From a virus (taxonomy: Duplodnaviria > Caudoviricetes), in IMG/VR virus record IMGVR_UViG_3300009852_000007, positions 1-40,423 of that record: 40,423 nt of DNA. One strand, 5' to 3'. Below, piece by piece: positions 1-40,423 of the stretch (the first letter of the stretch is position 1; every line of letters begins with the position of its first letter). The translations under genes were made by a program, and so were the position numbers. The notes beneath the pieces are model-generated. The model worked only from the letters and a program-made list of their open reading frames with translations. It made no database searches and was not told where the DNA came from.

Positions 1-100
1 GAATACAGAAGGTAACATCCCTTAATTTTGCTACCCTCAGTTTTCATCACTCTCTGCTACATATACACGTTCTGTAATCTATTCCCTAGGAGTTCCCCTC

Positions 101-622
101 ATGGCTAGGGGTAGAGCACGAAAAGTAGATGTTGTAGATAGAAGAGACTGGCAACAAGTCACACTTGAGCACAAAAAGACTGGTTATTTCTACCCTCCCG
201 ACGGCTTAAGTGTACATGCGCGTAAAGTTTGGGAAACTTATTGGGATGACCCAGTTAGTGACATTGCTGCGACTGTAGACCGCGAATTAATCACAAGATG
301 GATTAAATTAGTCGATTTATATTGGCGGTTATACAAGCAATTTGAGGAAATGCCGGTCACATATGACGATAAATCTCGTCAGAAGCCCAATGTGATGTTC
401 ACAATGGCTCAGCAAGTCCTCAAAAGCATTGAATATTGCGAAGCGCAGCTAGGTATCGGTCCTAAGAACCGTGTGAACTTGGGTGTGACTCTTGCTAGCG
501 CTGCACGAACCCTAGACGCGATCAACAACGAGTATGAGGGGGAACAGGTGAGATCTAGCAATGAACGCCGAACTAGACAAGATCCTCGAATCTCCCGAAT
601 TATTGGAGAAGTTGAAGCGTAA
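101..622 (+). CDS. terS: Terminase small subunit (P27-like)
   Basis: PPDGLS..ARKVW and 'EAQLGIGPKNR' pattern of P27-family TerS; GGAG RBS; directly upstream of TerL. Confidence 0.8.
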   Translation: MARGRARKVDVVDRRDWQQVTLEHKKTGYFYPPDGLSVHARKVWETYWDDPVSDIAATVDRELITRWIKLVDLYWRLYKQFEEMPVTYDDKSRQKPNVMFTMAQQVLKSIEYCEAQLGIGPKNRVNLGVTLASAARTLDAINNEYEGEQVRSSNERRTRQDPRISRIIGEVEA

Positions 623-2216
623 GGCCACCTATTGCACAAACTGCAATTGGGCACCGGGGGTGGAGAGCAACTTCCTTTGGCCTACCCTGGGAGATGTTGC
701 AGCGGATTGGATTGAAGACAACCTAGTCTTAGGTGAAGGTGACTTCTACGGTCAATTAATGGTTCTCAGAGAGGATCAGGTTAACTTTCTCTACCGTTGG
801 TATGAGTACTGTCCAAACTGTGGCTATTGGCACTACGACCGTGCACTGAGACTTGCTGCTACCGGCGACGGGAAGACACAGTTCTTCGCAGCAATCATCG
901 TGTGCGAGTTCGCAGGTCCTAAAGGCATTGCTCCGGAGTCTCCGAACATTCCGGTTGCGGCAGCTTCGTGGGAGCAGGCAGACCTTCTCTTCAAGGCCGT
1001 GTCTGTAATGTGCGGTGGCACTAAGGATGCGCCGGTTCCACAGTCTCCCCTCTATGGGCAGTTCAACGTTCGAGACGCAGAGATTACGTTCGCGGACGGA
1101 CGGCCCGGCAGAGTCTTCAGAACTGCTGCTGTAGCCGGTACCAACGAGGGAGGTTTGCCTTCCCTCTTTGCTTGTGACGAAGTTCATGAGTGGGGCGCTT
1201 TAGGAGATGCAAAAGCACGACGCCATACAGTTATTTCAAAGTCTACTCGTAAACGGAATATCAAAATTCCGGGTACGAATTTAAAACGTGGCCCTGGTCG
1301 TGTAATTAATATCTCAACGGCGGGATTTGATAAGAACAACACAATGCTTGGGAACATGTATATGCATGCTAAGCGTGTGTTGCATGACCCAAGTGTCGAT
1401 CCAAAGTTTCTCGCGGACATTTTCGAAGCGCCGGATGGGCTCGACTATGACAATCCGGAGCATCGCGAGATTGCGGTTAAAGCTGCATCCAAGGGTGCAG
1501 GCATTATTTGGAATGTGAAAGACCGCGTGAACGCGTGGAACGACCCCACGATGGAACATCACGAGTGGATTCGGTACTACGCCAACCGTTGGGTTGACGT
1601 TGCTGAAGACTCGTGGATGAAGGATCACCCACAAGCGTGGGGTAACTGCAAGGGAGAGTGGGTCAGCAGCAAGGACAATCCTTACGTCATCGCTGTAGAC
1701 ATGGCTCTCAAGCACGACAGTGTTGCAGTCGTACTCTGTGAGGTCTTAGAAGACGGCAGAACCGCAGTTACGCCTAAATTCTGGCGTGCTAAGGAGTACG
1801 GCGGCCGAATTCCGCACGCTGATGTGTGGCGCTATGTGAAGAATGAAGCGACTGGGTTAGGTCTCAAGGGTGTTGTCTATGACCCGAGATACTTCGAAGT
1901 TCAAGCCAACCTCTTGGAAGAAGAAGGTATTCCAGTTGTGGAGTTCGACCAGAACCCGCAACGTATGGCACCTGCTTGTGGCCTAACTTACGACAAGATT
2001 CTGAGCAAGCAGATAGTTCATGACGGAGATCCTGACCTTACAAACCACGTACAAGGTGCGTGTCGAGTAGATCAGGAGCGTGGTGGATTCACACTCCGGA
2101 AGTCAAAGTCCAAAGGACATATTGACGGGGCAGTTGCTATGTGTATGGGTACGTGGGTACTCCATGCAATGGACCTGAACCCATATACGACCCTTCACGG
2201 AAAGCTATATGCCTGA
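561..2216 (+). CDS. terL: Terminase large subunit
   Basis: Walker A-like GDGKT, Walker B 'ACDEVHE', ISTAG coupling motif, nuclease 'AVDMALKHD', 'YDP', 'IDGAVA'. Confidence 0.93.
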   Translation: MNAELDKILESPELLEKLKRKATYCTNCNWAPGVESNFLWPTLGDVAADWIEDNLVLGEGDFYGQLMVLREDQVNFLYRWYEYCPNCGYWHYDRALRLAATGDGKTQFFAAIIVCEFAGPKGIAPESPNIPVAAASWEQADLLFKAVSVMCGGTKDAPVPQSPLYGQFNVRDAEITFADGRPGRVFRTAAVAGTNEGGLPSLFACDEVHEWGALGDAKARRHTVISKSTRKRNIKIPGTNLKRGPGRVINISTAGFDKNNTMLGNMYMHAKRVLHDPSVDPKFLADIFEAPDGLDYDNPEHREIAVKAASKGAGIIWNVKDRVNAWNDPTMEHHEWIRYYANRWVDVAEDSWMKDHPQAWGNCKGEWVSSKDNPYVIAVDMALKHDSVAVVLCEVLEDGRTAVTPKFWRAKEYGGRIPHADVWRYVKNEATGLGLKGVVYDPRYFEVQANLLEEEGIPVVEFDQNPQRMAPACGLTYDKILSKQIVHDGDPDLTNHVQGACRVDQERGGFTLRKSKSKGHIDGAVAMCMGTWVLHAMDLNPYTTLHGKLYA

Positions 2217-2425
2217 TGACAACTATGACACAGCGGGTGGAGGGCATCAAAGCTCAAAGTAGGGAGATTAAGTTCCTTCCAACTATGCAGCTTTGGATTG
2301 CCGGTATTGCCTTCGGATCCGCATGGGTAGTCGGAAAAGTATTTAAAGTTTTGTGGGCTTCGCTCACTTTTATTTGGATCGCTTGCGTTCTCGGTTTCAA
2401 GTCGGGAGTTGGGAAAGGGGGGTAA
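2216..2425 (+). CDS. Small membrane protein between terminase and portal
   Basis: ATG overlaps terL TGA; two hydrophobic segments; abuts portal ATG. Confidence 0.6.
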   Translation: MTTMTQRVEGIKAQSREIKFLPTMQLWIAGIAFGSAWVVGKVFKVLWASLTFIWIACVLGFKSGVGKGG

Positions 2426-3799
2426 ATGGGACTCTTAGACAAGATTCGAGCCTATAAGGAACGAAGCTTTTCCCCCGGCATTGCTGGACTCCCTAATTTC
2501 GGGATGCAAGACTACTTCGGGCACGATGGACCTCACAGTGTTCCGGAGTATGGCGACTACTTAGCTACAAGCAACGAGATCTTCTCGGCTGCTTCGTTGC
2601 GCGCCCGTATGATGTCATCGTTGACATTAAAGGTCTACCGTGGCAGGGGAAAGAACAAGCGGGAGGCGGACAACTCGCCTGCCGCACAGCTCCTTAATTA
2701 TGTGAATCCGCATTGGACTCCTAAGCGGTTGGCTCGTATGGATGAACTCTCCATGTGTCTGTGGGGAGAGTCCTTCTGGGCAATCGAAAAGGAACGTGGG
2801 GTTCCGAGGGAAATTTGGTGGTTGAAGCCGACACAGGTTCGGCCGGTACTTCACCCCTCCAAGTACATTGACCACTACCTGTACGAGCCTCTAGACGGCT
2901 CTCAGCCGTTGAAGTTCTGGCCTGATGAGATTGTCTGGTTCCGCTATCCGAACCCCTTAGATGAGTTCGCTGCTATTTCTCCGCTAGTTGCAGCCCGGCT
3001 TCCTGCCGACTCGGCTAGCGCGATGATGAAGGCCAACAAGAACATGTTCGTGAACGGCCTTAAGTTGGGTGGAATCATCACTCCAACTGACAAGGTGACG
3101 TTCACTGAACAGCAAGCCGAAGATATTGAAGCAGCCCTTGAACACAGAGCTAAGGGAGTCGATAAAGCTCACAAGTGGTTGATTCTTCGGTATGAAGCTC
3201 AGCTTCAGGGTCTTAATCTCACCCCGAAAGATGCTGAGTATATCGGTGGATTGAAGATGACGCTGAAGCAGGTTGCCAATGCCTATGGCATTCCGGTTGC
3301 TCTGCTCAACGATATGGACAACGCCACTCTGACTAACTCCCGTGAGTATCAGTCCATCCTGTGGACTAATGCTCTAAAGCCAGATGCGGAATTAAAGGCA
3401 GAAGAGATTGAGGAACAATTCCTTCCCATGTTCCGGGACAGGGTTGACCACTGTCTCTACGACTTTAGTGAAGTAGAAGCCCTACAGGAAGCCAAGTCCG
3501 AATCGTGGATGCGTGAACGACAGGCTATCGACACGGGCCGCTACACCATCAATGAAATTCGTGCCCGAAATGGCGAACCTCCCGTTCCATGGGGAGATGT
3601 TTGGTGGGCACCTGTTAACAAGTTCGCAGTCAGCGGGCCAGACTCGCAACCTGCTTCGTCGAGTACTCAGGTTGAGGATGTTACCGATCCTGAGACGAAG
3701 AAGGGGGAGACTGACGAACCTAAACTGCCGGAAGTCTCCGAGGATGAAACCAGGGCTTTTTTAAAGTCCCTGGAGTTTAACGGAAGGGTGCCACGATGA
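2426..3799 (+). CDS. Portal protein (HK97 family)
   Basis: 'LLNYVNPHWT', 'LWGESFW', 'ISPL', 'VANAYGIP..LL', 'TINEIRA..GEPPVPWGD' motifs; position. Confidence 0.93.
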   Translation: MGLLDKIRAYKERSFSPGIAGLPNFGMQDYFGHDGPHSVPEYGDYLATSNEIFSAASLRARMMSSLTLKVYRGRGKNKREADNSPAAQLLNYVNPHWTPKRLARMDELSMCLWGESFWAIEKERGVPREIWWLKPTQVRPVLHPSKYIDHYLYEPLDGSQPLKFWPDEIVWFRYPNPLDEFAAISPLVAARLPADSASAMMKANKNMFVNGLKLGGIITPTDKVTFTEQQAEDIEAALEHRAKGVDKAHKWLILRYEAQLQGLNLTPKDAEYIGGLKMTLKQVANAYGIPVALLNDMDNATLTNSREYQSILWTNALKPDAELKAEEIEEQFLPMFRDRVDHCLYDFSEVEALQEAKSESWMRERQAIDTGRYTINEIRARNGEPPVPWGDVWWAPVNKFAVSGPDSQPASSSTQVEDVTDPETKKGETDEPKLPEVSEDETRAFLKSLEFNGRVPR

Positions 3800-4410
3800 A
3801 TCGGGGTTGCATCCGTGGCTTCGTGGAACGGGGGGTTACAGACGGTGGCCCCATTCGTTTTGTCGCAGCGACGGAAGGCGTAAAACGAGACGGTATCGAT
3901 CTGAGAATGCAGGGGGCACAGCTTGAGAGGTTTCGAGCCAACCCCGTAATTCTCTTCGGTCATGCTTCGTGGGGACGTCAGAACTTACCTATCGGCCGTG
4001 CGGAACACGTGGGGGTGGAAGGCGACTCCCTCGTGATGGATGTCGTCTTCGATCAGGAAGATGAGTTCGCCCGTACTGTCGAGAGGAAGTTACGAGGCGG
4101 GTTCCTCAACGCAGTTTCTATCGGCTTCGAAGTCGATAGTTGGGAAAAGCCGGGGCAGAACTTTTGGAACGGTGGCGTAGCCACTAAGTGGGAGCTTTTT
4201 GAGACTTCCGTTGTTCCAATTCCCATGGACGAAAGAGCGGTTGTCCAAGCTGGTCGCAGTTTCGAGGATGACACTCTGCGTCAGTACATTGATGAGCGTA
4301 TTGAGGATGCGCTTAAGCGGCACTTCGCTAAGAACGATGAGCCGGTCGGTTTTAATCAGTCGGACGCAGACAAGGTGTTGGCGTCATTCAAGTTTGGGGA
4401 GGGAATTTAA
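3796..4410 (+). CDS. HK97-type prohead protease
   Basis: 'NPVILFGH', 'PIGR', 'LNAVSIGF', 'ELFETSVVPIP' motifs. Confidence 0.9.
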   Translation: MNRGCIRGFVERGVTDGGPIRFVAATEGVKRDGIDLRMQGAQLERFRANPVILFGHASWGRQNLPIGRAEHVGVEGDSLVMDVVFDQEDEFARTVERKLRGGFLNAVSIGFEVDSWEKPGQNFWNGGVATKWELFETSVVPIPMDERAVVQAGRSFEDDTLRQYIDERIEDALKRHFAKNDEPVGFNQSDADKVLASFKFGEGI

Positions 4411-5952
4411 ATGAGTGACAACATCACTCTTGACCAGTTAGCTCAGAACATTAAGCAGCGTCTTGACGGTATCTCGGATGACGTTGCTTCGCGTGTCTCC
4501 GATGAGAGACTGTCGCAGCTTATTCGGGACAACCTTGAGGGTGTTCTTGCCGACCCTGAGGTCGTTCGCAAGATTCGATTCGCTCAGGATGAGAACAAGG
4601 GCGAACTGGTCGGTACTAAGTACGCCCGCTGGGGTCTTTCTCCGGCTGACGTTGAGTGGCTGTATGACTTCCAGACCTCGCTTCGCGGTACTCCGAAGCG
4701 TGGGGGTGGAGTGCATCAGGGTCCGTCTGAGGAGCTGTCCAGGACGTTCGAGGCTATTTCCGCCGCGCGCTACGTTTCTATGGACAAGGTTCGCGAGATG
4801 GACCGGCGTGCTCTTGATAACGCTTTCCCTCGTATTCCTCTGTCGGCTTTCCACGCTGGTGACCGTAAGCTTGCTGCCGCTGGAAAGTACGAGCTGACTG
4901 AGGCTTACCAAAACGCTATTCGTGCGATGGACACTGCTGAGTCCGGCTTCGGTCAGCAGTTGGTTGGTGCTCAGTATGTGCACGACCTGTGGGAAGCTCC
5001 CCGTCGTCTCGGTCGTGTTGCGCCGCTGATTAACACGTTCGAGATGTCGGACCCGACGGCTTATCTGCCGGTCGAAAGTTCGCTGCCTGAGCTGAGCTTT
5101 GTTGCCGAGTCTGCGACGTACGACGCTACGAATTACGGCACTACTAAGACCGGTTCGCAGCGAGTGCAGGTCAGTGCAAAGAAGTTTGTGATTCACCAGA
5201 TGTGGTCTGGTGAGATGGAGGAAGACTCCATCATTCCGTTCGTGCCTTTCCTTCGTCGTCAGGCTGCGCTGTCTCTGGCTCATTACCTGGACGCGCTGAT
5301 TCTTAACGGCGACACGACTGGTACTTCGACTGGCAACATCAACCTGGATGACGACACTCCTGTGACTACGAACTACTACCTGGCTTATGACGGTATTCGT
5401 CATGCTGCTTTGGAGGACAACACCAATAATCGTGTGGACTTGAGCGGCCTCGCTTACAGCTATGACGACTTCCTGAATGTTAAGGCCAAGATGGTTGACC
5501 ACGCGTACCTGATGGACTGGGGTCACCCTGTTGACCCTGACGACCTGGTTTACGTGTGTGACCCTGAGTCGGCCGACCGCATTTCGGCTCTGGACGAAGT
5601 TCTGACCGTGGACAAGTATGGTCCTGGTGCGACCGTTCTGAACGGTGAGCTGGCTCGTATTGCCGGTCGCCACCCGCTGATTTCGAGCATTGCTATGCCG
5701 AAGACTGAGGCGGACGGCAAGGTTTCTAAGACGGCTGCTAACAACACGAAGGGTCAGGTTGCCGTCTTTAACCGGCGCGGTCTGGTCATGGGTTGGCGGC
5801 GTCGGGTCATGGTCGAGACGGAGCGTCTGCCCGCTACTGACCAGACTCGCATTGTCTACTCGCTGCGGAACGGCCTTGGCCGGTTCACGCCGACCGGTTC
5901 CGCTTCCGGCATCAAGTGGGCTGCTGTGCTCTACAACGCCGACGTTGCCTGA
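4411..5952 (+). CDS. Major capsid protein (HK97 fold, long N-terminal delta domain)
   Basis: Follows protease; 'FVAES', 'EEDSII', 'LDALILNGD'; strong codon bias; followed by terminator. Confidence 0.9.
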   Translation: MSDNITLDQLAQNIKQRLDGISDDVASRVSDERLSQLIRDNLEGVLADPEVVRKIRFAQDENKGELVGTKYARWGLSPADVEWLYDFQTSLRGTPKRGGGVHQGPSEELSRTFEAISAARYVSMDKVREMDRRALDNAFPRIPLSAFHAGDRKLAAAGKYELTEAYQNAIRAMDTAESGFGQQLVGAQYVHDLWEAPRRLGRVAPLINTFEMSDPTAYLPVESSLPELSFVAESATYDATNYGTTKTGSQRVQVSAKKFVIHQMWSGEMEEDSIIPFVPFLRRQAALSLAHYLDALILNGDTTGTSTGNINLDDDTPVTTNYYLAYDGIRHAALEDNTNNRVDLSGLAYSYDDFLNVKAKMVDHAYLMDWGHPVDPDDLVYVCDPESADRISALDEVLTVDKYGPGATVLNGELARIAGRHPLISSIAMPKTEADGKVSKTAANNTKGQVAVFNRRGLVMGWRRRVMVETERLPATDQTRIVYSLRNGLGRFTPTGSASGIKWAAVLYNADVA

Positions 5953-5960
5953 TTAGTTTT

Positions 5961-6005
5961 AAGGGTGCCCTGTCTTTTGAGGGGAGGGCAGGGCACTCCT
6001 TTTTT
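5961..6005 (+). terminator. Intrinsic terminator after capsid gene
   Basis: GTGCCCTGTC/GGCAGGGCAC stem plus T-run. Confidence 0.75.
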
Positions 6006-6028
6006 CTTCACATGTTTGGAGATTGGTC

Positions 6029-6433
6029 ATGCTTACTACTCGTGTAGAGCGCATTATTGCCAAGGGTCAGTTAGTTCCCATCGTTGTTAGTCAGGATGTT
6101 ATTGCAAGCCAGACTGATGTTGAAATCGGTCCTGGTGTCACTGTTCCGTTCGCTGGTGAGATTGTTGGTTGTAGCTACAAGCTGACTGCAGATAAGACCG
6201 GTGGCACGATGGCTGTCGGTCCCACCATTAACGGAACTGAAGTTTCTGCGCTTACGGTGACTGCTGCTGACGGAACTTCGTCGGGCAGCAAGACGGCGAA
6301 GCGTCGTACGGCTAAGTTCGCAGCCGGTTCCGTTATCGGAGCTGAGATTACGACGAATAGTCAGTTCGCCGCTGGTGAGGACCCGATTCTTGAAGTCGTC
6401 GTTTGGGTGATCCTGAGCCTTGAGGGCATCTAA
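6029..6433 (+). CDS. Putative capsid decoration/virion protein
   Basis: Beta-rich small-residue protein right after capsid; GGAGA RBS. Confidence 0.5.
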   Translation: MLTTRVERIIAKGQLVPIVVSQDVIASQTDVEIGPGVTVPFAGEIVGCSYKLTADKTGGTMAVGPTINGTEVSALTVTAADGTSSGSKTAKRRTAKFAAGSVIGAEITTNSQFAAGEDPILEVVVWVILSLEGI

Positions 6434-6696
6434 TGTCCTACATCGTTGAACTCGATACAACTGGTACAGCTTTCGTTGGTGCTTGCAATTTGTTGTCGGT
6501 GACTGTTTCGCCAGATGGAGAAGGCTCTACTCCGCAGGTCACTATTGCGGATGGCAGTGGCAGCGTGTTTCTGACGCTCTATTGTCCTGTGGACAATTCC
6601 ACAGTCTGGCACGCGAAGGATTCGAATGGAATTCCTATCACCACGTCTATCAATTGCACGCTGACTGACTGCGTTGTATCTGTGGAATACAAGTAA
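6433..6696 (+). CDS. Hypothetical virion-associated protein
   Basis: TAATG coupling on both sides. Confidence 0.55.
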   Translation: MSYIVELDTTGTAFVGACNLLSVTVSPDGEGSTPQVTIADGSGSVFLTLYCPVDNSTVWHAKDSNGIPITTSINCTLTDCVVSVEYK

Positions 6697-6899
6697 TGGC
6701 TAAGTTTAGGGTTAATCGAGACTTTGCCATGCAACGCGGAGGCGAACAATACGGACCATGGACTTCCGGTGAGGAAGTCGAGATTGAGGAACCTGTCGTT
6801 GTATACATCAACTGGAAATACGGCAATGTCCTCAGTGCTGTCCGTGAGCAGCCTCCCACCCCCAACCGGCAAGTGATGCGTTCCCCCAAGACGCGATAA
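6696..6899 (+). CDS. Hypothetical protein
   Basis: TAATG-coupled small ORF in head region. Confidence 0.55.
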   Translation: MAKFRVNRDFAMQRGGEQYGPWTSGEEVEIEEPVVVYINWKYGNVLSAVREQPPTPNRQVMRSPKTR

Positions 6900-6914
6900 C
6901 CGAAGGGAGGATTG

Positions 6915-7532
6915 ATGCCTGTAACCAACGGCTATTGCACGGTTGAGGAACTAAGGGCATGGATGGGGGATACAGGAACAATCCTCTCTTCAGATGTCCT
7001 TGAGAAGGCTATCAATACCGCATCCCGCGCCATTGATGACTTCTGCGGTGTAGGCCGAAAGTTCTGGCTCGACAACACGCCAATTGCAAGAGACTTCAGA
7101 GTTCGTGAGCCCAACATTGCTTGGGTCTACGACATTGGAGATCTCACAGGGCTGAAGATTGAGACTGATGATGTTGGGGACGGCAGTTTCCTCACTACTT
7201 GGTCTAGCACTGACTACGATCTGAGTCCCTTCCAGGAAGAGACCGACAAGGCTCATACCTGGTATCGAATTCACGCGATTGGGAGACAGTTCCCGGTCAA
7301 CAGCATTCGTAGGACTTTGAGAGTAACGGCCAAGTGGGGGTGGAGTGCCGTCCCTGACCAGATCAAGCAAGCTACGCTTATGAAGGCGAACATTCTCGTT
7401 CTGCGTAAGGACTCGCCTTATGGTGTTGCTGGCTTCTCTGAGTATGGCGTTGTCCGACTGAATCGGTCAGAGGACCCTGAGATCACTCGTCTCATCGCGC
7501 CGTTTGTTCGCTCGAATGTAGTGGCTATCTGA
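6915..7532 (+). CDS. Head-to-tail adaptor
   Basis: 'YCTVEELRA', 'ASRAIDDFCG', 'VTAKWGWSAVPDQIKQAT' actinophage adaptor motifs; GGAGG RBS. Confidence 0.85.
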   Translation: MPVTNGYCTVEELRAWMGDTGTILSSDVLEKAINTASRAIDDFCGVGRKFWLDNTPIARDFRVREPNIAWVYDIGDLTGLKIETDDVGDGSFLTTWSSTDYDLSPFQEETDKAHTWYRIHAIGRQFPVNSIRRTLRVTAKWGWSAVPDQIKQATLMKANILVLRKDSPYGVAGFSEYGVVRLNRSEDPEITRLIAPFVRSNVVAI

Positions 7533-7975
7533 TGGCAACGCTGGGAGAGATCCGGGAAGCCATCAAAGAGACCCTTGAGGAGAACATCCCAGGGATCAAG
7601 TGTTATCGGTATATCCCGGAAAACGCTCTGGTCTTACCGGCAATCATTGTCGAGCCGGAAATGGCTAGCTTCGTTGAAGCTATGGGACGTGGCACCGATC
7701 GGTGGGACTTTACGTTGCTGGTTCTCGTTGGTTACAACCACCTGGAATCAGCACAGAACAACTTGGATCCGTTCGTGTCTGGGCACGGTAATAAGTCGAT
7801 TCGTGAAGTGATTTTCCAGAACAAGACGCTTGGACTGGAAAACGTCAATGCGACTGTCGAGCGTGTCTATGACTACGGAATGAGATTTGCCCCTGATACA
7901 CAAGGTCGTGCCACTGAAGCTTTAGGAGCACGTCTTGGCTTGACTGTTTATACGAGGGGGTATTCAACGGGATGA
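7532..7975 (+). CDS. Tail terminator / tail completion protein
   Basis: Size, position before tail tube, 'PAIIVEP' motif. Confidence 0.6.
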   Translation: MATLGEIREAIKETLEENIPGIKCYRYIPENALVLPAIIVEPEMASFVEAMGRGTDRWDFTLLVLVGYNHLESAQNNLDPFVSGHGNKSIREVIFQNKTLGLENVNATVERVYDYGMRFAPDTQGRATEALGARLGLTVYTRGYSTG

Positions 7976-8688
7976 GTTCGTTAGTCCTTGTTGATGTAAC
8001 CACATACGTCGGTGAGTTCAATCTCACGACAAAGATGAACTCGCTCAACCTGAACATTCAGGCTGACGAGTTAGATGCTACGACCTTCGGCAACAACGGA
8101 TTCCGAACCCGTGTAGCTGGAATCAAGGATGTCATGGCAGACCTGTCCGGCTACTGGGAGGACGACGTAGATAACGAAGTCTTCGGCAGTCTCGGAGTCG
8201 CACATGATGCTGTGACCATTTCGCCTACGGGGGTGGAAGGCGATACGGCTTACCTGTGGCGGGGTGAGAAGTTCACCTACCAAGCCTTCGGTGCTATCGG
8301 TGCTCTGACGCCTTTCAGCGTGTCCATGAGCGGTTCCCACAACCAGGGGGTAGCCAGAGGCACACTCCTGAAGAAGCAAGGCACTGTGACCTCTACAGGG
8401 GCTACTGGCACAGCCTTCGAGATTTCAGGTGGCATTGGGAGTGACGCTGCTCTCTACTCGCACTTCCACGTCTTTGATGCGGGCACAACTGTTACGGCTG
8501 TAATCGAGTCCGCAGACAATGACGAGTTTGAAGATGCGACAACCATTGCCACGCACAGTGCGTTAACAGCAGTCGGGGCGAACATTCAGCGTGTTGCCGG
8601 TCCAATTACGGATGAGTTCTTCCGTGTGAGAGTTACAGCTATTACAGGCAGCTTTAGTGTTGCTTGTGCGATCGGGGTTGGTGTTTAG
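7972..8688 (+). CDS. Tail tube-like protein with C-terminal extra domain
   Basis: N-terminal half aligns by eye with next gene (ELDATTFG..FRTRVAGIKD vs ELEDTAMG..WRNRLAGLKD). Confidence 0.6.
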   Translation: MSSLVLVDVTTYVGEFNLTTKMNSLNLNIQADELDATTFGNNGFRTRVAGIKDVMADLSGYWEDDVDNEVFGSLGVAHDAVTISPTGVEGDTAYLWRGEKFTYQAFGAIGALTPFSVSMSGSHNQGVARGTLLKKQGTVTSTGATGTAFEISGGIGSDAALYSHFHVFDAGTTVTAVIESADNDEFEDATTIATHSALTAVGANIQRVAGPITDEFFRVRVTAITGSFSVACAIGVGV

Positions 8689-8690
8689 AA

Positions 8691-9098
8691 ATGGCGTCGT
8701 TTGCGTTCACTGACGGTGTGTTAGTAGTCAACAGTGTTGACCTGTCGGAGTTCGTTACCTCCATGACCCTCAACGTTGAGGTTGAGGAGTTGGAGGATAC
8801 GGCCATGGGCGACACGTGGCGGAACCGGCTGGCTGGTCTGAAGGACTACAGCCTGGACGTGGAGTTCAATTCTGACTTTGCTGCCAGCGCTGTGGATGCG
8901 ACTCTATGGAGTATTTTCGGCACGGTCACGGAGTTCAGCATCAAGGCTACGTCGGCGTCTACTAGCGCTACGAACCCTGTGTACTCGGGCTATCTGCTGA
9001 TCTCGCAGCTTACTCCGATCGGTGGTTCTGTTGGTGACCTGGCTAAGGTTTCCGTGACGTGGCCTGGTTCAGGTGCGTTGACTCGTTCTACTTCCTGA
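8691..9098 (+). CDS. Major tail (tube) protein
   Basis: Tail-tube motifs 'GLKDYSLDVEF', 'GSVGDLAKVSVTWPGSG'; high-expression codon usage. Confidence 0.75.
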   Translation: MASFAFTDGVLVVNSVDLSEFVTSMTLNVEVEELEDTAMGDTWRNRLAGLKDYSLDVEFNSDFAASAVDATLWSIFGTVTEFSIKATSASTSATNPVYSGYLLISQLTPIGGSVGDLAKVSVTWPGSGALTRSTS

Positions 9099-9099
9099 T

Positions 9100-9540
9100 A
9101 TGGCTCAGGAAGGACTTAAGAAGCTCATCTTCGACTTTGCGAAGATGAGCAAAGATGCGAAGTCGCATCTCCGTAAGAATATGCGGAAGATTGCGACTCC
9201 AACTCTACAGAAGATTCGCGATGCTGCATCGTGGTCTTCTCGTATTCCTGGCTCTACTCGAATTGCCACAGGGTTCACGAGTCGCTTCACCGGTGTTCGC
9301 ATTGAGACAGATAGACGTGTGTCCCCTCACGCACGTCCCTATGAACATGGCGGACAGCCGGGCGTGTTTCGTCACCCCGTGTTTGGAAGATACGACAGGG
9401 ACCGGCGTTTGTGGACTTGGGTTTCGCAACCGGCCCGTCCGTACATGTATCCGACTGCTCTGGAAGACATTCCGGAAATCGGAGATCGCATCTTAGATGT
9501 AATCATCGAGCTACATAAAGAGAACGGGTTTCATTCCTAA
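9100..9540 (+). CDS. HK97 gp10-like tail-component protein
   Basis: Basic protein with 'HARPYEHG' and 'QPARPYMYP' motifs. Confidence 0.6.
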   Translation: MAQEGLKKLIFDFAKMSKDAKSHLRKNMRKIATPTLQKIRDAASWSSRIPGSTRIATGFTSRFTGVRIETDRRVSPHARPYEHGGQPGVFRHPVFGRYDRDRRLWTWVSQPARPYMYPTALEDIPEIGDRILDVIIELHKENGFHS

Positions 9541-10076
9541 TGAGCGAACATCCCCTCGCAATGAAAGACAAGCTCAAGGCGAAGAAGCGTCCTATCAAGG
9601 ATTGCCGTATCTTCGTTGGTGACCGGGATAAGTACCAGAAGGAAGTTGAAGAGTCTCTTGCGAATCTCATCAACTTTTTGAAGGACATTCAAGGTAACGA
9701 AGAGATTCCCGAGCCTGCTATGAATGTGGGCAAGAAACTGATTGAGGACCTTGCTAAGTTGCAAGAGCCCTACTATCAGAAGTTTGTCTTCAGAGCCTTG
9801 AACCCTGTCAAGTTTGAAAAGCTCATGGAGGAATATCCGCCTCCTAAGGGGAAGGAAACGGAAGTCTGCGACTGGGAGGCATTCAACCGTCGCATCTTCC
9901 AAGAGTGTCTGATTGAACCTTCTTACGACTCACTCACTGAAGAGGAGTGGGAAGAGTTCTTTGACTCGTGTTCACATAAGGAATACGAGTTGTTGATGAA
10001 CACATCTATGGATGTGAACATCAGGAACGTAGACCCGACCTCCCCAAAAGATTTGATGACCCCACGTTCGAAATAG
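9540..10076 (+). CDS. Tail assembly chaperone (gpG-like)
   Basis: Between tail tube and tape measure; slippery site near its 3' end. Confidence 0.75.
   Translation: MSEHPLAMKDKLKAKKRPIKDCRIFVGDRDKYQKEVEESLANLINFLKDIQGNEEIPEPAMNVGKKLIEDLAKLQEPYYQKFVFRALNPVKFEKLMEEYPPPKGKETEVCDWEAFNRRIFQECLIEPSYDSLTEEEWEEFFDSCSHKEYELLMNTSMDVNIRNVDPTSPKDLMTPRSK
10043..10049 (+). promoter_or_regulatory. Programmed -1 frameshift site C CCA AAA
   Basis: X XXY YYZ heptamer in the chaperone frame; -1 frame is open (RFDDPTFEIEM...) into ORF 10079-10357. Confidence 0.8.
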
Positions 10077-10357
10077 AGATGTATCTGAGTGCGGAGGTCT
10101 ATAAGATCCCGCACTCAGAATTTCTCTCTTGGGATGAAGGGGATCGTAGAAAAGCTATCGCTTGGGAGATTCGTAAGCGTCAAACCTGCTCACTCTGCGG
10201 AACTCGCAATGAGGAGTGGATGGCAGGTGAACGTCCTTATGCCCCTCGCACTCATGAATGCATTGGTTGCCGGGAACTAGAAAAGGCCAATAAGTCTATC
10301 CCAGACAAGGTTAGGGCATGGACTAGAGCGGTTCTTGTGAGGGTTAATCGTGGCTAG
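10049..10357 (+). CDS. Tail assembly chaperone frameshift extension (gpT-like)
   Basis: Reached by -1 shift; 'IPHSEFLSW', CxxC...CxxC; ends at tape-measure start. Confidence 0.7.
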   Translation, partial: RFDDPTFEIEMYLSAEVYKIPHSEFLSWDEGDRRKAIAWEIRKRQTCSLCGTRNEEWMAGERPYAPRTHECIGCRELEKANKSIPDKVRAWTRAVLVRVNRG

Positions 10358-12122
10358 CGCAAATCGTAATGTCAGCATTGACATTACCGGCGACACTAGA
10401 GATTTAGAGCAGTCTTACGATCGTGTAGCGCGTAAGTCGGAACAGCTCGCTAACGACGTAGATAAGAACAATAAGAAGATGGGCAGCAGTTTCAGTGACG
10501 CTGCTAAAACTGCTACTTCTAGTTTCGATGACTTTTCCGGAACTGTTACTACGTTCGGCAAGACTGGTCCTATTGCTATCGGCGCGGTCGCTGCCGCCAT
10601 CGCTGCTCTTCCCACGATTATCAATCTTGCGGCGGGTGCTGTAACCCTGGGTTTTGGTGCGGCCTTAGCTGGCATAGGTATTGCGGCTGCTTCTCAGAGC
10701 GCTGTTGTTCGGCAAGAGTTTAAAGACCTATGGGATGGCATCAAGTCGGATCTCTACGACATCTCTGGTCCTATTGAGAAAGCTCTTCTCAATATTCGCG
10801 GATATGCCGAAAGAGCTTTTGAAAACTTCCTGCCTTCTTTGGAGGAAGGCTTCAAGATTATCGGCCCCGCTATTGATAAGTTCGGTGCCGACTTTTCGCG
10901 GGCTCTCTTAGAATTAGAGCCAGCTATTAAGCCGCTTTCGAACGCCTTTGCTGCGCTTCTGAGCGCCATCGGTGAGCGCGCGCCCAATATGTTCCGGAAT
11001 CTTGGTGCGTCCATCGAAAATCTAGCATCGATTGCTGAACGGAATGCTGACGACATTGCTGGGTTCATTGATGGTGTTTTTAGCGCGCTTGAGTGGACCA
11101 CAGCAAGAATGGATGACCTTTCGAGTCTGTGGGATGAAGCTCTAGCCAAGTGGGAAGACGGCTGGAACAGCTTTATTGACAGCTTGAATGGTGGCAATAA
11201 CCCAGCGATTGATGCTTACAAAATCAACATCAGCGACACCACGGATCGATGGAACGCGATGGCGGAGCAGCTTAAGCGAACGGCTGAAGCTGCACGTGAA
11301 GCGCAAGACCCACTGAAGCAACTGAAGCTTGATGTTGATGTTCTGAAAGATGCTATTGACGAACTCAACGGTGTGCATATCGCTTCCGACCGTGCAATGC
11401 TTCAATGGCAACAGACGTTGTGGAGGGCCGTTGAAGCAACCGAGAAGAGCAGCGCTGGTCTGAAGTACAACACCAAAGAGGGCCGCGATAACTGGCAAGC
11501 AGTTCTCGATATGGCGGATGCCGGTAACCGCCTGATTGAGTCGAAGGCCGAAGAAGGCGCGACAGTTAAGGAATTGGCTGTCACCTACAGCCAACTTCAG
11601 ACTGACCTCATGAACGTCATCAAGAACATGGGGGAGAGCGGCGATAAGGCTCGGGAACTTGCTAAGCGCTATCTGGAGATTCCAGACGAGATCCGTACGC
11701 GAGTTGGTCTGGAGACTCTTGAAGCGCAGCGGAAGTTCGATGAATACATCACTTTGAACTCCGGTCGCCAGATTCCGGTGTATCTCATTCAGAAGCAGGA
11801 GATGCCAGCTAAGGACGGTGGCTACTTCGGCTACGCTTCCGGTGGCCCTGTAAAGGGTCCTGGAGGTTCACGGACTGACAGCATTCCAGCCCGCATTAGT
11901 AGGGGAGAGTACGTAGTTAATGCTGCTGCGACTCGTCGCAATCTCCCCCTACTTGAGGCTATCAATAGCGGCAAGGGGGTGGGAGGCATGGGAACCACGA
12001 TCATCTACCAGATCAACACTTCTGTGGCTCCTACTGCGAACTTGTCTGCTATTGGTCAAGAGATTGTCGAGAGCATTCAGGCGTTTGAGAGTCGCAGCGG
12101 TAAGACATGGAGGATGAACTAA
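10350..12122 (+). CDS. Tape measure protein (590 aa)
   Basis: Ala-rich helical protein with hydrophobic segment and C-terminal 'ASGGPVKGPGGSRTDSIPARISRGEYVVNA' motif. Confidence 0.88.
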   Translation: MASANRNVSIDITGDTRDLEQSYDRVARKSEQLANDVDKNNKKMGSSFSDAAKTATSSFDDFSGTVTTFGKTGPIAIGAVAAAIAALPTIINLAAGAVTLGFGAALAGIGIAAASQSAVVRQEFKDLWDGIKSDLYDISGPIEKALLNIRGYAERAFENFLPSLEEGFKIIGPAIDKFGADFSRALLELEPAIKPLSNAFAALLSAIGERAPNMFRNLGASIENLASIAERNADDIAGFIDGVFSALEWTTARMDDLSSLWDEALAKWEDGWNSFIDSLNGGNNPAIDAYKINISDTTDRWNAMAEQLKRTAEAAREAQDPLKQLKLDVDVLKDAIDELNGVHIASDRAMLQWQQTLWRAVEATEKSSAGLKYNTKEGRDNWQAVLDMADAGNRLIESKAEEGATVKELAVTYSQLQTDLMNVIKNMGESGDKARELAKRYLEIPDEIRTRVGLETLEAQRKFDEYITLNSGRQIPVYLIQKQEMPAKDGGYFGYASGGPVKGPGGSRTDSIPARISRGEYVVNAAATRRNLPLLEAINSGKGVGGMGTTIIYQINTSVAPTANLSAIGQEIVESIQAFESRSGKTWRMN

Positions 12123-13342
12123 TGTCTACCGCACCTGAAATCATCGGTGACATCGTTAAGGTTGAAATCCTCTTTGATGGTTCTAATTGGGTTGATGTCA
12201 CCGATGATGTTGTCGCCATTGAAACTCGTCGTGGTGCTAACAGAGTTCAACAGCCGGTTCTTCGTTACACTAACGGAAACGGTTCTATAACGCTGAACAA
12301 CCACCAACGGCAGTATGACCCGACGAATCTTGACGGGCCGTATGTAGATTCCAATGGAGAGACACAGGTTCTTCCGATGCGGCAGATTCGCATTAGAGGA
12401 ACCTATGATAATGAGACGCACGGAATTATGCGTGCTTTCATTGACTCCTGGAATCTCCAGTGGAACGGTCCCAACTGGTCTCAGGCGGTCGTACCGTTCA
12501 CGGACGGTTTCAAGGTTCTGGAGTCTTACGATCGCATCGCGGTTGAAGCGGTTGGTGAAGGAGAGGACTCAGGGGCGCGTATTGAGCGCATCCTGGACTC
12601 TGTGGACTGGCCGAACGATTTGAGAGACATCGCTACCGGCAACACGAATCTCCAGGCAACCACACTGACAGGGTCAGCGTTGACTGAGTGTTTCTTGGTA
12701 GCTGATAGCGAGATCGGAGAGTTCTATGTTGACGGGGACGGGAAGATGGTTTTCCGGAACCGTCACGCACTTCTTCAAGAGGAACGCTCGAACACAGTTC
12801 AGGCTATCTTCGGTGACTCTGGAAATGAACTGCGCTATGCTGACAATGGCCTGACCCTGAATTACGACCACGAGACGTTGGCTAACAGAGTTCAGGTTGC
12901 ACATACGGGTGGAACGCAACAGGTCGCTTATGACGAAGACAGTATTGCTAAGTACTTGACGCGAACCTTCAACCGTACGGACTTGTTACATCAGAATGAT
13001 GCTGAAAGTCTTGCGTACGCTCAATGGGTTCTATTCATTTCAAAACTTCCTGAGCTTCGTTTCGACATCATGCGCATCAATCCGCTCCGTGATCCTGAGA
13101 ATCTATTTCCTCAGGTTCTTGGTAGAGAAATTGGTGACCGTATCCAAATCAAGAGACGTCCGCCGGGTGGAGGAGACCCCATCGTGCGAGATGTCTTCAT
13201 TCGGGGAATCCAGCACAGTATTACCACCTCGCGTTGGACTACGACTTGGGTTCTCCAGTCAGCTACCAAGTACGGTAACTTCTTCGTTCTTGACAGTCCC
13301 ATTTTGGGGCTGCTGAACTCTGACATTGGTATTGGGTACTAA
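12122..13342 (+). CDS. Minor tail / baseplate hub protein
   Basis: 'WVDVTDDV..IETRRG', 'FYVDGDGKMVFRNR', 'IGDRIQI'; follows TMP. Confidence 0.75.
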   Translation: MSTAPEIIGDIVKVEILFDGSNWVDVTDDVVAIETRRGANRVQQPVLRYTNGNGSITLNNHQRQYDPTNLDGPYVDSNGETQVLPMRQIRIRGTYDNETHGIMRAFIDSWNLQWNGPNWSQAVVPFTDGFKVLESYDRIAVEAVGEGEDSGARIERILDSVDWPNDLRDIATGNTNLQATTLTGSALTECFLVADSEIGEFYVDGDGKMVFRNRHALLQEERSNTVQAIFGDSGNELRYADNGLTLNYDHETLANRVQVAHTGGTQQVAYDEDSIAKYLTRTFNRTDLLHQNDAESLAYAQWVLFISKLPELRFDIMRINPLRDPENLFPQVLGREIGDRIQIKRRPPGGGDPIVRDVFIRGIQHSITTSRWTTTWVLQSATKYGNFFVLDSPILGLLNSDIGIGY

Positions 13343-13779
13343 TGGCTTCTGTTCGTTGCAAGCTTTTGTATGCAGGTGACGTTTTCCCCTCACCTACTCG
13401 TATTGTCACGTGGCATGGTTACTTGGAGTTCATTAGTCAATACTACCCACGTGGTGTTCCTAAGCCGACTGGTCACAACCCAGAGAAGAAGGCTCTTGCC
13501 CGGGTTGATGAAGCCCGCTGGGTTGCGGATTGCCCCTGGGGCTGTGGAGCAGCGTTCAACCTCCCGGAGAACGCTCAAGAGTTCTGGTGCACAGAGTGTA
13601 TTGGTGGGGGCTTTGGTCTGACAGCCGCTTTGGTCTGGCCTGAGAACAGGGAGGCTTTGAAGGTGAACCTGGAGTCACTTCCAGCACAGTTGGCGTATTG
13701 GCCATGTCTTCCTTGTCAGCCAAAGGCTCTTGAAAGATTGCCATTATGTGTTGGCTGTTCAACTATGCTTCGGGGGTAG
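13342..13779 (+). CDS. Cys-rich hypothetical protein in tail module
   Basis: CPWGC, CTEC, CLPC, CVGC; TAATG coupling. Confidence 0.6.
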   Translation: MASVRCKLLYAGDVFPSPTRIVTWHGYLEFISQYYPRGVPKPTGHNPEKKALARVDEARWVADCPWGCGAAFNLPENAQEFWCTECIGGGFGLTAALVWPENREALKVNLESLPAQLAYWPCLPCQPKALERLPLCVGCSTMLRG

Positions 13780-14328
13780 ATGGCAATGGCCACGGTTCCT
13801 AGCCCTAAGACTTGGACGGTAGGAGAACTTCTCACTGCTGCCAAGATGAATCAGGAAGTCCGAGATCCTTTGAACTTCCTGTTGAGCACTAAGCCGATTT
13901 GTATATTGAAACGAACTGCGACGCAGAGCGTCAGTTATGGTGCAGCAGTTCAGTATGACACTGAAATTGTTGATCGCGATAACGGACATAGTACTTCAAG
14001 CAATTCGCATCGTTACAATGTCGGCACTGCCGGACTGTACAACATGACAGCCTATGTTCAATTTACTGACGCTTTCAGTGCAGGTGAGTCAAGGCAGCTT
14101 TCGTTTACGCATAACAACTCAAACGATGTTTCCGTAACATCCATTTATCAGGTTAATAATAGTCCGCCTAACTCTTTTGGCATGAACACGACAGTCAGCA
14201 TTTCCTTAATGTTGAACTGTGCGGTCGATGACTGGATGTATACAGCGGTTGCTTTTGATCCTTCGGGAGGTTCTAAGACTATCGGTGTAGCATTCTTCTG
14301 TCTGGAATGGATTGGCACTAATTCGTGA
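13780..14328 (+). CDS. Minor tail / receptor-binding-like protein
   Basis: 'PKTWTVGELLTAAKMNQEVRD' N-terminus typical of actinophage tail fibres; beta-sandwich-like C-terminus. Confidence 0.7.
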   Translation: MAMATVPSPKTWTVGELLTAAKMNQEVRDPLNFLLSTKPICILKRTATQSVSYGAAVQYDTEIVDRDNGHSTSSNSHRYNVGTAGLYNMTAYVQFTDAFSAGESRQLSFTHNNSNDVSVTSIYQVNNSPPNSFGMNTTVSISLMLNCAVDDWMYTAVAFDPSGGSKTIGVAFFCLEWIGTNS

Positions 14329-14594
14329 TCACCCTCAAAGATGTGGGTGACTTCCTTATCTACATTGGTGCTGTTGCTGCTGCTCTCGCTGCTATTGGCG
14401 TCTTCCTCAGGTTTGTCATCCTTAGGCCGTTAGTGAACTACCTGAAAGAACATCTTCAGGTTCCCCTTAATAAGGTTCACGATGAAGTGAACCCAAACAG
14501 CGGTAAATCCATGAAGGATCAACTAAACCGCATTGACTCCAAGTTATCCCTCTATATGGAGAAGTTCGATGAACACCTTAAAAATCATCCGTGA
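14325..14594 (+). CDS. Membrane protein (holin-like)
   Basis: N-terminal TM helix plus 'PNSGKSMKDQLNRID' motif of actinophage lysis-cassette membrane proteins. Confidence 0.6.
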   Translation: MITLKDVGDFLIYIGAVAAALAAIGVFLRFVILRPLVNYLKEHLQVPLNKVHDEVNPNSGKSMKDQLNRIDSKLSLYMEKFDEHLKNHP

Positions 14595-14598
14595 CTTA

Positions 14599-14676
14599 AT
14601 GTGGCGCTGCGCGTGCGGCACTAACAACGAGAACTTCCGTATGCGGTGCCGGAACTGCAACACTCCCAGGGACTAA
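14599..14676 (+). CDS. 25-aa RanBP2-like zinc-finger microprotein
   Basis: MWRCACGTNNENFRMRCRNCNTPRD; fills the gap between neighbours; not in ORF track. Confidence 0.55.
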   Translation: MWRCACGTNNENFRMRCRNCNTPRD

Positions 14677-14677
14677 T

Positions 14678-15613
14678 ATGGACCTGATTACCCGAGGAAA
14701 GTGGGGTGCCAGGAATCCGACCGGAAGTTATGGTTGGATGCCTCCCACCCCCAAGGGCGTGAAGGTTCACTACACAGGCGGGTACGTAGACCCAAGGCTA
14801 CTTAGTGACCACGACCGCTGCATCTCTGCTGTGCAGGGAATCCAGCGGGGGCACATGAATGGCAACGGCTGGATTGATATTGGCTACAGTTTCGTTGTGT
14901 GCCCTCACAGAAAGGTTTTCGAGGGCAGGGGACTTGGCCACTTACCGGCTGCTAATGGCGCTGGTTTGAACTCCGGGCACTATGCGGTTCTTGGCCTTGT
15001 TGGCAACTCCGGCCTGACTGAACCTAACCAGGGAATGATTGCCGGTATTCGAGACGCCATCGCCTATATTCGTAAGCACGGCGGAGCTGGCAAAGAAATT
15101 AAGGGTCACCGTGATGGTTACTCAACTGACTGCCCCGGCGGACCTCTCTACCGTTTAGTTTGCAACGGAACTTTCGAGCCGACGAATCAGGATGATGATA
15201 TGCCTAGCTATCTGAGTCTTGGAGGGAAGGACATTGAACTTCCTTCTGAGAAGTGGACGACTCTTCAGTTCGAGGAAGAGTTTGCCGACCCTGACCACAT
15301 GCACGCTGACGGCCGGTACCCGTCGTTCCTCACTGGCAAGTGCCGGTTCGTGGCGACTGTGGTAGCTAAGATCTCTGGTCTCCCTGCGGGGGTGGAAGGC
15401 CAGATCCGACTCTACGAGGTAGACCAGGACAACGAGCGCCAAAAGGTGTATCCCATTCAAGAGTGGGTTGCCAGCGCCGGGAACACCTTCGTCCATCACT
15501 GCTCTGTCGGCACCGTGGAGAACGGTCAGAAGCTTCGAGCTGAGCTTGTGCAGTTCGGGGGAGGGGTTGCCACCATCGAATCTTGCGCTGTGAAGGTCCT
15601 GTACTGGCACTGA
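14678..15613 (+). CDS. Endolysin, PGRP/Amidase_2 N-acetylmuramoyl-L-alanine amidase
   Basis: 'ITRGKWGAR', 'VHYTG', 'GWIDIGYSF', 'FEGRG', 'GHRD..STDCPG'. Confidence 0.92.
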   Translation: MDLITRGKWGARNPTGSYGWMPPTPKGVKVHYTGGYVDPRLLSDHDRCISAVQGIQRGHMNGNGWIDIGYSFVVCPHRKVFEGRGLGHLPAANGAGLNSGHYAVLGLVGNSGLTEPNQGMIAGIRDAIAYIRKHGGAGKEIKGHRDGYSTDCPGGPLYRLVCNGTFEPTNQDDDMPSYLSLGGKDIELPSEKWTTLQFEEEFADPDHMHADGRYPSFLTGKCRFVATVVAKISGLPAGVEGQIRLYEVDQDNERQKVYPIQEWVASAGNTFVHHCSVGTVENGQKLRAELVQFGGGVATIESCAVKVLYWH

Positions 15614-15694
15614 AAGGTGCATATAGGACAAACCGGAAAAAGGGGACGCGCTGAGATGGACGGAGACGGCCGAACAGCACCGACCTAGGGTGAT

Positions 15695-15745
15695 GGTACC
15701 GGGGAGGGGGTTCAGGCGCTCAGAAGCCAGCTCAGGGCCGTACAG
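15695..15745. repeat. ~50-bp dispersed repeat, copy 1 (inverted copy at 34239-34289)
   Basis: CTCAGGGCCGTACAG (15731-15745) is the exact reverse complement of 34239-34253; similarity extends to GGTAC. Confidence 0.75.
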
Positions 15746-15761
15746 CTAGGAAAAAAACAAT

Positions 15762-15953
15762 ATGCAGCTTAAAGACTACCGTAAAGCTATCGTGGCAGTT
15801 GGAACCGTGTTAGTTGGTGCTCTGCACACTGCTTTAAGCGATGGAACTCTGACTCTTGGTCTTCCGGCCGAGTGGGTCAACGTAATCATCGCTGCTGTAG
15901 GTGCTGTCTTAGTTTGGCTTGTGAGGAATGGCGACAAGCCCGAAGAAGAGTAG
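15762..15953 (+). CDS. Holin
   Basis: 63 aa, two TM helices, 'YRKAIVA', 'VWLVRN', acidic tail; after endolysin. Confidence 0.75.
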   Translation: MQLKDYRKAIVAVGTVLVGALHTALSDGTLTLGLPAEWVNVIIAAVGAVLVWLVRNGDKPEEE

Positions 15954-15957
15954 GCAC

Positions 15958-15995
15958 AAAAAAGCCCCGGACTGAATTCTCAGTCCGGGGCTTTT
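15958..15995. terminator. Bidirectional intrinsic terminator
   Basis: AAAAAGCCCCGGACTGA-ATTC-TCAGTCCGGGGCTTTT between convergent units. Confidence 0.88.
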
Positions 15996-16236
15996 AAGTT
16001 CTAACAGCAAGAAACCCCCGCGCTACCACTCTCCCCTGACCAGTGGCTTGAGTGGGAAGCAGCGCGGGGGTTCCTCTCACAGAGCCCCCTATGACCCTGT
16101 GCCTTCACCCCTCCGGTGAAGTCTTCCTCATGGCAGTAGCCCATATTCAGTTGTAGAAGGGGGTTCCCCTAGCGCATACGGGAGAGTTCGGGGAACCCCC
16201 TCTTGATGGGGGTGGACGGCGCTCGACTTTCCCCCA

Positions 16237-16443
16237 TCAAGACTTGATGTGCGGTGCGCAGATGTAAGTCGTCTCTCCCATGGGACCAACAATATGTGTC
16301 GGCACTTTGCTTATATGTGTGTACCCGCCGAACATTCGAGGAACATCCCACTTGGCATTACATATAAGGCATCGGTCGCCACAAAGTTGGCTAGAGTTCA
16401 ACTTCTCAGTTTCTACCTTTAAGCCGTGTACCAACTCATTCAT
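16237..16443 (-). CDS. Small Cys/His hypothetical protein divergent from GntR
   Basis: MNELVHG...CLIC...ICAPH with purine-rich RBS. Confidence 0.55.
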   Translation of the reverse strand: MNELVHGLKVETEKLNSSQLCGDRCLICNAKWDVPRMFGGYTHISKVPTHIVGPMGETTYICAPHIKS

Positions 16444-16578
16444 TCTCCCTTTGCCTCTCCCGGTGCGGTGCCCTTTTAGAGTAGTGCTACCTAGGTGCAC
16501 CTGTCTACCCTTCCCTATTACTACCAGCCGGTAGAGTCCAAGACGTACCCTCACCAGGGGTTTTCTAGGCTTAGGGGT

Positions 16579-16827
16579 ATGTGGGAGTTCGATCCGACAC
16601 AGCCCAAAAGCCAACAAATAGCGGCAGAACTGGAAAAACGCATACGAAACGGGCAGTACCCGCCAAAGCACCCATTGTACGAAATCCGGATGGTTCAGGA
16701 ATTCGGGGTAGCTCGGGATACTGCCCGTAAGGCATTCAATATTCTTAGAGAAAAGGGGTTAATCTTTACGGTTACTGGGATGGGTTCTTTTGTTGCTGAT
16801 CCCTCTCAGTGGATGGAGGAAACTTAA
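16579..16827 (+). CDS. GntR-family winged-helix regulator (DNA-binding domain only)
   Basis: 'QQIAAELEKRIRNGQYPP..L', 'EFGVARDTARKA..L..KGLI....GMGSFV'; TAGGCT -10 box 7 nt before ATG suggests a leaderless mRNA. Confidence 0.9.
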   Translation: MWEFDPTQPKSQQIAAELEKRIRNGQYPPKHPLYEIRMVQEFGVARDTARKAFNILREKGLIFTVTGMGSFVADPSQWMEET

Positions 16828-17371
16828 CGTCAACAATCTGACCATTGGCCTTTTTAACGACGCCAATGAGAGGGAGGTCAGGTCTTAAATTTTGCTCTCT
16901 GCGAATGATGATGTTAGCCCCGTGAGAGGTCTTCGCCTTGCGACGGGTGTAGACCTCTCCACTTGGGTAGTAGAGAAGAACGGTTAAGTCTGTAGTCTTC
17001 TTAACCGGCTTCTTCGACATTGGATGGTTATTCAAGAATCTCCAAACTGCCTGAGTAACACACAGCTTGTCTTCGCGAATGTACCGGCGAAGAAGCTTGC
17101 GTTCCGCTGGAGTACAACCGCCTTCCACCCCCCGGCTGGTGTACCTAAGCTCAATCTCCTGCTTGATGACTCGTAGCAGGCACTCAGGACGTACCGGGCA
17201 CTGTCGGCACCACTTATCAAGGATGGCTTCGTACTCCAGCGGTCTTGGTCGCGAAGCCTTAAGCCAGAAGTTCTCCGTCCCCGCTCTCAGGCACTTCGCT
17301 CTCTCCATCCACTGCGTATTTGACTGTGGACGGATCTCTATGCTGGCACGGGCAACCCTTGCATGCCACAT
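16772..17371 (-). CDS. whiB: WhiB-family transcription factor with C-terminal extension (start uncertain)
   Basis: W..RAKC...C..CPVR.ECL...GVEGG.T..ER pattern with four Cys. Confidence 0.8.
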   Translation of the reverse strand: MWHARVARASIEIRPQSNTQWMERAKCLRAGTENFWLKASRPRPLEYEAILDKWCRQCPVRPECLLRVIKQEIELRYTSRGVEGGCTPAERKLLRRYIREDKLCVTQAVWRFLNNHPMSKKPVKKTTDLTVLLYYPSGEVYTRRKAKTSHGANIIIRREQNLRPDLPLIGVVKKANGQIVDVKFPPSTERDQQQKNPSQ

Positions 17372-17402
17372 GGTTGTCAGTTACGCAATCCTTACAGATC
17401 AT
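17259..17402 (-). CDS. 47-aa Cys/His-rich hypothetical protein
   Basis: MICKDC..NH..CKGCPCQH with GAGGA RBS; overlaps whiB 5' end. Confidence 0.4.
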   Translation of the reverse strand: MICKDCVTDNHVACKGCPCQHRDPSTVKYAVDGESEVPESGDGELLA

Positions 17403-17913
17403 GATTCCTCTTTGCCGCAAACTCTGCCTCGAATGTAACTGAGACGTTCTTTCCATCCCAGCTTTCCTCAATGCCGAATGCAACAACGCGAGCAATGCCG
17501 AACATGTGAGTCGTGTAGAAACTCACGCGCTGTTCCTTGCTAATGCTCCGGTTGTAACGCGGGATCGTAAATCCCAACTGAGTGTGGCCCTGGCTGACAT
17601 CGTAGCGAAGACCGATGTTGAAATAGTTCGGCTCAATAGACTCCCTGCACAGCTTGCACAGGTAGATGCCGTAGTGAGAAACATCCTCACCGTGGTACTC
17701 CACAGAGATCTCTTCCCGTTCGAGGGTGGGAAGCGGATCCGTGCTGTTGAAATCGAAGGCGTGGAAGTGACCCTTTGAATCAATGTGGAACCACTGAGGG
17801 TCAGGCTCATAGTTGTAGGCGCATCCCTCAGTAAGGGTGCTCTGTTCCATCACAAACTCGTACTCAAACGGGCCGTGATTGTCGATATAGAGGTCTGCCG
17901 GATTAATCTGCAT
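17392..17913 (-). CDS. Hypothetical protein
   Basis: 173-aa ORF overlapping neighbours in operon. Confidence 0.6.
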   Translation of the reverse strand: MQINPADLYIDNHGPFEYEFVMEQSTLTEGCAYNYEPDPQWFHIDSKGHFHAFDFNSTDPLPTLEREEISVEYHGEDVSHYGIYLCKLCRESIEPNYFNIGLRYDVSQGHTQLGFTIPRYNRSISKEQRVSFYTTHMFGIARVVAFGIEESWDGKNVSVTFEAEFAAKRNHDL

Positions 17914-18322
17914 TGATGTTCTTCACTCCAGTCTTACGCAGCCAGTATTCACCCAAAGCTTCAGCGTCAGGTCCATGAGACTTGCTATGGTCAGACGGCG
18001 GACGCTTGCCGGACCACGCATAACCGATCTTTTTGTACTTTGGCTGAATGCCTTCGCACGGTACGTTGTAGATGGCGCAAAGGAACTCGATAATGCCAAT
18101 AACCTTTGCAGCCGGTACGTCCGAGCCAGAGAGGTTCACATTGTCGAAGACCCTGAAAGTCTCGTACAAGACTCTCTTATAAGTTCCAGTCTTCAGAGCA
18201 GCATCAAGAACCGCCCCGATCTCAACGATGCCTTCAATCTGGAAAACTTGAGTGCTCTTGCCATGCTCATCAAACCTAGCAATGCCGGTCGTCTGCCCGG
18301 GATCTAAAACCAAGTAGCTCAT
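17903..18322 (-). CDS. RuvC-like Holliday junction resolvase
   Basis: 'LVLDPGQTTGIA', 'YETF', 'H..DA' RNase H-fold catalytic motifs. Confidence 0.75.
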   Translation of the reverse strand: MSYLVLDPGQTTGIARFDEHGKSTQVFQIEGIVEIGAVLDAALKTGTYKRVLYETFRVFDNVNLSGSDVPAAKVIGIIEFLCAIYNVPCEGIQPKYKKIGYAWSGKRPPSDHSKSHGPDAEALGEYWLRKTGVKNINAD

Positions 18323-18588
18323 ATTTTTGTCTTCAGGTAGTAGTACTCGCCAACGTCGTATTCTTTGATGTAGTAACAGTCACGGTAGCTATTGTGCGGA
18401 TTGTCCAGCCACCCAAGTTCGTACGGAACAAGAACGTCAGGACCGAAGACAATAGGATCAGGAGACTTCGCAAAGAGTCCTTCCTGAATGGTCCCCCTCA
18501 GGGACTCACGAAGTTGTTCTCTATGCTTGTCCTGCTCTTCGGAGCGCCACTTAGAAAAGTCGTCTTCAAGATCTAAGTATATTGTCAT
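18319..18588 (-). CDS. Hypothetical protein
   Basis: ATGA-coupled to polymerase and resolvase. Confidence 0.6.
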   Translation of the reverse strand: MTIYLDLEDDFSKWRSEEQDKHREQLRESLRGTIQEGLFAKSPDPIVFGPDVLVPYELGWLDNPHNSYRDCYYIKEYDVGEYYYLKTKI

Positions 18589-20279
18589 CCAGCAAGTCCA
18601 AACTCTTTAATCTCAACAGGGAAGGGCACAGTTCCAAACTGGGGGTGGAAGGCAGAGACGTTTTCCATGACTTCACGAATCTTCGGAAGCCAGTAATCCT
18701 CTCGGCCTTTCGCAATCTCAAAGACAACTGAGTCGTGAACCTGAAGAAGCATCCGGCATTCCTGCCAGTCGATAACTTCATCAAGAGCCAACATCACGGA
18801 CTTCACAAGCTCAGCAGCACCGCCTTGAAGCAGACTATTGAACGCCTTATAGCTCTCCCGGCGCGTGAGATGCCTTCTCCGGCCCGTCCACAGCGCGATG
18901 TACCCTCTACGTTCAGAGAGCCGTCCAGCCTTCCCAGAAGCCTTCTGAATCTCGGGGTAGTTGTTGAACCAGTCGGCTCGCATCTTCATGGCGTCATCAG
19001 CCGGGATGCCGAACAGGTCAGAGATGCGCTTGACTCCACCGCCGTACAGCGTGGCGTACGTGAAGGTCTTACAGTTCTGGCGTGGCCACCCAAGCTGCTC
19101 AGCCATGGCGTCGAAGGGCTTGAAGCCATTCCTCAGCGGCTCAACAAGGTTTTCATCCTTGCTATAGACGGCCGCCATCCTCAGCTCAAGGTTTGAGTAG
19201 TCTGCTTCAAAGAGTCGGTAGCCCGGTCGCGGTCGAAAAGCTCTCTTAAGAGATCCGTTCCAACGCTTTGGAGAACTTCGAGGGATCTGCTGGAGATTTG
19301 GCTTCTCACAGGAGAGACGTCCGGATCGTGTTCCGTGAAGCTTGAAATTAGGGTGAACTGTTCCGTTGCCGGATTGAAGCTCAAGGTAAGAGCGATAGTT
19401 GCTAGATATGGTTTTCTGCCATCCCCGGTATTCGAGGATTTTCTTCGCTGTGGGGTCGTTTCGTTGCTCAAGGATTCCCTCGAAAAGTTCCATTGCTTCT
19501 TTGTCGAATGAAGGCTTGCCAGTAGGTGTGAGCTTCTGCGGTGGCAAACCCATCTCGTCAATGAGAAGCTTCTTTAAGTCAGCACCAGACATCGGATTAG
19601 CTTTGAGATCATCCTTGATCTCCTGCATCCGCTTCGTGCCAAACTCGATTTCCTGTTCGCAGAGATCCTGATCGATGGAGACTCCCAGCTTCTCCATTCT
19701 CATAATGAGATCGGTGAACCTGCGTTCCCTATCCCACAGGTCACCGTCGTATCCTTCGGCCTTGAAAATGGGATGGACCTTCTCATGGATGAACAGAGCT
19801 AAGGCAGAGTCAACCTGTGCGTACTCTTCAATAACGTCACTGGGGATTGCCTCCCACCCGCCCCATTTGAGGAAGCGATCCATGAGGCGACTCTTGACCT
19901 TAGGCTCACCTCCGTAATGCTTACTCACATAATCAAGACCCTTGTTTGGCAGGTTCTCGTTGACGAAGTGAGTCTCCAGCATCGTGCAGTAGTAGAGCTT
20001 GCCCCTAATATTGATGCCCAGATCTTCGAGTGCCAGGATGTCATGCTTGGCGTTGTGCATGACAGGAATAACGTCTTCCCGCTCAAGCCAGTACTTGATG
20101 TACTCCCTGGCACCGTAGAACGTAGGAAGCGGATGATTCCACCCGATTGTGTGCTGGAAAGGGAAGTAGTCTCCACCATTAACCGTCGTGGCAATGGAGA
20201 TGCCCGTTGTCTTAGCCAGTGGATCGTGCCGGTAGTCGCGCCCGTTCGACTCAGTGTCTACACCGATGAAGACCGTCAC
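18585..20279 (-). CDS. polA: DNA polymerase family A with 3'-5' exonuclease
   Basis: ExoI DTE, 'HNAKHD', 'YAQVD'; 'TRSGRLS...PNLQQIP', 'DYSNLELR', 'K...Y...YG', 'QGGAAE', 'VHDS'; GTG start coupled to upstream TGA. Confidence 0.95.
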   Translation of the reverse strand: MTVFIGVDTESNGRDYRHDPLAKTTGISIATTVNGGDYFPFQHTIGWNHPLPTFYGAREYIKYWLEREDVIPVMHNAKHDILALEDLGINIRGKLYYCTMLETHFVNENLPNKGLDYVSKHYGGEPKVKSRLMDRFLKWGGWEAIPSDVIEEYAQVDSALALFIHEKVHPIFKAEGYDGDLWDRERRFTDLIMRMEKLGVSIDQDLCEQEIEFGTKRMQEIKDDLKANPMSGADLKKLLIDEMGLPPQKLTPTGKPSFDKEAMELFEGILEQRNDPTAKKILEYRGWQKTISSNYRSYLELQSGNGTVHPNFKLHGTRSGRLSCEKPNLQQIPRSSPKRWNGSLKRAFRPRPGYRLFEADYSNLELRMAAVYSKDENLVEPLRNGFKPFDAMAEQLGWPRQNCKTFTYATLYGGGVKRISDLFGIPADDAMKMRADWFNNYPEIQKASGKAGRLSERRGYIALWTGRRRHLTRRESYKAFNSLLQGGAAELVKSVMLALDEVIDWQECRMLLQVHDSVVFEIAKGREDYWLPKIREVMENVSAFHPQFGTVPFPVEIKEFGLAG

Positions 20280-20368
20280 TTCTTTTCGTTTCTCCACTCG
20301 ATAACGCTGAGGATTCCCATGCACACCATCATGTACAGGAAGACGAACCAGTAGAAGTTGCTCAGCAT
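20276..20368 (-). CDS. 30-aa single-TM microprotein
   Basis: MLSNFYWFVFLYMMVCMGILSVIEWRNEKK; GGGAG RBS; GTGA overlap with polA. Confidence 0.55.
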   Translation of the reverse strand: MLSNFYWFVFLYMMVCMGILSVIEWRNEKK

Positions 20369-20398
20369 GACTACTCCCTATGGGGGTGGATGGCATAG

Positions 20399-20432
20399 AA
20401 AAAAGGGGCCTCACCGAAGCGAGACCCCTTTT
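20399..20432 (-). terminator. Intrinsic terminator
   Basis: GGGG-rich stem with T-run on minus strand. Confidence 0.7.
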
Positions 20433-20506
20433 CTTACTGCAACTGCGACAGTAACCCTACGAACAGACTGAGGATGCTGAACTTAAAGGCACTGTATAAG
20501 TAGGAC

Positions 20507-21007
20507 TTAGTTAACAGTGTAACCATTCTCGAAGTCGTACGACTTGTGGAAAACGCGAGAACCCTTCTTCGTGAACCAAACAGTGTCACGCAGGTTGTTG
20601 AGGAAATGTCCATGGTACCCACAGTGCGAGGGCGAGTTAACGTAACGGTATACGTAGCTGTCGTTCGAAGTGGGGGTGCCATCACCCACGTAGATCCGAA
20701 GCGTCTGGTTTGGCTTCAGAGTGACATCCTGGACATCATAGCGGTTGCACGTGTTGCCCTTAGTATTGTGGCCCCAGTCGTCTTCAAGGACGAAGCCTTC
20801 CAGGTTAGCATCGCTCTTGCCGACGTTCTTGATGTCCACAAATTCCTTGTTGCGGTTGAACCGCGTGTCGTTGCCACGCGCGTTGTAACCGATCTGAGTA
20901 ATCTCCAGATCCTCGCTGTCAACAGTAGCGTTCGCGTTACCGTTGGTGAAAGCAATGAACGCCAGAGAGAGAACCGCAAGAGCGATTCCCGAGAGTGCCT
21001 TACGCAT
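20507..21007 (-). CDS. Secreted lamin-tail-domain (LTD) protein
   Basis: Signal peptide ending ANA; 'EITQIGYN..G.D...N.EFVDIKN......LEGFVLED', 'TLKPNQTLRIYVG.G', 'NN..DTV'. Confidence 0.75.
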   Translation of the reverse strand: MRKALSGIALAVLSLAFIAFTNGNANATVDSEDLEITQIGYNARGNDTRFNRNKEFVDIKNVGKSDANLEGFVLEDDWGHNTKGNTCNRYDVQDVTLKPNQTLRIYVGDGTPTSNDSYVYRYVNSPSHCGYHGHFLNNLRDTVWFTKKGSRVFHKSYDFENGYTVN

Positions 21008-21094
21008 TTCTGCCTTTCATTTCGGGACATTACGTGGTGGGGTACCGCCTCCCACCTCGCTAGCCTCACTCCAAATGCTAGCCCCACCTAAGAT

Positions 21095-21340
21095 CTACTC
21101 GAACTTGCTCGATGGGCGCTTAGTGAAGTGTTCCCGCTGCCACTTTTCCATCACATCGATGTTCTCAATAATTCCTATAATGTGTCCATGCGGAGAACCT
21201 TCTCGCTGACACATAGTCAGGTAGTGCTTAAGAACTTCAGGAGCGAGTTTGTCTTGAGCGCGGATAATGAAAACAGGCTCATCCTCAGCGATGTCGCCAT
21301 GCTCAGTTGTAATGTGGCCGTATTTGAGACTATAAGCCAT
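21095..21340 (-). CDS. Hypothetical protein
   Basis: 'DEPVFIIRAQDKLAP' recurrent phage motif; RBS. Confidence 0.65.
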   Translation of the reverse strand: MAYSLKYGHITTEHGDIAEDEPVFIIRAQDKLAPEVLKHYLTMCQREGSPHGHIIGIIENIDVMEKWQREHFTKRPSSKFE

Positions 21341-21517
21341 TGCTACTACCTAAATTGAATTAGTGCCCCCAGGTGCTTCCATGGATTGTCTTCCCTATCC
21401 GTCTTTGGGTGTCGGGAAGGTCCCACCTGGGGGCACTAGAATGTTGTGCGCCTTAACCCCTCATCGCACTTGTCCGCCCACTGGCCTTATGCTACCTAAG
21501 CGGACTTCCCACAAAAA

Positions 21518-21967
21518 TCAGATCAGCTCAACGGACTTAATGTTGATGCCCTTCTGAGTAACCTCACGACCGGCATCGTTGGTCCGAGTCCGACTCCAAG
21601 TCTCGACAACAACCGAGACCTGCTTGCCAACGAGAGAATCGAAATCGTCGAAGTTCGTAATCTTGTTCTCAGGAACACCCAGCGACATCAGCCGGTTGTG
21701 CTTGGCCCGAACGGAGCGACGGGCACGAGAACGCTCCTCAGAGGACAGCTCGCGGAAGTCCTCCTTCTTCAGGTGGCCGAAGTCCTGGAACATTTCCGTG
21801 AACTCTTCGCCATCCAGGTCGTTGTTCTCGTCGTCAACGACGTACGAGATCTTAAACCAGACGCGGCCGTCCTTGCCGTTAATCAGTTCGCAGGAATCAA
21901 CGACGCAAGTGTGCGTGCCTTCCTCATCAGTGTTGGCGAGAAAAGCCTCAAGGGAGTCGCTAGCCAC
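21518..21967 (-). CDS. Single-stranded DNA-binding-like protein (DUF669-like)
   Basis: Acidic OB-fold-like; 'LVGKQVSVVV'; follows AAA recombinase. Confidence 0.55.
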   Translation of the reverse strand: MASDSLEAFLANTDEEGTHTCVVDSCELINGKDGRVWFKISYVVDDENNDLDGEEFTEMFQDFGHLKKEDFRELSSEERSRARRSVRAKHNRLMSLGVPENKITNFDDFDSLVGKQVSVVVETWSRTRTNDAGREVTQKGINIKSVELI

Positions 21968-22760
21968 TGTTCCTTACACTCCAATTCCGGATGATTGTTG
22001 GGAGTTCGTCTGCGTCAACTACGCGGTTGTCTAAGTCTTTAATGCGAGACTTGACTTCTTCTTTAGTGCTGTCGGTTCGAAATGAAACTTCCCTCTTTGC
22101 TCCCGTCCTTGTCACGTGACCAATAAGACCCACATACTTAGCGACAAGTCTGTAAGTCTGAGAAGGAAGGTCTGCACGCAAAGCCGGAAGGGGAGTGCGG
22201 GTTGCTCGGGACTTATTCTCATCTGCCCAAGAGGGTTCTCTAACGTGAGCGAGCAAGATGAGATTAATAGGCAGCGAACACAGCTCTCGCAGTGCCGGAC
22301 GAATACCATCCCTGAGGAACCGGTAATCATCTGTACCCGCTACTTCGAGTTTACGCAACCCTGATCCCGGTTTTGGCTCTGCCTTGGGTCGGGTGTCCTT
22401 GGCCGGTTTATAGCCTGCTACCAGGCCGTCTAGCATCATCTCTACGAGTTCATCGACCGTGTCGATGATCAACGTCTCATGCCCTGGGAACTCCCCCTCA
22501 CGGAAGGCCGTAGCAAGCTCCCCGAGCATGTTGACACCTGCGTAGTCCATGATCGTGGTGCGGGCTAGCAGTTCCGGCCAGTCTTCTAAAGTTTCGTCTC
22601 CAGGCTCAGTAGGAATGTAGAGACAACGTTCCCCAAGCTCTAAAGCAATTCTGACTGAGAGGACTGTCTTGCCAACCCCCGGACTTCCGTAATACAAAGC
22701 TCGGTGCCTACGGTTCCGGGGGTGGGAAGCATCGCGGACATAAGCCGCTAGATCAGACAT
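21960..22760 (-). CDS. AAA_24/Sak4-like ATPase recombinase
   Basis: 'YGSPGVGKT', 'TLIIDTV', 'ILLAH'. Confidence 0.8.
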   Translation of the reverse strand: MSDLAAYVRDASHPRNRRHRALYYGSPGVGKTVLSVRIALELGERCLYIPTEPGDETLEDWPELLARTTIMDYAGVNMLGELATAFREGEFPGHETLIIDTVDELVEMMLDGLVAGYKPAKDTRPKAEPKPGSGLRKLEVAGTDDYRFLRDGIRPALRELCSLPINLILLAHVREPSWADENKSRATRTPLPALRADLPSQTYRLVAKYVGLIGHVTRTGAKREVSFRTDSTKEEVKSRIKDLDNRVVDADELPTIIRNWSVRNSG

Positions 22761-22839
22761 TCACAATCCATTCGTAGGTCAGCCACGCAATAACACAAGC
22801 GGCCAACGCAACGACAACGATTAAAGCCAGATCTTTCAT
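22753..22839 (-). CDS. 28-aa single-TM microprotein
   Basis: MKDLALIVVVALAACVIAWLTYEWIVNV; ATGA coupling. Confidence 0.5.
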   Translation of the reverse strand: MKDLALIVVVALAACVIAWLTYEWIVNV

Positions 22840-23105
22840 TCTCTCGTTGTCCTGCACTCCGGGTTGAGCGACAGCCCAACGTCCATCAACCGGTCAATGA
22901 TCTTTTCCATGTCTTCCCAGCCAATGCCATTAAGATCCAAGATCTCGCAAGCACACTTGGAAACGAGATGTTCCACCTTCAGGATGTTCGCATTGACGAG
23001 AGCCCGGTTGATGGAATTTTCGAGCTGAAGCTTAACGATAGGAGCGTCAAGCTTGAGAGTTCCACACTTAGTCAAGTTCATCAGTTGATTTATATGACTT
23101 AACAT
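22836..23105 (-). CDS. RNA polymerase alpha C-terminal-domain-like protein
   Basis: 'LDAPIVKLQL..SINRAL..ANI..VEHLV....EILDLNGIG...MEKI..RL..VGLSL' follows the alpha-CTD pattern. Confidence 0.7.
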   Translation of the reverse strand: MLSHINQLMNLTKCGTLKLDAPIVKLQLENSINRALVNANILKVEHLVSKCACEILDLNGIGWEDMEKIIDRLMDVGLSLNPECRTTRE

Positions 23106-23227
23106 CTCTCTTCAATCTTGGGTTTCGATGCAATCTTCACAAGTTCAGAAATGGCGGCAGAACAACTACTCAGATAGAGAAGCATTCCAAGAACAATGCC
23201 AACAACGAGTAGAAGCGAACCTTTCAA
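23099..23227 (-). CDS. 42-aa membrane microprotein
   Basis: TTG start right after upstream stop; hydrophobic N-terminus. Confidence 0.45.
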   Translation of the reverse strand: MKGSLLLVVGIVLGMLLYLSSCSAAISELVKIASKPKIEERC

Positions 23228-24088
23228 TTAGTAGCCGTACTTCCTGTAGAAGGTTGAAGGGTCTTCCGGAGCGAACATATTCGTGATCGTGGCAGACGGA
23301 TCCTTACCCATCAGCTCTTGTCGGCACAGGATGCGGAAATAGCAGAACCCGCAGTCCTTAGCATTGAACCGGCGTGGTGCGTGGTCTTTATACCAAGCGA
23401 CCGGCTGTTCCTTAGCGGCTTTGATCTCGCTGCTGACTGCCAGGTGTTCACGCATGATGTTTTCCATCTGCGTGTCAGTGGGAACTAAGACTTCACGACG
23501 GAAGATCTTGTCAATGTCCTTAATTCCCTCTCGATACCTGATCTGGTTGAGAATACTTCTCCGAACGTTGTAACCAAGCTTGCGGAGAGTCCAGATGTAT
23601 TTGAAAGTCTGGACATGCATACTCAGTTCGTCAGTCGTGAAGAAGTCGTACTTCCACTTGTGATCAAAGATTACGTATTCACCCTCCCAGTTACCATCTT
23701 CGTAGTAAGCCAGGAGATCCAAGGTGAGGGGGTAGGTCGTGCCGTTCTCCAGAGGGATAGAGAAGACGCTCTCCACCCCCGCAACTTTGAAACGTTCGTT
23801 CTTGTACTTTTCGTGGTATTGCATGAAGCGCTGAGAAACCAACTTCACGATGTCGGGTTCCTCGTGTCCATACGACGCCACGATTTGATTCATACCGGCG
23901 CGGAAGGCATCCTCACGAGAAGCGCCATCCATAATCGCCTGATAGTAGTGCTCAAGAACGTGATGCCCCAACAAACCAATGTGGTTAGCTCTGGAAAGCT
24001 GCTTAGGGTACAGACCTAACGCATATTGGTAATAGTGAAGCCTCTTGCATCTAAGTGCAGTGTCTACTTCGGAGTTTGAGATCAGCAA
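23228..24088 (-). CDS. PD-(D/E)XK Cas4/RecB-like exonuclease
   Basis: 'SNSE....RC', 'G..GH..LE', 'LDL', 'FDHK', 'Q...Y', C-terminal 'C.FCYF..LC'. Confidence 0.8.
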   Translation of the reverse strand: MLISNSEVDTALRCKRLHYYQYALGLYPKQLSRANHIGLLGHHVLEHYYQAIMDGASREDAFRAGMNQIVASYGHEEPDIVKLVSQRFMQYHEKYKNERFKVAGVESVFSIPLENGTTYPLTLDLLAYYEDGNWEGEYVIFDHKWKYDFFTTDELSMHVQTFKYIWTLRKLGYNVRRSILNQIRYREGIKDIDKIFRREVLVPTDTQMENIMREHLAVSSEIKAAKEQPVAWYKDHAPRRFNAKDCGFCYFRILCRQELMGKDPSATITNMFAPEDPSTFYRKYGY

Positions 24089-24346
24089 TTAGGGTATTTC
24101 TTTTCGATGCTGCCCACGGTCGGGACTAATGGTCATGGTGATCGGGCCAGTGTCGGGATCGCTGTCTCGAAAGCGTTGAACCATGGCAGCAAGGGCTTGA
24201 TAGCCATTGTCACCAAAGCCTGCAAACTTCGACCCATCGGAAGTGACCATTTCACACTTCCATTGCCCGTTGTCTTCCTGTGGGGCACGAATCAAAAGTT
24301 CAAAATAAGAAGGGGTTGCAAGAAAGTCACTTGGACTTTGGCTCAC
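24089..24346 (-). CDS. Hypothetical protein
   Basis: GTG start with GAGGAG RBS. Confidence 0.5.
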   Translation of the reverse strand: MSQSPSDFLATPSYFELLIRAPQEDNGQWKCEMVTSDGSKFAGFGDNGYQALAAMVQRFRDSDPDTGPITMTISPDRGQHRKEIP

Positions 24347-24482
24347 GTGGCCACTCCTCAAAACAACTGTGACATTCGTGATCTCGCCTATGCCCGTTGA
24401 CCAACTTGCAGACGTGATTGGTCTGGCCGTGGTCTGGACAACCTGGCTTCTCAGCTAGGCATAATCTTCTGCGTGGTGACAT
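24327..24482 (-). CDS. 51-aa Cys/His-rich hypothetical protein
   Basis: MSPRRRLC...CPDH...HVC...H..DHECHSC; TGATG coupling. Confidence 0.5.
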   Translation of the reverse strand: MSPRRRLCLAEKPGCPDHGQTNHVCKLVNGHRRDHECHSCFEEWPREPKSK

Positions 24483-24802
24483 CATCGCCTGCCCCTAGCT
24501 AGTTTCTGAAAAAGGGTCTGACCGCCGCGCTTAGCTGCTGAGTCCATCTCTTTTTTGATGACTTTTTCGGCGCGCGCTTCATCCCCGCCAAGCTTCTTAA
24601 TAAGCTCTTTTCGGGCTTTGCGGTCACCGCCAATTGCCTTGGCAGCTAAGCGACGATTTTCTTCGATATTGTCGATCGGGTCACGCACACTACGAATACG
24701 TGCTGTCTGCTGAGTCTTTCGACAGTCGCCACAGATGTGTCCGCGTGCGGCAACTTCTCGTCTTTTGCAATCTTTGCAGAAGTACTGTTTGTTTCTAGAC
24801 AT
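24482..24802 (-). CDS. Basic Zn-finger hypothetical protein
   Basis: CKDC...CGDC plus basic helical tail. Confidence 0.55.
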   Translation of the reverse strand: MSRNKQYFCKDCKRREVAARGHICGDCRKTQQTARIRSVRDPIDNIEENRRLAAKAIGGDRKARKELIKKLGGDEARAEKVIKKEMDSAAKRGGQTLFQKLARGRR

Positions 24803-25028
24803 CCCACAGCTCAAACATCAGTCGGCGCATATCGAGAGTTACGTTCGTGACGAAGCATCCACGGCAGAGGAACAGCATTGCCACAATGCGGTTCAGTGGG
24901 TCCTGAGTTCCGACCGGGAAGATGTCCTCGCGGGGGGTGGAACGCTTACACATGTTGCACTCCACCTCCGTAGGGATTTCAGTAGAGAAATTGACCTCAA
25001 CAATGTCGTCGGTCTTCGTGTCTGCCAT
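24795..25028 (-). CDS. Hypothetical protein (CxxC...CxxC)
   Basis: AAGGAG RBS before ATG at 25028. Confidence 0.6.
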   Translation of the reverse strand: MADTKTDDIVEVNFSTEIPTEVECNMCKRSTPREDIFPVGTQDPLNRIVAMLFLCRGCFVTNVTLDMRRLMFELWDV

Positions 25029-25107
25029 TACAGCTCCTTTGTTTGTTGTTGTATTGCTAAGTGAGTGTGAGGGGTTTGACCCCCTCACACCCTGTTGGTT
25101 AGGCCAA

Positions 25108-25479
25108 CTACTCCGTAACCTCAATCCACTCGGGATGGGCGACTAGAAGCTGAACAAGCTCCCACTCTTCAGCGCTGTTGGTGCGTCCGTTCTTCTTTTT
25201 CTTCCAGCCACTGTCAGGGGGAGGCTTGAGGGCACTGTGCTTAGCCCTGAAAGGGCCGTTGTAACGTGTGCGACCGGTACGGTGGTTTTTCCACTTCCCG
25301 ACGTAAACGATGTCGGGAAGAACCGACTCCATACCGGCCGTGTAGCACTTGTGCTCAACAAAAGTGCTCGTACGGGTATCGAACCTGTACAGCTTTCCAC
25401 CGGTCCTGAAGAGCTTCTTCGCCACACACTCCGGAGTAACCGGGCAGTGGTCAAGCTCTTCGATGTTAGGCAGACCCAT
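25108..25479 (-). CDS. Hypothetical protein
   Basis: GGAGGT RBS; operon position. Confidence 0.6.
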   Translation of the reverse strand: MGLPNIEELDHCPVTPECVAKKLFRTGGKLYRFDTRTSTFVEHKCYTAGMESVLPDIVYVGKWKNHRTGRTRYNGPFRAKHSALKPPPDSGWKKKKNGRTNSAEEWELVQLLVAHPEWIEVTE

Positions 25480-26320
25480 TGGTGGGGACCTCCATTCTCT
25501 CCCTTGTCATGTAACCCTTAGGGAAGTGAAGACGAGTAATCTTCTCCCCGCGAACAAATGCGTTCCACGCCTGAAAGACGAGATGCATAAGCTCATTGCG
25601 CGAACGGAGATTATCCCGTTCGTCGTAAAGCCGGTTCCGAAGGGTATATGCGGGATCTCCCCGACCGATGTTCTCACCCTCCGCTGCTGCGACCAGGAAT
25701 GTGTGCGCCTTCTCCATGTCGATTCTGTAGAGCACCCACCATGAGAATGCCCACAGAGAAGCAGGAAGGTCGATACGCCGGTTCGTGCTCATCGCAAGCT
25801 GAAGAGCGCGATTGATGGAGTCCACATGCTGATCGTGAACTTCGTCGGCTTCCGCATTAGTCATACGCTTTGAGTCATCAAGACTCAGACCAGCGTCCCA
25901 CTTAGCGATAAGCCGAACCAGCGAGCTACGAAGGGTGACGTTAGTAAATCCGCGCCTACGAAGGTTGTCTCTGTAAGTACGCGGAAGACCGGTGTCTGTG
26001 GTGTTGTAAGCCTTCTCAGGAAGACCGGCAACGAAGAGGAAAGTCTGAATAGTCTCAGACTCGATAACAGCGTGCAAACGATGCTGACCGTCGAAGAGCT
26101 TGCCGTCTTCAGGAGAACCGCTCAGCCGGATCGGTGAACCGTCGAAGTTCCAATGTCCTGCCGCCATATCGCGAGCAAGACCTTCGGCATACCTCGGACG
26201 GTACTTCCGGTAGTCCTCGTGGTAGGTAGCGAGCAGTTCCTTAGCACGCTCAGGACCAACAGTCTCAAACCAGACGACTACATCACCATTCTTAAGGTGA
26301 GAAGTAGTGTCTCTAAACAT
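25466..26320 (-). CDS. ParB-like (DGQHR) domain protein
   Basis: 'W.FDGSPI', 'LFDGQHRLHAVIES', 'DTG..RT'. Confidence 0.7.
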   Translation of the reverse strand: MFRDTTSHLKNGDVVVWFETVGPERAKELLATYHEDYRKYRPRYAEGLARDMAAGHWNFDGSPIRLSGSPEDGKLFDGQHRLHAVIESETIQTFLFVAGLPEKAYNTTDTGLPRTYRDNLRRRGFTNVTLRSSLVRLIAKWDAGLSLDDSKRMTNAEADEVHDQHVDSINRALQLAMSTNRRIDLPASLWAFSWWVLYRIDMEKAHTFLVAAAEGENIGRGDPAYTLRNRLYDERDNLRSRNELMHLVFQAWNAFVRGEKITRLHFPKGYMTRERMEVPTNGSA

Positions 26321-26504
26321 AATCAGACCTCTTTGCGAATCTTACGAATAGCTGTCGGCGTAGGTGCCAGTCCCTCATCACACATCTCGTAGCGAGAATG
26401 AATGGGGTTCCATCCCTGAACGACCGGGATATCCTTAGTTTCCTCACCTCCCTTCAGGCGGAACGGATATGAAGACCGAACATGGCTTGTGTGAGTGCAG
26501 ACCA

Positions 26505-26600
26505 TTAGTAAGGAAGCTTCTTTCCGCTCGGAGTCCTAAGGTCAATGTCTTTCGAGTCCTTAGGCTTCTTTGGCTTCTTAATCCTGACTTGTTTTGTCAT
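26505..26600 (-). CDS. 31-aa Lys-rich microprotein
   Basis: MTKQVRIKKPKKPKDSKDIDLRTPSGKKLPY; overlaps upstream ORF. Confidence 0.35.
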   Translation of the reverse strand: MTKQVRIKKPKKPKDSKDIDLRTPSGKKLPY

Positions 26601-26727
26601 CGGAATACATCACCAAGCAGATAGCGCACGGGCATTTCTTGCCAGGGTGTTCTTCTTCAATAGTCTTCTTGATCAGCTTCTCAACTTTGCGAACCCCTAG
26701 GGGTATTGCACCAAACACGTCTGACAC
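26578..26727 (-). CDS. 49-aa HPGKxCPCxxC microprotein B
   Basis: GTG with AAGGA RBS; shares motif with upstream microprotein. Confidence 0.5.
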   Translation of the reverse strand: MSDVFGAIPLGVRKVEKLIKKTIEEEHPGKKCPCAICLVMYSDDKTSQD

Positions 26728-26825
26728 GGACAGTCCTTTCCAGGATGGTTAAGCTCAACAGCGTGGTTGTAGAGGATTTCCCACTCTTCAGCATTCAGAT
26801 CCGGATCCGGGCTTTCTTCCGTCAT
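26697..26825 (-). CDS. 42-aa HPGKxCPCxxC microprotein A
   Basis: ATGA coupling to helicase; GGAGG RBS. Confidence 0.55.
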   Translation of the reverse strand: MTEESPDPDLNAEEWEILYNHAVELNHPGKDCPCQTCLVQYP

Positions 26826-28411
26826 GCAGCCTCCATTGCTTGTCGAATTGCTTCACTGTCGATAGTGGCTTTGAAGTCGTTCAATTTGTCCATCCACACA
26901 TCTACTGTCTTAAGAATTGTGGGGATGTGAATGGCAGTCTCTCGGGTCTGTCCAATGCGGTCTAAGCGTGCCCACGATTGTTTGTTCCGGCCTGGACTCC
27001 AGTCCTTGTCCAGAACGATTGCTTGCGTGGCACCTATGAGGTTGAGACCTTCACCCGCTGATCTGTAGTTGCAGAGCACGACGTTCCACAGGGGGTGAGA
27101 AGCATCAGGGTCCTTGAAGTCGTCTCTGATGGCTTCTCGCAGACTTTGAGGGGTGTCCCCGTCATAGACCACTGCGGTTGACCCTAAGCGTCTCTGAAGC
27201 TCTCTCAGAGGCTCTTTGAAGTGACTGAAGACAACTATCCTCTGTCCAGCATCTAGGAACTCCCCAGCAAGGTTCGTAACGAGATCCAGCTTGAAGGACT
27301 TGCGGATAGTCACTCCATCAATGCCAGCGGGCCATACAAGGATCTGACGCAAGCGGAGGAGCTGAACCACAGCTTCCGTGATGCCAACGGTGCCAGATTC
27401 CATGTCCAGTTTGAACTGATTCTCTACACGCTTATAGAGATTCCACTGTTCGGCGTAGTTCTGTTTGTCGAACTCATACTCCCGAGTAATAACTGACTGT
27501 GGAGGAAGAATGATGCCAGCGTCTTTTCTGGTTCGTGCTAGGTAGTAAGGCGCTGTGCGGCGAACAAGTCGCTTCTTTCCGTTTTCAGTCCAGACGTGCT
27601 TTCCTTGAGAGTTAACGTAGCAATGCTCTTTAAGGAAGTAGTTCTTGCTCGTGAGGGTTGGATTCCAAAGACTCTCTAACCAGAACCACTCAATAGGGTT
27701 GTTCTGAACCGGCGTGCCAGTGATTTCGAGAAGGTGCTGAACGCTGCGTGCTTTATCTGGATTGGAAGTGGGGTCACAATAGCAGCTTGGACAGCGAGGG
27801 ATCTTGATCTTCGCTGCAACTTGCCCGCACTTAAAACACCAGCGATTTGAAAATCTCTCGCCCTGTTCAGAACAGTTCTTCCGGTTGCAGGTGTAGAGCG
27901 GTTCTATGAGATGTCCACAGCGAGGGCACTTATTAATGGCGTAGGCCAACTCCCGCAAACCTTTGTACGAGAGCGTCTTGCCATTGTTGATATTGTGAGC
28001 TTCATCGATAACTACAGAATCAAATTGAAGCTTCACAAGATTCGTGATGATGCTGGTGTCTGCCCTCCACCCCTCTAGGTTCAAAAGGCAAATGAAGCTA
28101 TCAAAGTTAGAAATCAAATCAAAGACGGTCTGACGGTCTTCTTTCTTGTGACCGCGTAAATCAATGACCGGTCTATCATCAATCCACTTAGGGATCTCAG
28201 CTTTCAGATTGGACGTGATTTCGTAAGGGGCAGTCAGGAAGGTTCTCTTAGCTCCGATCAACTTCAGCCAAGTGAAGGTAGTACCTCCCTTGCCTAAACC
28301 CATCTCGTCAGCTAGGAGTCCCTTTCCCGACTTAGCGAAATGTTCTGCCCCTTGGATCTGGTGAGGTAAGGGTTCTAACAATGGCTCTCTTATACGTAAG
28401 GGATGTTCCAA
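26822..28411 (-). CDS. SNF2-like (SF2) helicase with Zn-ribbon insertion
   Basis: 'LADEMGLGK', 'DEAH', 'TGTPVQN', 'GEGLNL', 'Q...RLDRIGQ'. Confidence 0.88.
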   Translation of the reverse strand: MEHPLRIREPLLEPLPHQIQGAEHFAKSGKGLLADEMGLGKGGTTFTWLKLIGAKRTFLTAPYEITSNLKAEIPKWIDDRPVIDLRGHKKEDRQTVFDLISNFDSFICLLNLEGWRADTSIITNLVKLQFDSVVIDEAHNINNGKTLSYKGLRELAYAINKCPRCGHLIEPLYTCNRKNCSEQGERFSNRWCFKCGQVAAKIKIPRCPSCYCDPTSNPDKARSVQHLLEITGTPVQNNPIEWFWLESLWNPTLTSKNYFLKEHCYVNSQGKHVWTENGKKRLVRRTAPYYLARTRKDAGIILPPQSVITREYEFDKQNYAEQWNLYKRVENQFKLDMESGTVGITEAVVQLLRLRQILVWPAGIDGVTIRKSFKLDLVTNLAGEFLDAGQRIVVFSHFKEPLRELQRRLGSTAVVYDGDTPQSLREAIRDDFKDPDASHPLWNVVLCNYRSAGEGLNLIGATQAIVLDKDWSPGRNKQSWARLDRIGQTRETAIHIPTILKTVDVWMDKLNDFKATIDSEAIRQAMEAA

Positions 28412-28581
28412 TCCAGAGGACCGAACACCGCTTCCAGGGTCCGCTTCATTTCATTGCTCGGGTTCGCTACATAAACGAAGCTGGACTTACAGGTAATTTG
28501 GGCGAGTGCCCATTCTTCTTCAGCGGTAGTTGTATCGTTCATGGTGCGTACTTTGTTGATTAGTTCAATTGTTAGTTCCAT
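28390..28581 (-). CDS. Hypothetical protein immediately 3' of tRNA-Leu
   Basis: 63-aa ORF filling the gap; no SD sequence. Confidence 0.5.
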   Translation of the reverse strand: MELTIELINKVRTMNDTTTAEEEWALAQITCKSSFVYVANPSNEMKRTLEAVFGPLDWNIPYV

Positions 28582-28582
28582 G

Positions 28583-28655
28583 TGCGCACGGTGGGATTCG
28601 AACCCACACTTTGCAGATTTTAAGTCTGCCGTCTCTGCCGTTGGACTACGTGCGC
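28583..28655 (-). tRNA. tRNA-Leu(UAA), short variable loop, CCA not encoded
   Basis: Cloverleaf: GCGCACG/CGTGCGC acceptor, D arm, GCAGA-CTTAAAA-TCTGC anticodon arm, GTGGG-TTCGAAT-CCCAC T arm, discriminator A. Confidence 0.93.
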
Positions 28656-28726
28656 TGGTTCTGCGCTACCGGCTTGTCCTGACACCACCAAGAAGGACAA
28701 GGAAGGAACCCAGTAGCGCAGAAGAT

Positions 28727-29080
28727 CTAGACGGAGCTAAGGCCACCGTTGATGAGGTTGGCATCCTTGAGGATGTCGTAGAGGTGGTCGATAAACCCCT
28801 TCGTGTCCTTCAGGCCGGTGAAGTTCTTTTCCCGGATGAGCTTGATAGCAGCGACCTTCCGGTTGCCACTGAGGAGCTGAACGACCTTGCTGAAGTCAGC
28901 GTCCGTAAGCTCGACAGTGAGACCCCCGAACGTGAAGGGCTTTGCGATGTCCATGACCCTGATGTAGCCCTTGCGGTTGGCGAAGTGAAGGATGTCCTTC
29001 GTGCTCTCAACATCCACAAAGGCGTACGGGTTCTCGGCCATGTACTCGTCAACAATGCGACGGTAGGCGCTTCGCGACAT
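28727..29080 (-). CDS. Ribosomal protein bL12 (L7/L12) C-terminal-domain-like protein
   Basis: 'KVAAIKLIRE..FTGLKDTKGFID' resembles KI.VIK.VR..TGLGLKEAK..VE; GAGGAG RBS. Confidence 0.7.
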   Translation of the reverse strand: MSRSAYRRIVDEYMAENPYAFVDVESTKDILHFANRKGYIRVMDIAKPFTFGGLTVELTDADFSKVVQLLSGNRKVAAIKLIREKNFTGLKDTKGFIDHLYDILKDANLINGGLSSV

Positions 29081-29104
29081 TTTTTCTCCTCTCGATTTTT
29101 TTCG

Positions 29105-29144
29105 TGGGAGCACCGGAATCGAACCGGCATTAACCATTACTCCC
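29105..29144 (-). ncRNA. 40-nt tRNA-like minihelix (acceptor plus T arm only)
   Basis: GGGAGT-AATGGTTAAT-GCCGG-TTCGATT-CCGGT-GCTCCC-A. Confidence 0.6.
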
Positions 29145-29249
29145 TTGAGGGGTGGAATGCTGGTACATCATAACGTGGGGCCAAGAGGAAATCCCCACTC
29201 TGCAACCATGGAGGTACATGGGAACCTCTTTAACATTCCACCCTTTGGC

Positions 29250-29630
29250 TTAGAGGTGCTTATCGATGTAGTCCGCGATGGTGGCGAAGTCGGCACCTTC
29301 GTCGTTCATCTCAGCGAGATCTTGTGCTCGGTGAATGTCGAGCCCTGACCAGTCGAGAACAGTGACGGGAGGAAGACCAAAAGCAAGGTCTTCGTCTCCG
29401 CCTTCGTAACCATACTCAGTGCTGACTAGGTCGCAGGTTTCGACTTCGCAGGAGTGAGGAATGGAGTTCTCTTTCACGACTCCGACGGTAGCTGCGATCT
29501 CGCACAGCACTCCCAGGCAGCAGTGCTTGAGCTTACCTCCCGCGTGCTCGGACTTGAGAAGTCCGGTTCGCTGCGTGTACTTGCCGGACTTGAGAGCCTG
29601 AATCCACAGACTCTTAATCGCAGGATCCAT
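29250..29630 (-). CDS. Hypothetical protein, paralog 2 (ALxSGxYxQ/CCLGVLCE family)
   Basis: Clear similarity to 29630-29989; TAATG coupling. Confidence 0.75.
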   Translation of the reverse strand: MDPAIKSLWIQALKSGKYTQRTGLLKSEHAGGKLKHCCLGVLCEIAATVGVVKENSIPHSCEVETCDLVSTEYGYEGGDEDLAFGLPPVTVLDWSGLDIHRAQDLAEMNDEGADFATIADYIDKHL

Positions 29631-29989
29631 TACAGGTTCTCCTCTATATACTCTGCGATCTGCTCAAACGTCATGCGACGTGAGTCGTTCATAGAACCAA
29701 GCTCGGTGATCTGCGTGAGCGTAAGTCCAGCCCAGTTACGAACCTTTGGAGTAGGCCAGTTAGAATCGGAGTATCCTTCACTGTCCTTGTAGTAGCAGGT
29801 CGTGTTGTCGAATTCGTACCAGTTCGTTGATTCGACAACTCCAACTGCGAGAGCAAGCTCGCAGAGAACACCCAAGCAGCAGTACTGAGCGTTGTTGTCG
29901 GAATCTCTCTTCTTAAGGAAGTCACGACCTTGCGTGTACTTTCCTGACCTGAGAGCCTGAATCCAGAGTTTCTTAACCGAAGCGTCCAT
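29630..29989 (-). CDS. Hypothetical protein, paralog 1
   Basis: LWIQALRSGKYTQ...CCLGVLCE...MND...F..IA.YI. Confidence 0.75.
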   Translation of the reverse strand: MDASVKKLWIQALRSGKYTQGRDFLKKRDSDNNAQYCCLGVLCELALAVGVVESTNWYEFDNTTCYYKDSEGYSDSNWPTPKVRNWAGLTLTQITELGSMNDSRRMTFEQIAEYIEENL

Positions 29990-30012
29990 TGCGCCCCTTT
30001 CAAACTAGAGAG

Positions 30013-30070
30013 CGCCACCGGGGGGAGTTGAACCCCCACACGAAGGCTCTACCAATTAAGCTACGGTGGC
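30013..30070 (-). ncRNA. 58-nt tRNA-like RNA lacking the anticodon arm
   Basis: GCCACCG-TA-GCTT-AATTGGTA-GAGC-CTTCGTGT-GGGGG-TTCAACT-CCCCC-CGGTGGC-G. Confidence 0.75.
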
Positions 30071-30212
30071 TGACCACCCCCATTGTTTGCCGCCAATGGG
30101 GGACCTCGCTGTGAACCATGCAGCGAGGGGAAGGCAAGGTTTGTTTCATGGAGGGTGGGAGAAGTTACACCCCGTTCTAGGCTCTCCCTAGACACCATTC
30201 CCTTGCCGTGGA

Positions 30213-30452
30213 TTAGTAGACAACCTGAGGAGAGGTGTCATAAATCCTGTTAGAGGGAAGAACTTCGTAGGTGGCTCGAACTTTCTGAAGTCGAATTTCG
30301 CCACCGTATCTTTCTGCGAACTTCTTAACTTTCACGTAGGGAACTCCCCGCGTGAAAACTACTTTGATTTCCCCATCAATAGCGACCGCTAAGACTTCGA
30401 GTTCTTCAGAAGCGAGAGTTGCAGTTACACCCAACGGAAGGGACTGATCCAT
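30213..30452 (-). CDS. Hypothetical protein
   Basis: 79-aa ORF with RBS after terminator. Confidence 0.55.
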   Translation of the reverse strand: MDQSLPLGVTATLASEELEVLAVAIDGEIKVVFTRGVPYVKVKKFAERYGGEIRLQKVRATYEVLPSNRIYDTSPQVVY

Positions 30453-30469
30453 TAGCTTCCCCTAACAAT

Positions 30470-30505
30470 AAAAAACCCCGTCTCCTTAGCGAAGGAAACG
30501 GGGTT
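30470..30505 (-). terminator. Intrinsic terminator
   Basis: AACCCCGT..CCTT/AAGG..ACGGGGTT stem plus T-run on minus strand. Confidence 0.8.
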
Positions 30506-30518
30506 GAAGTTTTGAGGA

Positions 30519-31238
30519 TTACTCCTCAGAGTCTCCGTTGTCGTAGGGCTCGATGGTGACCTCGCACTCACCGACCTTGAAGGTGTGCGTGTCCTTGATG
30601 TCCTGCCACTGCTCGACACCAGCGGTCTTGAACCACACCTCGTAGATGTCCTTGGTCTTGAGCTTCGACCAGATCGCGAGAGACGAGATGCGCTCATCGG
30701 ACTTCACCTGACCGTCCGCCCGCTTAATCGTGACCTTGGAAACCTTCGGGCGGGGACCACCGTCGCCGAGAGCAGTGCGGCCGGTCGTGTTGCCGAAGTT
30801 CCGGAGGTTCGGAATGCGGATCTGCTCCAGAGCCTCCTTAACGCCGTCCGTGTTCGGCATCATCTCGGAGAAGTCGTGAAGCATGCCCCAAGCCTTCCGC
30901 GCCCGGGTAGCCTGCTGACCGTACTCATTGCGCAGAGCCTCAAGCTCATCAGAGCTGAGAGTCTTGTACCGGCTGAGCAGGAACTTGTGGGCATCCTCGC
31001 GAGCCACGCGAAGCTGCTCTTCGATCCGCTCGATAGCCTTGCGGAACTCGACAACCTGAGGTTCTTCGGACTCAGCCAGTTCCTTGTCCAGCTCCGAAAC
31101 CGGAGGGGGAGAAGCCTTCTTCACGCGCTCCTGAAGCTCAGCAAGAGGAGCAAGCTCCTTCTCCAGAAGAGCGAACATGTCACGAACCGTCTGGTTCTTG
31201 TGCTTCTTCAGGAAGTCCTGAGGAGTGGTCTCGGTCAT
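30519..31238 (-). CDS. Coiled-coil early protein, probably highly expressed
   Basis: GC3-rich host-like codons; own promoter and terminator; GGGAG RBS. Confidence 0.75.
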   Translation of the reverse strand: MTETTPQDFLKKHKNQTVRDMFALLEKELAPLAELQERVKKASPPPVSELDKELAESEEPQVVEFRKAIERIEEQLRVAREDAHKFLLSRYKTLSSDELEALRNEYGQQATRARKAWGMLHDFSEMMPNTDGVKEALEQIRIPNLRNFGNTTGRTALGDGGPRPKVSKVTIKRADGQVKSDERISSLAIWSKLKTKDIYEVWFKTAGVEQWQDIKDTHTFKVGECEVTIEPYDNGDSEE

Positions 31239-31269
31239 GGCTACGATCTCCCGTTCGGTTGTTGACTAG

Positions 31270-31452
31270 CTATGATCTAACCCTACTAGTTAGACTAGCG
31301 CTAGTCAACGTAAGACGCTCGTTAAGTTCCTGAACCTCTCTGAGGGAGAGCTGTTCGAGGTTGACTTGCTCCTGAAGTTCGTACGGGTTCTGGTTCTTGA
31401 ACTTCCAGAGTCGGCGGATGCGCTTCGTGAGGGTGTGAATTTTGGTGAACAC
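31270..31452 (-). CDS. 60-aa hypothetical protein
   Basis: GTG start with GGGAG RBS; biased codons. Confidence 0.45.
   Translation of the reverse strand: MFTKIHTLTKRIRRLWKFKNQNPYELQEQVNLEQLSLREVQELNERLTLTSASLTSRVRS
31280..31308 (-). promoter_or_regulatory. SigA/HrdB-type leftward promoter
   Basis: TTGACT-17 bp-TAGGGT. Confidence 0.7.
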
Positions 31453-31492
31453 GAACTCTCCCAACGCCCTCCACCCCCGATGCGGTGGGAGC

Positions 31493-31691
31493 AGAGGGCA
31501 CACAGAGGGCACATGAGCCAGTGAGCGTCTTCGCAGGTCAGTGCAGTTTGCCCACTTTTACATGTGAATTTCCATTTGCGCAGCTAAGCGCCTAGATGAC
31601 CCTGATGAGCTTCTTCATTGCCTGTATCCTCCCTACCTTTAGGTTTGTACCCTGGCAGGGGGTGGAGGGCACAGAGAGGGCACATCAGCCA
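31493..31691. other. Putative attP
   Basis: Gap 3' of integrase with two pairs of direct repeats GAGGGCACA (31494, 31505; 31665, 31676) flanking an AT-rich core near 31551-31578. Confidence 0.65.
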
Positions 31692-32878
31692 TCAATGGCT
31701 CTCCGAAGGGCTTCAGGGTCGGACGGTATGAAATGACAGTACGTGTCGAAAGTGAAGGACGTTCGTTTATGTCCTAGCCACTCTGCCAACGTACGAATGT
31801 CCACGTTGTGATTCAGTACACGCGACGCGAACGTATGCCTGAGTCTGTGGAACGAGTCTTGCCTAGGAAGTCTTTCGATCCCTAGCTTGTCGTGCACTCT
31901 TTCCCAGTGATTGAGAAGAGTTTCGTACGCCCATGGCTTTCCGTAGGTCACAGCGTAGATGCGAACCTTGCGGGGTTTACCGTTCGGCGTTTTCCATGGA
32001 AGCTCCACCGTCTGAGACGGAAGACCTAACAGGAAATTTTTAACGGATGGTGCCAGCGGAACCACCCTAGTTTTCTGACCCTTCGGCAGATCGAATACAT
32101 GGCACTTGAACGTGCGGCTGTACCGAACTTGCCGTTGGATATGAATGACATCGCCGTCTATGTCATCGGGACTGAGACCTCGAATCTCCCCGATGCGTAA
32201 ACCGATACCCGCGCCCGCACGTGGAACGATCCTCAGCGGAGCGGGAAGGTACTCTTCGATAGCCTCTAGCTGTTCCCGTGTGTACGGGATGACCTTCTTA
32301 TCAGGAATACGCGGGAGCTTGATGATTGGGTGTACAGGACGGAGAGGGTTTGCCGGAACCCAGTCTTTGAATCTCGCGTACTCAAGAATCGAAGCCAGAT
32401 AACCCGCGATGATGCGGACTGTTCGAGATGCCAGCTTCGAACTAAGGTCTTTGAGCCAGAGTTGTATGAGATTGGGATCTAGCGCTACATCAGCAGCGAG
32501 CCGGTTCCCAAGCCCATCACACATGATGTGGTTACGAATCCGACTGGAAGCTGTGATGTATGTAGAGTCCTCGAAGTTCTGAAGTCGAAGCCACTCTTCA
32601 CTGACATCACGAATCGTCAGTGTGAGTTTGGGGTCGGGGGGTGGGATGCGTAATGACTCCGCGAAGGCGTCAGCATGGACTTCAGGGTCCTTACCCACCT
32701 TGTACTGAAAGTTCCGTCTCGGCTGATGCCGCTTACCGTTCTCCCAGTACTCCCAGCGAACTTGCCAGCGTTTACCTTTCCCATGTGCGGCGGTCGGGAC
32801 TAAGTTGTGTTCCCTACACCTAGGTGCCCCTGGAGCTGGGTTTGACTTGTGCCAGCGGTCAGTCACATTGACTGCCAT
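31685..32878 (-). CDS. int: Tyrosine integrase
   Basis: 'GLRIGEIRGL', K, 'HRLRHTFAS', 'LGH', 'TY.H' catalytic set. Confidence 0.93.
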   Translation of the reverse strand: MAVNVTDRWHKSNPAPGAPRCREHNLVPTAAHGKGKRWQVRWEYWENGKRHQPRRNFQYKVGKDPEVHADAFAESLRIPPPDPKLTLTIRDVSEEWLRLQNFEDSTYITASSRIRNHIMCDGLGNRLAADVALDPNLIQLWLKDLSSKLASRTVRIIAGYLASILEYARFKDWVPANPLRPVHPIIKLPRIPDKKVIPYTREQLEAIEEYLPAPLRIVPRAGAGIGLRIGEIRGLSPDDIDGDVIHIQRQVRYSRTFKCHVFDLPKGQKTRVVPLAPSVKNFLLGLPSQTVELPWKTPNGKPRKVRIYAVTYGKPWAYETLLNHWERVHDKLGIERLPRQDSFHRLRHTFASRVLNHNVDIRTLAEWLGHKRTSFTFDTYCHFIPSDPEALRRAIDG

Positions 32879-32949
32879 TGCACCACCTCTTGATAGGGAG
32901 AGTGAAAGGCGTCCAACGGCCGGTACCCCCCTGAGTACCGGCCGTGCTC

Positions 32950-33168
32950 CTACTTCGCTGACTCTAGTTCTTCATCGATTTTGGCTTGCTCATTGAGGTG
33001 CTGTTCGAGATCCTTCTCTGACTGTTCGATCAGACAGTCTCGAAGCCCCTGGTCTATACGAGTGTCCGTTAGTACCAGTGGCCTTTTGCGCCTTGCAACC
33101 CAGACACCTCCCGGTGTCCTGGAGATGTCCCACGTGGGGTACTTCTCCTGAAGACTCTTCAGAGTCAT
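32950..33168 (-). CDS. Hypothetical protein
   Basis: 'YPTWDISRTPGGVWVARR'; RBS. Confidence 0.6.
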   Translation of the reverse strand: MTLKSLQEKYPTWDISRTPGGVWVARRKRPLVLTDTRIDQGLRDCLIEQSEKDLEQHLNEQAKIDEELESAK

Positions 33169-33206
33169 GGACGGCCCTTCACCCTCTTTGTTAGACCGTC
33201 TGGCGA

Positions 33207-33365
33207 CTACATTCGCCAGAGGGTTTCGAGTTCTTGTATCTGCGACTTGCGAGCGATTCGTAGGTGTTGCTCTACATGGGCGATAGCTTCAAGTTCCGTC
33301 ATAGCAGGTAAGCCCCTGCATTCAGGTTCATCACACTCGAAACGTATCACTTCACGAATAGCCAT
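33207..33365 (-). CDS. 52-aa C2H2-like microprotein
   Basis: F.CDEPEC...AH..QH; AGGT RBS. Confidence 0.45.
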   Translation of the reverse strand: MAIREVIRFECDEPECRGLPAMTELEAIAHVEQHLRIARKSQIQELETLWRM

Positions 33366-33378
33366 GAACTACCTAACG

Positions 33379-33786
33379 CTAGAGATGCTGCCCCGTAATT
33401 AGACGCCGTGTGAGTTGCCTCCCATTGTCCATAACTATGACGTTCCGAAAGTCGAGCGGATCGGAACGTACGATAGCGACTCTTTGGGTCAGTGGGGTAG
33501 GTCCTAAGACCTCAATCTTTGCGGATGCCAATATGACACCCACATAAAACCCCTTTTTTGCGTTGTGCCTAATGCGAACTTCAGGGTTTCGCGCACGGGA
33601 AGCGTTGAACCATCCCATGATCGTACCATCTTCTGACAGTAGAGCCCATGAAGTTCCATCCGGCCTAGATGGGACTAAGCGCCCGTTTAGATCGAAAAGT
33701 GCCCTGAACGGTGCCAGTCCTTTGGATGCACGTAGCTGTTCCTCAAACACCTTACGGAGAATTGGAACGTTGCAGATTGCCTCCAT
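33379..33786 (-). CDS. Hypothetical protein
   Basis: 135-aa ORF in leftward unit. Confidence 0.55.
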   Translation of the reverse strand: MEAICNVPILRKVFEEQLRASKGLAPFRALFDLNGRLVPSRPDGTSWALLSEDGTIMGWFNASRARNPEVRIRHNAKKGFYVGVILASAKIEVLGPTPLTQRVAIVRSDPLDFRNVIVMDNGRQLTRRLITGQHL

Positions 33787-34238
33787 ACTTAAGGCTTCCC
33801 GCTCCCTCTGACTTCAGCCATGCCCTTTGCATGACCGTCCGGTAGGTCGCCGTACGTTGTCTTACGAGGGAACGGGTTGCCCAGTGACCCTAGTGAGATG
33901 TGATCTCATGAAGTACCTAAGTACCTAGGGTCTGAGGGCCAAACTTTGCGGCCCCCAATATTGAGGTCTAACAAAGTTTCCTTCATCCACTGTTGAGTTC
34001 TCAATTTACTAGCAGATGTCACGTCGCTTGACTCCCTGGTGTTGGGGTCTTGCTCTGTGCTGCTGTGTCTTCGACTCTACACGCCCGCCTTGATCAAGCA
34101 AGGTTCTTTCGATAACGGTCAGATAACACCTAGTCTGTCTCTTGATCACCGACTAGGGCTAGGCTAAGCCCAAGCCTTAGATAAGGTCTAGTCCAACTGT
34201 GAGGAGAAGTTACGGAGTGTGACATGACCCAATTGCCC

Positions 34239-34289
34239 CTGTACGGCCCTGAGAGCGATTCTGACGGCTTCTACCCCCCTCCCGGGTAC
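34239..34289. repeat. ~50-bp dispersed repeat, copy 2
   Basis: Inverted homolog of 15695-15745. Confidence 0.75.
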
Positions 34290-34428
34290 TAGGAGACCAG
34301 CGGAGCGAGAAACAGGCATCCGACTCTCTGACCTGCACAAACAGACTGATTTGAGTCTAAGCCCGTCGGTTGGACTACGCGGAGTCTGTAGCACTACGTA
34401 AAGTTCCACAGAGGAAGGGGACTAGCTG

Positions 34429-36543
34429 TTGACAACTGATGTCATGGCTACCGCAGCTCTTTACTACAGCAAAATTTTAGAGTTGCGGATCTTCCCGCTC
34501 CATGACGTAGCAGACGGTCACTGTTCATGTGCTGAAGGTGAACACTGCTCAAGACCAGGAAAACACCCCCGGCTTGCAGACTGGCAGAAGGAAGCTAGCA
34601 AGCGAGACTCCAAAGTTAAGCGTTGGTGGGAAAAATGGCCGGACGCCAACATCGGAGTCTTGACCGGCAAGGCCAATGGCTTCATTGCACTCGACATTGA
34701 TCCGGCCAACGGGGGGTGGGTGGCATACCATGACCACCTTGCAGGCCACTTGCCGTCCACTTACAGTCCCACAACTGGTAGTGGCGGACAGCATATTTGG
34801 CTGAAGTACCCGAAAGATATACAGGTCACCAACAAGAACAGGTTCCCTAAAGGAATCGATGTTCGCGGTGACGGGGGCTTCGTAGTTGTTGCACCCAGTC
34901 GTACTAACAAGGGTGAATATCCGTGGCCCAACCCAATGTTGGCAAGCATGGATCAACTTGCGGAGTGCCCTCAGTACATCATCGACAAGTATCTAAAGAT
35001 TGAAGACTCAGACGCAGAGTTCGTTAGTGCTAGTGACACAAGTACGTACAACAGTCTGAGCAAAGAAGAGAAGCAGCGGATTGATAAGTATGTAGAGGAA
35101 GCTTTCAACCGAGAACTTGATGCCCTTGAAGACTTGGATGAGTTCTCAGAATGGGACAACGAGACCTTCAAGATTAGTTGTCGCATTCTGGAGCTGGTGA
35201 AAGCTCCGTGGTCTCCGCTGACCTATGAAGAAGCTGTTCGTGCCATCTGGCGTTCAGTACCTAAGCCGGACGGTGCCGGATGGACCGAAGAACGTATCAG
35301 GCAGAAAGTGAGAAGTGCATGGGAAAGGGTGAACAGTCATGATCTCGTACGACCTTTTCCCAAAGTGAAGGAAAAGCCTCCCACCCCCGATACGAGCGGG
35401 AAGCTTATCCTTGTCCCCTTCTCCGACATGGAGTCGGAACCCTACGAGTGGTACGAGAAGAACCACATCCCACGTAGGGGAGTTGTGATCCTTGCCGGGG
35501 AACCAGGAACCGGCAAGTCCACACTGGTCTGTCACTACCTTGCTCAGGCTACCAACGGTACATGGAGAAGGGGAGGCATTGGGACATGTCTCTACTTGGC
35601 CGGTACCGAAGACTCACTGAAGGACATCATCAAGCCCCGGCTGATTGCAGCGAAGGCAGATGTATCAAAGATCTTCACTGTAGAAGTACAAGAGCACGAT
35701 GAGGATGATGAAGCCTACAACCGCAAGGCAGTCTTCAATCGTGACATGCTTGCTCTTCGCAAGGTGGTCCGGGAACACAACGTCAAGATGATCGCAATGG
35801 ACCCGGCGAACACATTCCTGGGGATTGACGAAGAGAAGCATAGTTATAGTGAAATCCGGTCAACACTCGAAAAGGTTCTTCGCTTCGCTGATGAGGAAGA
35901 TTGCCTCATTGTTCTCATCAAGCACTTCCGAAAGAACCAGTCTTCTGGAATTAAGTTGGATGCTATGTCCCGACTGTTTGGAAGCGCTGCTTGGGGGGAG
36001 GTGGTACGCCATATGCTTGTTCTGCGAAGAGTTGATGACGAGATTAGAGATAGGAAGGCGCTGGACATTGATGATCCCGTCTCAGCGATCCTCAGTGTGG
36101 AGAAAAACTCGTATGGACCTACGGCTGCTACTGGACTCTACCCCCTCGGATTCTCAAGAGAACCCGTAAAGGTCAGCACTGGCAAACTGAAGGATGTAGA
36201 AATTGCACGGCTCGTGTGTTTGGGTGAGAGGCGAGATCTTACCGACCTTGACACCGTAGCCGTGATGACCGACGAACAAGTTGATAAACGCATCAAGGAT
36301 GAGGATGCGGCTAAGGAATGGCTGATTGAAACTCTCCAGGCCGAAGGCGGTCGTATGGAGATTACCAAGCTGAAGGACATCCATAAGAAGGATGAGCGTT
36401 CTGGAGTTAGTTGGAGAACGCTTATGAGGAAAGCAGATCAGCTTGGGATTATTAGCCAGCCTATTGAGGGGGCGGGAAAGAATAGGAAGGAATGGGTATT
36501 GCCTCCTGAACTGATGCCCCCGCCTGAAGAATTGAAGATGTAA
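34429..36543 (+). CDS. Bifunctional primase/polymerase (Prim-Pol) fused to AAA_25 RecA-like helicase
   Basis: 'CSC...C..PGKHP', 'WW..WPDANIG', 'LDID', 'TGSGG.H', 'GIDVRG.GGFVVVAPS'; 'GEPGTGKS', 'MDP', 'HFRK', 'GSAAW'. Confidence 0.9.
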   Translation: MTTDVMATAALYYSKILELRIFPLHDVADGHCSCAEGEHCSRPGKHPRLADWQKEASKRDSKVKRWWEKWPDANIGVLTGKANGFIALDIDPANGGWVAYHDHLAGHLPSTYSPTTGSGGQHIWLKYPKDIQVTNKNRFPKGIDVRGDGGFVVVAPSRTNKGEYPWPNPMLASMDQLAECPQYIIDKYLKIEDSDAEFVSASDTSTYNSLSKEEKQRIDKYVEEAFNRELDALEDLDEFSEWDNETFKISCRILELVKAPWSPLTYEEAVRAIWRSVPKPDGAGWTEERIRQKVRSAWERVNSHDLVRPFPKVKEKPPTPDTSGKLILVPFSDMESEPYEWYEKNHIPRRGVVILAGEPGTGKSTLVCHYLAQATNGTWRRGGIGTCLYLAGTEDSLKDIIKPRLIAAKADVSKIFTVEVQEHDEDDEAYNRKAVFNRDMLALRKVVREHNVKMIAMDPANTFLGIDEEKHSYSEIRSTLEKVLRFADEEDCLIVLIKHFRKNQSSGIKLDAMSRLFGSAAWGEVVRHMLVLRRVDDEIRDRKALDIDDPVSAILSVEKNSYGPTAATGLYPLGFSREPVKVSTGKLKDVEIARLVCLGERRDLTDLDTVAVMTDEQVDKRIKDEDAAKEWLIETLQAEGGRMEITKLKDIHKKDERSGVSWRTLMRKADQLGIISQPIEGAGKNRKEWVLPPELMPPPEELKM

Positions 36544-36545
36544 AT

Positions 36546-36581
36546 AAAAAGGGCCGGTAGCCTGAAAGCTACCGGCCCTTT
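36546..36581. terminator. Bidirectional terminator
   Basis: AAAGGGCCGGTAGC-CTGAAA-GCTACCGGCCCTTT between convergent genes. Confidence 0.85.
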
Positions 36582-36587
36582 CTCGTT

Positions 36588-36974
36588 CTAGTCGTTGTTG
36601 AAGCTGTTGACTGAGGGATCTACTAGCGTAGCTGCGTACCACAGTCCTGGCTGAACTACCTTGCTGGAGTTGTCCATAGCCTTGAGGAGTTCCTGAGCGA
36701 TCTTAGCTCGGATAGCCTTCTCCTCTTCTGACGGCTCAGGTTCAAGCTGCTGCTTGAACATGTTGTAGATCTTACGCCAGTTAGCCATCCTGATGGACTC
36801 CGCCCTGAGTTCGGACTTGTCCAGAAGCCAACTCTGTGCCCGCTCCACGAACTCCTCAAAGGAAGTGTCGGGAGAGAGAATAGTCTGCCAGATCTCTTGG
36901 TGGTCTCTACCACCCGCATCCCTACAAAGGTTGCGGAAGACTGCGTTGGTGGCTCTGCCGTCTCCAGGTCGCAT
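36588..36974 (-). CDS. Hypothetical protein
   Basis: AGGAG RBS. Confidence 0.65.
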   Translation of the reverse strand: MRPGDGRATNAVFRNLCRDAGGRDHQEIWQTILSPDTSFEEFVERAQSWLLDKSELRAESIRMANWRKIYNMFKQQLEPEPSEEEKAIRAKIAQELLKAMDNSSKVVQPGLWYAATLVDPSVNSFNND

Positions 36975-36977
36975 GGA

Positions 36978-37214
36978 CTACTCCTGTCCCTTCCAGTTGG
37001 GGGCGTAGGTGGCGTACTCGACTGCTTCCTGCGCCGTGTTGGCTTCGACGCGCGTGGAGTTGTGAGCGATGACGTACCCGTCTGAGTAGCAGGTGACATA
37101 GACCTTGTTGTTCTTGACCAGAGCCATCAGGTACGGGTTGCCGTTGGGGTCCGATCCCATGTTGACAGTAGGGATGTTGTTCTCATCGAACTCACGACGC
37201 AGGTTGCTAAGCAT
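36978..37214 (-). CDS. Hypothetical protein
   Basis: GGGAGAAGG RBS; host-like codons. Confidence 0.65.
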   Translation of the reverse strand: MLSNLRREFDENNIPTVNMGSDPNGNPYLMALVKNNKVYVTCYSDGYVIAHNSTRVEANTAQEAVEYATYAPNWKGQE

Positions 37215-37309
37215 TTCCTTCTCCCTTCGAACCGATGCCTTAAGACTATGCCTTGTCTAAGTTTCTGTCTAGTCTTCTGGGGAACTAATTTTGCATGATC
37301 ACGATTTGT

Positions 37310-37557
37310 GTTGTGACAACGCGATCATGAATATCAACATGTGGATCATGGGGGAGGGGGGGTGTGTGGGAGACGTGTCACAACTTCACAACTGGCTCTG
37401 ACCTGCGGTTTTAGTTGTGACACGGTGTCACAACTGGGCAGTTGTGACAAACCCAGTTGTGACAGTTGTGACACACTCTAATGATCTTGTCACAACTGTT
37501 TTAGCAGGTCAGAGCCAGTTGTGAAGTTGTGACAAGATCCTTCTTCCCCCCCCCCCC
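37310..37557. repeat. Iteron-rich palindrome, probable replication origin
   Basis: Nine GTTGTGACA copies in both orientations; perfect 31-bp inverted repeat 37376-37406/37504-37534; flanking G and C tracts. Confidence 0.75.
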
Positions 37558-37812
37558 TGTGTCCCAACTGGCGTACTGGCCGGTAACTAAAATAGTTAGG
37601 TGTCCGGCTTAGACTGTGCAGGTTCTAAGGAAGTGAAGAAGTCTTGTAGCTAGAGGACTACGGGACGCAGGTCCAGACCGGGGCTGGAAGGCATGAAGGT
37701 GCAGGTCACAGGGCTATACCAGATCCATAACGATGGGGTAACATAGAGGCAGGGCAGGACCCGAGAGAGCTTGACAACCTAGCCCCCATGGCCTCTGACC
37801 TGGGGGAACGTC

Positions 37813-38127
37813 GTGAAGATCACGATATGTAGCGTCTGCAACGACCTGATCATGCCGGGAACTCAGACCCGAGCAACTAAAGGTCGGCACCGCAGACCAC
37901 AGATGATGCACGCCGAGTGCTGGTCCAGAAAGAGACAAGGACTTAAAACCGGCGTGCATCTTGCTATGACGGCACACTTCAAAAGTATTGGTGCAAAGTG
38001 TGTGGACTGTGGAAGCACAGAAGACATCACTGCGGACCATAAGAAGAGTCGTGCTGAAGGCGGGCTTAGTGTTCCTGAAAACTACGAGCCACGCTGTAGA
38101 AGATGTAACTCCAGAAAGGGGGGATGA
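37813..38127 (+). CDS. HNH endonuclease (packaging-associated type)
   Basis: 'CVDCG.....TADH......GG.....N....CRRCNSRKG'. Confidence 0.85.
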   Translation: MKITICSVCNDLIMPGTQTRATKGRHRRPQMMHAECWSRKRQGLKTGVHLAMTAHFKSIGAKCVDCGSTEDITADHKKSRAEGGLSVPENYEPRCRRCNSRKGG

Positions 38128-38564
38128 TGGCAGACTTCATCTTCGATGTAGCCCTTGGCAAGCACGTGTATTATGCAGAGCTTCCCGGATCTACTGACTC
38201 GTTGATTGTTGTTCCGGTTAACGCTGGTGCTGCTAGTGACTCAAGCATTCGGGTTGCTGAAGACCTTGATGAGTTGCTGGGCATTGTTACAGAGCAGACT
38301 ACTTTAGGCCGTAAGACTCTTTCGGGTGTCTCAGTAGGGGTTGCGAACAATATCGCTACTGTTGATGCTGCGGATGTAGTCTGGGAAGGCACTAGTGGCA
38401 ATGACCTCACTGACCTAGTGGTCTGCTACAAGCCGGATTCGAGCAGTACTGATGACGCCATCATCCCTCTCTACTGCTTAGACTTCGAAGTTGCGATTGA
38501 TGGTAGTGACGTAACCGCTGTTATTAACACGGACGGTCTTGCTACGGCTGCTAATGGTTCGTAG
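38124..38564 (+). CDS. Putative virion structural protein
   Basis: Acidic beta-rich protein, 'DAADVVW', 'IPL...DF....DG.D'; coupled to HNH. Confidence 0.55.
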   Translation: MMADFIFDVALGKHVYYAELPGSTDSLIVVPVNAGAASDSSIRVAEDLDELLGIVTEQTTLGRKTLSGVSVGVANNIATVDAADVVWEGTSGNDLTDLVVCYKPDSSSTDDAIIPLYCLDFEVAIDGSDVTAVINTDGLATAANGS

Positions 38565-38566
38565 CC

Positions 38567-40282
38567 ATGGCTACGCTAGTAGCTAGTTACGGTGACGACA
38601 GTGGCGGAGGATTTAGTAGTAGTCCTTTACAGACTTCCAGCTTCACTCCTGTACAAGGCGAACTTTTAGTCGTCAAGGCAGCAAGTTGGAGTGAGTTCGC
38701 ACTCTTGAACACTCCTACGGGAGGCGGACTTACTTATGTCGAGAGGATTAACAGCGCACCTTCGAATAACTGTTTCACTGCTATCTGGACGGCTGAAGTA
38801 ACCGGCAGTCCAGGAAGTATGACCGTCTCATGTACGTTGAATGGATCATCTGGCTACTACGCCTTCGTAGTGGAGAGGTGGTCTCAAGCAAAGCTTGCTA
38901 GTTCTCCTGTTCTTCTGTCTACAGGTGGAAGTGGTGCACCTAACGTCAACTTCACCACTACTGCTGCTAATAGCAGGATCTCCATAGTTAATGGCGACTA
39001 TAACGGGCAGAGCGGTACTGCTACCTACAGAGGAACTAGCACTCAAACCTTCACGTACCGATCAAACGGCAACTTCGGTTACTACGGTTGGTACCAGACT
39101 GTTGCCACTGCCAGCACTGTAGCTGTTGGCATGACTGCACCTAGCAGTCAGAAGTGGCGACTAGCAGCTATCGAGATCTTAGATAACTCTGCGATTGAGC
39201 AAGATGTTGATTCAGTCAAAGAGTCCGATGTTGCGCTTTCAGTTAGCCGGGGCAAGCGCAAAGTCTTAGGTCTCGTTACAGGGCTTAGTGCACTTCTAGG
39301 CTTAAGCAAAGTCAAGAGTCATGAAGTGCACGTTGCAGAACAAGCTAGCGCACTCTCGGTTGGTAAAGATAAAACACACGGTGTCGGTGCCATCCACGGG
39401 CAAGAGAGTGCGCTAGCCACAACTAAGAAGAAGTCTCGCCTCCTGGGGGTGGAGGGCGAGATGAGTGAGACGTACGGGTTGGACAGTGAGAAAACTCGTA
39501 CGTTGGGGTTGGTGCAAGGTCTCGATAGTGTCTTGGACTTTCAGAGTTCAAAATCCCTGGGAGTCGGGTTAGTTGAAGAATCTGCACTAGTCCAAGCACT
39601 ATCGAGATCGAAAGCGGTGAGTGTTGATCTTGTCACGGAAACGGGAACAGCGCTCACGACCGGCCGGACCAAGCGAGCCGCTGTAGGCCACGTAGAGGGG
39701 CTGTCAGCGGTCGCCGGTACGGGAAGGTCTAAGGGGCTCGGGATCGGACCTCTCGGGGGCTCTCAGACGCTCTACAAACTCTTGAGTGCAAAATCTAAGT
39801 TGCTCAAGATAGCGGCTGAAGAAGATGCACTTGAGAAGTTAGGAGTCGATAAGACTCTACTTCTAGGTGTTGTTGCTGAGATTGACTTAGCTGTTGGTTT
39901 CGGCGGAACACTTGGGATAGTCAGTGAAGTCAGTAGTGCGTATGTGTTACGTGTAGCGAAAGCTAGAACTCTAGGTACTGCTGACGAAGAGGGGGTTTTA
40001 AGAAACCTAGCCAAGGCCAAATCACTGGCGTTAGGTTCAGTGACAGAAGAGGGCACTTCTAGAAATTTGGTCGTTTCCAAATTACTGGAAATCGGCAAAT
40101 TACTGGAAACCAATTCACTGGAAATGCTGGTTTCCAAAAAGGGCAAATTACTGGAAATGCTGGTCGAGAAATCACTGGTAAAAACTATAAATCCTAATCA
40201 GCAAAATATCGATAGAACTGGTCCTCTTACTGACATCGCTAGTCTGAGGATGTCTGGCATGAATAGGTACGGACGCTCTTAA
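38567..40282 (+). CDS. Putative fibre/appendage protein: Ser/Thr/Gly-rich N-domain plus ~20-aa repeat stalk
   Basis: Periodic 'K..LG.V.E....L...K' units over the C-terminal ~350 aa. Confidence 0.6.
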   Translation: MATLVASYGDDSGGGFSSSPLQTSSFTPVQGELLVVKAASWSEFALLNTPTGGGLTYVERINSAPSNNCFTAIWTAEVTGSPGSMTVSCTLNGSSGYYAFVVERWSQAKLASSPVLLSTGGSGAPNVNFTTTAANSRISIVNGDYNGQSGTATYRGTSTQTFTYRSNGNFGYYGWYQTVATASTVAVGMTAPSSQKWRLAAIEILDNSAIEQDVDSVKESDVALSVSRGKRKVLGLVTGLSALLGLSKVKSHEVHVAEQASALSVGKDKTHGVGAIHGQESALATTKKKSRLLGVEGEMSETYGLDSEKTRTLGLVQGLDSVLDFQSSKSLGVGLVEESALVQALSRSKAVSVDLVTETGTALTTGRTKRAAVGHVEGLSAVAGTGRSKGLGIGPLGGSQTLYKLLSAKSKLLKIAAEEDALEKLGVDKTLLLGVVAEIDLAVGFGGTLGIVSEVSSAYVLRVAKARTLGTADEEGVLRNLAKAKSLALGSVTEEGTSRNLVVSKLLEIGKLLETNSLEMLVSKKGKLLEMLVEKSLVKTINPNQQNIDRTGPLTDIASLRMSGMNRYGRS

Positions 40283-40312
40283 AGCAACCCCCATCAACTA
40301 CCATCCGTAGCC

Positions 40313-40423
40313 TGTAACAGAGAGTGATAATTACAGAGTGTGAGCAAAGGGGGATAGGATTTCACCCCCATACCTTTTCGTACCCCATAAAGGGGGGATA
40401 GTGTCCAAAAATCACCCCATATG
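40313..40423. other. Putative cos/packaging region, continuing into 1-100
   Basis: Non-coding, upstream of terS on circularisation; 18-bp imperfect inverted repeat 40313-40330 vs 44-61. Confidence 0.5.

Follow-up and report, generated by a model that had tools for sequence, protein, structure and literature searches.

The stretch of 40,423 nucleotides analysed here (hereafter the window) belongs to an uncultured phage whose host is likely Nonomuraea, a soil bacterium. A megablast search found no cultured close relative (terminase identities were only 24-26%), a search of 401 GTDB genomes found no Nonomuraea prophage, and an integrase scan of viral contigs gave no match. The window has 62 ORFs, one of which encodes a Prim-Pol/helicase (Table 1) with a PF09250 catalytic domain (E 4e-36; motifs DID88, H122 and D144), helices at about aa 204-302 that form the middle domain, and a further C-terminal helical domain beyond the helicase. 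This protein folds like the pRN1 primase (Foldseek 9aam and 3m1m, E~1e-7, ~355 columns), and no TOPRIM primase was found in the window. The iteron-like repeat cluster directly downstream is a candidate replication origin, and a similar cluster lies directly 3' of the primase gene of NrS-1.

Table 1. Replication features and copies of the dispersed word in the window (PWM, score of the position weight matrix)
Feature	Position	Strand	Remarks
Prim-Pol/helicase, proposed reader	34429..36543	+	PF09250, zinc knuckle, helical middle domain, AAA_25 helicase
Nine TGTCACAAC repeats, both orientations	37310..37534	.	directly downstream of Prim-Pol gene
DNA polymerase A	18585..20276	-	likely primer extender
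SSB, Sak4-like, PD-(D/E)XK exonuclease, ParB-like, SNF2 genes	21518..28411	-	module common to relatives; rival readers
Exact copy	656..668	+	terminase large subunit; sister copy 3 nt off aligned place
Exact copy	4011..4023	+	prohead protease; kept in sister
Exact copy	4702..4714	+	major capsid; lost in sister
Exact copy	6851..6863	-	small head gene, antisense
Exact copy	7336..7348	+	head-tail adaptor; lost in sister
Exact copy	8229..8241	+	tail tube gene; kept in sister
Exact copy	11975..11987	+	tape measure; kept in sister
Exact copy	14740..14752	-	endolysin, antisense; kept in sister
Exact copy	15388..15400	+	endolysin; kept in sister
Exact copy	16208..16220	+	intergenic, holin-GntR
Exact copy	17120..17132	-	WhiB
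Exact copy	18641..18653	+	DNA polymerase A, antisense; kept in sister
Exact copy	20382..20394	+	upstream of likely polA start
Exact copy	22718..22730	+	Sak4-like gene, antisense; kept in sister
Exact copy	23768..23780	-	exonuclease; lost in sister
Exact copy	24933..24945	+	small gene
Exact copy	30069..30081	-	intergenic; weakest spacer, TCA
Exact copy	31466..31478	-	adjoins putative attP
Exact copy	31658..31670	+	overlaps integrase-arm-like repeat
Exact copy	32637..32649	+	integrase, antisense
Exact copy	34712..34724	+	Prim-Pol gene
Exact copy	35376..35388	-	Prim-Pol gene, antisense
Exact copy	39445..39457	+	last gene
Degenerate copy	2233..2245	+	PWM 19.4; one mismatch; kept in sister
Degenerate copy	12905..12917	+	PWM 13.8
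Degenerate copy	13772..13784	+	PWM 17.2; one mismatch
Degenerate copy	17722..17734	+	PWM 15.9; one mismatch
Degenerate copy	19849..19861	-	PWM 19.0; one mismatch; kept in sister
Degenerate copy	24957..24969	-	PWM 16.0; one mismatch
Degenerate copy	27091..27103	+	PWM 16.7; one mismatch
Degenerate copy	28062..28074	-	PWM 19.4; one mismatch
Degenerate copy	29148..29160	+	PWM 16.3; one mismatch; intergenic
Degenerate copy	33174..33186	-	PWM 13.1; intergenic
Degenerate copy	34266..34278	-	PWM 14.1; intergenic
Degenerate copy	36133..36145	-	PWM 12.1
Degenerate copy	37680..37692	+	PWM 18.8; one mismatch; intergenic

Sequence and distribution of the word

An initial annotation of this DNA had pointed to a dispersed 13-bp word, GGGGGTGGNNNGC, and all 23 of its exact copies proved correct in coordinate and strand (16 on the + strand, 7 on the - strand). 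Its estimate of well under one chance copy also held, with 0.08 copies expected from 100 dinucleotide shuffles (maximum 2) and 0.06-0.17 from Markov models of order 1-4; the codon-preserving control that it proposed (300 synonymous-codon shuffles) left a mean of 3.7 copies and a maximum of 6, three of which are non-coding copies that the shuffle does not touch. As had been noted, GGGGGTGG is followed by NNNGC in 23/23 occurrences; the spacer is purine-rich, with A or G at position 9 in 22 of the 23. The consensus, GGGGGTGGRRGGC, is asymmetric with a GT(G) core, and reaches ~36 copies once degenerate ones are included (36 sites at a PWM score >=12, vs ~1 in Markov nulls), while the density of the word is ~570 per Mb. 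The six one-mismatch copies reported earlier are present together with four more (13772+, 24957-, 35997+ and 37680+), and T6 is unchanged in every one-mismatch copy of the window and of its sister phage. A hairpin tendency in the 5' flank of the window sites (P<0.005) was not seen again in the sister.

The word is mostly genic: 18/23 exact copies lie in CDSs in several reading frames, in line with the earlier count of about 18, as do 27/36 of all sites, the nine intergenic ones being a mild excess (P=0.02). Genic sites show no significant orientation to transcription (17 sense, 10 antisense, P=0.25), and the proposed bias to the + strand, although correctly counted at 16:7, is not significant (P=0.09). 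The copies at 31466(-) and 31658(+), which had been described as lying on either side of attP, indeed have integrase-arm-like repeats between them, the attP itself being putative.

Selection, spacing and the source of the word

Conservation in relatives was confirmed by a sister phage (30.7-kb contig; genes 63% identical in nucleotides), which retains the word. Among 80 loci found through the major capsid protein only L001, L002, L003 and L005 are word-rich and four others have 1 copy each. At 4-fold degenerate sites within the motif, 23/32 are identical to the sister vs 0.35 elsewhere (P=2e-5). Thus selection acts at the DNA level, as had been proposed, and our data support a resemblance of the word to a protein-read code. 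Sites on the + strand are evenly spaced at ~1.8 kb (CV 0.44 vs 0.94, 23 sites, P=1e-4), as are those of the sister (CV 0.45, 15 sites, P=0.001), whereas the regularity of - strand sites falls short of significance (P=0.30 and 0.12). The regularity holds within a strand, and spacing is independent between strands; in relatives it reached P<0.05 in 14/76 strand sets. Site polarity around the candidate origin (13+:3- vs 10+:10-) is not significant (P=0.08), and the sister gave 7:5 vs 8:6.

A 13-bp asymmetric site with more than 20 copies in a temperate actinophage is reminiscent of cluster A stoperators, which are found at promoters and in short gaps between genes and are oriented with transcription (PMC9283540). 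Prophage transcription might similarly be blocked at 20-40 such sites by a monomeric repressor conferring immunity, whether GntR, WhiB or an HTH protein that escaped recognition. In favour are the integrase gene, the mild intergenic excess, 58% conservation of GntR in the sister and the lack of an annotated classical repressor. PHROGs and Pfam gave no repressor family, that of cluster A included, among the 62 ORFs. However, unlike stoperators, and as the initial annotation had recognised, the word is mostly intragenic and not transcription-oriented, which counts against the repressor roadblock that it had listed. In addition, a distant phage with a window-type word (G649, below) has no GntR or WhiB match, and lytic podoviruses such as Adat have comparable words. 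We therefore regard a repressor as an improbable reader.

We also considered whether the phage has copied a signal of its host, be it Chi, KOPS or the site of a host protein; GGGGGTGG resembles Chi-type octamers. Yet the word occurs at ~5-11 copies per Mb, near control, in 5 actinomycete genomes (one of them, G010, marked unpublished), and GGGGGTGGAAGGC has 0-5 copies in each of 21 others, so that enrichment was seen in none of 26 actinomycete genomes, a set with no named Nonomuraea. Related phages of one host type also carry different words, and the host factor suggested earlier thus becomes a most improbable reader.

Words and primases in related phages

Among 50 related genomes, an enriched CTGT word was present in 39/39 with a RepB'-like catalytic domain (p<=1e-5 in 36), whereas only 2 of the 11 without the domain reached p<=1e-5, both of them 67-68% fragments; as the genomes are related, Fisher values overstate their independence. 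The RepB'-like domain of these AV-like relatives gives weak PF16793/PF09250 matches. Four complete genomes in which the primase was lost or swapped are without the word: G608 and G627, which have no word, retain only a helicase whose helix bundle is degenerate, and G605 and G648 have a different Prim-Pol and no long word. The exonuclease of G605 falls inside the CTGTCG clade (99/99), although this genome has 11 CTGTCGG vs 39-57 in two neighbours.

Conversely, four of four cultured or GenBank phages chosen by primase match have a dispersed top word, namely CCTGTAGG, GTGTGG or GGTGTGG. GTGTGG occurs 62 times in Serbin (22.6 expected) and 90 times in Lebethron (23 expected), and GGTGTGG 42 times in Triscuit (5.9 expected). 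Since these four phages also carry the exonuclease, Sak4-like, PolA and helicase genes, they do not separate the primase from the module. The primase gp37 of Adat is thereby paired with CTGTGGG, gp44 of Shocker with CTGTAAAG and gp94 of Triscuit with GGTGTGG. All words found share a GT core.

G649 was recovered via the window Prim-Pol profile, and its genes in common with the window are only the Prim-Pol, the ParB-like gene and small genes, with no match to SNF2, exonuclease, PolA, RuvC, Sak4, SSB or g49. Its word is GGGTGGGCAGC, and GGGTGGRNNGC occurs 19 times vs 2.2 expected, although G649 was chosen for its word, and G650 and G656 look like near-copies. Against the window profile the middle domain of G649 does not score, and the window's catalytic domain has closer kin than that of G649. 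In seven further genomes with a Prim-Pol middle domain matching the window's, a GGGTG word reached p<=1e-7 in three, vs 0/46 and 0/62 in controls. The window's own word is absent from 67/68 loci recovered with its Prim-Pol profile, and the majority of the distant Prim-Pol phages are without a word of this kind. Because the sister's primase gene lies off its contig, reader and word are not seen together twice in the window's clade. No gene stood out by nearest-neighbour concordance of word class (0.61-0.87 across 26 families), no alignment column accounts for all three word classes, and the cleanest covariation of residue and word is in the exonuclease, not the primase.

This covariation favours a Chi-like signal that stops or loads the phage recombination set, be it the exonuclease together with the Sak4-like annealase or the SNF2 translocase, whereby a nuclease would pause at the word and recombination-dependent replication would start. 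Of 5,983 columns, the cleanest is an exonuclease column just past the Cys cluster, where 12/12 CTGTCG genomes have K/R and 19/19 genomes with CTGTAG or CTGTGG have N/S/L; the exonuclease tree groups the window and sister with G619/G620 (CCCTGGGTG) and G604 (97/99), and the exonuclease/Sak4-like/SNF2 module is present in all word-bearing AV-like phages. However, four columns in four different proteins likewise split the word classes without error, G604, G605, G627 and G648 have the exonuclease and no word, and G649 has a window-type word with no exonuclease, SNF2 or Sak4 match, so that we consider a recombination signal unlikely.

Orientation-independent, evenly spread sites could also be bound by a protein that coats double-stranded DNA or acts in partition and thereby orders or protects the genome; the ParB-like DGQHR protein, the g49 coiled-coil protein and the small proteins of phrog_18067 are candidates. 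ParB-like genes occur in the window, G649, G619 and G620, each with GGGTG words, phrog_18067 genes occur in the window, sister and G649, and g49 combines a coiled coil with a small C-terminal domain, the Adat gene at that place being annotated as Lsr2-like. Against the ParB-like protein, which the initial annotation had named, its gene was not found in the sister's 30.7-kb contig, the closest homolog (G604, 54%) and 71/72 ParB-like loci are without the window's word (only one locus has it), and the word, in contrast to a parS site, is asymmetric and not palindromic. G604 also has g49 and two phrog_18067 genes without a word, and regularity per strand with independent strands would be unexpected for a double-strand coat. 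This explanation, too, we judge to be rather doubtful. The g49 protein was rejected as reader on its distribution (10 close and 85 distant homologs), and its model (pLDDT 79.5, pTM 0.35) had no PDB fold match. The protein at 30519-31238, another reader suggested earlier, is present in wordless G604 and was not found in G649 or Shocker.

A proposed model of dispersed priming sites

Of the options initially suggested for a dispersed protein-read code, the prim-pol priming signal has the best support. Our comparisons suggest, with a probability of roughly 0.6, that the word marks where the phage-encoded Prim-Pol/helicase starts on its template. Such sites would recur on both strands at intervals of about 1.8-2.4 kb, because both strands would be lagging or displaced templates. 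The helicase would open the DNA and the helical domain bind the single strand at GT-GGRRGGC; the first base of the primer, A, would be set opposite the single invariant T, and synthesis across the G-run would give 5'-ACCCC. As with RepB' and T7, the bases on the 3' side would contribute to recognition without being copied, and extension would fall to the phage PolA. Long unprimed stretches would be selected against, so that sites would stay regular on each strand while individual ones could turn over. The same protein might instead read the word on double-stranded DNA, at dispersed loading or restart sites, since the co-occurrence points to the Prim-Pol gene and not to one of its activities, and the C-terminal helical domain after the helicase could serve such binding; but a separate iteron-like cluster is present and the GT core matches single-strand priming sites, which makes this very improbable.

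The priming-site model has partial precedents. ORF904 of pRN1 recognises GTG, and the NrS-1 polymerase recognises GTGG/GTGA and the 8-mer TTTGGTTA via a helix bundle (PMC8718748). The window word similarly has a GTGG core, is asymmetric and need not be intergenic, but it consists of ten fixed bases plus a gap, longer than characterised dispersed primase sites, in ~36 evenly spaced, mostly genic copies, and the helicase is AAA_25/RepA-like rather than SF3. NrS-1, taken as a positive control for dispersed sites, did not behave as one, its 8-mer occurring once, inside a clustered array. The first nucleotide used by RepB' of RSF1010 is dATP, placed at the T of GTG, and ssiA/ssiB are 40-nt hairpin sites, one per strand, at oriV (PMC8567376); they too are long, specific priming signals, and RepB'-like domains occur in the AV-like relatives, whereas the window has many short sites. 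T7 gp4 uses GTC with G/T upstream, (G/T)(G/T)GTC, for example GGGTC (PMC2910064). Its sites likewise have a GT core, uncopied 3' base(s), genome-wide dispersal and a G/T-only 5' side (GGGGGT in the window, GGTGT in Triscuit), although the T7 primase is a TOPRIM enzyme with a 5-nt site.

More tentatively, many phages of ~40-60 kb may carry a private, evolvable 'priming code', in which a helix-bundle primase would read a 7-13 base word placed in genes on both strands at Okazaki-like spacing; a primase swap would then change the word and primase loss would make it vanish. We found no description of such words in a literature search whose coverage of subscription journals was thin; the main text of PMC5513430 has 0 occurrences of 'motif', and the available part of PMC7302621 gives no motif for Triscuit. 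In some records the primase of the cultured phages is annotated as a RecA-like recombinase.

Primase-polymerase specificity is known for few enzymes, found one at a time. Dozens of phage genomes here pair primase sequences with candidate sites, including natural losses and swaps, and four such phages are cultured (Adat, Jasmine, Shocker and Triscuit), so that a helix-bundle recognition code becomes directly testable. If such a code exists, the window primase, reading ten fixed bases, would prime phage DNA ~50-100x more densely than host DNA, which would provide a self/non-self replication device, and primase specificity would be readable from genome sequence alone. The words would also represent a replication constraint on codon choice and a warning against taking every dispersed repeat of an actinophage for a repressor site, and long site-specific primases would be useful tools.

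Selection on the word and its placement

The word (consensus GGGGGTGGRRGGC) occurs in 23 exact copies, 16 on the plus and 7 on the minus strand, as the initial annotation had counted, against a chance expectation of 0.08, and codon-preserving synonymous shuffles leave only about 0.7 exact copies within genes. A weight matrix (PWM) built for the word finds 36 sites in the window at a score of at least 12, versus about one in nulls. The sister phage G003, a 30.7-kb contig whose aligned genes are 63% identical to the window's in nucleotide sequence, carries 8 exact copies and 26 PWM sites; among 17 alignable window sites, 9 lie at the identical place in the sister, 1 is shifted by 3 nt and 7 are lost, and the sister also has sites of its own. 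At 4-fold degenerate positions inside the motif, the two phages agree in 23 of 32 cases versus 0.35 elsewhere, which bears out the earlier claim that selection acts on the DNA itself. Because sites are partly conserved and synonymous positions are constrained, these alignments indicate that the DNA word is under selection and that single sites turn over.

The sites do lie mostly inside genes, with a mild intergenic excess (P=0.02), and genic sites show no significant orientation (P=0.25); the 16:7 strand bias proposed earlier is correct as a count but not statistically significant. Stoperators, as described in an excerpt of PMC9283540, are intergenic and oriented along transcription, whereas the window word is neither (27/36 sites genic, 17:10 sense:antisense); this class is an unlikely fit. 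The spacing tests used threshold-picked (PWM-scored) sites, a choice to bear in mind when reading the P values: gaps pooled over both strands vary less than chance predicts (window CV 0.63, P=0.002; sister CV 0.64, P=0.015; exact window copies alone, P=0.09), most strongly on the plus strand (window CV 0.44, P=1e-4, mean gap 1.76 kb; sister CV 0.45, P=0.001), with no significant regularity on the minus strand (P=0.30 in the window, 0.12 in the sister). Placement on one strand is independent of the other.

Genome setting and host

Gene annotation of the 40,423-bp IMG/VR virus record gives a rightward part running from the terminase to tail and lysis genes, and a leftward arm (WhiB, PolA, SSB, Sak4-like, exonuclease, ParB-like, SNF2, integrase). 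Beyond this arm, HNH and two structural genes follow a Prim-Pol/AAA_25 gene that points rightward again. Similarity searches found no close cultured phage relative. The host is probably Nonomuraea or its kin, because a 357,914-bp Nonomuraea sp. NPDC050451 contig carries 71% homologs of both SNF2 and Prim-Pol.

The TGTCACAAC cluster lies 0.8 kb downstream of the Prim-Pol gene and is a candidate replication origin with iterons; the word polarity that an origin should produce is weak in the window (P=0.08), and the sister does not show it. No attB partner was found for the putative attP. GCCGGC, CAGCTG, CTCGAG and GAGCTC are absent from the whole window (7-16 expected), and since the sister has 42 copies of GCCGGC, restriction pressure appears to differ between the two phages. 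The TTA codon is rare in actinomycetes, and the window encodes a tRNA for it.

Table. Features of the window other than the word
Feature	Coordinates	Orientation	Remarks
Candidate origin, nine TGTCACAAC repeats	37310-37534	both	within 47-nt inverted repeat; iteron-like
47-nt non-coding element, first copy	15699-15745	opposite to second	after endolysin; copies 77% alike
47-nt non-coding element, second copy	34239-34285	opposite to first	before Prim-Pol gene; contains degenerate word copy
Paired GAGGGCACA repeats	31487-31520, 31658-31691		downstream of tyrosine integrase; resemble attP arm-type sites
Early coiled-coil protein (g49)	30519-31238		clusters with Adat Lsr2-like gene and DS1 homolog; N-terminal part common to the family, C-terminal domain interchangeable; may be a nucleoid protein or counter-silencer
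SNF2 helicase	26822-28411		Cys-rich (zinc-finger-like) insertion; shorter in DS1 and Shocker, missing in Adat
Possible host mimic	22836-23105		weak match to RNA polymerase alpha C-terminal domain, below Pfam cut-off
Possible host mimic	28727-29137		weak match to ribosomal L7/L12 C-terminal domain, below Pfam cut-off
tRNA-Leu(TAA)	28582-28655		decodes TTA

Words and primases among related phages

Only 11 GenBank records match the window SNF2 gene, namely Arthrobacter cluster AV, Cellulosimicrobium DS1 and Microbacterium Shocker, and each cultured phage examined has its own dispersed word without the words of the others: CTGTGGG (44 in Adat, 47 in Jasmine), CTGTCGC (47 in DS1) and CTGTAAAG (38 bins in Shocker). 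We compared 50 genomes, comprising 44 from IMG/VR (the longer ones among 79 SNF2 loci), four cultured phages, the window and the sister. Word classes spread about equally over both strands cover 38 of them (CTGTAG 12, CTGTCG 14, CTGTGG 8, CTGTAA 2, CCTGGGTG 2), and 2 more of the 50 carry the window word; among controls sharing only capsid or distant Prim-Pol, 1/58 loci had a word at p<=1e-8.

Whole-protein neighbour comparison and column covariation picked out no single reader gene. The best covarying column lies in the exonuclease tail, after the last Cys, where the choice between K/R and N/S/L follows, in separate clades, whether the word has C or a purine. This pattern is unexplained if the primase reads the word, and because of it the exonuclease stays alive as a reader, albeit an improbable one. 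Primase presence or absence, unlike covariation, points to the primase as the probable reader among the relatives. A RepB'-like catalytic domain, detected with a profile built from 8 genomes, is present in 39/50 genomes, every one of which shows a CTGT word (at p<=1e-5 in 36 of them); among the 11 genomes lacking it, only two fragments reach p<=1e-5. Two wordless genomes (G608, G627) lack a primase catalytic domain and keep a helicase whose helix bundle is degenerate, and another type of Prim-Pol occurs in two others (G605, G648). These four genomes retain SNF2, and each has a complete rating. A third primase form, in G619, accompanies the word CCCTGGGTG. In four further phages selected solely by primase similarity, the top word is CCTGTAGG, GTGTGG or GGTGTGG; two of these phages infect gammaproteobacteria, and a caveat is that the four share the wider replication module too.

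Two products annotated as DNA recombinases, Serbin gp54 and Triscuit gp94 (L313, L316), are picked up by the profiles of the RepB'-like primase and of the helix bundle. In G608 and G627 (L204-L206, L256-L258) the helix bundle is acidic and no PolA was found; these phages may borrow host primase and polymerase.

The window Prim-Pol and a candidate priming signal

The window primase is a PF09250 Prim-Pol, not RepB'-like, in which a zinc knuckle and a helical middle domain accompany an AAA_25 helicase; its structure model (mean pLDDT 69.8) matches the pRN1 primase structures 9aam and 3m1m. Among loci of at least 10 kb from a search with the profile of the window Prim-Pol, 1/68 had dispersed GGGTGGGCAGC: G649, with 20 copies of GGGTGGNNNGC (9 plus, 11 minus), which has in common with the window only Prim-Pol, the ParB-like gene, phrog_18067 and one structural gene. 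The ParB-like protein, an earlier candidate reader, is disfavoured: its gene was not found on the sister's contig, only 1/72 ParB-like loci (G649 itself) had the word, and wordless G604 carries it together with phrog_18067 and g49. The same genome speaks against g49, also suggested earlier; no primase gene was found on the G604 contig. Seven loci match a window-clade middle-domain profile, five of them the nearest catalytic-domain kin of G649, and a GGGTG word at p<=1e-7 occurs in 3/7 of these genomes (two being near-copies) versus 0/46 and 0/62 controls. Against a primase reading, the G649 middle domain gives no score with that profile, and most Prim-Pol phages lack a long word.

On balance we propose, at a probability of about 0.6, that the word is a start signal read by the window primase and would work like a primase recognition site. 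Every word contains GT followed by specificity bases that look uncopied (GT-AG, GT-CG, GT-GG, GT-AAAG, GT-GGRRGGC). This core parallels the helix-bundle-mediated recognition of GTG by ORF904 and GTGG by NrS-1 polymerase (excerpt of PMC8718748), the use of dATP by RepB' to start primers at the thymine in GTG (excerpt of PMC8567376) and T7, where pppAC is made at GTC with G/T upstream (excerpt of PMC2910064). Priming at the invariant T of position 6 would yield a primer 5'-ACCCC, which phage PolA would extend, and selection against long unprimed gaps would maintain the sites. We found no published description of such dispersed words in the literature. What the window newly contributes is an unusually long, gapped word, together with comparative loss-and-swap evidence that extends to cultured phages.
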